64,000 nucleotides of DNA. It comes from an uncultured Collinsella sp. Lineage in GTDB: Bacteria; Actinomycetota; Coriobacteriia; Coriobacteriales; Coriobacteriaceae. Position 1 is the first letter of the stretch. Each line of letters starts with the position of its first letter. This document shows positions 1-64,000 of the stretch, one piece after another. The stretch covers positions 202,501-266,500 of the forward strand of contig CATWVA010000001.1 in the NCBI GenBank assembly GCA_958354105.1, read 5' to 3'. The notes beneath the pieces are model-generated. The model ran no database searches. It was not told the origin of the DNA and saw nothing but the letters and a program-made list of their open reading frames with translations. The position numbers and the translations under genes are program-made.

Positions 1-78
1 GAGCATATTCATCGCCAACCTTAACCTCATCCAGTCGGAACAGAGGGGCCGAACAAAATGCTCGGCCCTTCCTCGCAT

Positions 79-456
79 CTAGTAGGTGCTATAGACAAAT
101 TGCCATTTATCAGTTGTGCCAAGAACACCACAGGAGCACATTGCAGCGAGGCGGGATTCCCTATGATGCGCGGATCGGCGATAGCCATTTCGGTAGGAGA
201 TCGTCTTGTAAGAGATGTTGAACATCGAGATGCTGTGCCCGCTTACGCCGCGAGGACAGCTGTAGCTCCAGTAGGTATCGACGACGTCGTCCGTATACCC
301 GAGGGGCTCAACGAGGGCACACTGGCTGCTCTCCTGGGAAGGAGGCATCGGGGTATCCGCAAAAGCGGGGGCTCCCGGCAGCAACAGACAAAGAGCGAGG
401 CCGAGGAAAACCAAGAGCTTACACGACTTAACAGTACTGAACATAATCCTCTCCAA
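79..456 (-). CDS. small secreted hypothetical protein (signal peptide, several Cys)
   Basis: 125-aa ORF. MFSTVKSCKLLVFLGLALCLLLPGAPAFA resembles a Sec signal peptide. GGAGAGG lies just upstream of the internal ATG at 444, so the true start may be 444. No family recognised. Confidence 0.4.
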   Translation of the reverse strand: MERIMFSTVKSCKLLVFLGLALCLLLPGAPAFADTPMPPSQESSQCALVEPLGYTDDVVDTYWSYSCPRGVSGHSISMFNISYKTISYRNGYRRSAHHRESRLAAMCSCGVLGTTDKWQFVYSTY

Positions 457-564
457 TCTAGAGGGGTTTCGGTTACAGTATGCTGTGATTACTTGCCGGC
501 AAAGTCAATTTAACATAAACTGTTAAAAAGTAACCTGAGTTTTTTAAATTCTTCGGAGGTTATT

Positions 565-1077
565 ATGAGTTCCGACAATCGCACTCCCCGGCTTCATTCC
601 TTCCGCATCGCATGTGCGATAGCCTCTGCGACCCTTTGCGCCACCGCCATCGCACAAGTGGCGTTCTCCTTAAAGCCAGCAATCGAAGTGCTCGACAACC
701 CTGTAATTGCAGACTCCCCCGCGTATCCAGCCCTTGCGATCTCGACATTGGTCCCTGCCGTCATCGGTATCGCTACGACCATCCTCAGCGCCGTTCTCGT
801 GTGGACGATCAAGAGCGGAGACCCCTTCAAGAAAGGGTCTGCGACATGCTTGAAGGTGCTCGGCATTCTCTTCGTTGTTCAAGCTGCCACCAGCCTCTAC
901 GCCGGCTCACTCAAAACCTCCGTTTCGATGTTTGGCGGCGAGGGGGCCGTCGGCGCCCAAGAGATCGCTTCATCATTCGATTGGACCTCTCTGGTTCTCG
1001 GCATCGTCCTGTTCATGCTTTCCCAGCTCTTCTTGTACGCCCGAGAGCTGTACCTCGACTCCGACGAGATTGCGTAA
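565..1077 (+). CDS. DUF2975-like multi-pass membrane protein
   Basis: 170-aa ORF with a GGAGG RBS and about 4 hydrophobic segments. It is directly followed by a YozG-type HTH gene, the usual partner of DUF2975 proteins. Confidence 0.55.
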   Translation: MSSDNRTPRLHSFRIACAIASATLCATAIAQVAFSLKPAIEVLDNPVIADSPAYPALAISTLVPAVIGIATTILSAVLVWTIKSGDPFKKGSATCLKVLGILFVVQAATSLYAGSLKTSVSMFGGEGAVGAQEIASSFDWTSLVLGIVLFMLSQLFLYARELYLDSDEIA

Positions 1078-1086
1078 GGAAACGCC

Positions 1087-1338
1087 ATGCCCGTAATTGT
1101 TCGCCTCGACAAGATCATGGCCGAGCGAAAGATTTCCTCGAACGAACTTGCCGAAAGGATTGGAACCACGCCCGTGAACCTGTCCCGTATTAAAAAAGGG
1201 CATATTCGCGGCATTCGCTTCAACACACTCGAGCAGCTATGCCTCGCCCTTCGTTGCCAACCCGGAGACCTTCTCGAAGTCATGAGCGAAGAGGATGCCC
1301 GAAAGGAGTTCGGACTCGATTGGTCCGCCGAGGATTAG
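1087..1338 (+). CDS. short XRE/YozG-family helix-turn-helix transcriptional regulator
   Basis: 83 aa. IVRLDKIMAERKISSNELAERIGTTPVNLSRIKKGHIRGIRFNTLEQLCLAL is typical of YozG-type HTH regulators. Confidence 0.8.
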   Translation: MPVIVRLDKIMAERKISSNELAERIGTTPVNLSRIKKGHIRGIRFNTLEQLCLALRCQPGDLLEVMSEEDARKEFGLDWSAED

Positions 1339-2064
1339 AGGGCGGTCGTACTCGCCCTGCACACGGGGATGCGAATCGGCGAGGTCTGCGGCCTTCGGTG
1401 GTGCGATGTGGATTTCGAGACGGGCCTGATCTCGATCAGACACTCGGTGGCGTACGCGAAGGGAATGGGTTCGTTCATCAAGGACACCAAGACCCATGAC
1501 GCCAGGGGTATCCCCATCGACCCGGTCGGCCTACTCCCCTTCCTGAAGGAGACCCACGAGATCGACTGCGGAAAGCTGCGCTTGCGCGGCCTTACCGGGG
1601 CGGTCGAGATCGGGGACTGCTACATCCTGTCGGAGCCGGGCGCGACCTTCGCGACGACAAGCTATATCCGCAGGGCGTTCAAGACGTTCTCGGAGACCAA
1701 CGGCCTCATGGGCACCAACGACGAGCTGATCACGTTCCACGGCCTTCGCCACACGTTCGCAACGCAGTGGATCCGCCAAGGCGGCGATATCAAGGCGCTC
1801 CAATCGATCCTCGGCCACAAGGACGCCATGGCGACGCTCAACGTCTACGCCGACATCGAGCCCATCTCCAAAATCCATAACATGCTGCGCGCCACGCCGT
1901 GCCTTTGGCGCGGGCACCTCGGGCCGAGGGTCGATCCGGGTCCCATGTTCCAACAGAGGATCCAGGAGTCCATCGAGACGCTCCAGGCGTTCGGCTACGG
2001 CATCACCGAGCCGGACGACCGAAATATCGCCATACGCGACGTGAAGACGAACAGTTGGCTCTAG
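1339..2064 (+). pseudogene. 5'-truncated tyrosine recombinase / phage-type integrase (catalytic domain only)
   Basis: Integrase-like sequence (LALHTGMRIGEVCGLRWCDVDF, HGLRHTFAT, LGHKDAMATLNVYADI) begins in frame right after the stop codon of the HTH gene. The N-terminal core-binding domain is absent. Confidence 0.7.
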
Positions 2065-2460
2065 CTCACCGAGTACGCGGCAGTGCTGGGCCCATCCCAA
2101 CTGAGGTCACGGTGGTCCGATAGGGGCGCCGCCCGCGGCATGCGCCGCGGAGCGGTATCCCCTACCGAAGGGCGGGGATGCCCTCCGCTTCCAGTTCGGA
2201 ATCAGCCGTCGGAGGCGTTCGGCTGACTGCGGGAACGGCCTGTCCGCTCAATGTGTTCGGCTGAGATCGGAAATCAACCCAACACGAGCCGGACACGCGC
2301 CAGACGGCTCTTCCCCGTGCGGCCTTCCCCCTTACGCTCATGTTGCAGGCATGTAACGCCGCAGCGAGCGCGCCTTTTTTGCGCCAGACAGGTACAATGA
2401 TGAACACTGTACCGTAGCGGAGCGCCCCGCGCGCGCCGCAATCACGCGAAAGGGTTTCCC

Positions 2461-2748
2461 ATGGCCGAGATCTCGTCCTCCCGTATCGTCATCACCGTCC
2501 TTGGCAAGAACCGCCCCGGCATCGTCGCCGGCGTCACCCGTGTCCTAGGCGAGGCCAACGTCGACATCCGCGACATCACGCAGTCCATTATCGAGGACAT
2601 CTTCACCATGACCATGCTGGCCGATACCGCCGAGTCCAAGCTCGACTTCGCCGAGCTGCAGAAGGCGCTGGCCGAGGCCGGCGAGCTTTCGGGCGTCAAC
2701 GTGTCCATCCAGCGCGAGGACGTCTTTAACTTTATGTACCGCCTGTAG
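2461..2748 (+). CDS. ACT domain-containing protein (UPF0237-like)
   Basis: 95 aa. RIVITVLGKNRPGIVAGVTRVLGEANVDIRDITQS is a typical ACT fold N-terminus. Confidence 0.8.
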   Translation: MAEISSSRIVITVLGKNRPGIVAGVTRVLGEANVDIRDITQSIIEDIFTMTMLADTAESKLDFAELQKALAEAGELSGVNVSIQREDVFNFMYRL

Positions 2749-2825
2749 CGAGCAGGCCGCTGGGAATAGCCTGACACGCGCATGCCCATGCAGGCCACCC
2801 CGATGCGGCCCGGAGAGGAGCGCGC

Positions 2826-4244
2826 ATGGCTTACGACGCCAAGAAAATCTACTACCGCTTCGATGACCATCTGAGCCGCCTGGTCTTGGATTATGAGGCG
2901 AGCCGCCAGATTTCGCCCGAAAGCGAAAACCTCTACTACGGCCTGCCGACTGATCCGTACGACGAGGGTCTGTTCGTCGAGCATAACGTCAAGCGCGGCC
3001 TGCGAAACGCCGACGGCTCGGGCGTGGTCGCGGGCCTCACTCGCATCTCGGATGTGCACGGCTACAACAAGGTCGACGGAAAGGTCGTGCCCGATCAGGG
3101 CAAGCTCACGCTTCGCGGCTACAGCATCGAGGATCTGGTCAACAATGCCCAGGCCGAGAATCGCTACGGCTACGAGGAAGTCGCCTATCTGCTTATCACG
3201 GGTTCGCTACCCAACAAGGAAGAGCTCGACGGCTTTTGCGAGCGCCTGGGCGCCTTTAGACATCTGAGCGACGAGTACGTCAAAGAGTTCCCTATGACCA
3301 CGGTGTCGTCGAGCATCATGAACGTGCTCCAGCGCGCCGTGCTGCTGCTCTACGCCTTCGATGCCGAACCAGACGTGATCACGCCCGAGCACGAAATCGA
3401 CGTCGCCATTTCCATGCTCGCACGTCTCCCGCGCATCGCCGCCTTCGCACACATGGCCTCGATCGCCAAGCTTCGCGGCTCCGAGGTTCACGTGCCGCAC
3501 CCCACGCCCGGTCTCTCCACCGCCGAGACCATCCTACAGGTCCTGCGCGGCGGCATGGCATTCACCCGCGATGAGGCGATGCTGCTCGACGTTATGCTCA
3601 TGCTGCATGCCGAGCACGGCGGCGGCAACAACTCCACCTTCGCCTGCCGCGTGCTGTCCTCTTCGGCAACCGACCCGTATTCCGCTTACGCCGCGGCTAT
3701 CGGCTCGCTCAAGGGCCCGCGCCACGGCGGTGCCAATGCCAAGGTCGTGTCTATGCACGAGGACATCCGCGCGCATGTCTCCAACTGGGAGGACGAGGAC
3801 GAGGTTGCAGCCTACCTGGGCAAGATTCTCGACAAGCAGGCCTTCGACGGCACGGGTCTCATCTACGGTATGGGCCACGCCGTCTACACGCTGAGCGACC
3901 CGCGTGCCGAGGTGTGCCGCCGTTACGCGCGCTCACTGGCAGCCAAGAAGGACTTGGGCGAAGAGTTCGCACTCATCGAGCGCATCGAGCGCCTGGCACC
4001 GCAGGTGATGCGCGACCACGGCATGACCAAGCCCATCTGCGCCAACATCGACCTGTACACAGGCTTTATCTACAAGATGCTCGGCGTGCCCGAAACGCTC
4101 TTTACGCCGCTATTCGCCGTCGCCCGCATGGCCGGCTGGTCGGCACACCGCATGGAAGAGCTCTTCTGCGCGCACCGTATCATCCGCCCCGCCTATCGTC
4201 CGGTGATCGAGCCGCTGGAGTACAAGCCGCTCGCCGACCGCTAG
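2826..4244 (+). CDS. citrate synthase family protein
   Basis: 472 aa with citrate synthase signatures LHAEHGGGNNSTF, GMGHAVYTLSDPR and IDLYTGF. GGAGAGGAG RBS. Confidence 0.9.
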   Translation: MAYDAKKIYYRFDDHLSRLVLDYEASRQISPESENLYYGLPTDPYDEGLFVEHNVKRGLRNADGSGVVAGLTRISDVHGYNKVDGKVVPDQGKLTLRGYSIEDLVNNAQAENRYGYEEVAYLLITGSLPNKEELDGFCERLGAFRHLSDEYVKEFPMTTVSSSIMNVLQRAVLLLYAFDAEPDVITPEHEIDVAISMLARLPRIAAFAHMASIAKLRGSEVHVPHPTPGLSTAETILQVLRGGMAFTRDEAMLLDVMLMLHAEHGGGNNSTFACRVLSSSATDPYSAYAAAIGSLKGPRHGGANAKVVSMHEDIRAHVSNWEDEDEVAAYLGKILDKQAFDGTGLIYGMGHAVYTLSDPRAEVCRRYARSLAAKKDLGEEFALIERIERLAPQVMRDHGMTKPICANIDLYTGFIYKMLGVPETLFTPLFAVARMAGWSAHRMEELFCAHRIIRPAYRPVIEPLEYKPLADR

Positions 4245-4267
4245 GACGCGGACCGTTATAGAACTCG

Positions 4268-4306
4268 AGCGTGGCCAGGGACCCAAGCCCTCGGCCACGC
4301 TTTTTA
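4268..4306 (+). terminator. rho-independent terminator after citrate synthase
   Basis: 9-bp stem agcgtggcc/ggccacgct (4268-4276 / 4293-4301) followed by TTTTT. Confidence 0.75.
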
Positions 4307-4330
4307 TGCCAGTAGAAAGGACCGCATCAA

Positions 4331-5173
4331 ATGATTGTGTTTTCCGATATGGATGGGACGCTGCTGACGAGCGATAAGCAAATGAGCGATGCCACCTGGG
4401 CGATGCTCGACGAGCTCGCACATCGTGGCATCGAGTTTGTTCCCTGCACGGGACGTCCACTGTCGGGCATCTTTGAGCCCATTCTCGCCCATCCCGCCGT
4501 GCACTACGCGGTCTGTGCCAACGGCGCCAGCGTCTGGCAGCTCGACGAGGATACGCCCACCGACGCCTCGCGCGCCACGTGCATCTTGAGCCGTCCGCTC
4601 GACCGTGGCATTGCCCACCGCATCCATCGCATTGCCGCCGGCCACGATGTGACCTTCGATATCTTCGCGGACGGGCAGTGCTTCCTCCCCCGCTCGCTCT
4701 ACACGCGCCTGGACGAATTCTGCGGCGGCGACCCCCACATCGCGGCTTCGCTCAAGCGCACACGAACACCGATCGACATGAATATCGACAGCAAGATCGA
4801 CGAGGTCGAGACGCTCGAACGCATCGCCATGTACTGGCACGACCCGGCCGATCGCGACGCCATCGCGGCGGAGCTCGACACGCTCGGAGGCATTGAGGTC
4901 ACACGTTCGTACGCCATGAATATCGAGGTCATGGGCGAGGGCGCCACCAAGGGAACGGCCCTCACGTGGCTATGCGAGCACTTGGGCGAGCGTCTCGCCG
5001 ACGCCTGGGCGTTCGGCGACAACATCAACGACATTCCCATGCTGCAGGCAGCAGGCCACGGCATGGCCATGGTCAACGGCGAGCCCGAAGACCGCGACGC
5101 CGCCGACGCCATCACCGAGTTCGACAACGACCACGACGGCGTCGCCCGCACCATCATGGCCGCCCTCGCCTAG
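4331..5173 (+). CDS. Cof-type HAD-IIB family hydrolase
   Basis: 280 aa. Has the MIVFSDMDGTLL motif I and the FGDNINDIPML motif IV. Confidence 0.85.
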   Translation: MIVFSDMDGTLLTSDKQMSDATWAMLDELAHRGIEFVPCTGRPLSGIFEPILAHPAVHYAVCANGASVWQLDEDTPTDASRATCILSRPLDRGIAHRIHRIAAGHDVTFDIFADGQCFLPRSLYTRLDEFCGGDPHIAASLKRTRTPIDMNIDSKIDEVETLERIAMYWHDPADRDAIAAELDTLGGIEVTRSYAMNIEVMGEGATKGTALTWLCEHLGERLADAWAFGDNINDIPMLQAAGHGMAMVNGEPEDRDAADAITEFDNDHDGVARTIMAALA

Positions 5174-5292
5174 TCATTGGCCAGTCACTGGGGACGTTCT
5201 TGAATGACTAGTCGTTGGGGACAGTCTTCGCGAAAAAGCTGCAAGGACTGTCCCCCACTGCCGGCAGAAAAGGAACGTCCCCATCTGCCGGA
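5171..5292. repeat. GTCCCC-core repeat cluster A (4 units)
   Basis: ggggac cores at 5190-5195 and 5217-5222 (minus orientation); gtcccc cores at 5250-5255 and 5277-5282 (plus orientation). Each core is next to a short palindrome (gactagtc or tgccggca). Confidence 0.8.
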
Positions 5293-6087
5293 TTAAGCGA
5301 GACTCTCCAGCACGCGACGGAGCTCCTGCTGGACGGCGTGGTCGCGATTACAACCCACCACGCGATCGGCCACCGCCTTGAGCGCGGGGCGCGCGTTTCC
5401 CATCGCACAGCCCGTACCGACAAAGCGAATGATCTCGTAGTCGTTCATCGAGTCGCCAAACGCCATGACCTCGTCGCGTTCGACGCCATAGTGCTCCATG
5501 AGCTGTGCGATGCCCGAGGCCTTCGACACACCGGGCTGCATGGCATCGATCCACGCGTTGCCCGAAGGCGCAAAAGTAAAGAGCTGACCGAGTTCACGCT
5601 GCAGTACGTAAGCGCTGTCCATAACGGCACCGTCATCGCAAAAGATACTCGCCTTGATGATATTTACGCTGGGATCGGGCAGCTCCCAAATACGCTCGGC
5701 ATTGGGAAGGTCCTTATCGACCTCACGCACGAACTTGCACTCGTCATCGAGCAAGAAGGACTTGGTTCGGTCAAAAAGCGCAAGATGCAGATTGGGAAAC
5801 GTCGCGACGGCTTGGGCGAGCCTTCGAATCGCCAGGTGCGAATACACCTCACGGTCTACCATCTTGCCGTCGGCGAAGACCTGGGCACCGTTAGCGGCGA
5901 CAAAGTCCATCTTGTCGCGAACGGGCGCAAAGAACTCGCACAGGCGATCGTAGCGACGACCTGACGATGCGGCGAAATGCACGCCATGCTCGCGTAGCGC
6001 CAGAATCAGTTCGTAGGTCTCGGGAGGCACCTGGCCGTTTTCGTCAAGCAACGTGCCGTCCATATCGGATGCAATCAGTTTAAACAT
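5293..6087 (-). CDS. Cof-type HAD-IIB family hydrolase
   Basis: 264 aa. Has the MFKLIASDMDGTLLDENG motif I and FGDSMNDYEI motif IV. Confidence 0.85.
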   Translation of the reverse strand: MFKLIASDMDGTLLDENGQVPPETYELILALREHGVHFAASSGRRYDRLCEFFAPVRDKMDFVAANGAQVFADGKMVDREVYSHLAIRRLAQAVATFPNLHLALFDRTKSFLLDDECKFVREVDKDLPNAERIWELPDPSVNIIKASIFCDDGAVMDSAYVLQRELGQLFTFAPSGNAWIDAMQPGVSKASGIAQLMEHYGVERDEVMAFGDSMNDYEIIRFVGTGCAMGNARPALKAVADRVVGCNRDHAVQQELRRVLESLA

Positions 6088-6092
6088 AGAAA

Positions 6093-6154
6093 AGCTCCCT
6101 TCGGGCTTGTTGGAATCGAACGTGTATCCGATTCCAACGTACCCAAAGGGAGCT
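6093..6154 (-). promoter_or_regulatory. compound hairpin that sequesters the RBS of the HAD gene (terminator-like)
   Basis: Outer stem agctccctt/aagggagct (6093-6101 / 6146-6154) and inner stem ttggaatcg/cgattccaa (6110-6118 / 6129-6137). On the minus strand the 3' arm contains GGGAG and is followed by TTTCT and then the ATG at 6087. Confidence 0.5.
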
Positions 6155-6251
6155 CAAATAAGACTCCGCGGGCGTAAACGTTACAAGGACCTGGCAAATA
6201 GCTCACACATGCCAGAGGTCTCACGGTCGCGGCGTCAGGCGACACGCCAAA

Positions 6252-6299
6252 GAGTGTCCCCAACGACTAGTCGTTTAAGAACGTCCCCGATGACTAGTC
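6252..6299. repeat. GTCCCC-core repeat cluster B (2 units)
   Basis: gtcccc at 6256-6261 and 6283-6288, each followed by the palindrome gactagtc. The second gactagtc contains the TAG stop of adenine deaminase. 6252-6288 is an inverted copy of 5190-5226 (34 of 37 by manual alignment). Confidence 0.8.
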
Positions 6300-8114
6300 G
6301 GCGTAGGTGAAGGTTGTAACGTCGAACATGCCCTCGGGGCGGATGCGGAGCGTCGGGATCACCGGCAGGGGCAGGAAAATGATGCCCATGATGGGGTCGA
6401 GCGGCGGCTCAATACCCATGGCGCGCGCCTTGACCATAAAGTCGTCGTGCTGCGCGGCAACGTCCTCGGCCGTACCCTCGCTCATAAGGCCACCGAGCGC
6501 CAGCGGAATGCGCGCCACGACCTCGCCGTTGCGCACCAGCACGTGGCCGCCCTGGCCCACGGCCTCAACGGCAGCCATCATATCCGCCGCATTGTCGCCC
6601 ACCACGCACACGTTATGCGAATCGTGGCCGATCGTGGAGGCAATGGCACCACCGGTGATGGTGAAACCGCGCACCCAACCGCGACCGATATGCTTGCCGA
6701 CCAAGCCCAGACCGGCGGGGCCGTCGCCGTCGACACCCTCGACCTGCAACGACACGCCACGGCCATGGCGCTCAATCAGCATAATGCGGCGCAAGTCCTC
6801 GTCAGTCTCGGGGCGAATCATGCCCGTGATAGCCATGCCCGGGATCACATCGATAACGGCCTCGCCCGGCTTAAAGGCATAGTCGAACACATCGAGCGAA
6901 AGCTTCGGCAGCTTAACGGAGGCACGCAGCTCATCGGCAAGGGCCGCAACCTCGGCCATCTCGGGTGCAATCTCGCCCACAAAGGTGCCGTCCTGCGCCA
7001 CCAGGGCACCGGCGGCATATACGCGATGCGGAGCCGTGGCAAACGTCAGATCATTGAGCACCAGCAGGTCGGCACGCTTGCCCGGGGCAATCGCACCGCG
7101 TAGCTCGTACGGGTCGCGGCAGCCGTGATCCAGGCCAAACGCCTCGGCCGTGGAGAGGGACGCCATAGAGATGGCAACCACGGGGTCAATGCCGGCCTCG
7201 ATAGCCACACGGCAGGCGTTGTCGATCATACCGGTCGAAAGCGCGTCGGAGGGAGCACGGTCGTCGGTCGCAAAGCAGCAGCGGCGGGCACGGGCGGGGT
7301 TTTCCAGCAGCATCGGCGACAAGTTGGCCAGGTCATGGCTGCACGTACCCTCGCGCAGCATCACATACATGCCGCGGGACAGCTTGTCGAGTGCCTCCTC
7401 GGGAATCGTCGACTCGTGGTCGGCGATAATGCCCGCCGCGGCATAGGCGTTGAGGTCCTTTCCGGCAACGAGCGGCGCGTGGCCGTCAACCTGCTTGGAC
7501 GGCGTCTGGTTGGCAGCATCGATGCGAGCACAGGTCTCGGGGTCGCCCATAAAGACGCCCGGCAGGTTCATCATCTCACCCAGACCGAAGACATCGCCCG
7601 GATACTCGGCAAAAAACGCCTGCATATCGGCGGCGGTAATGACGGCACCGGCCTGCTCATCGGGCAGCGCGGGCACGCACGAGGGCATCATGTACTTGAT
7701 GGAAATGGGCGCGCGACGGCCGTCCTCGATCATAAAGCGCAGGCCGTCCAGGCCGGAAACGTTGGCAATCTCGTGGCTGTCGGCAATGGCAGTGGTGGTG
7801 CCGCGCGTCGCCGCCATGCGCGCATACTCAGCAGGGCGGATGTTCGAAGATTCGATATGCAAGTGCCCGTCGATAAAACCGGGGGCAAGATAGCGGCCCT
7901 GGCAGTCGATGACTTCAGCCGCCTCGTAGGTGCCAGCAGCGTCATCGCGACCGTCGTAGAGCACGCCGACGATTACGCCATCCTTGACGGCAACGCTACC
8001 GGGCGCCACGCGCTGGCCATATACGTCGACAATCTGCGCATTGGTAAACAGCGTGTCGACGGGCACGCGACCCTCGGCAGCGTCGATCACAGACCTCATG
8101 ACCTCAACGGACAT
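6294..8114 (-). CDS. ade: adenine deaminase
   Basis: Amidohydrolase with FIDGHLHIESS and length and sequence typical of Ade. I chose the start at ATG 8114 (MSVEVMRSV), preceded by AAAGGAG; the track ORF extends to 8303 through intergenic repeats. Confidence 0.9.
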   Translation of the reverse strand: MSVEVMRSVIDAAEGRVPVDTLFTNAQIVDVYGQRVAPGSVAVKDGVIVGVLYDGRDDAAGTYEAAEVIDCQGRYLAPGFIDGHLHIESSNIRPAEYARMAATRGTTTAIADSHEIANVSGLDGLRFMIEDGRRAPISIKYMMPSCVPALPDEQAGAVITAADMQAFFAEYPGDVFGLGEMMNLPGVFMGDPETCARIDAANQTPSKQVDGHAPLVAGKDLNAYAAAGIIADHESTIPEEALDKLSRGMYVMLREGTCSHDLANLSPMLLENPARARRCCFATDDRAPSDALSTGMIDNACRVAIEAGIDPVVAISMASLSTAEAFGLDHGCRDPYELRGAIAPGKRADLLVLNDLTFATAPHRVYAAGALVAQDGTFVGEIAPEMAEVAALADELRASVKLPKLSLDVFDYAFKPGEAVIDVIPGMAITGMIRPETDEDLRRIMLIERHGRGVSLQVEGVDGDGPAGLGLVGKHIGRGWVRGFTITGGAIASTIGHDSHNVCVVGDNAADMMAAVEAVGQGGHVLVRNGEVVARIPLALGGLMSEGTAEDVAAQHDDFMVKARAMGIEPPLDPIMGIIFLPLPVIPTLRIRPEGMFDVTTFTYAD

Positions 8115-8134
8115 ACATACTCCTTTAACCGTAG

Positions 8135-8170
8135 AAAAAAGCTGCGGGGCGGACAGACCTTCACCGCAGC
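8135..8170 (-). terminator. intrinsic terminator-like hairpin about 20 nt upstream of the ade start codon (candidate attenuator)
   Basis: Minus strand reads gctgcgg-N17-ccgcagc followed by TTTTTT, then ctacggttAAAGGAGtatgtATG. Confidence 0.55.
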
Positions 8171-8250
8171 AAGTCAATAGCCATTGTATGCCCAAACGAT
8201 GGGTCGGGAATACACCCCCTCCGCTTAACGGCACACGCCGCTTGGCGCGA

Positions 8251-8429
8251 TGGGGACAGGTTGCTTTGTACCAATGACAAGGAGTGTCCCAAAGTGCCGG
8301 CACAAAAGGAACGTCCCCAAGTGCCGCAGAGTGGATAATCTCCCACTTTGAACCCCCAAGCAGGCCAAAAACGGAAGATTATCCACTCTCATTCTGTGGG
8401 CACTCATTTAAGTCTGTCCCCAATGAGTG
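8251..8429. repeat. GTCCCC-core repeat cluster C
   Basis: Cores at 8252-8257 (minus), 8285-8289, 8303-8308 and 8416-8421 (plus). The 28-mer cactcatttaagtctgtccccaatgagt at 8401-8428 is identical to two copies at 56.9 kb. A 14-bp perfect inverted repeat lies at 8328-8341 / 8376-8389. Confidence 0.8.
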
Positions 8430-8484
8430 CACCTAACTGCCACCTACAACAACGGAAGCGCCGATGTCTTGGCAACGACAGCGA

Positions 8485-8583
8485 AAACCCGCCAGAGCGA
8501 GCAAGGTGCCTTGAAACAAGGCGGCATTGACCTTCTGGTCATGCCGCCGAAGTTGAAAGGCAGATTGCCGCGCTGGCGGGTTT
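8485..8583. repeat. about 100-nt compound palindromic element, copy 1
   Basis: Outer stem aaacccgccag/ctggcgggttt; middle stem tgcctt/aaggca; internal loops gaaacaa and gaagttg; inner stem ggcggcat/atgccgcc; apex gacc-ttct-ggtc. Same architecture as 20662-20761. Confidence 0.75.
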
Positions 8584-8596
8584 GCAGCGTCGACCG

Positions 8597-8624
8597 GTTA
8601 CGCGGTTTGGTAAAACCGCGTAAC
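8597..8624 (-). other. 12-bp perfect hairpin abutting the tyrS stop codon
   Basis: gttacgcggttt-ggta-aaaccgcgtaac. No U-tract follows on either strand, so a terminator function is uncertain. Confidence 0.35.
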
Positions 8625-9835
8625 TAAATAAGCTTGAAGCCCTTACGCTTGCCCACGGAGAGGGTGTCGCCCAGTTTGAGGGCGCTGGGATCGATGTTAT
8701 AGCTCTTGGGAGCCACGGCCTTGCCGTTGATCTTGACGCCGCCGCCGTCGATATCGCGACGAGCCTGGCCGGCGCTCGCCGAAAGACCCAAGTCCTTGAG
8801 CAGGCCGGCGAGGTAGATCTGGCCCTCGTCGTTAACAGTCAGCTCAACGTGCTTCTCGGGGAAGTCGGCGAGCTGGCCCTCCTTGAACACGCGGTCGAAC
8901 TCGGCCTGAGCCTCGTCGCCGGCACCGGCGCCGTGGTAGGTGTCGCACAGGTCGCGGCCCAGAGCGCGCTTGAGCTCGTAGGGGTCGGCAGAACCATCGG
9001 CCAGGGCAGCGTCGATCTTGTCGACCTCTGCCGGGGTGAGCGAGCTGGCCAGACGATAGTACTTGCCGATCATCTCATCGGGGATGGACATGGTCTTGCC
9101 GAACATATCCTTGGGGGCGTCGGTCAGGCCGATGTAGTTGCCGTAGGACTTGGACATCTTGCGCACGCCATCGGTGCCCTCGAGCAGCGGCATGGTAAGC
9201 GCGATCTGCGGCTCCATACCCATCTTCTCCATGAGCTCGCGACCAGCGAGCAGGTTGAAGAGCTGGTCGGTGCCGCCCATCTCCACGTCGGCCTTGATCT
9301 GAACGGAGTCGAAGGCCTGCATCACGGGGTACAGGAACTCGTGCAGGGCGATCGGCGTCTGGGACTGGTAGCGCTTGGTAAAGTCATCGCGCTCGAGGAT
9401 GCGGGCGACGGTGAACTTGGAGCACACCTGCAGCAGACCGGCCAGATCCATCGACAGGATCCAGTCGCCGTTGTGCACGATGGTGGTCTTCTCGGGATCC
9501 AGAATCTTCATGGCCTGGCTCACGTAGGTCTCGGCGTTGGCCTCGATCTGCTCCTGCGAAAGCTGCGGGCGGGTGGAATTCTTGCCCGAGGGGTCGCCAA
9601 TCAGCGCAGTACCGTTGCCGATGATGAGGGTGACGTTGTGGCCCAGGTCCTGGAACTGACGCATCTTGCGCAGCGGCACGGCGTGGCCCAAGTGCAGGTC
9701 GGGGCTGGTGGGGTCGACGCCGAGCTTGATGTTGAGGGGCTCGCCCTTCTCAAGCTTCTTGCGAAGGTCGGCCTCGGGGACGATCTGCGCGGCGCCCGAG
9801 GTGATGATACGCATTTGCTCGTCAACAGACAGCAT
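8624..9835 (-). CDS. tyrS: tyrosine--tRNA ligase
   Basis: HLGH and KMSKS class-I motifs and a C-terminal S4-like domain. I chose the start at ATG 9835 (MLSVDEQMRI), preceded by AAAGGAGGA; the track ORF is longer. Confidence 0.93.
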   Translation of the reverse strand: MLSVDEQMRIITSGAAQIVPEADLRKKLEKGEPLNIKLGVDPTSPDLHLGHAVPLRKMRQFQDLGHNVTLIIGNGTALIGDPSGKNSTRPQLSQEQIEANAETYVSQAMKILDPEKTTIVHNGDWILSMDLAGLLQVCSKFTVARILERDDFTKRYQSQTPIALHEFLYPVMQAFDSVQIKADVEMGGTDQLFNLLAGRELMEKMGMEPQIALTMPLLEGTDGVRKMSKSYGNYIGLTDAPKDMFGKTMSIPDEMIGKYYRLASSLTPAEVDKIDAALADGSADPYELKRALGRDLCDTYHGAGAGDEAQAEFDRVFKEGQLADFPEKHVELTVNDEGQIYLAGLLKDLGLSASAGQARRDIDGGGVKINGKAVAPKSYNIDPSALKLGDTLSVGKRKGFKLI

Positions 9836-9931
9836 TGGGTATCCTCCTTTTGCTATAGCACCCTCACCGGATACGGCGGTGCTGGAAGTCCATAAACTCT
9901 CATATGATAACAAACTGACGCGACGCGGCAC

Positions 9932-11890
9932 CTACGACAGGAAAATCCTCGTCCTGCCGCACGCGTCAACGGCGACCGGCAGACGTGTACCGTCACGCTC
10001 GACCAGATAGCGTACCCGCCGACGACGCAAGCAGTCGCGGCAACGGACCTGTCCCGTCGCATCGGTAGCGCAGACGCCCTCGGCGGTCAGCAGGCAGTGC
10101 TCGCACACCATAAGCTCGGGACGATCGGCGTCGACCGGACCCCAGACGCCGGGTTCAGCAGCCAGTTCGGCAATACGCTCCGCATCATTGCCGAGCAACT
10201 CGGCCGGCAAGTACACCCGCCCCGCACCGAGTTCGCGCAGCCAGGCAAGCGTGGCCCGATTCGCGCAGAACACCGGCGCCGCCACGTCAAACGTCACGCC
10301 CAGCTCGCGAGCGATCACCACCTGTCCTAGGTTGCGGCAGACGACGCGCCCGGCACGCTGTGTCAGTGAGCGGGTCCGGTCAGCGTCACCCGTGCGGCAC
10401 ACCTCGTCAAGCACCACAGCGGCGTCGGACAAATCGAGTTCTCCGCGCGGGTCGGCATCCATCAGCTGCCAAGCAAAAACCATGCGAGCGGGAGCCGTGC
10501 ACTCCACCAACTCCGTCGACGCACCGCCATCCACCGCAACGTCCTCAAAGGGCAGTACCTCAACGGCACGTGCAACGGGCGCAATCGCATCTGCCTCGGC
10601 CCGCATGCGCTCCAACACCGTTGCCGTTTGCCCCAGCACGCCGGCACTGCGAATCAGGTACACCTCGCAGCCCGCGTCCACCTTACGCTTGCAATGCACG
10701 ACGACGCGCTTCCCCGCTGCGGCATCCACCGGGCAGGGCACCTGCGGCCAGCGCTTGGGCACATCGGGACGCGCGTCGGCACCCGGATAGAACCGAATCT
10801 CGAGCGTGTCACCCGCCGCCACGGCGGCATCGAGCTCGACGGTCACTTCCTCGTGGCCAACGGCCACCAGGCGTCCCACGCGCACACCTTGGTTGATCGC
10901 ACGCTCAAAGCTCATAAGCTCGGCGCCCGAACGCCCCCGCAGATACGCGTCGGTAAACCCGCGGTTGAACGACCGGCCCAGCTCGCGTTCAAGCTCTTCC
11001 ACGGCACCGGGGTCCCACGCGCCGTCGCACAGCATATCGAGCGCCCGGCGCCACACCCGCACCACGTTAAAGACGTAGTCGGGATTCTTCATGCGCCCCT
11101 CGATCTTGAGCGACGCCACGCCGGCATCTACAAGCTCGGGCAGATGCGCAATACCCAGATAGTCGCGCGGGCACAGCAGGCGATCTCCCTCGACGGCGAC
11201 AACGCTCTGTCCCGCCTCGTCCACCAGGTCGTACGCCAGACGGCACGGCTGTGTGCATTCCCCGCGCATCGCCGAGCGCCCGCGTCTCAGGGCTGAGAAC
11301 TCACAAGCACCCGAGTAGCCAATGCAGATGGCCCCGTGGCAGAACACCTCGATAGGCACGCCCGTACCGCACAAGGAGGCAATCTCGTCGACCGTCAGCT
11401 CGCGTGCCGTCGTCACGCGTTCGACCCCCAGCTCATCGGCGGCAAGCCGCACGGCGCCTTCGCTATGAGCGCCCGCCTGCGTGGACAGGTGAATCTCGAC
11501 CCCGGGAATCGCCGCGCGCAGCGCGCAGGCCAACCCGGCATCGGCGACAATCAGAGCATCGGCGCCCAGCTCTAGTGCATGAGCTCCCAACGCCACCGCG
11601 TCGGACAACTCGTCGTCAAATACGAACACGTTGAGCGTTACGTACACACGCACGCCATGGGCATGCGCCACGGCGCAGCCGCGTGCAAACTCGTCGTCGG
11701 TAAAACCGTGCGCACTCACACGGGCGTTAAAGCCGCCCAACCCCGCATAGATGGCATCGGCACCCGCGGCGATGGCCGCAAGCATCTGGTCGAGCCCGCC
11801 CGCCGGCGCCAGCAGCTCGGGCAGCGCCGCACCGGCAGCATCCAATCCAGTCTCGTATTGTCCGCTCGGCCCCATCGTCCGAATCGCCAT
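9932..11890 (-). CDS. U32 family protein (peptidase U32 / O2-independent hydroxylase family), long form
   Basis: PELLAPAGGLDQMLAAIAAGADAIYAGL N-terminus and a Cys-rich central motif typical of U32. Start at ATG 11890 (MAIRT), preceded by AAGGAG. Confidence 0.85.
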   Translation of the reverse strand: MAIRTMGPSGQYETGLDAAGAALPELLAPAGGLDQMLAAIAAGADAIYAGLGGFNARVSAHGFTDDEFARGCAVAHAHGVRVYVTLNVFVFDDELSDAVALGAHALELGADALIVADAGLACALRAAIPGVEIHLSTQAGAHSEGAVRLAADELGVERVTTARELTVDEIASLCGTGVPIEVFCHGAICIGYSGACEFSALRRGRSAMRGECTQPCRLAYDLVDEAGQSVVAVEGDRLLCPRDYLGIAHLPELVDAGVASLKIEGRMKNPDYVFNVVRVWRRALDMLCDGAWDPGAVEELERELGRSFNRGFTDAYLRGRSGAELMSFERAINQGVRVGRLVAVGHEEVTVELDAAVAAGDTLEIRFYPGADARPDVPKRWPQVPCPVDAAAGKRVVVHCKRKVDAGCEVYLIRSAGVLGQTATVLERMRAEADAIAPVARAVEVLPFEDVAVDGGASTELVECTAPARMVFAWQLMDADPRGELDLSDAAVVLDEVCRTGDADRTRSLTQRAGRVVCRNLGQVVIARELGVTFDVAAPVFCANRATLAWLRELGAGRVYLPAELLGNDAERIAELAAEPGVWGPVDADRPELMVCEHCLLTAEGVCATDATGQVRCRDCLRRRRVRYLVERDGTRLPVAVDACGRTRIFLS

Positions 11891-12052
11891 CGACAAACTC
11901 CTTACCAAGGTATGCATTCACTCTGAAAAATGCCGTCTTCCAGCATACACGAGGCCTCGCGCGCCCCGTTTGGTTTATCGTGTAATAACTTATGTCCATC
12001 CTGCCCCGACGGCACATCCACCGTCCGGCACGACATACCTGGAGGTCAATAT

Positions 12053-14281
12053 ATGGGTCCTCGCCAACGACAGGGACGCAGCCGTTCAAAGACGCATGCT
12101 CTGCCCATAATCCTGCTCTCGTTTTTGGGCTTTTTGCTTATCGCGGGCGTGGCATTTGGCATCGGCATGGTCGGCAACGTCAACCGCTGGCTGTCCGATC
12201 TGCCCGACTACACCGACGCCAACGCGTATCTGGTGAGCGAGCCCACCGAGATCGTCGACTGCAACGGCAACAAGATTGCGAGCTTCTACACGCAAAACCG
12301 CAAGTCTATCACCAAGGACGAGGTCTCCCCCTACGTGCTGCAGGGCACCGTTGACGTCGAGGACGAGCGCTTCTACGAGCACGGCGGTATCGACCTGTGG
12401 GGTATCGCGCGCGCTGCGGTGGCAACCCTCGGCGGCGGTCACGAAGGCGCCTCGACTATCACCCAGCAGCTGGTGCGCAACACCATCCTGCAGGAGGAGC
12501 AGTTCGACTCGACCATCGAGCGTAAGGTGCGCGAGGCTTACATCGCCGTCAAGATGGAGGATATGTACTCCAAAGACGAGATCCTCATGATGTACCTCAA
12601 CACCATCTATTACGGCCACGGCGCCTACGGTATCGAGGCCGCCGCCGAGACCTACCTATCCAAGAGCGCCGCCGACCTCACCCTGAGCGAAGCCGCGCTG
12701 TTGATCGGCCTTCCCAACTCGCCCTCGCAGTACGACCCCACGGTCAACCCCGACCTGGCGCTGTCCCGTCGCAACAAGGTCCTCGACAACATGTTGCGCC
12801 TGGGCCACATCACGCAGGAGGAGCACGATGCCGCACAGGCCGAGCCCATCACCCTCAACGTGACCGAGATTTCGGGCAGCGGCGTCGACGTATACTCGCA
12901 GCCCTACTTTGTCGCCTATGTTAAGCAGCTGCTGGAGCAGGAGTTCTCGACCGACGTGCTCTTTAAGGGCGGTCTGACCGTCAAGACCACCATCGATCCC
13001 ACGATGCAGCAGGTGGCAGAGAATGCCGTTCGCGAGCAGCTCGACACGCTCTCGCTCGACGGCCTGGACATGGGCATGGTCGTCGTCGACCCCAAGACCG
13101 GCTACATCAAGTGCATGGTGGGCGGCTACGACTACAACGCCGACGAGAACCACGTAAACCATGCCACGGCCAAGCGTCCCGTCGGCTCCACCTTTAAGGC
13201 CTTTACGCTGGCAACTGCCATCCAAAACGGCATGAACCCCAACGTCACCCTCAACTGCAACTCGCCGCTCAAGGCCAAGGGCACCACGACCGAGGTCCAA
13301 AACTACGCCAACCATAGCTATGGCAACATCACGCTTAAGCAGGCGACGGCATACTCCTCCAACACCGGCTACATCCAGGTGGCGGAAGCCGTCGGCAACA
13401 GCAAGATCATCTCGCTCGTCAAAAAGCTCGGCATCGATCCCGCCAAGGACAACATCGAGGACGTTCCCGTCATGACGCTCGGCACCGGCTCGATCTCGCC
13501 GCTCGAGATGGCCGCCGCCTACGCAACGTTTGCCAATGGCGGCTACTATCGCCAGCCGATCGCCATCACCGAGATTGACTCTCGTACCGGCTCGGTGCTG
13601 TACCAGCACACTGACAATCCCTCACAGGTGCTTACCGAGGGCGAGGCCGCCGCGGTCACCGATGTTCTGTCCGGCGTCATGCAGGGCGGCGGTACGGGCG
13701 CTGCCGGTGCCCTAAGCGTCAACCAGCCCTATGCCGGCAAGACGGGCACCACCGACAACACCACCAACCTGTGGTTCTGCGGCTATACCCCGCAGCTGGC
13801 GTGCGCCCTGTGGACCGGCTATTCCGCGGGCGAGATCCCCATCCAAAAGTACGGCACGGACCTGCTGGGCGACAGCACCAACCTGCCTGTCTTTAAGCGG
13901 TTTATGAACACCGTTCTGACCGGTACCGAGCGCGAGGAGTTTGCGACCGGAACGGCGCCCACCTACAAGAACAACAGCGTCTGGAAGTTCTACGGCACCA
14001 ACAACACCAAGAAGTCGGAGAACGACGACAAGGACAAGGACGAAGAGGAAGAGGAAACCACCACAACGACTACCACGACGACCACGACCACCGAGACCAC
14101 GGGCGGCGACACCACCGGCGGCACCGGTACGACCGGTGGCTCGACGGGTGGCTCCACTGGTGGTTCGACCGGCGGCGATGGCGGCACGCCTACGCCTACG
14201 CCTACGCCTACGCCTACGCCTACGCCTACGCCTACGCCCACTCCCGACCCCTCGCCCACGCCTGACGATACGGTCGGCTAA
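12053..14281 (+). CDS. class A penicillin-binding protein (transglycosylase/transpeptidase, PBP1A-type) with a low-complexity C-terminal tail
   Basis: GT51 motif EDERFYEHGGID and transpeptidase motifs STFK, SSN and KTGT. N-terminal TM segment. Start at ATG 12053 after GGAGG. The tail is poly-Thr, GGST repeats and (TP)9. Confidence 0.9.
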   Translation: MGPRQRQGRSRSKTHALPIILLSFLGFLLIAGVAFGIGMVGNVNRWLSDLPDYTDANAYLVSEPTEIVDCNGNKIASFYTQNRKSITKDEVSPYVLQGTVDVEDERFYEHGGIDLWGIARAAVATLGGGHEGASTITQQLVRNTILQEEQFDSTIERKVREAYIAVKMEDMYSKDEILMMYLNTIYYGHGAYGIEAAAETYLSKSAADLTLSEAALLIGLPNSPSQYDPTVNPDLALSRRNKVLDNMLRLGHITQEEHDAAQAEPITLNVTEISGSGVDVYSQPYFVAYVKQLLEQEFSTDVLFKGGLTVKTTIDPTMQQVAENAVREQLDTLSLDGLDMGMVVVDPKTGYIKCMVGGYDYNADENHVNHATAKRPVGSTFKAFTLATAIQNGMNPNVTLNCNSPLKAKGTTTEVQNYANHSYGNITLKQATAYSSNTGYIQVAEAVGNSKIISLVKKLGIDPAKDNIEDVPVMTLGTGSISPLEMAAAYATFANGGYYRQPIAITEIDSRTGSVLYQHTDNPSQVLTEGEAAAVTDVLSGVMQGGGTGAAGALSVNQPYAGKTGTTDNTTNLWFCGYTPQLACALWTGYSAGEIPIQKYGTDLLGDSTNLPVFKRFMNTVLTGTEREEFATGTAPTYKNNSVWKFYGTNNTKKSENDDKDKDEEEEETTTTTTTTTTTTETTGGDTTGGTGTTGGSTGGSTGGSTGGDGGTPTPTPTPTPTPTPTPTPTPDPSPTPDDTVG
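14186..14239 (+). repeat. hexanucleotide tandem repeat (ACGCCT)8 plus ACGCCC, encoding (TP)9
   Basis: Nine consecutive 6-nt units read directly in the sequence, in frame within the PBP tail. Confidence 0.95.
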
Positions 14282-14304
14282 GAAGTACGCGACTAAAGCC
14301 AACA

Positions 14305-14348
14305 AGGCCCCGAGCAGCTTATTGAACTGCTCGGGGCCTTTTAGTTTG
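14305..14348 (+). terminator. rho-independent terminator after the PBP gene
   Basis: 14-bp perfect stem aaggccccgagcag/ctgctcggggcctt with a 9-nt loop and a T-rich tail. Confidence 0.8.
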
Positions 14349-14380
14349 AAGCGACCTGGTGGGCGGTCTTTATACCGGCA

Positions 14381-14415
14381 AACAAAAAGGGGTACCGACC
14401 AACGTCGATGCCCCT
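14381..14415 (-). terminator. rho-independent terminator after argR
   Basis: Minus strand reads ggggcatcgac-gttg-gtcggtacccc (one mismatch, one wobble) followed by TTTTTGTTT. Confidence 0.6.
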
Positions 14416-14465
14416 TACAAGCCACTATGTCAGCGCACACAATGCCGAGCGCACGACCCGCACAC

Positions 14466-14903
14466 CTACTTGCGAGAATTGCTCAACTTATTGATCAGCG
14501 CCTCGAGACGCTCGCCGTCCTCGGCCGTCTGGGCAATAACCAAAATCGTATCGTTGCCGGCAAGCGAGCCAAGCACATCGGGTAACTCTGCCGCATCAAC
14601 GGCGGCGGCGATGCCGGAAGCCGTGCCAGGCTGAGCCTTGATCATAACCAGATTATCAGTACGCAGAACGCCCGTTACGAGCTCGGAAACCATACGCTGC
14701 AGGTGCAGGTCCTCTGCCAGAACATAGATGCCCTCAGGGAGCTTACGCAGCCCCATATCGGCAATATCGCGAGAGACAGTCGCCTGCGTGCAATCAAAGC
14801 CCATAGCACGGAGCTCATCGACCAGCACGCGCTGCGTGCGGACATCCTTATTGCGCACAATATCTCTAATGGCATCCTGGCGCCCATTGCGTTTTTTAGC
14901 CAT
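14466..14903 (-). CDS. argR: arginine repressor
   Basis: 146 aa from ATG 14903 (MAKKRNGRQDAIRDIVRNKDVRTQ...). Winged-helix N-domain with ATVSRDI and a C-terminal GTIAGDDT-like segment (GSLAGNDTILV). Confidence 0.9.
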   Translation of the reverse strand: MAKKRNGRQDAIRDIVRNKDVRTQRVLVDELRAMGFDCTQATVSRDIADMGLRKLPEGIYVLAEDLHLQRMVSELVTGVLRTDNLVMIKAQPGTASGIAAAVDAAELPDVLGSLAGNDTILVIAQTAEDGERLEALINKLSNSRK

Positions 14904-15035
14904 ACAAACCCTCTCTCCAAAAGATGGCGGAGACAATCAATCAGTGATTGAATAGTTTAACGCTATTTGAAGGCTTTTGTGTATAAGAACGCATTTCGAA
15001 ACAATTCTATGCAAGTTTGTTTCGTAATGAGCCGT

Positions 15036-16076
15036 TTAGGCGGTTTTTGCGCCCGTCCGGTTAAGAAAAGCTGCCAGATGCGTACACATCACGCAGCGCG
15101 CGGGCTTGGCGCTGGCGATCGGCCCAAACAACAGACCGAGTCCCCGATGGTTATCCTTGAGCGCGGCGACCATCTGACGGGTTCGAGGCGCCTCGAGCAT
15201 ATCACGCATGCGGGCGGAACGCTCGATTGACGACACCCCATGCGGGCTCAGACACAAATTCTCGATGCAGGCGACCAGTCCGGCAAAGTAGAACTTTTGG
15301 CTTGCCAGCTTGAGCCGACCACCGCTATCTGCTTCCGAGAGTGAGTCCGCAAGCTCGTCGAGCGCTCGAGTGTCATCGGATATCCTGGCATACATGGTGG
15401 GATCAAAGGCATCTGTAAGCTTAGGTGCCGCCGCGTGGAAACAAGCGTCGCCGCAGCCGGACACGAATCGTGCCTGCGAGAGCGCATAAGCCATAAACTC
15501 AACCGTACGGTACGCCTTGCCGCGCGACAGGCATGCCTCAAACAGCGGACGGCTATACATCACGCCAGAGGTCTGAGCGACTAGGCCGCCCAAAATCAAC
15601 TGGGGCAGCCCAGTCACCATAGAAGACTCGTCTTCTATGGCAATAGAGGCAGCATCCAAGACGCGCGAATGACGCTCGCGATGCGCATCGTATCGATCGA
15701 GCGACACCGAGGGGAGCACAATGTCTGCCGCAGTATCGCACGCGATATCGACCATCTTGGAAAGGGCCTGCGGAGCAAACCACTCATCGGCGTTCATGGC
15801 GATGATTTGAGAGCCGCGCGAGGCATCAAAACCGGCACGAAGACAAGCGCCGCGCTTCGCGTCCTCGACGTCAATCAAATCAATATGGATGTCCCTGTCG
15901 GCAGCAACTTGAAGCGAATGGCGCACACCGGGCGCAGCATCGCGGCAGACAACGACAATCTGCAAATCGTAGAGGTCTTGGTTCTGGATACTCTCGAGCG
16001 CACGCATCGCATAGCTGGGCGAACCTTCTACCACAAGGATCACCGAAAGTCGCGGATGCGAACCACGTCGAACCAA
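15036..16076 (-). CDS. glycosyltransferase family 2-like protein
   Basis: 346 aa. The N-terminal LSVILVVEGSPSYAMRALESIQNQ segment is typical of GT2 Rossmann-like domains; the C-terminal half is not recognised. Confidence 0.55.
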   Translation of the reverse strand: MVRRGSHPRLSVILVVEGSPSYAMRALESIQNQDLYDLQIVVVCRDAAPGVRHSLQVAADRDIHIDLIDVEDAKRGACLRAGFDASRGSQIIAMNADEWFAPQALSKMVDIACDTAADIVLPSVSLDRYDAHRERHSRVLDAASIAIEDESSMVTGLPQLILGGLVAQTSGVMYSRPLFEACLSRGKAYRTVEFMAYALSQARFVSGCGDACFHAAAPKLTDAFDPTMYARISDDTRALDELADSLSEADSGGRLKLASQKFYFAGLVACIENLCLSPHGVSSIERSARMRDMLEAPRTRQMVAALKDNHRGLGLLFGPIASAKPARCVMCTHLAAFLNRTGAKTA

Positions 16077-16237
16077 ATTATCCGTCCTCTCGACAGCAAT
16101 GAATCAAACCGTGGTTCATGGTACACCCCGGCAATAAAAGCAATGAGACACCGGTTGCATTGCACGCCAAGAACAGATGTTGCACACGCGCAGCCCACAG
16201 ATGACAGGTGTCGACGCACGACACGTCGAGCCCTCCC

Positions 16238-17077
16238 CTAGTCGAGCACGACAAGCTCGGCGGGATCGTAATCCACGCCCATAAACGCAAGGCCGCAGGC
16301 AGGAGCCGTGGGGCCCGCAGCGGTACGGTCGCAAGCATCGATAACCTCGCGCATCCACTCGGGTTCACGGCGATGCATGCCAATCTCGACAAGCGTGCCC
16401 ACGATCGTACGGACCATCGAATGCAGAAACGCATTGCCCTCGATGGTAAACGTCAGGATGTCCTCGCCAAACGCAACCTCATGGCCAAATTCGGCACGCA
16501 TCACGCAGCGATGCGTGGGTTTGCCAACGGCCGAGGCAACCTTGCAAAAGCTTTTAAAGTCCTGCTCGCCCAGCAGCGCGGGGCAGGCAGAAGACATAGC
16601 CTCAACATCCAAGGGATAGCGATGCCACCACACGGCACCGCGGGACAGCACGGGGCGCGCATCGCGATCGGCAATACGGTATGTATACGTACGGGAATGC
16701 GCGTCAAAGCGTGCAGAAAAGCCTTTACGGGCCCTGTAGACCTCGTTTATGGCGATATCTTTGGGCAGCAGGGCATCCATGGCCCGCAGCCACCTACGGC
16801 GCGTCAGAGCGAGCTCAGCGTCCGTAACGGGCACGCTGATGTACTGAGCCACGGCATGCACGCCGGCATCGGTACGCCCCGCGCACGTCAGATCGATCGG
16901 GCGGCGAAGCAGCGTCTCGATGGCTCGACGTAGCTCACCAGCAACCGTCGTCTGTCCCGGCTGCTCGGCAAATCCGCTATACGACGAGCCATCATAGGCC
17001 ACACGAAATACGAGTGTGGCGTCAAGCTCGGAAATCGAATTGAAATCAGACGGCGCAGTCATGGGCGCTCCCAACAA
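16238..17077 (-). CDS. truA: tRNA pseudouridine(38-40) synthase
   Basis: VAYDGSSYSGFAEQPG and CAGRTDAGVHA (catalytic Asp). Conserved position downstream of rplQ. Confidence 0.92.
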   Translation of the reverse strand: MLGAPMTAPSDFNSISELDATLVFRVAYDGSSYSGFAEQPGQTTVAGELRRAIETLLRRPIDLTCAGRTDAGVHAVAQYISVPVTDAELALTRRRWLRAMDALLPKDIAINEVYRARKGFSARFDAHSRTYTYRIADRDARPVLSRGAVWWHRYPLDVEAMSSACPALLGEQDFKSFCKVASAVGKPTHRCVMRAEFGHEVAFGEDILTFTIEGNAFLHSMVRTIVGTLVEIGMHRREPEWMREVIDACDRTAAGPTAPACGLAFMGVDYDPAELVVLD

Positions 17078-17097
17078 ACAAGCAACGGTATCGCGAC

Positions 17098-17127
17098 AAA
17101 AAAGAGGGGTACGCGAACGTACCCCTC
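17098..17127 (-). terminator. rho-independent terminator after rplQ
   Basis: Minus strand reads gaggggtacg-ttcg-cgtacccctc followed by TTTTTT. Confidence 0.85.
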
Positions 17128-17153
17128 GAATATAGCCTATGCAGACGGAAAGT

Positions 17154-17621
17154 CTACTCAGCGGTCTCCTCAGCAGGAGCTTCCTCGACGGCCTCGACCT
17201 TCTTGGGAGCAGCGGCCTTCTTGGGGGCCGGAGCAGCCTTCTTGGCCTTAGGCGTGCAAGGCTCGGTGACGAGCTCCATGATAACGATGGGAGCGTTGTC
17301 GCCCTTGCGGTTGCCGAGCTTCATGATGCGGGTGTAACCGCCGTTGCGGTCCTGCCACATGCCCTGGGCAGCCTTGTCGAAGATCTCGGCAACGAGCTGC
17401 TTATCGCCGAGCTTGGCGATAGCCAGACGACGAGAGTGCAGGTCGCCTTTCTTGGCCCAAGTGATGATCGGGTCGACGACCGAACGCAGCGCCTTAGCGC
17501 GGGTCTCGGTGGTCTTGATGCGGTCGTTCTCGAAGAGGGCCTTAGCAAGGCTCTTCTTCATGGCCTTGGTGTGGCTCGCATCGGTGCCGAGCTTCAGGCC
17601 CTTCTTAACGTTGTGACGCAT
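17154..17621 (-). CDS. rplQ: 50S ribosomal protein L17
   Basis: MRHNVKKGLKLGTDASH ... GGYTRIMKLGNRKGD. Lys/Ala/Pro-rich C-terminal tail. Operon position. Confidence 0.96.
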   Translation of the reverse strand: MRHNVKKGLKLGTDASHTKAMKKSLAKALFENDRIKTTETRAKALRSVVDPIITWAKKGDLHSRRLAIAKLGDKQLVAEIFDKAAQGMWQDRNGGYTRIMKLGNRKGDNAPIVIMELVTEPCTPKAKKAAPAPKKAAAPKKVEAVEEAPAEETAE

Positions 17622-17651
17622 GGTCTAGTTTCTCCTCAAATATGCGAAGCA

Positions 17652-18593
17652 TTAAGCCTTCAGGCTCAGGCCCATGGACTCAAGCTTGTCCTTCACTTCC
17701 TCGATCGACTTAACACCGAAGTTACGGATGTTGAGCAGATCGTTCTCCGAGAACTCAACGAGCTGACGGACCGAGTGAATGCTGGCGCGCTTAAGGCAGT
17801 TGTAGGAACGGACAGAAAGGTCCAGATCCTCGATCTGCTTGTCCAGCTCGGCGTTGTCGTTGGTGACCTCGGGAGCGAAGATCGAAGCCTCCTCCTCGAC
17901 CTCGGGGGTCTCGGCAAGGTTCATAAAGGCAGCCATATGCTGGTTGATGATATTGGCAGCCTGGACCACGGCGTCGCGCGGAGCGATGGAGCCGTTGGTC
18001 TCGATCTCGAGGACAAGGCGGTCGTAGTCGGTGTGCTGACCGACACGGCAAGCCTCAACGAGCTTGGCGCAACGGGACACCGGCGAGTACAGCGAGTCGA
18101 CGTGGATCACACCGATGGGATCGTTGTCGCGCTTGTTAGCCTCGCCAGAGACATAGCCGCGGCCATAGCCGATGCGCATGCTCATGGTGAGATGGCCGCC
18201 CTCGGTGAGCGTAGCGATGTGCTGCTCGGGGTTGACCAGCTCAAACTCGGACGGAATAAAGAAGTCCGCACCGGTGACCTCGCAGGGGCCGTCAACCGAG
18301 ATGGTGGCGGTCGCCTCGTCGGTCGTGCCGAGAGCCCTGAAGACAAGACCCTTGACATTCAGGACGATGTCGGTGACATCCTCGACCATGTTAGGGATGG
18401 TCATGAACTCGTGCTGTGCACCATCGATCTGAATAGCCTCGACGGCGGCACCCTCGAGCGAGGACAGAAGTACGCGACGAAGGGAGTTACCCAGCGTATC
18501 GCCGTAGCCACGCTCGAGCGGCTCGACGGAGACACGAGCAGACGTCTCGTTGATCTCTTCGACCTGAACCTGAGGCCTAATGAATTCTGACAT
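17652..18593 (-). CDS. rpoA: DNA-directed RNA polymerase subunit alpha
   Basis: 313 aa with an alpha NTD and a CTD (DLSVRSYNCLKRASIHSVRQL). Lies between rpsD and rplQ. Confidence 0.97.
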   Translation of the reverse strand: MSEFIRPQVQVEEINETSARVSVEPLERGYGDTLGNSLRRVLLSSLEGAAVEAIQIDGAQHEFMTIPNMVEDVTDIVLNVKGLVFRALGTTDEATATISVDGPCEVTGADFFIPSEFELVNPEQHIATLTEGGHLTMSMRIGYGRGYVSGEANKRDNDPIGVIHVDSLYSPVSRCAKLVEACRVGQHTDYDRLVLEIETNGSIAPRDAVVQAANIINQHMAAFMNLAETPEVEEEASIFAPEVTNDNAELDKQIEDLDLSVRSYNCLKRASIHSVRQLVEFSENDLLNIRNFGVKSIEEVKDKLESMGLSLKA

Positions 18594-18625
18594 GTATTAC
18601 CTCCAGCCTCAGCAGCCCGGATGGA

Positions 18626-19222
18626 CTACTTAGAGTAGAGCTCGACGATGAGCTGCTCGTTGATATCACCGCTGATCTGCTCACGCGTCGGCAGAGCGAG
18701 CACGTTACCAGACAGCTTCTCGATATCGACCTCGAGCCAGCCAGGGACCTCAAAGCGCTCGGAGGAAATCAGAGCCTCCTTGATGGGGAGGAGGTCACGG
18801 AACTTCTCGCCGACAGCGACGACGTCGCCGGCCTTGACGCGGTAGGACGGGATGTCCACGCGCTTGCCGTTCACGGTGAAGTGACCGTGACGGACGGACT
18901 GACGAGCCTCTTTGCGGGTGCGGGCGAAGCCAAGACGGAAGACGACGTTGTCGAGGCGAGACTCAAGGATGATCATGAGGTTCTCACCGGTGACGCCGTT
19001 CATCTTGCGGGCCTTGTTGAAGTAGCCGTGGAACTGCTTCTCCAGAACGCCATAGATGAACTTGACCTTCTGCTTCTCGCGCAGCTGCATGCCGTACTCA
19101 GATTCCTTGCGACGGCGCTTGGGCTGACGGATAGATTCCTTCTTGCTGCTGTAACCGAGCTCAGCGGGATCGATCCCGAGCTGACGGCAGCGCTTAAGAA
19201 CAGGAGTCCTGTCGATTGCCAT
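18626..19222 (-). CDS. rpsD: 30S ribosomal protein S4
   Basis: 198 aa. SEYGMQLREKQKVKFIYGVLEKQF plus an S4 RNA-binding domain. Confidence 0.97.
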   Translation of the reverse strand: MAIDRTPVLKRCRQLGIDPAELGYSSKKESIRQPKRRRKESEYGMQLREKQKVKFIYGVLEKQFHGYFNKARKMNGVTGENLMIILESRLDNVVFRLGFARTRKEARQSVRHGHFTVNGKRVDIPSYRVKAGDVVAVGEKFRDLLPIKEALISSERFEVPGWLEVDIEKLSGNVLALPTREQISGDINEQLIVELYSK

Positions 19223-19241
19223 ATTGATACGATCCTTTCAG

Positions 19242-19646
19242 TTACACGCGGCGACGCTTCTTGGGGCGGCAGCCGTTGTGCGGGATGGGGGTCTTGTCCT
19301 GGATGCTCGAGACCTCGAGGCCAGCAGCCTGGAGGGAGCGGATGGCGGTCTCACGACCGGAGCCGGGGCCCTTGACGAAGACGGAAACCTTCTTCATACC
19401 GTGCTCCATGGCCTGCTTGGCAGCAGCCTCGGCAGCCATCTGGGCAGCGAACGGCGTGGACTTACGGGAGCCCTTGAAGCCCACCTGGCCAGCCGACTTC
19501 CAGGAAATGACGTTGCCCTGGGGATCGGTGATCGAAACGATCGTGTTGTTGAACGTAGAACGAATGTGAGCCTGGCCCACGGAAATGTTCTTACGGTCCG
19601 CGCGCTTCAGACGGGCAGCGCGAACGTTCTTCTTAGCAGTAGCCAT
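19242..19646 (-). CDS. rpsK: 30S ribosomal protein S11
   Basis: 134 aa. [22 protein letters not shown] ... [15 protein letters not shown]. Confidence 0.97.
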
Positions 19647-19660
19647 CTATCTAGCGCTCC

Positions 19661-20035
19661 TTATTTCTTCTTCTTAGCACCGATCTGACGCTTCGGGCCC
19701 TTGCGGGTACGAGCGTTAGTGTGGGTGCGCTGGCCGCGGACCGGGAGGCCCTTGCGGTGACGAAGGCCGCGGTTGCAGCCGATGTCCATAAGGCGCTTGA
19801 CGTTCTGGTTGCGCTCACGGCGGAGGTCACCCTCAACCATGATCTGGTTCTTATCGATATAATCGCGGATGGCGTTAACCTCATCCTCGGTGAGGTCCTT
19901 AACGCGCGTATCCACGTTAACGTTGCACTCGACGCAGATCTTCGTCGCAGTGGTGCGGCCGATGCCGTAAATGTAGGTCAGACCGATCTCAACGCGCTTC
20001 TCACGCGGGAGGTCGACACCATTAATACGGGCCAA
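19661..20035 (-). CDS. rpsM: 30S ribosomal protein S13
   Basis: 124 aa. [26 protein letters not shown]. Confidence 0.97.
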
Positions 20036-20049
20036 CGTAGTCTCCTCTC

Positions 20050-20163
20050 TTAACCCTGACGCTGCTTATGACGGGGGTTCTCGCAAATGACGAGGACCTT
20101 GCCATGGCGCCTAATGATTTTGCACTTATCGCACATCTTCTTGACCGAAGGACGTACCTTCAT
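20050..20163 (-). CDS. rpmJ: 50S ribosomal protein L36
   Basis: Not in the ORF track because it is under 60 aa. Manual translation of the minus strand gives [37 protein letters not shown] (37 aa, zinc-ribbon form). Confidence 0.93.
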
Positions 20164-20313
20164 CGTTCTTCCTTTCGGTAGCGCTCAAACTACTTCCCTA
20201 CTATCTACTCGCCCAGCCGCAGGCGTTTAAAACTATGGCTGGTCTTCACACACAATCCGACCGTAGGTTGAGCTAAGCCTGCAGCCGGAAATGGAGTGCG
20301 TGTATGCGTGCCG

Positions 20314-20538
20314 CTATTTGTAGCGATAGGTGATGCGGCCGCGGGTCAGGTCGTACGGGGAAAGCTCCACGACAACCCTGTCACCGGGGAGAATACGGAT
20401 GTAATTCATTCGGATCTTGCCAGAAATGTTGCACAGAACCGAATGACCGTTCTCGAGCTCGACCTTAAACATGGCGTTGGGCAGCGGTTCCTTTACCGTA
20501 CCCTCGAGCTCAATTGCGTCTTCCTTCTTCACAAGCAA
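20314..20538 (-). CDS. infA: translation initiation factor IF-1
   Basis: 74 aa. [47 protein letters not shown]. Confidence 0.96.
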
Positions 20539-20661
20539 TCATCTTTCTCTAGAAAACGACAGCGATTGAGTATTCTACAATACGCATGCACGTATCGTAG
20601 TATCTTCGTAATGGCTCCACAACTAAGCGGAACTTGTTACATTTGAGAAATGTAAAACAAA

Positions 20662-20761
20662 GCCGTTCCCTGATGCCCAAGATCGCCTTGAAATGAGAAG
20701 GCATAGACCTTGGGGTCATGCCTTCGAAATTGAAAGGCGAGGTTGGGCATCAGGGGGCGGC
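20662..20761. repeat. about 100-nt compound palindromic element, copy 2 (between map and infA)
   Basis: Outer stem ccctgatgcccaa/ttgggcatcaggg; middle stem tcgcctt/aaggcga; internal loops gaaatga and gaaattg; inner stem gaaggcat/atgccttc; apex gacc-ttgg-ggtc. Confidence 0.75.
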
Positions 20762-20766
20762 GACTT

Positions 20767-21555
20767 TTACATTTCACCGCCTTGCAAGGAACACCAAGCA
20801 CCCTGGGCATCCGTGGTGAGAATCACCGGACCGTCATTGGTAATGGCGACGGTGTTCTCGTAGTGTGCGGCGGGCAGGTGGTCGTTGGTCGTAACAATCC
20901 AACCGTCGGAGCCCGTGCTCACATGGTTGGAACCCATCGTAACCATCGGCTCGATGGCAATGACCATGCCGGCCTGGAGGCGAACGCCCCTCCCCTTCTT
21001 TCCATAGTTAGGAACGTTGGGGTCCTCGTGCATCACGCGGCCAATGCCATGGCCCACATAGTCACGAAGCACGCCGTAACCGTGAGACTCGGCGAGGGAC
21101 TGAACGGCGTAACCAACATCCCCGATATGGTTACCGGGAACAGCCTGCTCGATGGCAGCCTTAAGGCAATCGCGCGTGACCTCGCACAGGGCCTTGGCCT
21201 CGGGCGTGGGTGTGCCGACAAAAAACGTCCAAGCGTTATCGCCAACCCAACCGTCGACAACGGCTCCCGTATCGATGGAGATGATATCGCCATCGCGCAG
21301 GATCATGTCGGGGTTGGGAATACCGTGGACCACGGCATCGTTAATCGATGCGCAAATGGTACCGGGGAACCCGCCGTAACCCTTAAAGGCCGGGGTGCCG
21401 CCATGCATACGGATAATCTGCTCCGCGAGCTGATCGAGCTCAAAGGTCGAAACACCAGGGCGCACCATGGCTCCAACGTGGCGGAGCGCCATCTTAGATA
21501 GCGCTCCTGCCTTCTTCATCTGCTCGATTTGCGTTGCAGACTTAATCTTGATCAT
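20767..21555 (-). CDS. map: type I methionine aminopeptidase
   Basis: 262 aa. VVHGIPN, DIISIDTGAVVDGW, GHGIG and FAIEPM-type metal-ligand motifs. Confidence 0.95.
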   Translation of the reverse strand: MIKIKSATQIEQMKKAGALSKMALRHVGAMVRPGVSTFELDQLAEQIIRMHGGTPAFKGYGGFPGTICASINDAVVHGIPNPDMILRDGDIISIDTGAVVDGWVGDNAWTFFVGTPTPEAKALCEVTRDCLKAAIEQAVPGNHIGDVGYAVQSLAESHGYGVLRDYVGHGIGRVMHEDPNVPNYGKKGRGVRLQAGMVIAIEPMVTMGSNHVSTGSDGWIVTTNDHLPAAHYENTVAITNDGPVILTTDAQGAWCSLQGGEM

Positions 21556-22178
21556 AGACCAAGAGCCTCTTTGACATCCCCGTACACGGTCTCGCGAGCC
21601 TGGTCACCGTTGACCGACTTGAGCAGACCCTGGCCACGATAGTAGTCGACGAGCGGGCTCGTGGACTTCTCGTAGACGTCGAGACGGTTCTTGATGGTCT
21701 CGGGCTTGTCGTCGTCGCGCTGATACATCTCGCCGGCGCACTTGGGGCAGGTAGCATCGGCAGCGGTGCCGGTGTAACCGCAGGCGCGGCAGGTGCGACG
21801 CGAAGACAGACGATCGATGATGACCTCGGGGGCCACGTCGACCAGAAGGGCGCAGTCGATCTCGCGACCCATGGCGGAGAGCTCGGAATCGAGCGTCACA
21901 GCCTGGGCGGTGTTGCGCGGGAAGCCGTCGAGGATGAAGCCCTGCTGGGCGTCATCGGCAGCAAGGCGCTCCTTGACAAGGTCGATCACGAGCTGGTCGG
22001 GAACGAGCTCGCCAGCGTCCATGTACTTCTTAGCCTGAATACCAAGCTCGGTGCCACCCTTGACGGCAGCACGCAGCAGGTCGCCCGTGGAAATGTGAGC
22101 GACGCCAAACTCGGCGACGAGCTCCTGTGCGACGGTGCCCTTACCGGCACCCGGAGCTCCGAGCAATACGAGGTTCAT
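21552..22178 (-). CDS. adk: adenylate kinase (zinc-lid form)
   Basis: MNLVLLGAPGAGKGT P-loop. The lid carries CRACG...CPKC. ATG 22178 is preceded by GGAGGA; the track start at 22184 is a TTG. Confidence 0.95.
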   Translation of the reverse strand: MNLVLLGAPGAGKGTVAQELVAEFGVAHISTGDLLRAAVKGGTELGIQAKKYMDAGELVPDQLVIDLVKERLAADDAQQGFILDGFPRNTAQAVTLDSELSAMGREIDCALLVDVAPEVIIDRLSSRRTCRACGYTGTAADATCPKCAGEMYQRDDDKPETIKNRLDVYEKSTSPLVDYYRGQGLLKSVNGDQARETVYGDVKEALGL

Positions 22179-22196
22179 GAGCAATCCTCCTCTAGC

Positions 22197-23483
22197 CTAT
22201 TTAAAGAATCCATCGTAATCATACATCTTGATCTGGCCTTCGAGCTTATCGACCGTGTCGAGCACGACGCCGACCATGATGAGGATGGACGTGCCGCCAA
22301 ATGCCTGGATCAGATGGTTACCCGTGAAGGAGAAGATGATCGAAGGCACGATGGCGATGAGCGCCAAAAAGACAGCGCTGGGAAGCGTGATCTTGTTGAG
22401 CGCGTTCTTGATGTAGGCCGCGGTAGCCCTACCCGGACGGACGCCCGGAATAAAGCCGCCCTGCTTCTTAAGGTTGTCGGCCGTGTCATCGGGGTTGAAC
22501 ACCATGGAGGTGTAGAAGTACGCGAAGAACACGATGAGGACAACATTAAGCACCCAGTTGAGCCAACCGGTCGAAAGCGCAGAGGCAACTGCCTGAATCC
22601 AGCCGATGCCGGGGAAGAACACGGCAATCTGAGCCGGGAAGTACAGCAGCGCCGAAGCGAAGATGATCGGCACGACACCCGCGGTATTGACCTTGATGGG
22701 CAGGTAGGTGGTCTGGCCACCCATCATGCGACGGCCCACGACGCGCTTAGCGTAGGAGACCGGGATGCGGCGCTGGCCGCGCTCAAGAAAAACAATCAGC
22801 GGGATAACCAGCAGGATGATGGCGCAGATGATCACCATGGTGATGATGCCACCGGCATTACCCTCGGTGCTGGAGAAGATCGCCTGCGGCAGGCCGGCCA
22901 TGATGTTCGCAAAGATGATCAGGGACATGCCATTGCCGATACCGCGCTGGGTGATGAGCTCACCAATCCACATGATCAGCATAGCGCCCGCAGTGAGCGT
23001 GCCGACGATCATGAGGTCGAAGATGATCTCGGGAGCGCCGGCGCCATTAAAGCTGATGCCGAAGCTCTTAAAGAGGAAGAGGTAACCCACGGAGTTGAGG
23101 ATTGCCAGAGCCAGGGTGAGGTAACGCGAATACTGCGTAATCTTGGTCTGACCGACCTCGCCCTCGCGGGCAAGCTCATGCAGGGAAGGCACAACGGCCT
23201 GGAGCATCTGGAGGATGATTGAGCTGGTGATGTAAGGCATGATGCCCAGCGAAAACACCGACACATAGCTCAACGCGCCGCCAGAGAAAAGATTCAGGAG
23301 GGCCATAGCACCTGCGGCGACCGAATTGTTATCGGTCGAGAAAAGGCCCAGCATCCCCTGGAAGGGAATGCCGGGCACAGGAACGTGCGCACCAATGCGG
23401 TACACGACGAGCATAGCTATGGTAAAAAGAATCTTTTCGCGCAATTCTTTGATGCGGAAAGCATTCTTAAGACCATTTAGCAC
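22197..23483 (-). CDS. secY: preprotein translocase subunit SecY
   Basis: 428 aa, 10-TM pattern, conserved position between rplO and adk. Confidence 0.96.
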
Positions 23484-23926
23484 GGCAGCTCGACCTTTCC
23501 GCCGGCGGCCTCGATCTTGGCCTGCGCAGAAGCGCTTACCTTGTCGACCTTGACCGTGAACTTCTTGGTGAGCTCACCATTGCCGAGCACCTTGACGGGC
23601 TCGAACTCGCTCTTGGTGATGCGAGCGGCCTTAAGAGCGGCACCGTCGATCACAGCGCCATCCTCGAACTTACGCTCGAGACGCTCAACGTTAACAGCGG
23701 TGTACTCGATACGACGGGGGTTGCGGAAGCCCGGAAGCTTGGGCAGGCGCATAGCCAGCGGAGTCTGGCCACCCTCGAAGCCGGCACCCTTGGTGCCGCC
23801 AGAGCGGGAACCCTGGCCCTTCTGGCCGCGGCCAGAAGTGGTGCCGTGACCCGAAGAATTGCCACGGCCGACGCGCTTGCGGTTCTTGGTGGAACCGGGC
23901 GCGGGAGTAAGATCGTGAAGCTGCAT
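23477..23926 (-). CDS. rplO: 50S ribosomal protein L15
   Basis: [38 protein letters not shown]. Confidence 0.96.
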
Positions 23927-23929
23927 TTG

Positions 23930-24112
23930 CTACTCCTCTACAATCTCGACAAGGTGCTTGACCTTGAAGATCATGCCGCGGACGGACTCGTTGTCAGCAA
24001 TCTCGCGAACCTCGCGGATCCTGTGGAGACCGAGGGCACGGACAGTACGGACCTGGTCCTGCTTGCAACCGTTGGTGCTGCGGACCTGCTTGATCTTGAT
24101 GGTGTCAGCCAT
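23930..24112 (-). CDS. rpmD: 50S ribosomal protein L30
   Basis: 60 aa. IKIKQVRSTNGCKQDQVRTVRALGL. Confidence 0.95.
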   Translation of the reverse strand: MADTIKIKQVRSTNGCKQDQVRTVRALGLHRIREVREIADNESVRGMIFKVKHLVEIVEE

Positions 24113-24114
24113 GC

Positions 24115-24639
24115 TTAGTTCTCCTTACCGACGAACATCTCGGAGACCGTCAGGCCACGGCGAGCCGCGACGTCCTCAGGGCTGGAGAGCTCCTTGAGGC
24201 CCTCGACGGCAGCCTTGATGATGTTGAGGCCATTGTCGGTACCGAGGGACTTGGACAGGACGTTCTTGATGCCAGCAAGCTCAAAGAGGGGACGCACAGC
24301 GCCGCCGGCGATAACGCCGGTACCCTCGACAGCGGGCTTAATGATGATGCGGCCGGCACCAAAGTGGCCGAGAACCTCGTGCGGGATGGTGCCCTGCTCG
24401 GTCACCGGCACGTGGAACATGTTCTTCTTGGCATCGAGAGATGCCTTGGAGATGGCCATGGGCACCTCAGCGGACTTGCCCATGCCAACGCCGACGTTGC
24501 CCTTGCCGTCGCCAACGACGACGAGAGCGACGAGGCTCATGCGACGACCACCCTTGACGGTCTTCGACACGCGGTTGATGTAAACGACGCGCTCCTCGAA
24601 CTCGGAGGCCTCGCGCTGCTGCTTCTGATTACGAGCCAT
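24115..24639 (-). CDS. rpsE: 30S ribosomal protein S5
   Basis: 174 aa. [38 protein letters not shown]. Confidence 0.97.
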
Positions 24640-24653
24640 GTGCTACATACCTC

Positions 24654-25022
24654 CTAGAACTCGAGACCGGCGGCACGAGCACCGTCGGCGAGGGCCTTGA
24701 CGCGGCCATGGTAGATACGGCCACCGCGATCGAAGGCGACCTTGGTGATGCCGGCCTCGATGGCGCGCTTGCCAACGAGCTGACCGACCTTCTCCGCAGC
24801 CTCCTTGTTCGAGGTGTGGGTGCCCTTGAACTCGGCCTCGAGGGTCGAGGCAGAGACGAGCGTCAGGCTGGAGCCCTTGCTGTCGTCGATGATCTGGGCA
24901 TAGATGTTGGCGTTAGTACGGGTCACGCGAAGACGCGGACGCTCGGAGGTACCCGAGACCTTGCCGCGAACACGACGCTGACGACGCTTGAGGCCTTCCA
25001 GCTTCGCCTTATGCTTGTTCAT
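24654..25022 (-). CDS. rplR: 50S ribosomal protein L18
   Basis: 122 aa. [20 protein letters not shown] ... [20 protein letters not shown]. Confidence 0.97.
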
Positions 25023-25097
25023 ACGTAAACTCCTAAAAAGGTTGATCTTGCCAGCACCTGACGGGGTGCTGGTCTTATGCGAGTGAGTCGGTTACGA

Positions 25098-25634
25098 CTA
25101 CTTGGCGGCCTTACCCAGCTTGCGGCGGATGTGCTCGCCAACGTAGTGGATACCCTTGCCCTTGTAAGGCTCGGGAGGACGATGGCCGCGGATCTCAGCG
25201 GCGATCTGACCGACCTGCTGCTTGTTGATACCCTTGACGTTCACGTGGGTGTTGTCGGGAACCTCGAAGGTGATGCCCTCGGGAGCCTCGACGATCACGG
25301 GGTGCGAGAAGCCCAGGGAGAACTCGAGGTTCTTGCCCTTCTGCTGTACGCGGTAACCGACGCCGGCGAGCTCGAGCTTCTTCTCGAAGCCCTCGGAAAC
25401 GCCAACAACCATGTTGTGGATGAGGGCGCGGGTGAGGCCGTGGCGGGCACGGGTCTCACGCTCGTCGTCGGGACGGGAAACGGTGAGGACGTTGTCCTCG
25501 ACGTTGATAGCGAGCTTCTCAAAGACATCGAGCTCGAGCTGGCCCTTGGGGCCCTTGACGACAACGTTGTTGCCGTTGACTGCCACTTCGACTCCGGCGG
25601 GAATCTGGACAGGCTTATTACCGATACGAGACAC
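25098..25634 (-). CDS. rplF: 50S ribosomal protein L6
   Basis: 178 aa. [17 protein letters not shown] ... PEPYKGKGI. Confidence 0.97.
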
Positions 25635-25667
25635 GGTGATCTCCTTTCCTTCTACCTACCGAGCGAA

Positions 25668-26066
25668 TTACCAGACGTAAGCGATGATCTCGCCGCCGAC
25701 GTTGTGCTTGCGAGCATCGCGGTCGGTCATGACGCCATGGCTGGTGGAAATAATGGCGGTACCAAGGCCACCGCGGACGCGGGGCATGTCGGCAACGCCG
25801 GTGTACTTACGCAGGCCCGGCTTGGAAATGCGGCGGATGCCGTTGATGACCTTAGCCTTCTTGGGACCATACTTAAGCGTGATGTGCAGAGTCTTCTGGG
25901 GAACGGTGTCCTCGACATCGTAGCCCTCGATGTAGCCCTCCTCGTGCAGAACACGAGCGATCTCGACGAGCTTCTTGCTGCTCGGCATGGAGACCGTGGC
26001 CTTGTTCACAGAGTTAGCGTTACGGATGCGCGTAAGCATATCTGCGATCGGGTCTGTAAGGTTCAT
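25668..26066 (-). CDS. rpsH: 30S ribosomal protein S8
   Basis: 132 aa. [16 protein letters not shown] ... GGEIIAYVW. Confidence 0.97.
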
Positions 26067-26185
26067 ACAGATTCTCCTTCGTTCTTGATGAACACGTGCT
26101 CTTGGTTCTTCGCCGCCCTTAACGGCAAAGCCTTTTTAGCGCGTTTTCCCTGTTCCAAACTGATGCTTGAAACGCTGGTAGTGAC

Positions 26186-26371
26186 TTACCAGCTGGCCTT
26201 CTTAACGCCGGGAAGCTCGCCCTTGAGTGCAAGCTCGCGGAAGCAGACACGGCACAGGCCGAACTTGCGGTACACAGAGTGCGGACGGCCGCAGCGCTGG
26301 CAGCGCGTGTACTCACGAGTAGAGAACTTCTGCTTGCGATTGCACTTGACGATCATCGATGTCTTAGCCAC
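26186..26371 (-). CDS. rpsN: 30S ribosomal protein S14, type Z (zinc-binding)
   Basis: 61 aa. [23 protein letters not shown]. Confidence 0.96.
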
Positions 26372-26450
26372 TTATATCCTCCTCACATAGAGTATTGTTC
26401 GCCCCAAGCGCCGCCCCCTTGTGGGAACGGCGCTTATAGGGCAGGTGAAC

Positions 26451-27008
26451 CTATTTCTTGAACGGGAAACCGAAGGCGTCCAGAAGGGCCTTGGCCTCCT
26501 CATCGGTGTTGGCGGTGGTCACGAAAGTGATGTCCATACCACGCTGGTGATCGACGGAGTCGAAGTCGATCTCGGGGAAGATGAGCTGCTCGGTAACGCC
26601 CATGGAGAAGTTACCACGGCCGTCGAAGCTCTTGGCGGAGATGCCGCGGAAGTCGCGGATACGGGGGATCGCGACGGAGGTCAGACGATCGAAGAACTCC
26701 CACATACGGTCGCCACGCAGGGTAACCTTGCAGCCGATCGGCATACCAGCGCGCAGGCGGAAGGTAGCGATGGACTTGCGGGCACGGGTGATCATCGGCT
26801 GCTGGCCGGTGATGGCGCGCAGGTCGCGCACGGCACCGTCGATGGCCTTGGAATCGGTAGCGGCCTCGCCGACACCCATGTTCACGACGATCTTCTCAAA
26901 CTTGGGGATCATCATGACGTTCTCGTACTGGAACTTGTCCTGAAGCTGCTGCTTGACCTCGTTGTTGTACTTGGTCTTCAGACGCGGCACATACTTCTCT
27001 TCTGCCAT
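26451..27008 (-). CDS. rplE: 50S ribosomal protein L5
   Basis: 185 aa. [42 protein letters not shown]. Here it is the first gene after a terminator rather than following rplX. Confidence 0.97.
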
Positions 27009-27145
27009 TGTTCACTCCTTCTTGGGGTTTTAAGCACGGGGCGTGGCCACGATGGGTTGTCCTCGTGCCTCCTGGCTGCATCCGCGCCGCTCATGGCATT
27101 TTGCGGTTTGGACTCGACGCAGCAGGAGCCGACAAAACAATCGGT

Positions 27146-27174
27146 ACTATACGCGTATCGGGAGCGTATTTCCA
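27146..27174 (-). promoter_or_regulatory. candidate sigma-70-type promoter for the rplE-led operon
   Basis: Minus strand reads TGGAAA-17 nt-TATAGT, about 135 nt upstream of the rplE ATG and downstream of the 27229-27302 terminator. Pattern match only. Confidence 0.25.
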
Positions 27175-27228
27175 GAAAAACCTCGTCTGCCTGCACAACT
27201 CCACAACTCCCCCGCACAAATGGGTCCC

Positions 27229-27302
27229 AAAAAGCAGTTGCGGTGAAATAGGGGCTGTTGGGCGGCCTAACAGGCTTAAACAATCCGTATTTCACCGCAA
27301 CT
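27229..27302 (-). terminator. rho-independent terminator after the xdhC-like gene (left junction of the 30-kb block)
   Basis: 15-bp perfect stem agttgcggtgaaata/tatttcaccgcaact (27236-27250 / 27288-27302) with a nested ctgtt/aacag hairpin in the loop. Followed on the minus strand by gcTTTTT. Confidence 0.75.
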
Positions 27303-27319
27303 TATTGGTGGGGATGCGA

Positions 27320-28363
27320 TTAGCGCTTGCGGGGGACGAGTTTGGTACGGCGCAGGTGGATCATCTCGGCGGCGATGGAGATGGCAATCTCCTCGGGATC
27401 CTCTGCCTCGATGGCGACTCCGATCGGCAGGTGCAGCTCGTCGATCTGGTCCTGCGTAAAGCCCTCCTGCTCCAGGCGGGCGCGCACAAAGGCCGTCTTG
27501 CGACGCGAGCCCAAGCAGCCCAGATAGGCGGGTTTGGCACGCATGGCTTGGATCACCACGTCGATATCGGACTTGTGGCCTGCCGTGGCCACGACCACCA
27601 AGTCGCGCGGGCCGATGGGACACAGCCCGCTCAGGCTCTTGTAATCGACCAGGCGACGATCGTAGACACCGGGCACCCATTCGAGCGTCAGCGTGCCGGG
27701 GCGGTCATCGCACGCCACAACAGCAAAGCCCGCCGCCGTGAGCACGCGCGCCGTCGCGGCGCCCACGTGCCCGCAGCCAAAGATGTAGGTCAGGCCCTCG
27801 GGGCAGAGCGTCTCGATGTGCGCCGGGGGGATCTCGGAGGCAGCGTTGGTGTAGGTGACCTTACTCCCCTCCTCCACCAGCGAAAGCTCGGGGCAGCCGA
27901 CAATGGTATGGCGCGATGCCTCGCCATGGCACTCGGCCACATCGCCCTCGAGGGCCTGGATGACAAACGGTTCAAAGTCGATGACGAAGTCGCCGATGCG
28001 TCGATACACCAAGACGTCGGCAACCGACTGGAACAACGGCGCCTGCGATACATCCAGGTGCAGATAGCACAGGCAGATGGCTCCGCCGCAGATCATGCCG
28101 GTATCGGAGTTCTCGCCACCCATGGTGTAGCGGACCAGACGCGATTGCCCTGCGGCCAGCAGCCCGCGCGCCTCGTCCAGCGCAAAGAGCTCGATCTTGC
28201 CGCCGCCGATGGTGCCCGCTTGGCTACCATCGGCAAAGACGGCCATCCAGGCGCCCACGCCGCGCGGCGATGACCCTGCCGTGCCGGCAACTACCACCAG
28301 CTCGCACGTCTTACCAGCCTTCAGAGCGCCAAGCGCAGCATTCACCACATCGAGCTTTTCCAT
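27320..28363 (-). CDS. xdhC: XdhC/CoxI-family molybdenum-cofactor insertion accessory protein
   Basis: 347 aa. N-terminal XdhC_CoxI-like segment (ELVVVAGTAGSSPRGVGAWM) and a C-terminal Rossmann segment (YIFGCGHVGAATA). Confidence 0.8.
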   Translation of the reverse strand: MEKLDVVNAALGALKAGKTCELVVVAGTAGSSPRGVGAWMAVFADGSQAGTIGGGKIELFALDEARGLLAAGQSRLVRYTMGGENSDTGMICGGAICLCYLHLDVSQAPLFQSVADVLVYRRIGDFVIDFEPFVIQALEGDVAECHGEASRHTIVGCPELSLVEEGSKVTYTNAASEIPPAHIETLCPEGLTYIFGCGHVGAATARVLTAAGFAVVACDDRPGTLTLEWVPGVYDRRLVDYKSLSGLCPIGPRDLVVVATAGHKSDIDVVIQAMRAKPAYLGCLGSRRKTAFVRARLEQEGFTQDQIDELHLPIGVAIEAEDPEEIAISIAAEMIHLRRTKLVPRKR

Positions 28364-28372
28364 TGCAATTTC

Positions 28373-29167
28373 CTATCCCTGGAATACACCGGTGAGCGTG
28401 GCGAGCGCCTCGAGCACGCCGCCGCCGACCGACGTCGCCTTGTCCGAAATATAGTTGATATAGCTGGCATCGCCGCGTGGGTCGACGTCGGCGCACTTAA
28501 AGCCCTCGGCCACCTGAACGCCGTCGGCCAAAAGGCCGCGCAAGCAGCCGTCGATCTGCGTGATCATAGGCGTATCGTCCGCATAGCCAATCACGTCACC
28601 GGCGTGCACGATGTCGCCGATCGCGCGGTCGGACCTAAACACGCCAGCGGCGGGACTGTGGATAACGCGCTCCTTGCCATAGCCGGCGATGACACCCGGC
28701 ACGCCCGTATTGGGCTGGGGCGAGCCCTGGGTGATGACGCGGCCGAGGAAATGACCGCGCATGGTCTCGACCACGGCGTCGCAATCGACCGGCGCGGTAA
28801 AGCCCGGCCCCACGGCGATAACGACAGGCGCCATACCGCGCGTGGTGCCCAGGTTGCGCTTGGCCAGAATCGCGTCGACCACGGCAGCGGGTTTCAGTTC
28901 GTCGAGCATCTTGGCCTGGGGGTCCACCACCACGGCGACATCCCCCGCCTCGGTAATCGCAAGCGCCTCAGCCGGCGTCTGTGCCAAGCGAGCGCGAATG
29001 CCTTCGACCTCGACCTCGCCCAGGCGAATGGCCTCGCAAAAACAGATTGTGCGGCGGATGCACGTGGGAACCGCGATATCGGCCATGACGACCGACACGC
29101 CGGAGCGCACCAAGCGAGCGGCGACGCCCGTGGCGATATCGCCAGCGCCGCGAACATAAACGAGCAT
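28373..29167 (-). CDS. yqeB: YqeB-family accessory protein of the selenium-dependent molybdenum hydroxylase system
   Basis: 264 aa. MLVYVRGAGDIATGVAARL N-terminus. Size and context match the YqeB maturation family. Confidence 0.7.
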   Translation of the reverse strand: MLVYVRGAGDIATGVAARLVRSGVSVVMADIAVPTCIRRTICFCEAIRLGEVEVEGIRARLAQTPAEALAITEAGDVAVVVDPQAKMLDELKPAAVVDAILAKRNLGTTRGMAPVVIAVGPGFTAPVDCDAVVETMRGHFLGRVITQGSPQPNTGVPGVIAGYGKERVIHSPAAGVFRSDRAIGDIVHAGDVIGYADDTPMITQIDGCLRGLLADGVQVAEGFKCADVDPRGDASYINYISDKATSVGGGVLEALATLTGVFQG

Positions 29168-29269
29168 TCCCGGGGCACCTCCCTGTGCTACGGTTTGAGC
29201 AGAGCAAAAGCGGTTCGACCGCTACTCTGATGATTATTTATTATCACAGTATTATACGGCGGTGAACAG

Positions 29270-30004
29270 ATGAAAACGGTTAGCGGCAGCCTTGCCTCCG
29301 CGCTCAAGATCGAGCCGGGCATCACCGCGATCATCGGCAGCGGTGGCAAGTCGACCCTGCTAAAGACGCTCGGCCTTGAACTTATGCGTGCCGGCGGCCG
29401 CGTGCTCCTCTGCACCACCACGCACATGCTCCCCGTCGCAGGCGTGCCGTGGGACGGGTCGAGCCGTCGCCTGGATGCCGCACCTTGGAAGCCGGGGACC
29501 CTGCATGTTCCCGGCTGCACCTGCGAGGCCTGCACGGGGCTTGTGCGGGGAAGCATCTGCCAAGCTGGTGTCTTGGACCCCCAGACGGGCAAGCTCTCCT
29601 CCCCTGCCGAACCGCTCGACCAGCTGGCGCAGCGCTTTGACTACGTCCTGGCCGAGGCGGACGGCAGCAAGCGACTCCCACTCAAGGCGCACGCCGCCTG
29701 GGAGCCGGTGATTCCCTCTGGCACGGCCAACGTCGTCTGGATCGTCGGCGCCTCGGGGCTGGGCAAGCCCATCAACGAAGCCGTCCACCGCACCGAGCTC
29801 TTTTGCGAGCGTTGCGGCTGCGAGCTCACCGACATCGCCACACCCGAGCGCGTCGCCCAGGTGCTCAATGCCGAGATGCAGGCGCTGGGGCTCAGCACCG
29901 CACGCGTCATGCTCAACCAAGTCGACACGCTCAGCGACCCCACGATGGCAGATCGCTTCGAGGCAGCCCTCGGCCGCCCCATCGTCGTCACCAGCCTCAA
30001 GTAG
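29270..30004 (+). CDS. yqeC: YqeC-family selenium cofactor biosynthesis protein
   Basis: 244 aa. P-loop-like ITAIIGSGGKSTLL and EADGSKRLPLKA. Divergent from yqeB. Confidence 0.75.
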   Translation: MKTVSGSLASALKIEPGITAIIGSGGKSTLLKTLGLELMRAGGRVLLCTTTHMLPVAGVPWDGSSRRLDAAPWKPGTLHVPGCTCEACTGLVRGSICQAGVLDPQTGKLSSPAEPLDQLAQRFDYVLAEADGSKRLPLKAHAAWEPVIPSGTANVVWIVGASGLGKPINEAVHRTELFCERCGCELTDIATPERVAQVLNAEMQALGLSTARVMLNQVDTLSDPTMADRFEAALGRPIVVTSLK

Positions 30005-30014
30005 CCAGCCCCTG

Positions 30015-31382
30015 CTAGCGGGGCACGTAGCGACCGGGCTGGGCTCCGGTAGGCTCGCCGTCGCGCGCGGCCAGCACGCCGTTGACGAAGACGGCCTTGG
30101 CGCGGCCGTGCGCCTCAAAGCCCTCGAGCGGCGTGTAGTCCACGGCCTGATGCTGCGTCGCGGCACTGATCGTCCAGCGCGCCTTGGGATCCCACACGCA
30201 AACGTCGGCATCGGCACCCTCGGCAAGACAGCCCTTGCGCGGATACATGCCAAAGACGCGCGCCGGATTCTCACTCATCAGGCGGCACAGATCCTCGGGG
30301 CCCAGTTGTCCCTCAAAGCTCGTGGCAATCGCGACGGGGCGATGCTCCACACCGGGCCCGCCGTTGGGAATCGCGCGGAAGTCGTCGCGCCCGCGGTCCT
30401 TTTGCCCGTGCAGGTTAAAGCTGCAGTGGTCGGTCGCAATCGTATCGATCTCGCCGGCCACAAGCGCCTCGCGCAGTGCCGCACGATCACCCGCATGGCG
30501 CAGCGGCGGACTCATCACATACTTAGCGCCCGCAAAGCCGTCCTCGCCCTGCTCCAAGTAGCAAGTATCGTCGAGCATCAGATACTGAGGGCAGGTCTCG
30601 ACATAGATATTCTTCTGCCCGCGCGCCTTGGCGGCACGGATGGCCTCGAGCCCCAGCTTGGTCGAAAGGTGCACCACGTTGACCGGTGCGTCGCCGGCCA
30701 GATGCGCCAGATACAGCAGACGGCTCACAGCCTCGGCCTCGCACACATCCGGACGGCTGAGCGCATGTCCCTCGGGCCCATGAATCCCCTGCTCGTACAC
30801 GCGCTTCTGCAGCTCGTTCACGAGCGTGCCGTTCTCGCAATGCACGCACAGGATACCGCCCACGCGCTTGAGCTCCTCCAGCACCTCGAGCGTCTCGGCA
30901 TCGTCCAAGCGCAGGTGGTCATAGGCAAAGTAGATCTTGAACGACGATACGCCCGCCTCGCGCACGGACGAAAGATCGGCGCGGTTGCGCTCGTTCCACT
31001 CAGCGAGTGCCATATGAAAGGCGTAGTTGGCCGTGCAGGTGCCGTCGGCGCGGCGATGCCACTCGGCCAAGGCATCGGGCATGGTCACGCCGCGATCGGC
31101 CGTCGCGTAGTCGACGATGGTCGTCGTGCCGCCGCAGGCAGCCGCGCGCGTACCGGTCTCAAAGCTATCGGCTGTCCAATCCATGCCGGTCCAGCACTGC
31201 ATGTGCGTGTGGCCGTCGATAAAGCCGGGGAACACCCAACAGTCGGTGGCGTCCTGGACGGTATCGCCCTCGGCAGGCTCAATCGCCGCGGCGACCCGCA
31301 CGATCTTATCGCCATCCATGGCAAGATCGGCGCGGCGAAGCCCCTGGGGCGTCACGAGCGCGCCGTTTTTGATGATGATCAT
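30015..31382 (-). CDS. hyuA: D-hydantoinase / dihydropyrimidinase-family cyclic amidohydrolase (HyuA/YgeZ-like)
   Basis: 455 aa. FIDGHTH metal motif, SFKIYFAY (carboxylated Lys region) and VHCENG. Confidence 0.85.
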   Translation of the reverse strand: MIIIKNGALVTPQGLRRADLAMDGDKIVRVAAAIEPAEGDTVQDATDCWVFPGFIDGHTHMQCWTGMDWTADSFETGTRAAACGGTTTIVDYATADRGVTMPDALAEWHRRADGTCTANYAFHMALAEWNERNRADLSSVREAGVSSFKIYFAYDHLRLDDAETLEVLEELKRVGGILCVHCENGTLVNELQKRVYEQGIHGPEGHALSRPDVCEAEAVSRLLYLAHLAGDAPVNVVHLSTKLGLEAIRAAKARGQKNIYVETCPQYLMLDDTCYLEQGEDGFAGAKYVMSPPLRHAGDRAALREALVAGEIDTIATDHCSFNLHGQKDRGRDDFRAIPNGGPGVEHRPVAIATSFEGQLGPEDLCRLMSENPARVFGMYPRKGCLAEGADADVCVWDPKARWTISAATQHQAVDYTPLEGFEAHGRAKAVFVNGVLAARDGEPTGAQPGRYVPR

Positions 31383-31390
31383 GTTGCTCC

Positions 31391-32005
31391 TTATTGATTA
31401 ATACAGTTGGCCACGCGATCAAAATACGAGCAGGCCGCGATATGCTCCGTTATGCGTCGCTGCCCCTCGGCGGTATCGACATCCCACAGTTCATAGGCAC
31501 GCGCTTCGACCAGTGCAACGTCGACGCGGCCTTTGAGAATCGAGCCCCCGCCGTCCTTGCCCTCAAGACACATAAGCGCATCGAACAGTTCCGCCGGAAA
31601 GAGCACCGGGCTCGAAGGCTCACCGTTGCACGCAAGACGCACCGAATGCTTGCGGCCACGCTCGTCAAATGTACGAACCATAGCCTCAAAAGAATCCGAA
31701 CTCACGAGCGGCTGGTCGCCCGGCAAAAAGAGGCAACCTTTCCAGTTGCGTTCGGCTCCCCATGAAAGGCCCGCACGGACGCTTTCGCTGCGCAGCTCGC
31801 CATCATGCAGCACGCACGGGCAATGCTTGTCCTCGCAAATCTGAGCGACCTCGGGCCAACGCGTCGAAACCACGACATCAAAGCCCCGGGGAACCGAATC
31901 GATGGTCCGGGCAATCAGCGGCTCGCCATAGATATCGGCAAGCATCTTGTTGGAGCCAAACCGCTTGCCCTCGCCCGAAGCCATAATGACGCATCCAAGT
32001 TTCAT
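31391..32005 (-). CDS. MobA-like NTP transferase (YgfJ/MocA-type molybdenum cofactor nucleotidyltransferase)
   Basis: 204 aa from ATG 32005 (MKLGCVIMASGEGKRFGSNKML), preceded by AGGGGAGG. The track ORF starts further upstream. Confidence 0.75.
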   Translation of the reverse strand: MKLGCVIMASGEGKRFGSNKMLADIYGEPLIARTIDSVPRGFDVVVSTRWPEVAQICEDKHCPCVLHDGELRSESVRAGLSWGAERNWKGCLFLPGDQPLVSSDSFEAMVRTFDERGRKHSVRLACNGEPSSPVLFPAELFDALMCLEGKDGGGSILKGRVDVALVEARAYELWDVDTAEGQRRITEHIAACSYFDRVANCINQ

Positions 32006-32155
32006 GGTGATACCTCCCCTGAAACCATCGTACCCATAACTCGCGCCGCGGGCATCCACATCGAAAGCGCTTATCCCGCACGCCCGCGATGCAAAAAGGG
32101 GGCACCCCGCCGGTTGGCAGAGCGCCCCCTTTACATGGCTTACCTCAACCCGGCT

Positions 32156-33358
32156 TTAGGCCTGGAACCAACGGGCAGTGTTGCGCTCGTCGAGGGCCTT
32201 GAGGGTAGCGGCGGGATCGGCAACCTTCTGCAGGAACATCATGGCAGCGATGGCGTACGGCTTGTAGCTGGCCTCCTTGTACATGCCCACGCGGTGCATG
32301 TCGAAGACGTCGGCGTTAACCTCGCCGTGCTCGCAGGAGACACCGGAGATGTCGGCTGGCAGCGGGTGCATAAAGATGGTGTCCTGGCCGTTGGCAGTCT
32401 TCTCCATGAGTTCGGTCGTGGAGCACCAGTCCTGATGGGTGGCGTTCTGGGCGAGCAGCTCCTTCTCGAGCGCTGCGATGCCGGCGTCGTCGCCCTCGGC
32501 GTACAGGTTGGTGCGCTTCTCCATGGCGGCAAACGGAGCCCAGCTCTTGGGGATCACGATGTCGGCACCCTCGAAGGCCTCGGCCATGGTGTTGACCTGC
32601 TTAAAGGTGGTGCCGGACTCGGCGGCATAGCCCTTGGCGCGCTCGACGACCTCGGGCATGAGGTCGTAGCCCTCGGGGTGGGCCAGGGTGACGTCCATGC
32701 CAAAGCGAGGCAGCAGGCTGATCAGCGACTGCGGGCAGGACAGCGGCTTGCCGTAAGAGGGCGAGTAGGCCCAGGTGACGGCAACCTTCTTGCCCTTGAG
32801 GTTCTCAAGACCGCCAAACTCGTTGATGAGGTAGAGCATGTCGGCAGAGGACTGCGTGGGGTGGTCGGAATCGGACTGCAGGGAGATGAGCGTGGGACGG
32901 TGATCCAGAACGCCGTCCTCGTAGGCCTGCTGCACGGACTCGGAAACCTCGGCCATGTAGGCGTCGCCCTTGCCGATGTACATGTCGTCGCGGATGCCGA
33001 TGACGTCGGCCATGAAGGAGATCATGGTAGCGGTCTCGCGGACGGTCTCGCCGTGAGCGATCTGGGACTTCTTCTCGTCCAGGTCCTGCAGCTCAAGGCC
33101 GAGCAGGTTGGCGGCCTTAGAGAAGGAGAAGCGCGTACGGGTGGAGTTGTCGCGGAACAGGGAGACGGCCAGGCCCGAGTCGAAGATCTTGGACGAAACG
33201 TTGTTCTCGCGCAGCTCGCGCAGGGCGTCGGCGACGATGTAGAGAGCCTTGAGCTCGTCGGTGGTCTTGTCCCAAGTGTGCAGGAAGTCGCTGCCGTACA
33301 TACCCTTAAAATCGAGGCCGTTCAGCTGCTCGACGAGCTCGGTAAACTTAGCGTCCAT
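32156..33358 (-). CDS. ygeW: YgeW-type knotted carbamoyltransferase
   Basis: 400 aa. Aspartate/ornithine carbamoyltransferase fold (STRTRFSF, HPLPA-type motif) with the length and context of YgeW. Confidence 0.85.
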   Translation of the reverse strand: MDAKFTELVEQLNGLDFKGMYGSDFLHTWDKTTDELKALYIVADALRELRENNVSSKIFDSGLAVSLFRDNSTRTRFSFSKAANLLGLELQDLDEKKSQIAHGETVRETATMISFMADVIGIRDDMYIGKGDAYMAEVSESVQQAYEDGVLDHRPTLISLQSDSDHPTQSSADMLYLINEFGGLENLKGKKVAVTWAYSPSYGKPLSCPQSLISLLPRFGMDVTLAHPEGYDLMPEVVERAKGYAAESGTTFKQVNTMAEAFEGADIVIPKSWAPFAAMEKRTNLYAEGDDAGIAALEKELLAQNATHQDWCSTTELMEKTANGQDTIFMHPLPADISGVSCEHGEVNADVFDMHRVGMYKEASYKPYAIAAMMFLQKVADPAATLKALDERNTARWFQA

Positions 33359-33559
33359 GGAAATGTCCTTTCAAAAGATGAAACGATCGCAATGAGTAGA
33401 CGTGCTCCGGCATGCGCGTGTGGTTAGAACATGCAGAGCGCTATGACGAGGACCCGCTACCGTTGAGGAAGCACGGGAGATAACGACCGCGGGCCCCAAG
33501 TCAACAGGGGGTGCCGGGGACACGAGCGGCCCCCGGCTCAACAAAATCGAGGAATGGGA

Positions 33560-34945
33560 CTAATCGATCTTGTTGTTGGTCAGACCGGCGCGGAACACGG
33601 TGGCGTCGCCATCGGCCTGGCTCGGATCGTAGAGGTTCAGGGCAGCCACATACATGGCGGCAGCGGTGACCAGGTCGTCCTTGTAGGTGACCTCGTTGGG
33701 AGCGTGAGCCTGAGACTCGGCACCCGGGCCAAAGCCCACGCAGGGGATGCCGTAGCGGCCCTGGATGGAAACGCAGTTCGTGGAGAAGGTCCACTTGTCG
33801 CACAGCGGGCGACCGGTGCGCTTATCCATGCTGGGCTCGCAGCCGATGCGCTCGTCACCAAACATGGCCTTGTGGGCGTCGACAAGGGCCTTGACGTGCG
33901 GAGCGGTCTCCTTGTTGATCCACGTAGGGAAGTAAGCCTCGGTCTCGTAGACCTCGCCGGTCCAGGACGGACGGTCGTACATGTACATGGAGACCTTCAC
34001 GTCGTCGCCGTACTTCTTGGCAGCCGGCAGGTTGCGGATCTCGTCCAGGCAGGACTCCCAGGTCTCACCGGCGGTCATGCGACGGTCGATGGAGATGGCG
34101 CAGGAATCAGCCACGGCGCAACGGCTGGGGCTGGTGTAGAAAATCTGGCTGACGGTGCAGGTGCCGCGGCCCAGGAAGCGGGCGTCCTCAAAGTGCTCGG
34201 GATTGTACTTGGGGTCGAGCATCTTGACGAGGCCCTTGATGTCGGTCGACTCGTCGCAGCCGTTGTTGTTGAGGGCGCGGACGTCGGCGATGATGTCGGC
34301 CATCTTGTAGATGGCGTTGTCGCCGCGGTCGGGAGCGGAGCCGTGGCAGGAGGTACCGTGAACGTCAACGCGGATCTCCATGCGGCCGCGGTGACCGCGA
34401 TAGATGCCGCCGTCGGTGGGCTCGGTGGAAATGACGAACTCGGGCTTAATGCCGTCCTTGTTGTAGATGTACTGCCAGCACATGCCGTCGCAGTCCTCTT
34501 CCTGGACGGTGCCGACGACCATGATCTTGTAACCCTCGGGGATGAGGCCCATGTCCTTCATCATCTTGGCAGCGTAGGTAGCGGAAGCCATGCCGCCCTC
34601 CTGGTCAGAGCCGCCGCGGCCGTAGATGATCTCGTCGGTCTCGTAGCCCTCATAGGGATCGGCGTCCCAGTTCTCGATGTTGCCGATGCCGACGGTGTCG
34701 ATGTGGGAGTCGATGGCGATGATCTTGTCGCCCTCGCCCATAAAGCCCATGACGTTGCCCAGGCCGTCGACCTTGACCTCGTCATAGCCAAGGCTCTCCA
34801 TCTCGGCCTTGATGCAGGCAACAACCTCACCCTCCTCGCAGGACTCAGAAGGGTGGGAGATCATAGCGCGCAGGAAGCGAGTCATATCAGCACGATGAGA
34901 CTCAGCAGCAGCCTTGATAGCGTCGAAATCGAGTTCTTTAGCCAT
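33560..34945 (-). CDS. ygeY: YgeY-family M20 metallohydrolase (selenium metabolism-linked)
   Basis: 461 aa. M20 peptidase motifs ([19 protein letters not shown]) in ygeW/ygeX context. Confidence 0.85.
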
Positions 34946-35019
34946 TGTTCATAACCTTTCAAACGAAGGAATCTACCTGTGAGGTGGCGGAGCGATACCT
35001 ATTTACTCCGCCCTAACGA

Positions 35020-36234
35020 TTAGCAAGTGGGATATTCGCCTTCCCAAACAATACGGCGATACTGGTCGGGGTCGGTGTCGCCCTCGGTGGAGAAGCAGAG
35101 CACGGAGCTCGTCTTGTCCAAGCCGATGAGCTCCTTGAGCTCGGCGTACTCGGGATCGAGCATGAGGGTCTCGACCAGGCCGGTGGTCACAGCGCCGGAC
35201 TCGCCGGAGATGACGCGCGGGTCGCCCTTCTCGGGAGCGCCCAGGGTGCGCATGCCGCGAGCGGTGACCCAGTCGGGGCAGGACACGAAGGCGGTGGTGT
35301 GGTTGCGCAGGATATCCCAGCCCAGGATGTTGGGCTCGCCGCAGCACAGACCGGCCATGATGGAGGGCATGTCGCCGTCCACGATGCGCGGGTCGCCGTC
35401 GCCGGCGGCAGCGCCCTTGTACAGGCAGGCGGCAGGCGCGCACTCAACCACGACGAAGGTGGGCGGGTTATCGGGATACAGGTTGGTGAAGTAGCCCACC
35501 ACGGCGCCAGCGAGCGAACCCACGCCAGCCTGGACAAACACGTGCGTCGGGCGGTTGATGGCCATCTCACGCAGCTGCTCGGCAGCCTCGGAGGCCATGG
35601 TGCCGTAACCCTCCATGATCCAGGACGGGATCTTCTCGTAGCCCTCCCAGGCGGTGTCCTGAACGATGACGCCGCGCTCGCAGGCATCGGCCTCGGCGGC
35701 GGCCATGCGCACGCACTCGTCGTAGTTGACCTCTTCGATGGTCACCGTGGCGCCCTCGGCGGCGATGTTATCGAAGCGGGGCTTGGTGGAACCCTTGGGC
35801 ATGTGCACGACAGCCTTCTGGCCCAGCTTGTTGGCAGCCCATGCCACGCCGCGGCCATGGTTGCCGTCAGTGGCGGTAAAGAAGGTGGCCTGGCCAAAGT
35901 CCTCGGCCAGCTGATTGGAGGTCAGGTAATCGAAGGTGCAGTCGGCAACGTCCTTGCCGGTCTCGTCGGCAATGTAGTTGGCCATGGCAAACGAGCCGCC
36001 CAGAACCTTAAAGGCGTTGAGGCCAAAACGATAGCTCTCGTCCTTAACGCACAGGTTGGAAAGGCCCAGGCGCGCAGCCTGACCATCCAGGCGGGCAAGC
36101 GGAGTGACGGTGTACTGGGGGAACGACTGGTGGAAGGCGCGGGCCTTCTTCACGTGGTCGAGGCTCATGATTCCCAAGTGCTTGTCATCGCTCTTGGGCA
36201 TCGTGTTGCCCGCCCACTGGATCTTATCGGCCAT
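35020..36234 (-). CDS. dpaL: diaminopropionate ammonia-lyase
   Basis: 404 aa. PLP-lyase signature DESYRFGLNAFKVLGG. ygeX-type context. Confidence 0.88.
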   Translation of the reverse strand: MADKIQWAGNTMPKSDDKHLGIMSLDHVKKARAFHQSFPQYTVTPLARLDGQAARLGLSNLCVKDESYRFGLNAFKVLGGSFAMANYIADETGKDVADCTFDYLTSNQLAEDFGQATFFTATDGNHGRGVAWAANKLGQKAVVHMPKGSTKPRFDNIAAEGATVTIEEVNYDECVRMAAAEADACERGVIVQDTAWEGYEKIPSWIMEGYGTMASEAAEQLREMAINRPTHVFVQAGVGSLAGAVVGYFTNLYPDNPPTFVVVECAPAACLYKGAAAGDGDPRIVDGDMPSIMAGLCCGEPNILGWDILRNHTTAFVSCPDWVTARGMRTLGAPEKGDPRVISGESGAVTTGLVETLMLDPEYAELKELIGLDKTSSVLCFSTEGDTDPDQYRRIVWEGEYPTC

Positions 36235-36511
36235 ACGGTGAACTCCTTAAGTCCTCTCTTGCCGGCCCCCGCATACGCGTTTCAGCCCGATCCCATTCAC
36301 ACGACTGAACTTTTATGTGGATGCCAAACAAAAAGTTTGTTAGTAATGTTCTATCACACTTTTTGATTGGTATATCTAACGAATTGTTTGTTGCCGTAAT
36401 CGGTACTTTTTCGCCGCCGAACGGTCACACAACGCAGCGACGCTTTCGTAATTTGCGAACAGGTGTGGTTTATGGCAAAGTGAGCCCAAACTAATTTTTA
36501 GGAAGGCACCC

Positions 36512-37165
36512 ATGACCCCCGCACAGATTGAGTTTTACAAGCGCCTCGCACACGGTCTGGCGCTCCAATTTGGCCCCAACTGCGAAGTCGTCGTCCACGA
36601 TCTGGAGACCGAGGACGTAGACCACTCCATCGTAGTGATCGAAAACGGCCACGTCAGCGGGCGCAAACTGGGTGACGGCCCCAGCCATATCGTGTTTGAG
36701 TCCATGCACGAGGGCGCCACCGATGTACACGACCGCGAGCCGTACCTCACTAAAACCACCGACGGTAAGCTGCTCAAATCGTCGACGATCTTTATCCGCA
36801 ACGACGAGGGCAAACCCGTCGGCATTCTGGGCATCAACTTTGACATTACGCTCATGAAGGCTTTTGAGCGTTCGCTCGACGCCTTTACCGGCACCGGCGG
36901 CACGGGCTACACCGAGCCCGAGCCCATTACCAAGAACATCGGCGACCTGCTCGAGGACCTGCTGCACGAGTGCGAGCAGTTTGTGGGCAAGCCCGCGGCG
37001 CTCATGACCAAAGACGAGCGCATTCGTGCCATTGGCTACCTCGACCGTCGCGGCGCCTTCCTCATTTCCAAGTCGAGCGAGCGCGCCTGCGAGTTCTTTG
37101 GCATCTCCAAATACAGCTTCTATAGCTACCTCAATGAGGCCAAGGCGGCGGCCGGCGACAAGTAG
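36512..37165 (+). CDS. YheO-like transcriptional regulator (PAS-like sensor plus C-terminal HTH), paralog 1
   Basis: 217 aa. CEVVVHDLE...SIVVIENGHVSGRKLGDG and the C-terminal ACEFFGISKYSFYSYLNE. Divergent from dpaL. Confidence 0.75.
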   Translation: MTPAQIEFYKRLAHGLALQFGPNCEVVVHDLETEDVDHSIVVIENGHVSGRKLGDGPSHIVFESMHEGATDVHDREPYLTKTTDGKLLKSSTIFIRNDEGKPVGILGINFDITLMKAFERSLDAFTGTGGTGYTEPEPITKNIGDLLEDLLHECEQFVGKPAALMTKDERIRAIGYLDRRGAFLISKSSERACEFFGISKYSFYSYLNEAKAAAGDK

Positions 37166-37288
37166 GCATTCGCATGGATTGCCCCTCCCCTTTTGGGCGC
37201 GAGTTCTGGAAAGCACGAATCCAAGACCGAGCCGCTTGGGAAGTTCCATATAATCGATGTCATTGGTATTTCGAAAGGGTGGAACAGA

Positions 37289-38275
37289 ATGGCGTTGAGC
37301 AAGGCATCATGCACCGGTCGCGGATTGATTCCGGCAATTGGTGGACATGTGCACCGCATGTTCGATGAGGGTGAAGACGACCTGTTTTCGCTGAGCCTTG
37401 ACGACGTAATGGATGATCGCCCGTGGACCGCCAACGAACTCATGGGCGGCGGGGCTCGCCCGTCAAGCCCCAATCCCGCACTTGCACCTAAGCCCGCATC
37501 TGCGCCGACTCCTGCGCAGTCGCCTGTTTCGACGCCCGCGCCTACGCCCGCACCCACTTCGGCGCCCACGCCCGCTCCCCGCCCCGCAAGCGACCCGTCC
37601 GAGACGGCGGCATTTCTCGCCGCAGCGACGCAGGGCAAATCGGCCGACAGCACCGTTATGTACAACGCCCAGCAGTTGCCCGTTCCTGCGGCACGCAAGC
37701 CTCCGGTCACAAGGCTCGATGAGCCCGTTGCCCGTCAGGTTGCCTACGATTCCTGGGCTGCAACCGATCTTGATGAGACCTCTACCGGCATGCCGGCGCT
37801 CGACGTTCCAGTTAACCCGCTTTTTGCCGTCAACACGAGCGCCGCGGACTATGAGGGCGGTGCGGCATATTCCGATTATTCCGATGACTATGCCGGCAAC
37901 GGTCGCATCGAGACCGAGGACTATGGCACCGCATCGAGCGATTATCTCAACGATCCGTACGCTGCCACGCCTGCACCGGAATATGACCCGGAGGCCGCGT
38001 CCGCGCCGGCGTATACCAAAAGCACGGGCGAAGAGCGTTTCGCCGATTATTACGCCGAGGAAAAGGCACTGCGTTTCTCGGAATTTCCGCAGGCAGTCAA
38101 GGTTGCCTTTATCGCCATTGTCATTGTCCTGTTCGGCGTCATTGCGTTTGAGGGATTCCAGCTGTTCCGCGGCCCCACCCAAGCGGAGTCGGAGACCCAG
38201 CAAAAAGAGGACGATAACCAGTACCTGGACATCAACACCCTCAAGGGCGACCCCAACGACGGGGACGACGAGTAG
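37289..38275 (+). CDS. Pro/Ala-rich, acidic hypothetical protein with a single C-terminal TM helix
   Basis: The ORF is open from 37193; the start is uncertain (ATG 37289 or later). It has a low-complexity PAPT region, a Tyr/Asp-rich region, then VKVAFIAIVIVLFGVIAF and an acidic tail. Confidence 0.45.
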   Translation: MALSKASCTGRGLIPAIGGHVHRMFDEGEDDLFSLSLDDVMDDRPWTANELMGGGARPSSPNPALAPKPASAPTPAQSPVSTPAPTPAPTSAPTPAPRPASDPSETAAFLAAATQGKSADSTVMYNAQQLPVPAARKPPVTRLDEPVARQVAYDSWAATDLDETSTGMPALDVPVNPLFAVNTSAADYEGGAAYSDYSDDYAGNGRIETEDYGTASSDYLNDPYAATPAPEYDPEAASAPAYTKSTGEERFADYYAEEKALRFSEFPQAVKVAFIAIVIVLFGVIAFEGFQLFRGPTQAESETQQKEDDNQYLDINTLKGDPNDGDDE

Positions 38276-38345
38276 CGAGGGCTGAAGGCGGCCGCAGGAT
38301 CCCGCATCCAGCACCGGCTTCTAAGTGCTGTTTTGTCATCCAGCT

Positions 38346-38477
38346 ACACTTTTCCGGATAATTTGCCCATCGAATTTGACACTTTTCCGAAGTTTTAAGG
38401 TGCCTATTTCGACACTTTTCCGTACTTTTACACGACTGATTTCGACACTTTTCCGGATGAAAGCCGAATAATCACTT
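38346..38477 (+). repeat. four direct repeats with exact 33-bp phasing (core acacttttccg)
   Basis: Core starts at 38346, 38379, 38412 and 38445, 11 of 11 identical. Copies 2-4 are preceded by atttcg or atttg. The remaining roughly 16 nt of each unit differ. Confidence 0.85.
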
Positions 38478-38673
38478 GGGAAACCAACGCCGTTCACGCG
38501 TCATTTCGCAGGCGGCGCTTGATTTCTGTCCGTACACGTTGATAGGCTTTCTCTTGCCCGCAAGCAGCGGGCGCGTTTTATCCAGAGTCGGGGTAGAGAG
38601 TTGGCTCCACGATCCCGACGCCAACCGGCCAAGAGGCACGGTGGCCCTGCCAACATCGATGAAAGGAGTCCGT

Positions 38674-39126
38674 ATGGACAATTTCTCCGTGCGCAGCGAG
38701 CGCAATTTCCACAACCTGACAGCCAAGCCAAAACGAATGCATCTTCTAGACGAGCCGAGCGGCTACACCTCGGCTTTGGTGAAGAACGGCCTCTCCCACC
38801 AGATGCGCTTTACCATACAGAAGCTCGAGGAAGAGCTCTGTGCTGCTGGCAACCTACATGTTCTGCAGATCAAGCTGCTCGGAGACGACTCGCGCGAACC
38901 ATCCAACTGGAAGCTCTTCGCCGACGGCGCATGCATCGCGAACGGTTCAGGAGAATTTGCCCGTGAATGCTTCTGCGAGGGAGCCGAGGTGTTCCTGGAC
39001 CTGTGCCGCGACGCCGTCGACGCGGCCGAGCTGTGCCAGTGGAGCCAAAGGGAGTACGGGCTGCTGAGTGCAGCGCGCGGGATTGCGGAGGTGCAGGTAG
39101 GCGGACCGAGCCACTCGTCATACTGA
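38674..39126 (+). CDS. hypothetical protein
   Basis: 150 aa from ATG 38674 (MDNFSVRSERNF), preceded by AAAGGAG. The track ORF starts at 38476. No family recognised. Confidence 0.45.
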   Translation: MDNFSVRSERNFHNLTAKPKRMHLLDEPSGYTSALVKNGLSHQMRFTIQKLEEELCAAGNLHVLQIKLLGDDSREPSNWKLFADGACIANGSGEFARECFCEGAEVFLDLCRDAVDAAELCQWSQREYGLLSAARGIAEVQVGGPSHSSY

Positions 39127-39197
39127 TTGACGCTTCGATTCAAACAGCAGGGCGGAGTCGCGCTTACAGCCCCGCCATGCCAAACCGAATGGCGTTC

Positions 39198-39878
39198 TCA
39201 AAAGGCCTGCCTCCCCTCCGCCTTCGGCCTCAGCAGCAGATCGCCCAGCTCGGGGCACTTGCTGGAAAGGCGCGTCTGAGCTCGCTCGCCTATCCCCCAC
39301 CGCTGACGGACTTCCTGGGCGCGCGGACTCACGTGATAGTCCCCCTCCATCATCTGCTTGAGCAGCTTAGCGGTTACGCGCGCATCGGCCAGGGCGCTGT
39401 GGGCGTGGCCCGTCGACTCGTCGAACTCGATGCCAAACCACGTCGCCGCGTCACTCAAAGAAACACACCCGTGGCTGCCCACGTCCATAATCGAAGTGTA
39501 AAACGCCTGCAGGTCGGCCCAATCCGTAGGAAATGCGGCAAGATCGATGTGTTTTGCCTGGCACTCGGTCAAAAGCTGTCGACGATCCGCCCCGCTCCAA
39601 CAGACCACCTGGGCGGAGTAGCGACCGATCCAATCGCCGAGCCTTTTGATCACCACATAGAGCGGATCGGCCATCGCAGTGTCCACGGCCGATATCCCCG
39701 CAAGCTCGCGGACGGGAAACGCAACGCCTTCGGTAAATTCTGTCTGCACAAACTGCGAGAAATCGCCCATAACGTTGCCGTGATAGTCGAGCTTGACGGC
39801 GCCGACCTCGATAATCTCATTGCGCAGTCCACGGCGCTGGCGCTGCTTTGGCACCGGCGCAAACTCAAAGTCCAGCAC
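39198..39878 (-). CDS. DEDDh-type 3'-5' exonuclease domain protein
   Basis: 226 aa with a GTG start. Has LDFEF (Exo I DxE) and HSALADARVTAKL (Exo III H-x4-D). Confidence 0.7.
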   Translation of the reverse strand: MLDFEFAPVPKQRQRRGLRNEIIEVGAVKLDYHGNVMGDFSQFVQTEFTEGVAFPVRELAGISAVDTAMADPLYVVIKRLGDWIGRYSAQVVCWSGADRRQLLTECQAKHIDLAAFPTDWADLQAFYTSIMDVGSHGCVSLSDAATWFGIEFDESTGHAHSALADARVTAKLLKQMMEGDYHVSPRAQEVRQRWGIGERAQTRLSSKCPELGDLLLRPKAEGRQAF

Positions 39879-40133
39879 AATCTGGCGCGCAAAGTTCGTC
39901 GTATCGATAGCCGAGATACACGGCGCCTTTTTCAGATGACACGGTTAGGGCCTTCCTCCGTTGCTTGCCGTTCGTTTCTCGAACGGTCATATCACAGTAA
40001 GCGTAGCTGCCCGTGCGAACACAAAATTGCGCGGCGGCGCCGTTGCGGGTCCTGGGACGCATGTTCCATTTGAGGCTCTGCCGGAAAGCGCATCCCATTC
40101 TGAGCGCCAATTCCGGGACACAGTTTCCGCTCC

Positions 40134-40169
40134 AAGCAAAAGGCCCCGGCTCGCGATGGAGCCGGGGCC
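40134..40169 (-). terminator. rho-independent terminator after xdhD
   Basis: 11-bp perfect stem ggccccggctc/gagccggggcc with a 6-nt loop, followed on the minus strand by TTTTGCTT. Confidence 0.85.
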
Positions 40170-40238
40170 AAAGGCGCAGTGTATGCAGTTGGTGTTGAGC
40201 GCGGACGGTCCGTCAGCAATGGGCGTCCGTGTTCTACC

Positions 40239-43016
40239 CTACCCGCGGTTGCGGACGCGGCTGTAGGGCGTATCCACCATGGGTAGATCGGGACGCAGCT
40301 TGCCGTCGAATGCGCGATAGGCGTTCTGCACGGCGGGCGCCGTGGGGATCGTTGCAATCTCGCCGATGCCCTTGCCGCCGTATGCCACAGGCAGTAGCTC
40401 GTCCTTCTCCACGTAGATGGCGTGGATATCCGGAATCTCGGGCGCACGGAACAGTCCGAGCGTGCCGTACCTGGCTTGGGGCACGCAGTCCTTGAGCGGC
40501 CAGTCCTCAGTCAGCGCATAGCCCATACCCATGAGCACGCCGCCTTCGATCTGACCCTGGATGGAGATGGGGTTGACCACCTTGCCGGAATCGTGCGCGG
40601 CATAGACCTCGCTCACGCGGCCGTCATCATCCAAAATGACCACATGCGTGGCAAAGCCGTAGCAGATGTGGCTCTTGGGGTTGGGAACGTCAGCGCCCAG
40701 CTTGTCGGTCGGCTCCAGGTACACGTAGCCGAACTCGCAGCCCTCGAGCGCCTTGATGGCGATCGCGGGATCCTGAGGATGCATACCCTGGCCGGCGACG
40801 AGTTCCTGCGTGCGCAGCTGGTAGGCGCGGCCGTCGTCGTACTCGATCTTGATGCCGTCGCCATGTGCGTTCACGGGAGCATCGGGCGCAGGCTTACCGG
40901 CCTCGATGCCGACCATGGCATCGCGCAGCAGGAAGGCGGCACCGCGCACGGCCTCGCCGGTCACGACCGTCTGACGCGAGCCAGACGTGGTGCCGGAGTC
41001 GGGAGCGTTCTCGGTGGAACACTCGCCGTTGGCAATGTAGCGAAGCGGCAGACCGCATGCCTCGGCAACGTCCTGCAAAAAGACGGTGTTGCAGCCCTGG
41101 CCGATGTCGGATGTGGCGGCATAGACCACGGCCACGCCGTCCTCGATGCGAATCTTGCAGCGGCCGGCATCGGGCAGGCCCACGCCCACACCGGCATTCT
41201 TCATGGCGCAGGCAATGCCAGCGTGTCCGGGATGCGCGTAGTAGGCATCCTTGACCTCGAGCAGCGTCTCCTTAAGCGCCGTGGAGCAGTCGGCGATCTG
41301 GCCGTTGGGCAGAACCTCGCCCGGCTCGATGGCATTACGGTAACGAATCTCCCACGGGTCCAGGCCGACCTTCTCTGACAGCAAGTCGATCAGGCTCTCG
41401 AGCGCAAACTCGGACTGGCAAACGCCAAAGCCGCGGTACGCGCCGGCGGGCGGGTTGTTGGTGTAGTAGCCAAAACCGCGAATGTCGGTGTTCTGGTACT
41501 TGTAGGGGCCGACGGCATGCGTGCAGGCGCGCTCGAGCACCGGGCCGCACAGCGACGCGTAGGCGCCGGTGTCAAAGTTGATCTCGCAGTCCAGACCGGT
41601 AAAGTTGCCCTCGGCGTCGCAGCCCAGCGTAAAGGTACCGTCCATGGCATGGCGCTTGGGATGGAAAGCGAGCGACTCGGCACGCGTGAGCTTGCACTTC
41701 ACAGGACGCTGGAACTTATATGCGGCGAGCGCGGCCAGATGCTGGATGGACACGTCCTCCTTGCCGCCAAAGCCGCCACCCACAAGCATGGTCTCGACGA
41801 CCACACGCTCGGGTTCGTTGTCCCAGCCAAACATGTGGGCACACTCTTTGCGCGTGTCGTAGGCACCCTGGTCGGTCGACCGCACCTTGACGCCGTTCTT
41901 GTACGGGAAGGCGACGGCGCACTCGGGCTCCAAGAAGGCATGCTCGGTAAAGGGCGTGGTAAAGCGCTGCGTCACGGTAAACGCGCTCTCCGCCAGCGCC
42001 TTGGCGGCGTCGCCGCGCGTCACGTGACGGCTCTGGCACACGTTGTCCTTGAGCTCCACCGTGTTGCCAAAGGCAAAGAAGCTGTCATGCAGGCGTGGGG
42101 CATCGGCGGCCCTGGCCTCGACAATGTTGCGCACGGGCTCCAGCGGCTCGTAATCGATCTTTACGAGCTTCTTGGCCTTCTCGAGCGTCGCCTCGTCCTC
42201 GGCAACCGCCAGCACGATGGCGTCACCCACGCAGCGGGTGATATCGCCCTGGGCGATCATGACGTCCCAGTCCTGGATAAGGTGGCCGACCTGGTTGACC
42301 GGCACGTCCTCGGCGCGCAGGATGCCCACCACACCGGGCAGGGCCTCGGCCTTGGAGGTATCGATGGAGAGCACGCGGGCGCGCGGGTACTTGGAGCGCA
42401 CGGCGCTGGCGTAGGTCAGACCCGGTTGATCGAGCTCGTCGATGTCATCGGGGTATTTACCCTCGCCGAGCACCTTCTTGCGCACGTCAATACGGAAGGC
42501 GCGCTTGCCCACACCGTAATCGTCGCCGCGCTCCAGGCCCTCGTCGATCTGCTTTTCGCCGCGGAGCACCGCAGCAGCCAGTGAAATGCCCTCGATGATC
42601 TTCTTGTAGCCGGTGCAGCGGCAGACGTTGCCGCGAATGGCGTACTTGATCTGTTCCTCGGTGGGCTCGGGATCCTCGGCGATGAGCGCTGCACCCGCCA
42701 TGACCATACCGGGGATGCAAAAACCGCACTGCACGGCGCCCACGGCGCCAAAGGCGTACACAAAGGCCTCGCGCACGTCCTGGGGCAGGCCCTCGACGGT
42801 CACGATGTTGCGGCCGGCGGCAAGAGCAGTGGTCAGAACGCACGCCTTCACAGCCGCACCGTCTACATGGATGGTGCAGGTACCGCAGGCGCCCTCGGAG
42901 CAGCCGTCCTTAGCGGAATGGATGTGCAGGTCGTCGCGCAAGTAGCGGAGCAGCGGCTTGTTCTGAGTCGTCGTGCGCTCGACGCCGTTAACGGTAAAAG
43001 TGAATTCCTGTGCCAT
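40239..43016 (-). CDS. xdhD: molybdopterin-dependent hydroxylase with a fused N-terminal [2Fe-2S] domain (XdhD / selenium-dependent xanthine dehydrogenase type)
   Basis: 925 aa. N-terminal CSEGACGTCT and QCGFCIPG ... CRCTGY 2Fe-2S motifs, followed by aldehyde-oxidase/xanthine-dehydrogenase Mo-binding domains. Confidence 0.88.
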   Translation of the reverse strand: MAQEFTFTVNGVERTTTQNKPLLRYLRDDLHIHSAKDGCSEGACGTCTIHVDGAAVKACVLTTALAAGRNIVTVEGLPQDVREAFVYAFGAVGAVQCGFCIPGMVMAGAALIAEDPEPTEEQIKYAIRGNVCRCTGYKKIIEGISLAAAVLRGEKQIDEGLERGDDYGVGKRAFRIDVRKKVLGEGKYPDDIDELDQPGLTYASAVRSKYPRARVLSIDTSKAEALPGVVGILRAEDVPVNQVGHLIQDWDVMIAQGDITRCVGDAIVLAVAEDEATLEKAKKLVKIDYEPLEPVRNIVEARAADAPRLHDSFFAFGNTVELKDNVCQSRHVTRGDAAKALAESAFTVTQRFTTPFTEHAFLEPECAVAFPYKNGVKVRSTDQGAYDTRKECAHMFGWDNEPERVVVETMLVGGGFGGKEDVSIQHLAALAAYKFQRPVKCKLTRAESLAFHPKRHAMDGTFTLGCDAEGNFTGLDCEINFDTGAYASLCGPVLERACTHAVGPYKYQNTDIRGFGYYTNNPPAGAYRGFGVCQSEFALESLIDLLSEKVGLDPWEIRYRNAIEPGEVLPNGQIADCSTALKETLLEVKDAYYAHPGHAGIACAMKNAGVGVGLPDAGRCKIRIEDGVAVVYAATSDIGQGCNTVFLQDVAEACGLPLRYIANGECSTENAPDSGTTSGSRQTVVTGEAVRGAAFLLRDAMVGIEAGKPAPDAPVNAHGDGIKIEYDDGRAYQLRTQELVAGQGMHPQDPAIAIKALEGCEFGYVYLEPTDKLGADVPNPKSHICYGFATHVVILDDDGRVSEVYAAHDSGKVVNPISIQGQIEGGVLMGMGYALTEDWPLKDCVPQARYGTLGLFRAPEIPDIHAIYVEKDELLPVAYGGKGIGEIATIPTAPAVQNAYRAFDGKLRPDLPMVDTPYSRVRNRG

Positions 43017-43028
43017 GGTGATTCCCTT

Positions 43029-43508
43029 CTACACGCCGGCGGCGATGCCGGTGCGGTCGTGGATGGCGCCATGCGGGCAGACGACAGCGCACATGCCACA
43101 CGACAGGCAGTCCGCGCCGTCGATATGGGCGCAGTTGTCCTCGATGCGGATAGCGCTGGCAGGGCACTTTTTGGCGCACATACCGCAACCGATGCAGCTC
43201 GTGTCGCAGATCTTGCGCGCAATGGCGCCCTTGTCGGTGTTGTTGCAGCGCACCAGGATGTTCTGGTAGCCGGGAACGAAGGCAATCACGCGCTGTGGAC
43301 ACGCCATGCCGCACAGGCCACAGCCCGTGCACTTTGAGCGATCCACGCGGGCGATGCCATCGACCAGCGCAATGGCGCCGTGGGGGCAGGCCGTGACACA
43401 GGCGCCACAGCCAATGCAGCCTTCGCTGCAGCGGGCGTCGCCACCTGCGGAAGCACAGCCGCTTCCGCAGGCAACGTAGGCCACGTTATGTTGAATGGAT
43501 TTGGCCAT
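43029..43508 (-). CDS. 4Fe-4S ferredoxin-type protein with four cluster motifs (YgfS-like)
   Basis: 159 aa with four CxxCxxCxxxCP motifs (CIGCGACVTACP, CTGCGLCGMACP, CIGCGMCAKKCP, CLSCGMCAVVCP). Confidence 0.85.
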   Translation of the reverse strand: MAKSIQHNVAYVACGSGCASAGGDARCSEGCIGCGACVTACPHGAIALVDGIARVDRSKCTGCGLCGMACPQRVIAFVPGYQNILVRCNNTDKGAIARKICDTSCIGCGMCAKKCPASAIRIEDNCAHIDGADCLSCGMCAVVCPHGAIHDRTGIAAGV

Positions 43509-43518
43509 AAGGGGTCCC

Positions 43519-46518
43519 TTATTTCTTAAGAAGATACGGATAGCTGTCGCGCACGGCCCTGATGGTCAGGCGGACGGCCTCGGGAAGACCGGTGTTGACG
43601 GCATCGACCGAGACGGTGCGGACCGTGCCGGCGACGCGGACTTTAAAGTGGTCCTCGTCCACGGCCAGGAAGCCCTCGTTCTCGGAGTTCTCCATGTCCT
43701 GCTCGCTCCAGAACAGGGTGAGCTTGTCCTTATAGGGACGACCCTCCTGGTAGGGGCAGAACACGGCGCAGTTGCCGCACTCGTTGCACATGCCGTCGAT
43801 GTGGACGACCTGATGCTTGGCCAGGCCCGGCACCTTAATTGCCACGTTGGCGCGGTTGGGGCACACGTCGCAGCAGACCTCGCACACCGAGCCGCAGCCC
43901 AGGCAGCGAGTCTTGGTGCAGTTGCTCTTGTCACGGCACAGCGACCCCTTGCGCTCGTAGCAGGCGTCCTCGCGACCGGCCCGCTCGTTGCAGTCGGCGT
44001 ACTTGTTAAAGTCCACGCCAGCGATGGCACGGGCGACCTCGGCGGCGTCGGCGATAGCCTCGACCACGGTGGCAGGACCGCGGCGGCAGTCACCGGCAGC
44101 CCAAACGCCCTCGACGCCGGTGGAGGTGGCGGCAAGACGGCCGCGACGGTCGTGCTCGACGCCCGCGGCATCGTACAGGCTGGCATCGATGCCCTCGCCC
44201 ACAGCGCAGATCACCGTGGTGGCGGAAAGCTCGACGGTCTCGCCCGTGGCGACGGGGCTGCGACGGCCGCTTGCATCCGGCTCGCCAAGCTCCATAACGT
44301 CGCAGGTCAGCACGGCACCGTTGAGTACCTTGGGCGCCAGCAGCTCGCAGAACTCAACGCCGTCGGCAAGAGCAAGATCGAGCTCTTCCTCGTCGGCGGG
44401 CATTTGCTTCTTGGTGCGGCGATACACCAGGCGCACGTTCTTCACACCTGCCAGGCGCTTGGCCACGCGGGCCGCGTCCATAGCGGTGTTGCCGGCGCCA
44501 ATAACCACGACGTCCTCGCCCAGCTCGAGCTTCTCGCCCTTCTTGGCGGCCTCGAGGAACTCCAGCACGTCGAGCTCGGCACCCTCGCCCAGGCCCGCAG
44601 AGCCGGGCATCCAGGCACCGGTGGCCACGACCACGTCGGTAAAGCCCTGGGCCTTGAGTTTGTCGATGGAATCCACGCGAGCGTTGAGCTCCACCTTGGC
44701 GCCAAAGGCCAGGCAGAGCTCGGCATCGTGGGAGATATCGTCGCTCGCGATACGGAACTCGGGGATCACGTGACGGACCACGCCGCCGAGAGAGTCGCGG
44801 GCCTCGAAGATGGTGACGGGCACGCCGGCACGCGTCAGGAAGAACGCCGTCGCCAGACCGGCCGGGCCGCCGCCGATAACGGCAACGTTGCGCTCGCCGT
44901 CGCTGGCAATGGCCTGGGCGCGCAGCTTGGGCAGCACGGCGGTCATGGCCTCGCGGGCGGCCTTGAGCTTGCTGGCGCGAATCTGGGCGCCCTCGGGCTC
45001 GTAGAACGCACGCTCGCAGGCACGGCCGCAGGGATGCGGGCAGATGGTGCCGGTAATGAACGGCAGGGCGTTGCGCTCGATGATGATGTTGAGCGCGTCC
45101 TCGTAGCGGCCCTCGTCAACAGCCGCCAGGTAGGCGGGAATATCCTGCTGGATGGGGCAGCTCGTGCGGCACGGCGTGGTAAAGCAGTCGGAAAGCGGGC
45201 TCTTGCCGGCGACCTTGCGGTCGGGCAGCGGGCGCAGCGGCTTCTTGTAGAGCGGGTTGGTGAGCGAGTCGGTCTGGATCGCAGTCACGGCCTCGAGAGA
45301 GACGCCCGCGAACGGCTTGCCGTCCAGATCGGTAAACTCGCCGGCCATCTGGCTAAAGCGCTCGTAGCCACCGGGCTTGAGTACGTCGGTCGCCAGGGTA
45401 ACGGGCCAAATGCCGGCATCGTACAGGGCACGGATGTTGTAGACCGTGGCACCACCGGAGTAGCTGATGCGCAGCTTGCCGTCAAACTGATCGGTAATGC
45501 GGCGGGCAGCCTCGATGGTCAGCGAGAACAGCGAACGGCCGGACATATACATCTCGGTGGAAGGCAGCTCGTTCCTCGTCACGTCGACGGGGAACGTGTT
45601 GGTCAGCTTGACGCCAAACTCCAGGCCGCGCTCGGCGCACAGGGCAATCAGGCGCTCGAACATGGGCACGGCGTCGACCCACTGCAGGTCCTCGCGGAAG
45701 TGCGTGTCATCGAAGACGATGTAGTCAAAGCCCAGCTCGTTGAGGCGCTGGCGGGCAAACTCATAGCCCAGCAGCGTGGGGTTGCACTTGATGTAGGTAT
45801 TGAGGCCCTTCTCGGTGATGAGGTAGGTCGCAATGCGCTCGATCTCGGCGGGCGGGCAGCCGTGCAGGGTAGACTCGGTGATGGAGTTGGAGACGCGCGC
45901 CGGAATGGACTCGACAAACGCAGCGTCGACATGCTCAAACTTGTCCAGGTTGGCAAGCGCCCAGACACGGCACTCGTTCCAGACGTCGGAGCCGCTGGCA
46001 TCCTTCATGCCCTCGATGTAGGCGTCGACCTTGGGGCTCTTAATGCCCTCCAGGTCATAGCCCACCGACATGTTGAAGACAAAGCCGTCCGGGCTACCCA
46101 GACCGTACTCGCGAGCGATCAGGTGGCAGGCAAACCATGCCTTCACGTACTCGGCAAAGGCCTGCGGAACCTCGAGCTCGGTCGACCATTCGCAGTTGTA
46201 GCACTCGTCCTGAGCCACGATGCAGGGCTTGTTGACGCACTTGGAGAGCTCCTCGCCGTCCATAACCTGGACGGTCTTGAGCTCAAAGAAGCGAGAACCG
46301 GCCACATAAGAGGCCACGATGTTCTGGGCCAGCTGCGTATTGGGACCGGCAGCCGGGCCAAACGGAGTCTCGATGCGCTCGTCAAAAATGGGAAGCGCAC
46401 CCTCCTGGTTGGTCGTGACCATCTTACGCACGCCAAAGATGGCGTCCTGGGTCTTGTGCTCCTCGATGATCCAGTTCATCAGCTGCGAAAACGGGATCGG
46501 CCTCATGATGTCGCTCAT
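43519..46518 (-). CDS. ygfK: YgfK-type Fe-S flavoprotein (annotated elsewhere as putative selenate reductase subunit)
   Basis: 999 aa from ATG 46518 (MSDIMRPIPFSQL), preceded by GAGAGGAG. Has a DPD-like barrel, a GGGPAG FAD/NAD(P) site and C-terminal Fe-S Cys clusters. Confidence 0.88.
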   Translation of the reverse strand: MSDIMRPIPFSQLMNWIIEEHKTQDAIFGVRKMVTTNQEGALPIFDERIETPFGPAAGPNTQLAQNIVASYVAGSRFFELKTVQVMDGEELSKCVNKPCIVAQDECYNCEWSTELEVPQAFAEYVKAWFACHLIAREYGLGSPDGFVFNMSVGYDLEGIKSPKVDAYIEGMKDASGSDVWNECRVWALANLDKFEHVDAAFVESIPARVSNSITESTLHGCPPAEIERIATYLITEKGLNTYIKCNPTLLGYEFARQRLNELGFDYIVFDDTHFREDLQWVDAVPMFERLIALCAERGLEFGVKLTNTFPVDVTRNELPSTEMYMSGRSLFSLTIEAARRITDQFDGKLRISYSGGATVYNIRALYDAGIWPVTLATDVLKPGGYERFSQMAGEFTDLDGKPFAGVSLEAVTAIQTDSLTNPLYKKPLRPLPDRKVAGKSPLSDCFTTPCRTSCPIQQDIPAYLAAVDEGRYEDALNIIIERNALPFITGTICPHPCGRACERAFYEPEGAQIRASKLKAAREAMTAVLPKLRAQAIASDGERNVAVIGGGPAGLATAFFLTRAGVPVTIFEARDSLGGVVRHVIPEFRIASDDISHDAELCLAFGAKVELNARVDSIDKLKAQGFTDVVVATGAWMPGSAGLGEGAELDVLEFLEAAKKGEKLELGEDVVVIGAGNTAMDAARVAKRLAGVKNVRLVYRRTKKQMPADEEELDLALADGVEFCELLAPKVLNGAVLTCDVMELGEPDASGRRSPVATGETVELSATTVICAVGEGIDASLYDAAGVEHDRRGRLAATSTGVEGVWAAGDCRRGPATVVEAIADAAEVARAIAGVDFNKYADCNERAGREDACYERKGSLCRDKSNCTKTRCLGCGSVCEVCCDVCPNRANVAIKVPGLAKHQVVHIDGMCNECGNCAVFCPYQEGRPYKDKLTLFWSEQDMENSENEGFLAVDEDHFKVRVAGTVRTVSVDAVNTGLPEAVRLTIRAVRDSYPYLLKK

Positions 46519-46617
46519 AGTGAGCTCCTCTCTGTAACGCCCGGCGAGACCGCGCGGCGGGCGCAAATACGGTGTAGCGCTAGCACAGCGCCGGCGACCC
46601 CGCGGAGGCCGCCTATA

Positions 46618-46651
46618 CGCGCGTCGGATGCGGCGAAACATCCGACGCGCG
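46618..46651 (-). other. GC-rich 13-bp perfect hairpin between ssnA and ygfK
   Basis: cgcgcgtcggatg-N8-catccgacgcgcg. No U-tract follows, so it is not a canonical terminator. Confidence 0.5.
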
Positions 46652-46667
46652 CGAATCTACTTGTGAA

Positions 46668-48023
46668 TTAGTAGGTGCGATCGTTGAGCGTGCTCCAGAG
46701 CTTCTTGGACTCGGCCATGGTCCACGCGTTGATCTTGTCCTCATCAATGCCAACGAACTCGCGATCCTTGTACAGGACGCGGCCGTTGATGATGGTGGTG
46801 CGGCAGTTTTTGCCCATCATGCCAAAGAGCATGTGGCCGTCGATATTCTCCTCGCTCAGCGGCGTAAAGGGCTTGTAGTCCATGACGATGACGTCGGCGG
46901 CAGCGCCGGCCTCGAGCACGCCGAGCTTGCGATCAAAGTACTTGCTCGCCATCTTGGCGTTGTTCTCGAACAGCATGGTCATGGCCTCGCACCAGCCCAC
47001 GTTGGGCATGGCGGCGTTGTGGCGCTGAATGATCAGGAAGACCTTGAGGCTCTCGAGCATGTCGTGGGTGTAGGCGTCGGTGCCCATGCACACGGGGATG
47101 CCGCGGCGGAAGAACTCGAGCACGGGGGCGCAGCCCACGGCGTTGCCCATATTGGATTCGGGGTTGTTGACGAGCCAGGTGCCGGACTCCTTGACGATAT
47201 CCATCTCGGCAGGCGTCACGTGGATGCAGTGGCCGAGCATGGTGTCGGGACCCAGCAGGTTGTGCTGCAGCAGGCGCTCGACGGGGCTGATGCCACCGCG
47301 GTTGAGACGGGAGTCCCACACGTCATTCATGCCCTCGCACACATGGATGTGGAAGCCGGTCAGGCCGTTGTTGGCCTCGGCCATCTTGTCCATGGTCTCG
47401 TCCGACAGCGTAAAGGTGGCGTGACCGCCAAACATGGCGGCGATCATGTGGTTGTCGTTATCGCGACGCTCCTTGGCGGCCCACTGGGCAAATTCGGCGT
47501 TCTCGGCAATGGCCTGGTCGCATTTTTCCTGGCCGCGGCGATCGGAGACCTCGTAGCACAGGCACGAACGCATGCCCAGCTCCTGAGCTGCATCCTTAAT
47601 GGTAAAGAGGCTTCCCGGGATCTCGCAGAAGCTCGCATGGTGATCGAAGATCGTGGTAACGCCATCGCGGATGGAGTCAAGGATTGTGGCATAGGCGCTG
47701 GCCTTGGTGCCGTCGAGCGTCAGGTTATCGTCGATCTTCCACCACTGCTGCTCAAGATTCTCCAGGAAGTTGGTGGGGTTGCAGCCCTTAATGGCAAGGC
47801 CGCGGGCGAGACCCGAGTAGATGTGGGTATGGCAGTTGATGAGTCCGGGCATGATGAGGTTGCCCTGGGCGTCGACGTACTCGGCATCCGGGTACTTGGC
47901 CTTGAGTTCGCACTCGGGGCCCACTTCGACGATCGTATCTCCGTCAATGGCGACCGCACCGTTGGGAATGAACGGGGTCTGAGCGTTGCGAGTAAAGACG
48001 GAACCGTTAGCGACCAGAAGCAT
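46668..48023 (-). CDS. ssnA: SsnA-type amidohydrolase (putative aminohydrolase)
   Basis: 451 aa from ATG 48023 (MLLVANGSVF). Has the GLINCHTH metal motif in ygfK-ssnA context. Confidence 0.85.
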   Translation of the reverse strand: MLLVANGSVFTRNAQTPFIPNGAVAIDGDTIVEVGPECELKAKYPDAEYVDAQGNLIMPGLINCHTHIYSGLARGLAIKGCNPTNFLENLEQQWWKIDDNLTLDGTKASAYATILDSIRDGVTTIFDHHASFCEIPGSLFTIKDAAQELGMRSCLCYEVSDRRGQEKCDQAIAENAEFAQWAAKERRDNDNHMIAAMFGGHATFTLSDETMDKMAEANNGLTGFHIHVCEGMNDVWDSRLNRGGISPVERLLQHNLLGPDTMLGHCIHVTPAEMDIVKESGTWLVNNPESNMGNAVGCAPVLEFFRRGIPVCMGTDAYTHDMLESLKVFLIIQRHNAAMPNVGWCEAMTMLFENNAKMASKYFDRKLGVLEAGAAADVIVMDYKPFTPLSEENIDGHMLFGMMGKNCRTTIINGRVLYKDREFVGIDEDKINAWTMAESKKLWSTLNDRTY

Positions 48024-48218
48024 GAATGCTCCCTTCAACATCAGGGGCGGGGTTTGACACCTCTGACATGGCGGAGTGCGAAGCGCCGGCCTACACCGGA
48101 AACGGGCCCTCTCCCGTCAACGCTTCACCAAAGGGACAAACCCTTTGAAGTGCGGTTTGGCGCCGCATGACGTCGGCGGACGAGGCGATGCGCCCGCCGA
48201 CGAATAGCACCGAATTGG

Positions 48219-49613
48219 TTACTTCTTGCTCTCGGGCAAGACCAGATCCACGGCAGCGTCCTTGGCAGCATCGATGTGCTGAGCCACGACCGGCGTCTGC
48301 GGAAGGATCAGGTTAAGGACAATGGCCATAATGGCGGTGGGGGTTACGGCATTGGAGCCGATGACGGTGGACACCCAGGCGGGCATGCCCTCGCCGGCAA
48401 GGCAACCGCTGGCCATCCAGATACCCAGGCCAAAGACGACGGAGGTACCGACGATGGTGGTAGTGCGCTGCGTGAGGCCCTCGCGGGTGAACATGCGCAC
48501 GCCGTTCATGGTGATGGTGCCAAAGACGCCGACGGTCGCGCCGCCGATAACGGGCTGCGGGATAGCGGAAAGGACGGCAGAGAGCTGCGGGAACAGACCG
48601 GCGATGGCAAAGACGGCCGCGATGATCACAAAGACCCACTTGTTAACGACCTTGTTGGAGCAGATGATGCCCACGTTCTGGCCAAGGGCGCTGGTGGGAA
48701 GACCGCCCAGCAGGCCGCCGACCATAGAGGTGAGGCCCTGCGACACGATAGCGCCGGAGAGCTCGCGCTCGGTGGGCATACGGTCGATGGAGCCCAGGCA
48801 GGCGGCGGAGACGTCACCGATAACCTGGATGGCAACCATGGGGAACACGACGGCGAGGGTAATGCAGACCTCGGGATCAAACTCGAGCGCGTAGGGCATG
48901 AGCTTGGGAAGGGCGAAGACCTGGGCGGTGGCGACGCTGGAGAAGTCGATCATGCCAAAGGGGATGGAGACGATCATACCGACGATCATGCCAAAGAACA
49001 CGGATCCCAGCTTGAGCGTGCCCTTGCCAAAGTTGGCGAGCGCAAAGACCACGGCAAAGGTGATAAGAGCGACGCACCAGGCCTGCGGGGTACCCCACAG
49101 CGGCGTACCCATACCGCCGGCCATATACTTGACGGCCGTGGGATAGAGAGAGACGCCAATGGAGAAGATGACCGTACCGGTCACGACGGGCGGGAACAGC
49201 CACTTGATCTTGCTGTAGGCCAGACCAAAGAGGACCGCGACGGCGCCGCCGACGATCTCGCCTCCCAACAGCGCGCCAAAGCTAAAGCCCGAGGCGCCCA
49301 TGGCCTGCAGGGCCGGGAGGAACGCGAACGAAACGCCCATGACGATGGGCAGGCCGCCGCCGATGCGACGGAAGGGAGCGAAAGCCTGAAGGGCCGTGTC
49401 GATCGCCGAAAGAATGAGCGCGACCTGAATGATATCGGTGCTCTGCTGGCTATTAAAGCCGTAGACGCCGGCCATGATGACCGCCGGGGTAATGATGCCG
49501 GCAAACGATGCCAGTACGTGCTGAAGGGCACACGGGATCATTTCCTTAACGGGAGGCATGCCTTCGCGAGTGAACAGGGCTTCAGTGCCGTTCGTAACCG
49601 TCTCCTGGGTCAT
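48219..49613 (-). CDS. NCS2-family nucleobase permease (xanthine/uric acid type)
   Basis: 464 aa, multi-TM, xanthine/uracil permease family character. First gene of the ssnA-ygfK-xdhD string. Confidence 0.85.
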   Translation of the reverse strand: MTQETVTNGTEALFTREGMPPVKEMIPCALQHVLASFAGIITPAVIMAGVYGFNSQQSTDIIQVALILSAIDTALQAFAPFRRIGGGLPIVMGVSFAFLPALQAMGASGFSFGALLGGEIVGGAVAVLFGLAYSKIKWLFPPVVTGTVIFSIGVSLYPTAVKYMAGGMGTPLWGTPQAWCVALITFAVVFALANFGKGTLKLGSVFFGMIVGMIVSIPFGMIDFSSVATAQVFALPKLMPYALEFDPEVCITLAVVFPMVAIQVIGDVSAACLGSIDRMPTERELSGAIVSQGLTSMVGGLLGGLPTSALGQNVGIICSNKVVNKWVFVIIAAVFAIAGLFPQLSAVLSAIPQPVIGGATVGVFGTITMNGVRMFTREGLTQRTTTIVGTSVVFGLGIWMASGCLAGEGMPAWVSTVIGSNAVTPTAIMAIVLNLILPQTPVVAQHIDAAKDAAVDLVLPESKK

Positions 49614-49965
49614 TTGACCACCAATCCTCGAAATAGTTGTTTTCGCATCTAACGCTCTATTGTGACGCAGTGCGGGGTTGAGGTTGTGCCTTCGTTGGAT
49701 ATCGTATTAAAGATGGTTCTTATTCTCAATAATAATTTTTTGTTATCAGACTATTCTTAAGCTGAAATAACTCGTTTCCGCAGGTCAGGAATGTGTCTGG
49801 TCTAAATAACATCTTACTTTTCTTTTGGTCGACCGTTTACCGCCAAAATCATACCGTTCGTCTGCATTACGCAATGTACCTGCGGATATACGAGATGATG
49901 AGCAGCGTGTTACCATGAGAAAAAATTGTTATGAACATTTCCGATTTCACCCAAAGGAGTTACCC

Positions 49966-50622
49966 GTGAACGAGACCGTACGCCGCTTTTTGCCGATGGT
50001 CGATTTCTTGGAGCAGATACTCGGTAAGAACAGCGAGATCGTGCTGCACGATTTCTCGGATCCCGACCACGCCATCGTCGATATTCGCAACGGCATCGTG
50101 AGTGGCCGCAAGGTCGGCGGTCCCGCCACCGATCTGGCGCTCAAGATCATGCACGACCCCAAGTATCGCGACCTGCCGTTTATTACGGGCTACGAGGGCC
50201 GCGGCGCCGGAGGCAAGACGCTGGAGTCCGCGACGTTCTTTATCCGCGAGGATGACGAGATCGTCGGTATGCTCTGCGTCAACACCGACCTCTCGACCGT
50301 GCGCTCCATCAACGCCATGGCGCAGCAGCTCATGGCGTGCTTCGACGCGGCGCCGACGCGCACGGAGCCCGCCCCTATCGAGGTCGAAAGCCTTTCGGAG
50401 TCCACACAGGAGCTCATCGACCGCAGCATTGCCGAGTTGCTGAGCGCGCGCGGGCTGGATGTAGCGTCGCTTGGTCAGAGCGACCGCGTGGACGTCATTC
50501 GCCACCTCAACGGCAACGGGGTGTTCATGCTCAAGGGCGCCGTGGCCTGTGCCGCCACCGCGTTGGGCATCTCGGAGCCCAGCGTGTACCGCTACCTGCA
50601 AAAAGTCCGCAAGGAGGGCTAA
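49966..50622 (+). CDS. YheO-like transcriptional regulator, paralog 2
   Basis: 218 aa from GTG 49966, preceded by AAAGGAG. Has SEIVLHDFSDPDHAIVDIRNGIVSGRKVGGP and the C-terminal ATALGISEPSVYRYLQK. The track ORF starts at 49825. Confidence 0.75.
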   Translation: MNETVRRFLPMVDFLEQILGKNSEIVLHDFSDPDHAIVDIRNGIVSGRKVGGPATDLALKIMHDPKYRDLPFITGYEGRGAGGKTLESATFFIREDDEIVGMLCVNTDLSTVRSINAMAQQLMACFDAAPTRTEPAPIEVESLSESTQELIDRSIAELLSARGLDVASLGQSDRVDVIRHLNGNGVFMLKGAVACAATALGISEPSVYRYLQKVRKEG

Positions 50623-50666
50623 CGAGCAAAATGGAGCGCGGCTCCACAAGCGATTCGTCACTTGAC

Positions 50667-50705
50667 AAAAGACCCTGCAGCTCGCACGCGCTGCAGGGTC
50701 TTTTT
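50667..50705. terminator. bidirectional rho-independent terminator between the YheO-like gene and ridA
   Basis: AAAA-gaccctgcagc-N8-gctgcagggtc-TTTTT. Confidence 0.85.
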
Positions 50706-50734
50706 GCATGTCATGTTTAGTTGTGGCCAACGCC

Positions 50735-51112
50735 TTAGAGAGCGGCGACGACCTCGATCTCGACCAGACCGCCAGCCGGAAGAGCGGCAACCTGAAAAGC
50801 GCTGCGCGCGGGGAACGGGGCCTCGAACTTGGAGGCGTAGATCTCGTTTACGGCAGCGAAGTCGGCAATGTCAGCCAGGTAGACTGTGGTCTTGACGACA
50901 TCGGCAAAGGTGGCGCCGGCAGCGGTCAGCAGGGCCTCGACGTTAGCAAGGGACTGCTTGGCCTGGGCCTCGACGCCCTCGGGCATCTTGCCAGTTGCGG
51001 GATCGATGCCCAGCTGGCCGGACAGGAACACCATGTTGCCGGTCTGGATACCAGGGGAATACGGGCCGATGGCTGCGGGTGCGTTATCGGAAGACACGAC
51101 GGTCTTGCTCAT
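50735..51112 (-). CDS. ridA: RidA-family reactive enamine/imine deaminase
   Basis: 125 aa from ATG 51112 (MSKTVVSSDNAPAAIGPYSPGI), preceded by AAGGAG. YjgF/RidA signature. Confidence 0.9.
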   Translation of the reverse strand: MSKTVVSSDNAPAAIGPYSPGIQTGNMVFLSGQLGIDPATGKMPEGVEAQAKQSLANVEALLTAAGATFADVVKTTVYLADIADFAAVNEIYASKFEAPFPARSAFQVAALPAGGLVEIEVVAAL

Positions 51113-51410
51113 GTTTTTCTCCTTACAAGTAAAAGGGAACGAGAGCGCGGCGTTCACACCGGGAGGCACAGTTCGGTCTGAACACCGCGCTTGATTGGGA
51201 TAGTACTCAAGGTTTCCGCGCGATGCAAGATTATTATCACGTTGCGAGAATATTTTATCGTCCAACGGTTTCCCTGGACCGCTGAACGGTTCTCCACGGG
51301 GTCAGCCAGCCCAAGCTGCTGAAGACTTTATCCCGCTTGGAGCACGGGCATCGCCTGCCGCGACGGCACCACTATACTTTCGAGTATCTGAGCATTTTGA
51401 AAGGCAGGAT

Positions 51411-53906
51411 ATGACCGCAACCGCCAGTCGAACCACCAACCGCAGACCCGAGCTTTTAGCGCCCGCCGGAGGGCCCGAGCCCTTTGCCGCCGCACTCGCC
51501 GCCGGGGCAGACGCCATCTACTGCGGCATGGGCAGCTTCAACGCCCGCCGCAAGGCAACGAACTTTACCGACGAGGCCTTTGAGCAGGCCTGCCGTGCTG
51601 CACACCTGGCCGGCTCGCGCGTCTACGTCACGGTCAACATCGTCATCAAGGAATCCGAGATGAGCGATGCGCTGCAGCTCATCCATCGCTGCTCCACGCT
51701 GGGCGCTGACGCCTTCATCATCCAGGACTGGGGCCTGTTCTTTGAGGTCAAGCGCACCATGCCCGGCATCGAGACGCACATCTCAACCCAAGCAAACATC
51801 CACGACGACCGCGGAACCCTTTGGTGCCGTGAGCAGGGCGCCGACCGCGTGACCCTCTCGCGCGAGCTTTCCATCGACGAGATTGCCACCATTCACGACG
51901 CTGCGCCCGATGTTGACCTTGAGGTCTTTAGCCACGGCGCCATCTGCTTTTGCTACTCGGGTCTGTGCCTGCTGTCGAGCTTTGCCATGGCGGGCCGCTC
52001 GGCCAACCGCGGCATGTGCGCTCAGCCCTGTCGCCTACCCTACGAGCTAATTGACGAGAACGGCCGCTCGCTCTCCCCTGCCGGTCGCGAGCGCGCACTG
52101 TGCCCGCGCGACACCAACACTTCGCAGCTTGTTCGCCGTCTGTATGACGCCGGCGCCGCATCGCTCAAGCTCGAGGGCCGCATGAAGGCTCCCGATTACG
52201 TGTACTCCATCGTCGATGTGTACCGTCACCAGATTGATGACATGCTTGCCGATGTTTCGACCTCTAAGGATGAGGATGCCGCCCGCCAGCGCCAGCTCAA
52301 GCGCTGCTTTAACCGCGACTTTACGCACGCCTACCAGGATGGCACCTCGGGCGACGAGATGATGAGCTACGAGCGCTCCAACAACCGCGGCCAGATTGTG
52401 GGCACGGTGCTGGGCAGCCGCCTGGCCAACCGCGATGTACGCGGACTCAAGCCCGACGATCGCCGTCGCCGCGCCGCCATCGCCCGCATTGAGCTGTTTG
52501 AGCCCGTGGGCAAGGGCGACCTGCTGGAGCTTCGCCACGATAACGAGTTTGACCAGTTCCTGACCACCATTGCCGCCGATGATGCCGCTGCCGGCGATGT
52601 TATCGAGTGTCGCGTGCCCCGTAGCATGCCCGAGGGCTGCCGCGTGCGCGTGATTCGAAGCCAGCGCGCCATTGACGCCGCCGGCGCCGCGCTCAAGCGC
52701 GATGTGCTGCGCCGCCGCGCCGTAGACGTGTCCGTTGTGGCGCGTCTGGGCGAGCCGTTTGCCGTTGCGCTCACCTGTTGCGACGATCCTTCGCTTACGG
52801 CCACGGCCACGGGCTTTACCGTCGAGGCTGCCAAGACCCGCGCCGTCGAGGCATCCGATCTGGTTGAGCACGTCGGGCGCATGGGCTCCTCCCCCTTTGA
52901 GGCCGCAAGCTTTGACGTTTCGCTCGACGCCGGCTGCGGTATGGGCTTTTCCGCCGTGCACAAGGTGCGCGCCGCCGCTTGTAAGGCGCTGGAAGAGGCC
53001 ATTCTGGCACCGTACGAGGAGCGCACGAAAACGCTCGAGCTGCCGGCGATTGTAACCAGTGATTCCCGCCCCGCGCCCGAGCACTACCGCGATGAGCCGC
53101 AGATCTGTGCCACCGTCACCTCGCTCGAGGCCGCCGAGGCCGCTCGCGCCGAGGGTGTAACGCGCATCTACATGACCACCGACGCGCTCGATGCGGCCGA
53201 GCTCTCCCCCGCCGATGCATTTGAGCAGGGCATCGTACCCGTGCTCGACGAGGTCTGCCGCGCCGTTGACCACGTACGCGTCGACCCGTGGGTTGTTGCC
53301 GGCGCCACGGTCGCTATTGGCAACATCTCTGAGCTTGCCCTGGCCGCCCAGGTTGGCGCTACGGCCGAGATTCGCTCTTGCCTGCCGGTACACAACACGC
53401 CCTGCATGGAGGCGCTTGCCGAGCGCGGAGCCGGTGCGTTTTGGCTCTCGCCCGAGATCACGCTCGACGAGATTGTCTCGCTCGGCACCGCCGCGCCCGC
53501 GGCTCTAGGCATCACCGTCTTTGGCCGCCCGCGCGTCATGACAAGCGAGCATTGCATTCTGCAGGTTGCCAACGGCTGCATCCACGATTGTGCCAACTGC
53601 CGCTTGCGCGCCCGCAAGCTGTCGCTCAAGAATATCGACGGAAAGGTCATGCCCGTGCGTACCGACATCCATGGCCGCTCTCGCTTGTACGACGCCTACC
53701 CCATCGACCTTACGCCGCAGGTACCACAGCTGCTCGACGCCGGCGTCCGTCGTCTTATGGTCGACGGAACCCTGCTCGAGGCCGATGAGATTGGCCGTGC
53801 CGTCGCTCGCGTCCGTCGCGCCGTCGAGGCGGCTCAAGCCGGCCGCAAGCCCGCCGCCCGTCTGCGCGGCGCCACCTCGGGCTGCATGTTTGTGGGAATT
53901 AGCTAA
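51411..53906 (+). CDS. U32 family protein, very long form (831 aa)
   Basis: PELLAPAGGPEPFAAALAAGADAIYCGMGSFNARR N-terminus. It is a paralog of the 9932-11890 gene with a long C-terminal extension. Confidence 0.85.
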   Translation: MTATASRTTNRRPELLAPAGGPEPFAAALAAGADAIYCGMGSFNARRKATNFTDEAFEQACRAAHLAGSRVYVTVNIVIKESEMSDALQLIHRCSTLGADAFIIQDWGLFFEVKRTMPGIETHISTQANIHDDRGTLWCREQGADRVTLSRELSIDEIATIHDAAPDVDLEVFSHGAICFCYSGLCLLSSFAMAGRSANRGMCAQPCRLPYELIDENGRSLSPAGRERALCPRDTNTSQLVRRLYDAGAASLKLEGRMKAPDYVYSIVDVYRHQIDDMLADVSTSKDEDAARQRQLKRCFNRDFTHAYQDGTSGDEMMSYERSNNRGQIVGTVLGSRLANRDVRGLKPDDRRRRAAIARIELFEPVGKGDLLELRHDNEFDQFLTTIAADDAAAGDVIECRVPRSMPEGCRVRVIRSQRAIDAAGAALKRDVLRRRAVDVSVVARLGEPFAVALTCCDDPSLTATATGFTVEAAKTRAVEASDLVEHVGRMGSSPFEAASFDVSLDAGCGMGFSAVHKVRAAACKALEEAILAPYEERTKTLELPAIVTSDSRPAPEHYRDEPQICATVTSLEAAEAARAEGVTRIYMTTDALDAAELSPADAFEQGIVPVLDEVCRAVDHVRVDPWVVAGATVAIGNISELALAAQVGATAEIRSCLPVHNTPCMEALAERGAGAFWLSPEITLDEIVSLGTAAPAALGITVFGRPRVMTSEHCILQVANGCIHDCANCRLRARKLSLKNIDGKVMPVRTDIHGRSRLYDAYPIDLTPQVPQLLDAGVRRLMVDGTLLEADEIGRAVARVRRAVEAAQAGRKPAARLRGATSGCMFVGIS

Positions 53907-53921
53907 CCGAAAGGCTTACAC

Positions 53922-54581
53922 GTGAACGAAGAACCTCAAGTCCTCTACTGCGACGCCTGGCTCATGGCCATCGATAAGCCCGCTGGCATGATCGTCCACG
54001 GTGACGGCACCGGCGAGCGCACGCTCACCGACTACGCCAGCGACCTGCTGCTGGCGATGGGCGACGGCTTTGCCGCGACTGACATGCAGCCGCTCAACCG
54101 CCTGGACCGCAACACCACCGGCGTGGTGTTGTTCTCGCTCGACAAGCAGACGCAGCCCGCCTTTGACCAGATGATTATCGACCACGCTTTCGAAAAGCAC
54201 TACCTGGCGCTCGCCGAGGGCAAAATCGACTGGAACGAGAAGCTCATCGACAAGCCCATCGCCCGCGCCCGTCACGACAGCCGAAAGATGCGCGTCGGCG
54301 CCAGCGGCAAGCCGTCTCAAACGCGCGTCAAGGTGCTCAAGCGTCTTAAGAGCCGTCGTGGTCTGCCCACGCGCTCGTATATCGATGTCGAGTTACTCAC
54401 CGGCCGCAAGCATCAGATTCGCGTGCACCTGGCGAGCGAGCGTCATCCCCTTGTTGGCGACGACCTATACGGAACGCCGCGCCCCTGCGGCCTGATGCTC
54501 CACGCCCACAGCGTGTCCTTCACGCATCCCGTAACCGGCGAGCATATCTATATCGAAGCCCCCTGCCCCTGGGAGCCCTAA
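53922..54581 (+). CDS. RluA-family pseudouridine synthase
   Basis: 219 aa with a GTG start. Has RLDRNTTGV (catalytic Asp) and GRKHQIRVHLA. Confidence 0.88.
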   Translation: MNEEPQVLYCDAWLMAIDKPAGMIVHGDGTGERTLTDYASDLLLAMGDGFAATDMQPLNRLDRNTTGVVLFSLDKQTQPAFDQMIIDHAFEKHYLALAEGKIDWNEKLIDKPIARARHDSRKMRVGASGKPSQTRVKVLKRLKSRRGLPTRSYIDVELLTGRKHQIRVHLASERHPLVGDDLYGTPRPCGLMLHAHSVSFTHPVTGEHIYIEAPCPWEP

Positions 54582-54610
54582 AACCTGCCGAAAAGGGACA
54601 GGTTTATTTT
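54582..54610 (+). terminator. rho-independent terminator after the RluA-family gene
   Basis: aacctg-N11-caggtt followed by TATTTT. The stem is short. Confidence 0.5.
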
Positions 54611-54629
54611 GGCAGGTTTTATCTGGGCA

Positions 54630-54676
54630 AACGTCAAAACCACCACAAAGGTTCCTGCCCCTTCGCGGTGGTTTTG
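54630..54676 (-). terminator. rho-independent terminator after the DeoR gene
   Basis: Stem aaaccacc/ggtggttt with a roughly 22-nt loop, followed on the minus strand by TTTTGACGTTT. Confidence 0.55.
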
Positions 54677-54697
54677 GCCTTAGCCCGTCCCCTGTTG

Positions 54698-55444
54698 TTA
54701 GACCGTGATGACGTTGTCCATTGCCCGGTACTTGGCGGGGACCTCGCCCGCGGTAATAATCGTTGCGTCGCGGAAGTCCGCAAACTTGACGGGCGCCACC
54801 ATGCCAAATTTACTGGCGTCCGAGATTACGAAGCGCTTGGCTGTATGACGCATCGAGATGCGCTTTACTTGCGCTTCCTCGATATCGGGCGCCGTGAAGC
54901 CCTGCTCGGCGGCAATGCCGTTAGAGCCCCAAAAGCCACAGTTGAAGTTGTAGCGGTCTAAGGTTGCCAAGGCATCGGGGCCAACGAGCGCCTCGGTCTC
55001 GGGTTTGAGCTCGCCGCCCAGCACCACGGTACGCATGCCGCGCAAAGCAAGGCGCTGAGCATGGAGCACGGAATCGGTCACATAGGTGACATCTTCAAGG
55101 TGTGGAAGATGCTCGATGAGCCTGAGCGTCGTCGATCCCGAGTCGATGTATACAAAGCTCTCAGGCTCCACCAGCGCTGCCGCACGGGCGCAGATACGCT
55201 CCTTGTCGTCGTTGTGCAGATCGCTGCGCTCATTGAGCGTCAGGTCGCGCGTCACGTGCGCACGCTCAAGGCTCGTCGCTCCACCGTGGACCTTGGCGAT
55301 GCGGTGTGCGCGGTCGAGCGTCTGCAGGTCGCGCCGAATGGTAGACGCCGTCACACCCAGTGCCTCAGCAAGCTCTGGCACGGTAACCGAGCCAGCCTGC
55401 TGCACCATCGATACGATCGCGTTGAGCCTATCTTCCGCAAGCAT
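54698..55444 (-). CDS. DeoR/GlpR-family transcriptional repressor
   Basis: 248 aa. N-terminal HTH (VTVPELAEALGVTASTIRRDLQTL) and a DeoR C-terminal sensor domain. Confidence 0.88.
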   Translation of the reverse strand: MLAEDRLNAIVSMVQQAGSVTVPELAEALGVTASTIRRDLQTLDRAHRIAKVHGGATSLERAHVTRDLTLNERSDLHNDDKERICARAAALVEPESFVYIDSGSTTLRLIEHLPHLEDVTYVTDSVLHAQRLALRGMRTVVLGGELKPETEALVGPDALATLDRYNFNCGFWGSNGIAAEQGFTAPDIEEAQVKRISMRHTAKRFVISDASKFGMVAPVKFADFRDATIITAGEVPAKYRAMDNVITV

Positions 55445-55447
55445 CGC

Positions 55448-56527
55448 TTACTCCTCCTCGGGGTACACGACTCCCCAGTCGGCGCGAAGCTTGGTCATAA
55501 GCTCCATAACATCAGAAGCATAATCCAGCAGCTCGCGCTTGGAGTCGTCGCCGGCAACGGCCTTCTCAAGATCGGCCATCTCATAGCAAAGGGCGTAAGC
55601 CTCGGTGCCGGCGTTGACCTCCTCGCGGTGGCCATCCTCAGTCCACACGATGGTCGCGTGATCGGCGCGCGGATAATCGTTGACCTCGATATAGCACTTG
55701 TCGAAGCTAATGACCGAACGCTTGGGCTGCTTGGAGTGGAGCGTAAGGCTCACCACGCCCAGCTGCTGTTCGGCATTACGGCAGACGATGCCGCCCGCAA
55801 CGTCAACACCGGTCTCGCAGGTGTTGCCCAGCGAAACGACCTCAGCGGGCTGGCTTGCCATAAAGAGACGCATGACGGACAGGGCATACACGCCAATATC
55901 GAGCATGGCACCGCCAGCAAGGTTGCGGTTGTAGAAGCGATTGGTCAGATCGCCGTACTCCTTATAGCTGCCAAAGTTGAGCTGGGCGAGATTCATGCGG
56001 CCGAACTCACCGACATCCATGCGGCGACGCAGCTCCTGATACAAAGGCATGTGGAGCACCGTGGTGGCGTCCATAAGGACAACGTTGTGCTCGTTGGCAA
56101 TGGCGCGGGCCTCGTCGAGCTCGGCAGAATTGAGGGTGATAGCCTTTTCACAGAGCACGTGCTTGCCAGCTGCCAGAGCGGCTCGCAGGTAGGTGATGTG
56201 AGTGTTGTGCGGCGTGGTGATATAGACTGCGTCAATGTTCGAATCGGCATAGAGGTCCTCGACCGTTTCATAGACCTTCTCAACGCCATGCTGCTCTGCA
56301 AAAGCCTGAGCCTTGGATAGTGTGCGGTTGGCAACGCCCGCAAGCTTGCGGCCGGCAAGAGAGAGAGACTGGGCCATCTGGTTGGCGATAACACCGCAAC
56401 CGATCACTGCCCAGCGGAGCTCGGGGGCCGTAAAAATATCGTTGGGGAATGGCTTGTCCTGGACCGAGGCAAATGCCACCTTAGCGGCTGCTTCGGCGTC
56501 GAGCGGAGCCTGTTTGGAATCTGCCAT
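55448..56527 (-). CDS. Gfo/Idh/MocA-family NAD(P)-dependent oxidoreductase
   Basis: 359 aa. Rossmann N-terminus RWAVIGCGVIANQMAQ and EKAITLN. Forms an operon with the DeoR gene (3-nt gap). Confidence 0.85.
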   Translation of the reverse strand: MADSKQAPLDAEAAAKVAFASVQDKPFPNDIFTAPELRWAVIGCGVIANQMAQSLSLAGRKLAGVANRTLSKAQAFAEQHGVEKVYETVEDLYADSNIDAVYITTPHNTHITYLRAALAAGKHVLCEKAITLNSAELDEARAIANEHNVVLMDATTVLHMPLYQELRRRMDVGEFGRMNLAQLNFGSYKEYGDLTNRFYNRNLAGGAMLDIGVYALSVMRLFMASQPAEVVSLGNTCETGVDVAGGIVCRNAEQQLGVVSLTLHSKQPKRSVISFDKCYIEVNDYPRADHATIVWTEDGHREEVNAGTEAYALCYEMADLEKAVAGDDSKRELLDYASDVMELMTKLRADWGVVYPEEE

Positions 56528-56578
56528 GATGTGCCTCCTAAGTCATCGGAAGTCCTTCATTTCTAACAACCCTATATT

Positions 56579-56592
56579 CGCACAATTGTGCG
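56579..56592. promoter_or_regulatory. 14-bp perfect palindrome cgcacaattgtgcg upstream of the oxidoreductase-DeoR operon (candidate operator)
   Basis: Read directly, about 52 nt upstream of the ATG at 56527. Confidence 0.35.
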
Positions 56593-56668
56593 CGTATCTA
56601 CTCGTGTTTGCGTGTTTATTTGCTTATCGGTCTATATTTTGCCATGTTTGGCAGATGTCTGTGCGGCT

Positions 56669-56708
56669 ATGCGCATTATCGCGCAAGGCTATGCGCATAA
56701 ATGCGCAT
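56669..56708. promoter_or_regulatory. three copies of the palindromic octamer ATGCGCAT (candidate operator array)
   Basis: Copies at 56669-56676, 56691-56698 and 56701-56708. The first two are embedded in a repeated ggctatgcgcat. Confidence 0.35.
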
Positions 56709-56804
56709 GCGACGATCCTTGTGAAACATTAAGGAACGAACACCATAGCCATAAAAGACAGAGTAGGCTGTATTACTCCACCCCTCTGGGGGCACCAGAC
56801 ATCA

Positions 56805-56977
56805 AAGGACCGTCCCAAACTGCCGGCACATAGGGACTGTCCCCAACGACTGGTCATTTAAGTCTGCCCCCAATGAATGGTCCCCAATAAATGCCAAGCG
56901 ACTTCCACTCATTTAAGTCTGTCCCCAATGAGTATGGGCATTTCCGCGGCACTCATTTAAGTCTGTCCCCAATGAGT
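56805..56977. repeat. GTCCCC-core repeat cluster D (at least 6 units; right junction of the 30-kb block)
   Basis: Cores at 56812, 56839, 56866 (gccccc), 56880, 56921 and 56965. The identical 28-mer cactcatttaagtctgtccccaatgagt occurs at 56907-56934 and 56950-56977 (and at 8401-8428). Confidence 0.85.
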
Positions 56978-56984
56978 AGGGATA

Positions 56985-57016
56985 GAAAAAGGCCCGGGTG
57001 CCTTGGCATCCGGGCC
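56985..57016 (-). terminator. rho-independent terminator after rplX
   Basis: Stem ggcccgg(g)tgc / gca(t)ccgggcc, followed on the minus strand by TTTTT. It starts 30 nt after the rplX stop. Confidence 0.75.
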
Positions 57017-57045
57017 TTTGCTAGCAACTTGATGTTGCGAGCAGC

Positions 57046-57351
57046 TTAGAACTTGTGGCCGCACTTCTTGCAGACGCGCAGCTTGTTCTTGCCGTCCTTC
57101 TCGTGACCGACGCGGGTAACCTTACCGCACTCGGGGCAAACGAGATTGACGTTGGAGGCGTCGATGGGAGCCTCCTGCGAAACGATGCCGCCCTGCTGGT
57201 TGGCAGCGTTGGGCTTGACGGCCTTCTTGACGACCGAAACGCCCTCGACAACGACCTTGTTCTCGGCGGGGAGAGCACGCAGGACAACACCCTGCTTGCC
57301 GCGATCCTTACCAGAGAGAACCTGGACCTTATCGCCCTTCTTGATATACAT
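57046..57351 (-). CDS. rplX: 50S ribosomal protein L24
   Basis: 101 aa. [23 protein letters not shown] (KOW motif). Confidence 0.97.
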
Positions 57352-57364
57352 ATATCTCCCCTAA

Positions 57365-57733
57365 CTACAGGGTCTCGGGAGCGAGCGAGACGATCTTCAT
57401 GTACTTCTTGTCACGAAGCTCGCGAGCGACGGGCCCGAAGATACGGGTGCCGACGGGCGAACCATCGTTGTTGATGACAACGCAGGCGTTCTCATCAAAG
57501 CGAATGTAGGAGCCATCCTTGCGGCGGATCTCCTTAACGGTGCGAACGACGACGCAACGGACAACGTCCTTCTTCTTGACGTTGGCGCCAGGGGTAGCCT
57601 CCTGGACAGCACCGATGAACACATCGCCGATGCCTGCATAACGACGCTTGGAACCGCCAAGCACCTTGATGCAGCGAATCTTGCGAGCGCCGGAGTTGTC
57701 GGCGACGTTCAGCATGGTTTGCATCTGAATCAT
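57365..57733 (-). CDS. rplN: 50S ribosomal protein L14
   Basis: 122 aa. [33 protein letters not shown]. Confidence 0.98.
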
Positions 57734-57851
57734 GGTAGATGTTCCTCCGAACTAAGAACCGAAGAGAGGTGCGCAGCCTTTATACGGCCCGTGGTATGCA
57801 AGCCAGGCATACGCACATCTTCGGAAACGTACAAGTCGTAAGAGCGACTGC

Positions 57852-58112
57852 TTATTTAGCGCGCTCGACGACCTCGATGAGGCGCCAACGCTTCATCTTG
57901 GACATAGGACGGGTCTCCATAACGCGGACGGTATCGCCCACGCCAGCCGTGCACTCCTCGTCGTGAGCGTGCAGCTTCTTGGAGCTGGTCATCATCTTGC
58001 CGTACTTGGGGTGACGCTTGCGCTCGGTGATGGTGACAACAATGGTCTTGGCACCGGAGACGGAGGTAACGACACCCGTACGGACCTTACGCGAGTTACG
58101 CGAATCAGTCAT
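57852..58112 (-). CDS. rpsQ: 30S ribosomal protein S17
   Basis: 86 aa. RTGVVTSVSGAKTIVVTITERKRHPKYGK. Confidence 0.97.
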   Translation of the reverse strand: MTDSRNSRKVRTGVVTSVSGAKTIVVTITERKRHPKYGKMMTSSKKLHAHDEECTAGVGDTVRVMETRPMSKMKRWRLIEVVERAK

Positions 58113-58128
58113 GTTCTCTCCTTAGGTC

Positions 58129-58344
58129 CTACTCGGCGACAGCGGACTTCTCCGCTGCGATCTCGCGGGCGCGCTGCTCCGTGAGGACGCGAGCGATGTC
58201 CTTCTTCACGGTGTTGACGCGAGCGGTGTTGTCCAGCTGGCTGGTGGCCATCTGGAAACGAAGGTTAAAGAGCTCGGCGCGCATTTCCTTCAGCTTCTCA
58301 ACGAGCTGAGCGTCCGAGAGCTCACGAATCTCTGCGGGCTTCAT
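58129..58344 (-). CDS. rpmC: 50S ribosomal protein L29
   Basis: 71 aa. ELSDAQLVEKLKEMRAELFNLRFQ. Confidence 0.96.
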   Translation of the reverse strand: MKPAEIRELSDAQLVEKLKEMRAELFNLRFQMATSQLDNTARVNTVKKDIARVLTEQRAREIAAEKSAVAE

Positions 58345-58847
58345 TAGTTCTCCTCCTTCGCGGCGGCGGCGTCCTCAGCAGCCCACTTGGCCTCGAGAGC
58401 GGCCTCCTCAGCCATCTCCTTCTCGATGCGCTGCTCAGCGTTCTTGGCAGCAACAATCTTGGTCTTGATGGGAAGCTTGTGCTGTGCAAGACGCAGAGCC
58501 TCGCGAGCGACCTCCTCGGGCACGCCCTTGACCTCGAACATGATGCGGCCGGGCTTGACGACGGCCACCCACTCCTCGGGGTTACCCTTACCAGAACCCA
58601 TGCGAGTCTCGGCAGGCTTCTTGGTGATGGGCTTATCGGGGAAGATCGTGATGTAGACACGACCGCCACGCTTCATGTAGCGGGTCATGGCAATACGAGC
58701 GGCCTCGATCTGACGGTTGGTGATCCAATGGGCCTCGAGAGCCTGGATACCAAACTCGCCGAAATGCAGCTCGGTATTACCCTTGGCCTGGCCCTTCATG
58801 GAGCCACGCTGCACCTTGCGGTGAAGAATACGCTTAGGGGCAAGCAC
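58344..58847 (-). CDS. rplP: 50S ribosomal protein L16 (with an Ala/Glu-rich C-terminal extension)
   Basis: 167 aa. [25 protein letters not shown]. The stop overlaps the rpmC start. Confidence 0.97.
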
Positions 58848-59557
58848 TACTGACCCCTCCTCTCGGAGTTACGACGACGAGGACGGGAAGAGCCCTCGAG
58901 TGCAGGATTGGGAACAGGCTGGCCCGGGAGCTTCTCGCCCAGGTAGATCCAGACCTTCACGCCGCAAGCGCCCATGGTGGTGCTGGCGACAGCCGTGCCG
59001 TAGTCGATCTTGGCACGGAGGGTGTGCAGAGGCACGCGACCCTCACGGTACCACTCACGACGGCCCATCTCGGCACCGCCGAGACGACCGGAGCACTGGA
59101 TACGGATGCCCTTAGCGCCGGCCTTGCGGGCGGACTGGACAGCCTTGCGCATGGCGCGACGGAAGGCAACGCGGCCCTCGAGCTGCTCGGCGATAGACTG
59201 AGCAACGAGGTTGGCGTCGAGCTCGGGGCGCTTGATCTCGACAACGTCGACGGAGAGCTGGCCCTTGGAGACGCCAGCGACCTTCTCGAGCTCGGTGCGG
59301 AGGGTATCGATCTCGGCACCCTTCTTACCGATGACAACGCCGGGGCGAGCGGTGAGGATGATGACCTTCACCTTGTCGCCAGCGCGCTCGATCTCGACGC
59401 GGGAGACAGCTGCGCGGGAAAGACGCTTCTCGAGGTACTTGCGGATCTCGAGATCGTTACCGAGGGTCTTAGCGTAATCCTTCTCTGCGAACCAGCGGGA
59501 GCGCCAGTTCTCGGTGATGCCAAGACGGAAGCCGGTGGGGTAGACTTTCTGACCCAT
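58847..59557 (-). CDS. rpsC: 30S ribosomal protein S3
   Basis: 236 aa. [26 protein letters not shown] domain. Confidence 0.97.
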
Positions 59558-59563
59558 ACAGCT

Positions 59564-59935
59564 TTACGCCTCCTTTCGAGGAGCAACGACGACGGTGATG
59601 TGGGAAGTACGCTTCAGAATGCGAGAAGCGGAACCCTTGGCGCGGGGACGGATGCGCTTAAGCGTCGGACCCTCGTCAACATAGGCAGCGGCGACAACCA
59701 GGTTGTCGGCACGCAGACCGTTGTTGTTCTCGGCGTTCGCAACGGCGGAACGGAGAACCTTCTCGACATCCACGGCGACGGCGCGGTCGCAGAAGTGGAG
59801 GATGTCGAAGGCCTGAGCGACAGGCTTGCGGCGGATCAGATCGACCACCAGGCGGGCCTTGCTGGGGGAAACACGCACGTACTTAGCGACGGCGCGAACC
59901 TCGGTGGCCTCAGTTTCAATAGACTTAGTTGCCAT
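59564..59935 (-). CDS. rplV: 50S ribosomal protein L22
   Basis: 123 aa. [25 protein letters not shown]. Confidence 0.97.
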
Positions 59936-59949
59936 TTACGGTTAACCCC

Positions 59950-60210
59950 CTATTTGGCCTTGTGGCCACGGAACGTACGAGTCGGCGCGAACTCGCCGAG
60001 CTTGTGACCAACCATGGACTCGGTAACATACACGGGCACATGCTTGCGGCCGTCGTGGACGGCGATGGTGTGACCAACCATCTCGGGGAAGATGGTGGAC
60101 GCGCGGGACCAGGTCTTCACGACGTCCTTCTTGCCAGCCTCGTTCATCGCGGTGATACGCGAGAGAAGGCGAGTCTCCACGAACGGGCCCTTTTTGAGAC
60201 TTCTGCTCAT
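59950..60210 (-). CDS. rpsS: 30S ribosomal protein S19
   Basis: 86 aa. [16 protein letters not shown] ... [23 protein letters not shown]. Confidence 0.98.
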
Positions 60211-60242
60211 AAGTGCTTTCTCCTAAAACTCGGTATCCGAAA

Positions 60243-61073
60243 TTACTTCTTACGGCGACGAATGATGTGCTGGTTCGAGACCTTCTTCTTCTTGCGCGTA
60301 CGAAGGCCCTTCGTCGGCTTACCCCAGGGGGTAACGGAGGGACGACCAGAGGTGTGGTTCTTGCCCTCGCCACCGCCGTGCGGGTGGTCGACAGGGTTCA
60401 TGACGGTACCGCGGACGGTCGGGCGCACGTTCATGTGACGCTTACGGCCGGCCTTGCCGATGACGATGTTGGAGTGATCGGCGTTGCCGACCTCACCGAC
60501 GGTGGCGCGGCAGGTAACGAGGATGCGGCGCATCTCGGAGGAAGGCATACGGACGATAGCGTACTTGCCCTCCTTACCCATCAGCTGGCAGGAGTTACCG
60601 GCGGAACGGGCGATAGCAGCGCCCTTGCCCGGCTGGAACTCGACGGCGTGGATGAGCGTACCGACGGGGATGTCGGCGAGGGGCAGAGCGTTACCCGGCT
60701 TGATGTCGGCGTCAGAACCGGACATGATGGTCTGACCGACCTCGAGGCCCTTGGGGGCCAGGATGTAGCGCTTCTCACCGTCAGCGTAGTGCAGCAGAGC
60801 GATGCGAGCGGAACGGTTCGGATCGTACTCGATCGTGGCAACCTTGGCGGGCACGCCGTCCTTGTTGCGCTTGAAGTCGATCACGCGGTAACGACGCTTC
60901 ACGCCGCCGCCCTGGTGGCGGGTGGTGATGCGGCCGTTGTTGTTACGACCGGCCTTCTTGGGCAGGGGCTCGAGAAGAGACTTCTCGGGCTTGGTGCAGG
61001 TGATCTCGGAGAAATCGGAGATCGTCTGCCAACGCCTACCAGCGGAGGTCGGCTTAAGGTGCTTTACAGCCAT
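60243..61073 (-). CDS. rplB: 50S ribosomal protein L2
   Basis: 276 aa from ATG 61073 ([14 protein letters not shown]). Has GGGEGK. The track ORF starts upstream. Confidence 0.97.
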
Positions 61074-61252
61074 TACAATCCCTTTCAATAAGAATCCGTT
61101 AGCCATCGCAGACAGGGATTCGAGGTTCTGCCTCGGGTGCGATGACACCGGACGTATACACGGTTCCGGGCGTGTCCATTTTATCCGCCCGAAACCTTGA
61201 GCTCTCGCCTCCCCTATTTGGGAGGCATGAGCTCACTCAACAGCAGCGAGTC

Positions 61253-61540
61253 TTAGGCCTGGTTGCCAAAGACCTCGATGGTGTCGCCCTCGGCCAGCGT
61301 GACGATGGCCTTCTTCCAAGAACGGGTCTTGCCGGCGACATAGCGCACGCGCTTGGTCTTGGGCTTGACCGTCAAGGTGTTCACGCGAACGACCTTGACG
61401 CCGAAGATCTCCTCGACAGCGTCCTTGATCTGATACTTGTTAGCATCCTTGGCGACCTCGAACGTGTACTTGTTCTGCTCCATGCCGGAGAAGGAACGCT
61501 CGGACACGATCGGACGGATGATGATCTCGTGGGCGGTCAT
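61253..61540 (-). CDS. rplW: 50S ribosomal protein L23
   Basis: 95 aa. IIIRPIVSERSFSGMEQNKYTFEV. Confidence 0.96.
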   Translation of the reverse strand: MTAHEIIIRPIVSERSFSGMEQNKYTFEVAKDANKYQIKDAVEEIFGVKVVRVNTLTVKPKTKRVRYVAGKTRSWKKAIVTLAEGDTIEVFGNQA

Positions 61541-62167
61541 TTATGCAAGCACCTCCCCGAAGTGAGCGGCGATGTCGGCGGGCATCAGCACAGCGTTGTT
61601 GTTGACGAGATCGTAGGTGTTGGCCTCGTCAGCGGTGATGATGAACGTCTTGGGAATATTGCGGAACGACAGGTAGGCGTTGACGTCCTCATCGCGAACG
61701 ATGATGGTCAGACGCTTGCCCTCAAGGCCGAGAGCCTTGAGCATGGCGACGGCAGCCTTGGTGGAAGGCTTCTCGAAGCCGTAGTCGTCGACGAGCACGA
61801 GCTCGCCATCGGCCAGCTTGGCGGACAGCGCGGAGCGCATAGCCAGCTTGACCTCCTTGTTGTTCATACGCTTAGCGTAGGAACGGGGCTTGGGGGCGAA
61901 GACAACGCCACCGTGACGCCACTGGGCAGCACGGATGGAACCCTGGCGGGCACGGCCGGTGCCCTTCTGACGCCAAGGCTTCTTGCCGCCACCGGAAACC
62001 TCAGAGCGACCCTTAGCAGACTGGGTGCCCTGACGCCAAGAGGCCATCTGGCACTTGACGATGTGGTGCATAACGTGGATGTTCGGCTCGATGCCGTACA
62101 CCTCAGCGGCGAGCTCGGCCTCGGCGACCTTCTTGCCCTCGCTGTTCTTTACTTCAAACTTTGCCAT
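61541..62167 (-). CDS. rplD: 50S ribosomal protein L4
   Basis: 208 aa. GGGKKPWRQKGTGRARQGSIRAAQWRHGG. Confidence 0.97.
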   Translation of the reverse strand: MAKFEVKNSEGKKVAEAELAAEVYGIEPNIHVMHHIVKCQMASWRQGTQSAKGRSEVSGGGKKPWRQKGTGRARQGSIRAAQWRHGGVVFAPKPRSYAKRMNNKEVKLAMRSALSAKLADGELVLVDDYGFEKPSTKAAVAMLKALGLEGKRLTIIVRDEDVNAYLSFRNIPKTFIITADEANTYDLVNNNAVLMPADIAAHFGEVLA

Positions 62168-62213
62168 TTAAGTGTTCTCCTTGGTATGACGCTGGGCTAA
62201 ATGGGCTGGGCCC

Positions 62214-62834
62214 TTAGGCCATACGGATGGCGACGAGACCATTCTTGGCACCCGGGACAGCGCCCTTGACCAAGATGAGGTTCTGCTCGGCATCGATGCG
62301 GACAACGGAAAGGTTCTTGACGGTAACGCGCTCGTTACCCATGTGACCGGCCATCTTGACGCCCTTGAGGACGCGCGCAGGATAGGCGCACTGACCGATA
62401 GAACCAGGGTGACGCTGGAAGTGAGAACCATGCGTCATAGGACCGCGGCGCTGACCCCAGCGCTTGATGCGACCCTGGAAGCCCTTACCCTTGGAGGTAC
62501 CGATGACGTCGACCTTCTCGACATCAGCGAAATCAGCGACGGTGACGACCTCGCCGACCTTGTGCTCCTCGCCGTTCTCGACGCGGACCTCACGAAGGAA
62601 GCGGACAGGCTCGACGCCAGCCTTGGCGAAGTGACCAGCCATGGGCTTGTTCACGTTCTTGGCCTTGATGTCGCCGAAACCGATCTGGACGGCGTCATAG
62701 CCGTCGGTTGCCTGAGTTTTAACCTGCGAGACAGCGCAGGGGCCAGCCTGGATGACCGTGACGGGAACGACGTTGTCGTCCTCGTCCCAAACCTGGGTCA
62801 TGCCAATCTTGCGGCCGAGAATCATGCTGATCAA
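62214..62834 (-). CDS. rplC: 50S ribosomal protein L3
   Basis: 206 aa. [24 protein letters not shown]. The start may be the ATG at 62825. No strong SD was seen. Confidence 0.96.
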
Positions 62835-63093
62835 GATATGATCCCAACTCTCGCGTGGTCTTGGGACAATGCGTACGCCACCGAGCGTACGCCCCTAGAG
62901 GACCACTACTTACACGACGTGCTCCCCAGTCTTGTATTGCGTCCGGACTACCTGACAACCCTATTAAGCAGGCATTTTGTCCAGCCAGAATACTCCCCTG
63001 GTTACACACAGCTGTTTAGTATACACGGCTGCGGGCGTATCCATCGAGATTCATATTTCACTCACATTGTTTACGCAGGTAAAGTGCGTGGCA

Positions 63094-63258
63094 CGTTCCC
63101 AGTGTGCGGCGGAGGGGGCGGGCCTGAGACATATTAAGGTTACTGCTCTACAGTCCTGCTCACGACGGAGAGCACATTAAGTGCTCTCCTGTTCGTGCGG
63201 AACTCGCGACAACCTTAATATGTCTCAGGCCCGCCCCCTCCGCCGCACACTGGGAACG
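63094..63258. repeat. 165-bp element with perfect 48-bp inverted arms and a nested hairpin
   Basis: Arms at 63094-63141 and 63211-63258 are exact reverse complements. The arms extend by gtggc with a 1-nt bulge. The loop contains ggagagcac-attaa-gtgctctcc (63167-63189). Confidence 0.9.
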
Positions 63259-63293
63259 CCACGTTGATGCCTGCTTAACTCTGCTCGTTCAGG

Positions 63294-63920
63294 CTAATGA
63301 CTTTGTTGGGGGTCCACTATTTGCTGGAGAGTGAACTTGCATTGCATTGGCTCGCCTTCTGCTTGTGGCTTTGCCTCATCAAAATCGAAAATCATAATGG
63401 CGCAGTTGGGGAGTTTTGTTGGGAGCTCGAAGCCCTCTGGGGCTGCAGCCTTGATGAATTGGCGGCTGGCACTGCCGTGGCTTACTGCTAGGAGGGTTTC
63501 GATACCCTCGGCGTCCATGATATTGGTGAGGGTGTCTACCATGCGCCCTTGCAGTGCCTGGCTTCCTTCTCCTCCAAACGGGATTAAGTCCTCGCCCGGA
63601 TCCCAGACGTCGGTGGGCAGAGCGTCGTGGGGGCCCTCTTCGAAGGAGCCATAGCTGCGCTCGATAATGCCTTCGCAGGACTCGACGGCAGAGTCCGGGC
63701 CGAGGAGTTCGGTAGCGACGAGCTGAGCTGTGTCCATGGCTCGGCCTAAGGGCGAAGAGACCACTTTGTCGGGAACGACGTTGTGGGCTTTGAGCCACGC
63801 GGCTGCCATCCCGGCTTGCTGACGGCCCAGGTCGGTCAGCGGTGAATCGCAGCGGCCCTGGACCAGCTTTTTGACGTTGAACTCCGTCTGACCGTGGCGG
63901 AGTAGATATAGACGCTTCAT
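63294..63920 (-). CDS. histidine phosphatase family protein (phosphoglycerate mutase-like)
   Basis: 208 aa. MKRLYLLRHGQTEFN (RHG motif) and a VSHG-type second His motif. Confidence 0.85.
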   Translation of the reverse strand: MKRLYLLRHGQTEFNVKKLVQGRCDSPLTDLGRQQAGMAAAWLKAHNVVPDKVVSSPLGRAMDTAQLVATELLGPDSAVESCEGIIERSYGSFEEGPHDALPTDVWDPGEDLIPFGGEGSQALQGRMVDTLTNIMDAEGIETLLAVSHGSASRQFIKAAAPEGFELPTKLPNCAIMIFDFDEAKPQAEGEPMQCKFTLQQIVDPQQSH

Positions 63921-64000
63921 GCTCTCCCCTTCTGTATAACTTGCTTTGCCGGCACAGCCCTACTCGTGGGTATGTCCTACGTAGTCTTCGTCGATCGTAA

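Follow-up and report, generated by a model that had tools for sequence, protein, structure and literature searches.

How can the ribosomal-protein gene string, which is normally unbroken, be interrupted by 23 other genes in Collinsella aerofaciens, a common gut bacterium? In the window, the 64,000-nt stretch of Collinsella DNA analysed here, rplE (26451–27008) and rplX (57046–57351) both lie on the minus strand and keep their usual order, and 30,037 bp separate the stop of rplX from the start of rplE. The sequence-only reading of this DNA had described such a separation, with 23 intervening genes and with strand and order preserved, and NCBIfam assignments together with the ORF layout confirm all of these points.

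The split and its assembly support

The ribosomal-protein genes on the two sides are arranged as follows.

57852–62834, minus: S10-type unit rplC-rplD-rplW-rplB-rpsS-rplV-rpsC-rplP-rpmC-rpsQ (ORF layout; rpsQ by NCBIfam equivalog)
57365–57733, minus: rplN (NCBIfam TIGR01067, 185 bits, above cut-off)
57046–57351, minus: rplX (NCBIfam TIGR01079, 120 bits, above cut-off)
17154–27008, minus: rplE-to-rplQ unit (rplE, rpsN and rpsH by NCBIfam)

rpsQ, rplN, rplX, rplE, type-Z rpsN and rpsH are NCBIfam equivalogs above their cut-offs. The gene order of the S10-type unit is identical in related contigs, which carry Pfam labels, and the remaining genes of the rplE-to-rplQ unit were assigned from the ORF layout and from Pfam labels on identical strings in related contigs. 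In the Collinsella lineage, the 5' end of the spc operon has been reduced to the gene pair rplN-rplX. By RplX identity to C. aerofaciens loci, the window DNA is placed in the C. aerofaciens group.

The split could be false if regions had been misjoined at repeats and rplX and rplE were truly adjacent; repeats do adjoin rplX, and the draft assembly of Collinsella sp. An2 ends 184 bp after this gene. However, identical RplX and RplE proteins occur in about 70,000 assembly blocks, and all 20 of the places listed have both junctions as in the window. The comparison of rplX-rplE synteny that had been proposed comes out in favour of the split: dozens of assemblies, made independently in different projects and with different assemblers, have both junctions. 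Furthermore, contigs of 1–2.5 Mb span both genes; in three of them, 2.1–2.4 Mb long, rplX and rplE are 40,432, 43,462 and 51,422 bp apart. With the 30-kb gap of the window, four full-length versions have been measured, of which that of the window is the shortest. The split is seen in all 60 C. aerofaciens-group loci compared (RplX identity of 97% or more); in 41 of them the sequence runs on for 9 kb or more past rplX, and none of these 41 includes rplE. An assembly artefact has next to no chance of being the explanation, and the split in this genome is real.

Gene content of the block

The intervening genes, 18 on the minus and 5 on the plus strand by the count made here, are listed from rplX towards rplE, together with a riboswitch.

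55448–56527, minus: GFO/Idh/MocA oxidoreductase (family assignment; older resident)
54698–55444, minus: DeoR regulator (family assignment; older resident)
53922–54581, plus: RluA-family pseudouridine synthase (family assignment; older resident)
51411–53906, plus: U32 peptidase (family assignment; older resident)
50735–51265, minus: RidA, uric-acid cluster, rplX-proximal half (Pfam)
49825–50622, plus: YheO-type regulator, rplX-proximal half (Pfam)
48219–49613, minus: xanthine/uracil permease (Pfam)
46668–48041, minus: SsnA (NCBIfam equivalog above cut-off, 632 bits)
43519–46641, minus: YgfK (NCBIfam equivalog above cut-off, 1281 bits)
43029–43508, minus: 4Fe-4S ferredoxin (Pfam)
40239–43016, minus: selenium-dependent xanthine dehydrogenase (NCBIfam equivalog Se_dep_XDH above cut-off, 1123 bits)
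39198–39878, minus: DEDDh/KapD-like exonuclease, mid-block
38659–39126, plus: ORF without a known family, behind the riboswitch, mid-block
38575–38665, plus: SAM-I riboswitch, mid-block
37289–38275, plus: hypothetical membrane-anchored protein of about 328 aa, mid-block
36512–37165, plus: YheO-type regulator, uric-acid cluster, rplE-proximal half (family search)
35020–36234, minus: YgeX (equivalog above cut-off)
33560–34945, minus: YgeY (equivalog above cut-off)
32156–33358, minus: YgeW (equivalog above cut-off)
31391–32059, minus: MobA-like nucleotidyltransferase (family search)
30015–31382, minus: D-hydantoinase HyuA (equivalog above cut-off)
29270–30004, plus: YqeC (family search)
28373–29167, minus: YqeB (equivalog above cut-off)
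27320–28363, minus: XdhC-family maturation factor (family search)

RidA is called as a 125-aa protein in other strains; such a start would lie at about 51112 here. The purine/urate catabolism genes that had been read from the sequence are borne out by the NCBIfam equivalogs SsnA, YgfK, Se_dep_XDH, YgeX, YgeY and YgeW, and the reported lack of an integrase or transposase also stands, family searches having found none among the block genes of the window. Carbamate kinase is absent from the uric-acid cluster of the window. The order of the rplE-proximal half of this cluster is the same in 10 of 10 contigs with rplE and in 8 contigs with YheO, and some contigs add an extra permease or carbamate kinase gene to it. 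The cluster is cut into two halves by the strain-variable mid-block region. At this position other strains have a hypervariable hotspot of defence genes and mobile elements, with genes for type I restriction-modification, GmrSD, AAA_14/DUF4143 and AbiEi, as well as integrase, ISL3/IS21, EcoRII with Dcm, and helicase genes.

Gap size across relatives

The premise that rplX and rplE adjoin in almost all bacteria holds for 83 non-Coriobacteriia loci, where the gap is 3–237 nt (median 38). The junction is widened in every Coriobacteriia locus examined. It measures 91–334 nt, with no gene, in Eggerthellaceae and other Coriobacteriia, and 307 nt, again with no gene, in Atopobium. Olsenella has 1,057 nt with a DUF4282 gene, Coriobacterium glomerans has one Mem_trans gene, and two metagenome lineages have one 2-hydroxyacid-dehydrogenase-like gene (L123) and one 97-aa ORF (L124). 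The gap reaches 4.7 and 5.9 kb in other Collinsella and 30–51 kb in C. aerofaciens; Enorma, C. phocaeensis, C. vaginalis and zg1085 are split too, with different neighbours in each.

The content of the gap is graded in a similar manner. U32 (61–70% identity), RluA (51–54%), GFO (74%) and DeoR (59%) have counterparts at the same junction in C. phocaeensis, Enorma and other Collinsella, and the uric-acid genes were found there only in C. aerofaciens-group loci among those examined, some strains of which also have insertion sequences and a PTS gene, or an extra permease, within the gap. Like the mid-block defence hotspot and a 9.8-kb cassette beside rplX in 9 loci, these additions speak for accretion that is still going on. 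The block is layered by age, with U32 and RluA old, the uric-acid genes restricted to the group and the middle variable between strains. Its composition is native-like: in the comparison with the flanks that had been called for, the tetranucleotide correlation with the non-ribosomal flank is r = 0.975, and GC is 0.619 vs 0.610.

These data bear on two other accounts of origin. The sequence-only reading had put one 30-kb block into an intact operon, and a single, fairly recent, horizontally transferred purine-catabolism island would agree with the repeats that bound the block on one side, with a self-contained and patchily distributed pathway, and with the uric-acid genes being confined to C. 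aerofaciens-group loci and missing from the other Collinsella examined. Against this, every other Collinsella, Enorma, Coriobacterium and Olsenella locus examined is already split by other genes, a different single gene per genus in the simplest cases; the U32, RluA, DeoR and GFO genes are common to distant relatives at 51–74% identity; the block is indistinguishable in composition from its native flank and lacks an integrase or transposase; the window has a further copy of the bounding repeat unit outside the block; and a strain-variable region cuts the uric-acid cluster in two. Insertion of a whole island is contradicted by the pre-existing gaps and the native composition and must be regarded as improbable, although the uric-acid pathway may in part have been transferred into a gap that already existed.

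A translocation or a pair of inversions could instead have moved one half of the cluster, with no insertions at a fixed junction. Operon clusters are commonly disconnected through rearrangements according to one comparative study (PMC8046335), and many strains have rpsJ away from rplC as well, but strand and order are kept in every genome, the distance climbs smoothly from about 0.1 to 51 kb across relatives through single-gene intermediates, and strain differences consist of discrete insertions inside the gap. This renders a rearrangement very unlikely.

Repeats and terminators at the junctions

56807–56981, minus: repeat array including GGGAC elements (inverted-repeat and motif searches)
56984–57019, minus: terminator after rplX
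27229–27300, minus: hairpin after xdhC

The right edge of the block had been described as a dense array of GTCCCC-core repeats. The repeats are present, as three copies of a 29–32 nt palindromic unit (CACTCATTGGGGACAGACTTAAATGAGTG) at 56851–56981 with related GGGAC elements at 56807–56849, and shuffled sequences contain no copy of the unit. Because a fourth copy lies at 8396–8432, distant from the block, they represent a dispersed element and not an insertion scar. Nearly all C. aerofaciens-group loci have 1–3 copies about 75 nt after rplX, and the copy number differs among strains. In 9 loci a cassette of about 9.8 kb lies between rplX and the array, and a strain-specific cassette of 9.8 kb interrupts one of the palindromic repeats.

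Both terminators that had been noted at the ends of the block were recovered. The one after rplX, found by the terminator scan and also as an inverted repeat, is a GC-rich hairpin (9+3 bp) followed by UUUUUCU; its minimum free energy is -34.5 kcal/mol vs -18.5 for shuffles (z = -5.55), and its sequence is kept in strain L010 (99.3% identity over 1,027 aligned nt). The hairpin after xdhC, the last gene of the block, has a stem of about 15 bp followed by the U-run CUGCUUUUU (z = -5.35); the simple terminator scan made no call here because the loop exceeds its limit. Both hairpins would be expected to act as terminators.

The promoter-like site and RNA leader of rplE

27146–27174, minus: promoter-like site, TGGAAA, 17 nt, TATAGT
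27009–27130, minus: structured 5' leader of rplE (covariation model R1, family alignment)

The promoter that had been postulated for the genes from rplE onwards has a candidate in this promoter-like site, the -10 context of which is CGCGTATAGTA. It precedes the leader by some 10 nt, is kept in Collinsella L030 and L034 as ..TCTGGCA..ACGCGTATCATACCGA, and presumably fires. The motif CGYGTATASTA has two matches in the window, upstream of the rplE leader and upstream of an rplC leader, a count that is not significant alone, as 33 of 100 shuffles reach two matches.

The rplE leader consists of two adjacent hairpins. In P1, 27119–27128 pairs with 27069–27079, and P2 lies within 27054–27068 and 27024–27042, with 8-nt arms GCACGAGG and CCCCGUGC; it is followed by UUAAAACCCC and then by the Shine-Dalgarno sequence AAGGAG. 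Of the 15 pairs in the consensus fold, 11 show compensatory changes. The proportion of paired alignment cells is 96.4%, compared with 79.7% in shuffles (none of the 500 attained 96.4%) and 37–53% in slid controls. Model R1 matches 27006–27098 at 25.2 bits (rough E 8e-5), the sole match in the window. It gives at most one match per locus, always abutting rplE, and none in non-Coriobacteriia loci save a marginal truncated one at a contig end (13 bits, E about 1); it misses C. glomerans, and the leader has no match in Rfam 15. The single-sequence fold of the window's own leader is not better than shuffles (z = -0.23), its family membership being read by eye from conserved sequence blocks and compensatory P2 changes. 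In most of the Coriobacteriia sampled, and in all unsplit loci among them, the leader immediately precedes rplE.

A similar arrangement is predicted upstream of rplC, where a promoter-like CGTGTATACTA at 63017–63027 (minus) and a conserved structured leader at 62855–62906 (minus) occupy the region 62855–63027. For the latter, 21 pairs are predicted in the consensus fold, 9 of which show compensatory changes, and no Rfam 15 family matches it. This may be a second autonomous start; rplC itself stands apart from rpsJ in the Collinsella lineage, rpsJ being displaced in many strains.

The operon might nevertheless still be one unit, either by read-through over 30 kb or by co-directional block genes that transcribe rplE. 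Of the 23 block genes, 18 run in the direction of the ribosomal genes, among them GFO and DeoR next to rplX and YqeB and XdhC next to rplE, and in unsplit Eggerthellaceae (for example L039, with a 69-nt spacer) the leader lies within a polycistronic message. On the other hand, strong hairpins with U-tracts are predicted as terminators after rplX and xdhC, 5 block genes lie on the opposite strand, and a conserved promoter-like site precedes the leader by about 10 nt. In addition, the uric-acid genes are inducible, as one preprint reports (bioRxiv 10.1101/2022.07.24.501321), and are therefore ill-suited to a constitutive ribosomal-protein supply. A single surviving unit thus deserves very little credence.

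Comparison with known systems

In E. coli, S8 works through a translational operator located where rplE begins, with retro-regulation of rplN-rplX, and most such E. coli regulatory RNAs are restricted to Gammaproteobacteria (PMC3616713). In both cases a regulatory RNA at the rplX-rplE boundary parts the L14/L24 pair from the L5-led unit. However, the E. coli operator lies within coding sequence of rplE and imitates helix 21 of the 16S rRNA, whereas the Coriobacteriia element is wholly upstream of the start codon and forms two hairpins, and no sequence resemblance between the two was found. By analogy, the rplE leader may be an autoregulatory operator bound by a downstream-encoded ribosomal protein, with S8 (from its position in E. 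coli) or L5 (the product of the first gene) as candidate ligand. Candidate ribosomal-protein leaders described earlier are likewise lineage-restricted, covarying 5' UTRs (Eckert & Weinberg 2020, PMC7247131; Rfam r-leaders); rplE and uL5 are absent from PMC7247131, where the L31 leader is the only one listed for Coriobacteria.

Two preprints on this gene cluster report that uric acid induces the cluster in C. aerofaciens ATCC 25986, one of three organisms, and that carbamate kinase is absent from the cluster of this strain as well (bioRxiv 10.1101/2022.07.24.501321; 10.1101/2025.04.24.650524). The passages searched make no mention of the rplX-rplE location, and unlike the published gut-anaerobe cluster, the one described here is split in halves by a strain-variable region.

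According to PMC8046335, operon clusters are usually disconnected via the prior insertion of a few genes. The Collinsella break is alike in that few genes enter the boundary first and the separation then widens, in independent events per lineage, with the ribosomal-protein order otherwise kept. In the pattern given in the abstract of that study, the inserted genes come to lie between one operon and the next, in Gammaproteobacteria and Bacilli. The present break instead interrupts the canonical spc operon itself, after the second gene and before the third, and it occurs in Actinomycetota (Coriobacteriia), with halves that stay co-linear while the gap grows to 30–51 kb.

A probable autonomous seam filled by gene entry

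Taken together, it is quite likely that an autonomous seam in Coriobacteriia was later filled by repeated gene entry and that no single recent insertion took place. Because the leader is present upstream of rplE in unsplit lineages too, and a conserved promoter-like site precedes it in Collinsella, the rplX-rplE junction had probably become an autonomous regulatory seam by the time the first genes entered. The boundary would have worked as such a seam, with the two-hairpin leader, across Coriobacteriia; in Coriobacteriales it would have gained a terminator after rplX and a promoter before the leader, so that rplN-rplX and rplE-to-rplQ could become separate transcription units. DNA lying between terminator and promoter would therefore no longer disturb ribosomal-protein expression.

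Single genes may then have entered the slot independently in Olsenella, Coriobacterium and the two metagenome lineages; U32 and RluA would have entered early in the Collinsella/Enorma lineage, the C. aerofaciens group would have acquired the known uric-acid (2,8-dioxopurine) pathway, and many strains may later have gained restriction/defence genes, insertion sequences and sugar-uptake cassettes. Transcriptional uncoupling thus seems to have preceded the gene insertions, an order (promoter first) drawn from a small, mostly metagenome-assembled sample of Eggerthellaceae and Atopobiaceae. The caveat that a split shared by relatives would be an old lineage trait applies, and the split itself stands: the comparisons mark it as an old trait of the whole order Coriobacteriales that grew gene by gene. 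The separation of rplX from rplE is, in these terms, a case of operon fission by gene insertion, a process already known.

A ribosomal-protein operon divided between rplX and rplE

Ribosomal-protein operons are the textbook case of fixed gene order, an order that is tied to equal subunit amounts. In the window, the GC content of which is about 60%, every canonical gene of the spc operon is found in canonical order and on a single strand (rplN-rplX-rplE-rpsN-rpsH and onwards), and the stop codon of rplX is separated from the start of rplE by 30,037 bp, which hold 23 genes and two terminator hairpins. The sequence-only reading had placed the split at these coordinates with strand and order kept, and was accurate in this.

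The ribosomal-protein string in the window
62834-57852, minus strand: rplC through rpsQ (ORF layout and Pfam labels on identical strings in related contigs)
57733-57365, minus strand: rplN (NCBIfam equivalog above cut-off)
57351-57046, minus strand: rplX (NCBIfam equivalog above cut-off)
27008-26451, minus strand: rplE (NCBIfam equivalog above cut-off)
following rplE, minus strand: type-Z rpsN and rpsH (NCBIfam equivalogs above cut-off)
ending at 17154, minus strand: remainder of the string to rplQ (ORF layout and Pfam labels on identical strings)

Close L24 homologues bear the name Collinsella, and Collinsella aerofaciens is the title of the genome records in which the protein is identical. 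About 70,000 assembly blocks contain the exact RplX and RplE sequences, and in all of the displayed places (20 for rplX and rplE together) non-ribosomal genes come after rplX, namely GFO-DeoR nine times and a sugar-uptake cassette once, and rplE is preceded by XdhC, or by XdhC and an extra permease. Three contigs of 2.1-2.4 Mb hold both genes, with gaps of 40,432, 43,462 and 51,422 bp. Furthermore, 60 loci were fetched in which RplX is at least 97% identical to that of the window, and in none of the 41 that extend at least 9 kb downstream does rplE lie within the downstream stretch. Misassembly is excluded because the junctions recur across these loci, the split being present in all C. aerofaciens-group loci examined. 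The mid-operon split with its terminator hairpins is real and stable, and no description of it was found in the literature.

As a separate observation, the L24 proteins of Coriobacteriia (window 57046-57351) carry a C-terminal CPxC...CKKC zinc-ribbon motif (alignment A1) and match the zinc-binding YnfU of NCBIfam weakly; in L124, a locus of a metagenome lineage, L24 is longer and the cysteines are absent.

The edges of the block

Intrinsic terminators had been proposed at both edges of the block, and the predicted hairpins were borne out by folding. The hairpin behind rplX folds at -34.5 kcal/mol versus -18.5 in shuffles (z = -5.55), and that behind xdhC, which a simple terminator scan missed, reaches z = -5.35.

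Hairpins at the block edges
56984-57019: GC-rich hairpin followed by UUUUUCU, 27 nt past the rplX stop
27229-27300: hairpin with a stem of about 15 bp followed by CUGCUUUUU, 3' of xdhC

The array of GTCCCC-core repeats that had been noticed beside rplX is indeed there: at 56851-56981 a palindromic unit of 29-32 nt is present three times, together with related elements. In the unit (29 nt, CACTCATTGGGGACAGACTTAAATGAGTG) a stem of 8 bp closes a loop of 13 nt, and the number of copies after rplX ranges from 1 to 3 among strains. A fourth copy lies at 8396-8432, distant from the block, which marks the unit as a dispersed element rather than the scar of an insertion. In nine loci about 9.8 kb of additional DNA, a cassette encoding sugar uptake and a GH172 enzyme (PNP, PTS-Man, GH172, ROK), sits inside the 5' arm of the first rplX-adjacent palindromic repeat, with CC(C/T)ACTC on either side (10370-10380 and 20130-20175 in L010, a locus from another genome or metagenome), which suggests that the repeat may be a recombination target.

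Contents of the block

Genes of the block, from the rplE side to the rplX side
genes 1-9: XdhC-family maturation factor, YqeB, YqeC, D-hydantoinase (HyuA), MobA-like nucleotidyltransferase, YgeW, YgeY, YgeX, YheO-type regulator
genes 10-12: hypothetical membrane-anchored protein, unknown ORF behind a SAM-I riboswitch, DEDDh exonuclease
genes 13-19: selenium-dependent xanthine dehydrogenase, 4Fe-4S ferredoxin, YgfK, SsnA, xanthine/uracil permease, second YheO-type regulator, RidA
genes 20-23: U32 peptidase, RluA-family pseudouridine synthase, DeoR regulator, Gfo/Idh/MocA oxidoreductase
38575-39126, plus strand: SAM-I riboswitch RF00162 with its ORF (45.1 bits against a gathering score of 44.4)

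The purine/urate catabolism cluster recognized earlier is well founded: all seven proteins of the 2,8-dioxopurine pathway, as defined in a preprint (bioRxiv 10.1101/2025.04.24.650524), are represented by NCBIfam equivalogs above their curated cut-offs, and YqeB and YqeC are also present in the cluster. Judged by its gene families, the block carries a complete predicted 2,8-dioxopurine uric-acid pathway. This metabolic content is already known; according to a further preprint, C. aerofaciens ATCC 25986 was among the organisms in which the cluster was discovered via uric-acid induction (RNA-seq; bioRxiv 10.1101/2022.07.24.501321). The ORF behind the SAM-I riboswitch, of about 140-155 aa, lies inside the uric-acid region and is conserved in other strains, and has no Pfam, NCBIfam or PADLOC family match. 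Neither of the two unknown ORFs of mid-block had a hit in PADLOC or NCBIfam scans, and the mid-block exonuclease has only generic DEDDh/KapD matches below cut-off.

The junction in relatives

The walk outwards through L24 homologues reached only Collinsella in a first search, and Coriobacterium, Enorma and Atopobiaceae in two more that started from distant L24 sequences; the Eggerthellaceae and Atopobiaceae form a small sample among the matches listed.

The rplX-rplE junction outside the C. aerofaciens group
C. vaginalis and Collinsella sp. zg1085: split, with KdgT, MFS and amidohydrolase genes as neighbours
C. phocaeensis: split, with GFO, DeoR, U32 and RNase R
Enorma phocaeensis: split, with rpiB, rpe, PTS, DeoR and U32
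second Collinsella group: 4.7-kb gap with only RluA, U32 and PTS EIIA
Collinsella sp. An307: 5.9-kb gap
Coriobacterium glomerans PW2: gap of about 1.7 kb with a single Mem_trans gene on the opposite strand
Olsenella MAG: spacer of about 1,053-1,057 nt with a single DUF4282 gene on the same strand
two metagenome lineages: a single insert each, a 2-hydroxyacid-dehydrogenase-like gene and a 97-aa ORF
Atopobium MAG and Eggerthellaceae/unclassified Coriobacteriia: genes adjacent, 91-334 nt by tblastn coordinates
83 loci of other phyla and classes: 3-237 nt, median 38

These relatives form a graded series in which the inserted genes differ by lineage, which speaks against a recent insertion and implies that the junction has been used repeatedly and independently. 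By this distribution, the split appears to be at least as old as the family Coriobacteriaceae.

An island or gradual accretion

One explanation of the arrangement, and the one that the sequence-only reading had suggested, is a single recent 30-kb insertion into an intact operon. The block indeed lacks an integrase or transposase in the window, as had been noted, and gene-family searches found neither. The atypical composition expected of a genomic island was not found: the tetranucleotide correlation of the block with the non-ribosomal left flank is 0.975, both block and left flank correlate with the ribosomal genes at only 0.85, and GC (0.619 in the block versus 0.610 in the flank) and GC3 are similar, so that the composition of the block is native. 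Nor does the block combine mobility genes with flanking direct repeats or att sites, the repeats being present at one edge only and also elsewhere in the window, and where other strains have insertion sequences or an integrase, these sit inside the block as secondary insertions. The presence and absence pattern of an island is likewise missing, as no empty site was found among the 60 C. aerofaciens-group loci, and in more distant relatives the site is occupied by other genes. Native composition, the lack of an empty site and the graded gaps in relatives thus contradict a single recent insertion.

The block is apparently layered by age instead of uniform. U32 (61-70% identity) is found in the same gap in distant Collinsella and Enorma, RluA (51-54%) in that of distant Collinsella, and GFO (74%) and DeoR (59%) are common to the C. 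phocaeensis gap. Differences in gap length among strains trace to discrete additions: besides the 9.8-kb cassette beside rplX, some strains have a PTS gene or insertion sequences in the rplX-proximal part, an extra permease beside rplE or, in one strain, a carbamate kinase gene. The widest strain variation is found in mid-block, between the halves of the uric-acid cluster (37.2-40.2 kb in the window; about 10.7-20.6 kb in L193-L200, loci from other genomes or metagenomes), where, depending on the strain, type I restriction-modification, GmrSD, AAA_14/DUF4143, integrase, ISL3 or IS21, AbiEi, EcoRII and Dcm, or helicase/MZB genes are located. Much of the variation in length between 30 and 51 kb stems from this hypervariable stretch; the window, with three small genes at mid-block, is the shortest of the four full-length versions measured. 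On these findings the split is an old lineage trait, which probably arose by stepwise accretion at a pre-existing regulatory seam rather than by one recent insertion.

A conserved leader RNA upstream of rplE

Directly 5' of rplE, most of the Coriobacteriia examined, including all unsplit ones, have a conserved element, in which two adjacent hairpins (P1 and P2) are followed by a U/A-rich stretch and the Shine-Dalgarno sequence.

The rplE leader and its promoter-like site in the window
27146-27174: promoter-like site of the rplE unit, TGGAAA, 17 nt, TATAGT, about 10 nt 5' of P1
27119-27128 pairing with 27069-27079: P1
within 27054-27068 and 27024-27042: P2

From 15 diverse sequences, RNAalifold derives 15 pairs, with compensatory double changes in 11, and standard pairs fill 96.4% of cells versus 79.7% after shuffling; in 500 shuffles neither the pairing nor the covariation of the real alignment was attained. 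When the 3' partners are displaced by 1-3 columns, the pairing falls to 37-53%. In P2, matched changes across genera can also be read by eye (GCACG/CGUGC, GCGCG/CGCGC, GCGUG/CACGC, GUGCG/CGCAC). The element hence combines a conserved 5' UTR structure with covariation, as ribosomal-protein leaders do. A covariance model gives at most one match per locus, always abutting the rplE start, with scores of 44-83 bits for Eggerthellaceae and Atopobiaceae; for Collinsella, the window (27006-27098) among them, the scores are 18.6-25.4 bits (rough E 3e-5 to 0.02). Streptomyces, Firmicutes and other outgroups gave no match except for a marginal, truncated one at a contig end, and the model missed the leader of C. 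glomerans, which carries long insertions there. The rplE of the latter (9982-10680 in L026, the C. glomerans locus) is also called with about 47 additional N-terminal residues rich in Ala and Lys, at 232 aa versus 185 aa. Of the two arms of P1, the 5' one (CUCCU) complements the Shine-Dalgarno sequence and the 3' one (AGGAGG) resembles such a sequence.

Rfam 15 holds no rplE leader family, as searched at gathering score over the whole window, at permissive E over the leader region, and at three canonical leader loci. The SAM riboswitch elsewhere is the only match in the window at gathering score, and permissive searches of leader regions returned only miRNA/lncRNA chance matches from long hairpins. 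A published survey of new ribosomal leaders also has no rplE entry (PMC7247131). The element is not an S8-interacting RNA of the E. coli type, because it lies 5' of the AUG and consists of two simple hairpins with a single purine bulge, as compared by eye with the S8 core described in PMC3616713; comparison by eye with the S8 site in 16S helix 21 and with 5S rRNA revealed nothing convincing. Two further candidate features were rejected. A third helix closing the leader (AUGR/YCAU) is weak, since pairs form in 80% of cells, a single pair covaries and the observed percentage is reached in 8 of 500 shuffles; and an upstream ORF at the conserved AUG before P1 fails in that Coriobacteriaceae lack this AUG and the frames show no conservation.

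The promoter-like site is kept as TCTGGCA...ACGCGTATCATACCGA in distant Collinsella. Its -10 context, CGYGTATASTA, recurs in the window only at 63017-63027, 5' of the rplC leader; the count of two is not significant as such, and it is the placement and conservation that are informative. The site is probably a real promoter.

A second leader and a second junction at rplC

A further conserved structured leader is found 5' of rplC (62855-63027, minus strand), where it is preceded by a promoter-like CGTGTATACTA, and also in loci from other genomes and metagenomes (L021, L023, L024, L026-L028, L030, L031, L034, L035, L038). Its outer helix (GUGGUC/GACCAC) is accompanied by an inner hairpin, in which compensatory changes are numerous, and by a small hairpin that covers the start codon; of the 21 pairs predicted in the consensus fold, 9 are compensatory. 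Rfam searches at gathering score over the whole window and at permissive E over the rplC region found no rplC leader family.

In the lineage of the window (62835-64000; also L002 and L026-L030), rpsJ is separated from rplC. A histidine-phosphatase gene (63294-63920) precedes rplC in the window, followed in related contigs by a cation-efflux gene and then by rpsJ or by unrelated ACC and PTS genes, and the rpsJ-rplC spacer, which in C. glomerans is 391 nt long and free of genes, contains one or two in other relatives. With this, the S10 string has another permissive junction, the rpsJ-rplC boundary. An almost perfect inverted repeat (63086-63257, arms of about 40 bp), located immediately downstream of the histidine-phosphatase gene, gave spurious miRNA-type Rfam matches and may represent a terminator or else a small mobile element.

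A probable regulatory seam as the site of operon division

The spc mRNA of E. coli is bound by S8 where rplE begins; L5 and the more distal genes are repressed in this way through translational coupling, with L14 and L24 under separate control by retro-regulation (PMC3616713). The rplX-rplE boundary is a known regulatory seam, since the S8 control of E. coli falls there, and Coriobacteriia differ from E. coli in the RNA and share the seam. Moreover, PMC8046335 describes how a few genes were inserted first into the ribosomal operon cluster, with wider separation later; the series reported here fits this pattern and differs in that the break of Coriobacteriia falls inside the spc operon. That operons come apart through insertion is already known, and what is new is that the break is internal to an operon, how large the gap has become, that living intermediates exist, and that two leader RNAs are absent from Rfam.

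With a terminator and a promoter in the spacer, the rplX and rplE halves would no longer need contiguity. The proposed mechanism presumes that the promoter is active, that the hairpins terminate transcription, that the leader serves as an operator for a protein encoded downstream, and that uncoupling would have preceded the insertions. The earlier interpretation is therefore upheld in part: the split and the hairpins stand, and the single recent insertion does not. It is quite possible, if somewhat short of probable, that Coriobacteriia possess at least two undescribed structured ribosomal-protein leaders (rplE and rplC) which cut S10-spc into self-regulating modules, and that the rplE leader evolved independently as a counterpart of the S8 operator and makes the boundary the only site within the operon that tolerates insertions without penalty. 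If true, this would explain why unrelated genes, eventually 30-51 kb of them including the host-relevant uric-acid pathway and a defence hotspot, accumulated exactly there.

The two candidate regulatory RNAs aside, the arrangement offers a natural system for studying how L14 and L24 keep pace with L5 and the later proteins without co-transcription. The uric-acid pathway of C. aerofaciens, which is of medical interest, lies directly upstream of highly expressed ribosomal genes and beside a defence hotspot, a position that may matter for expression and for strain typing. A gene-order constraint has been broken inside an operon of a bacterium that ranks among the most common in the human gut, and living intermediates trace how this occurred; that the break falls at the boundary where E. 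coli regulates, and is accompanied by a conserved RNA leader, suggests that regulatory seams decide where operons split.
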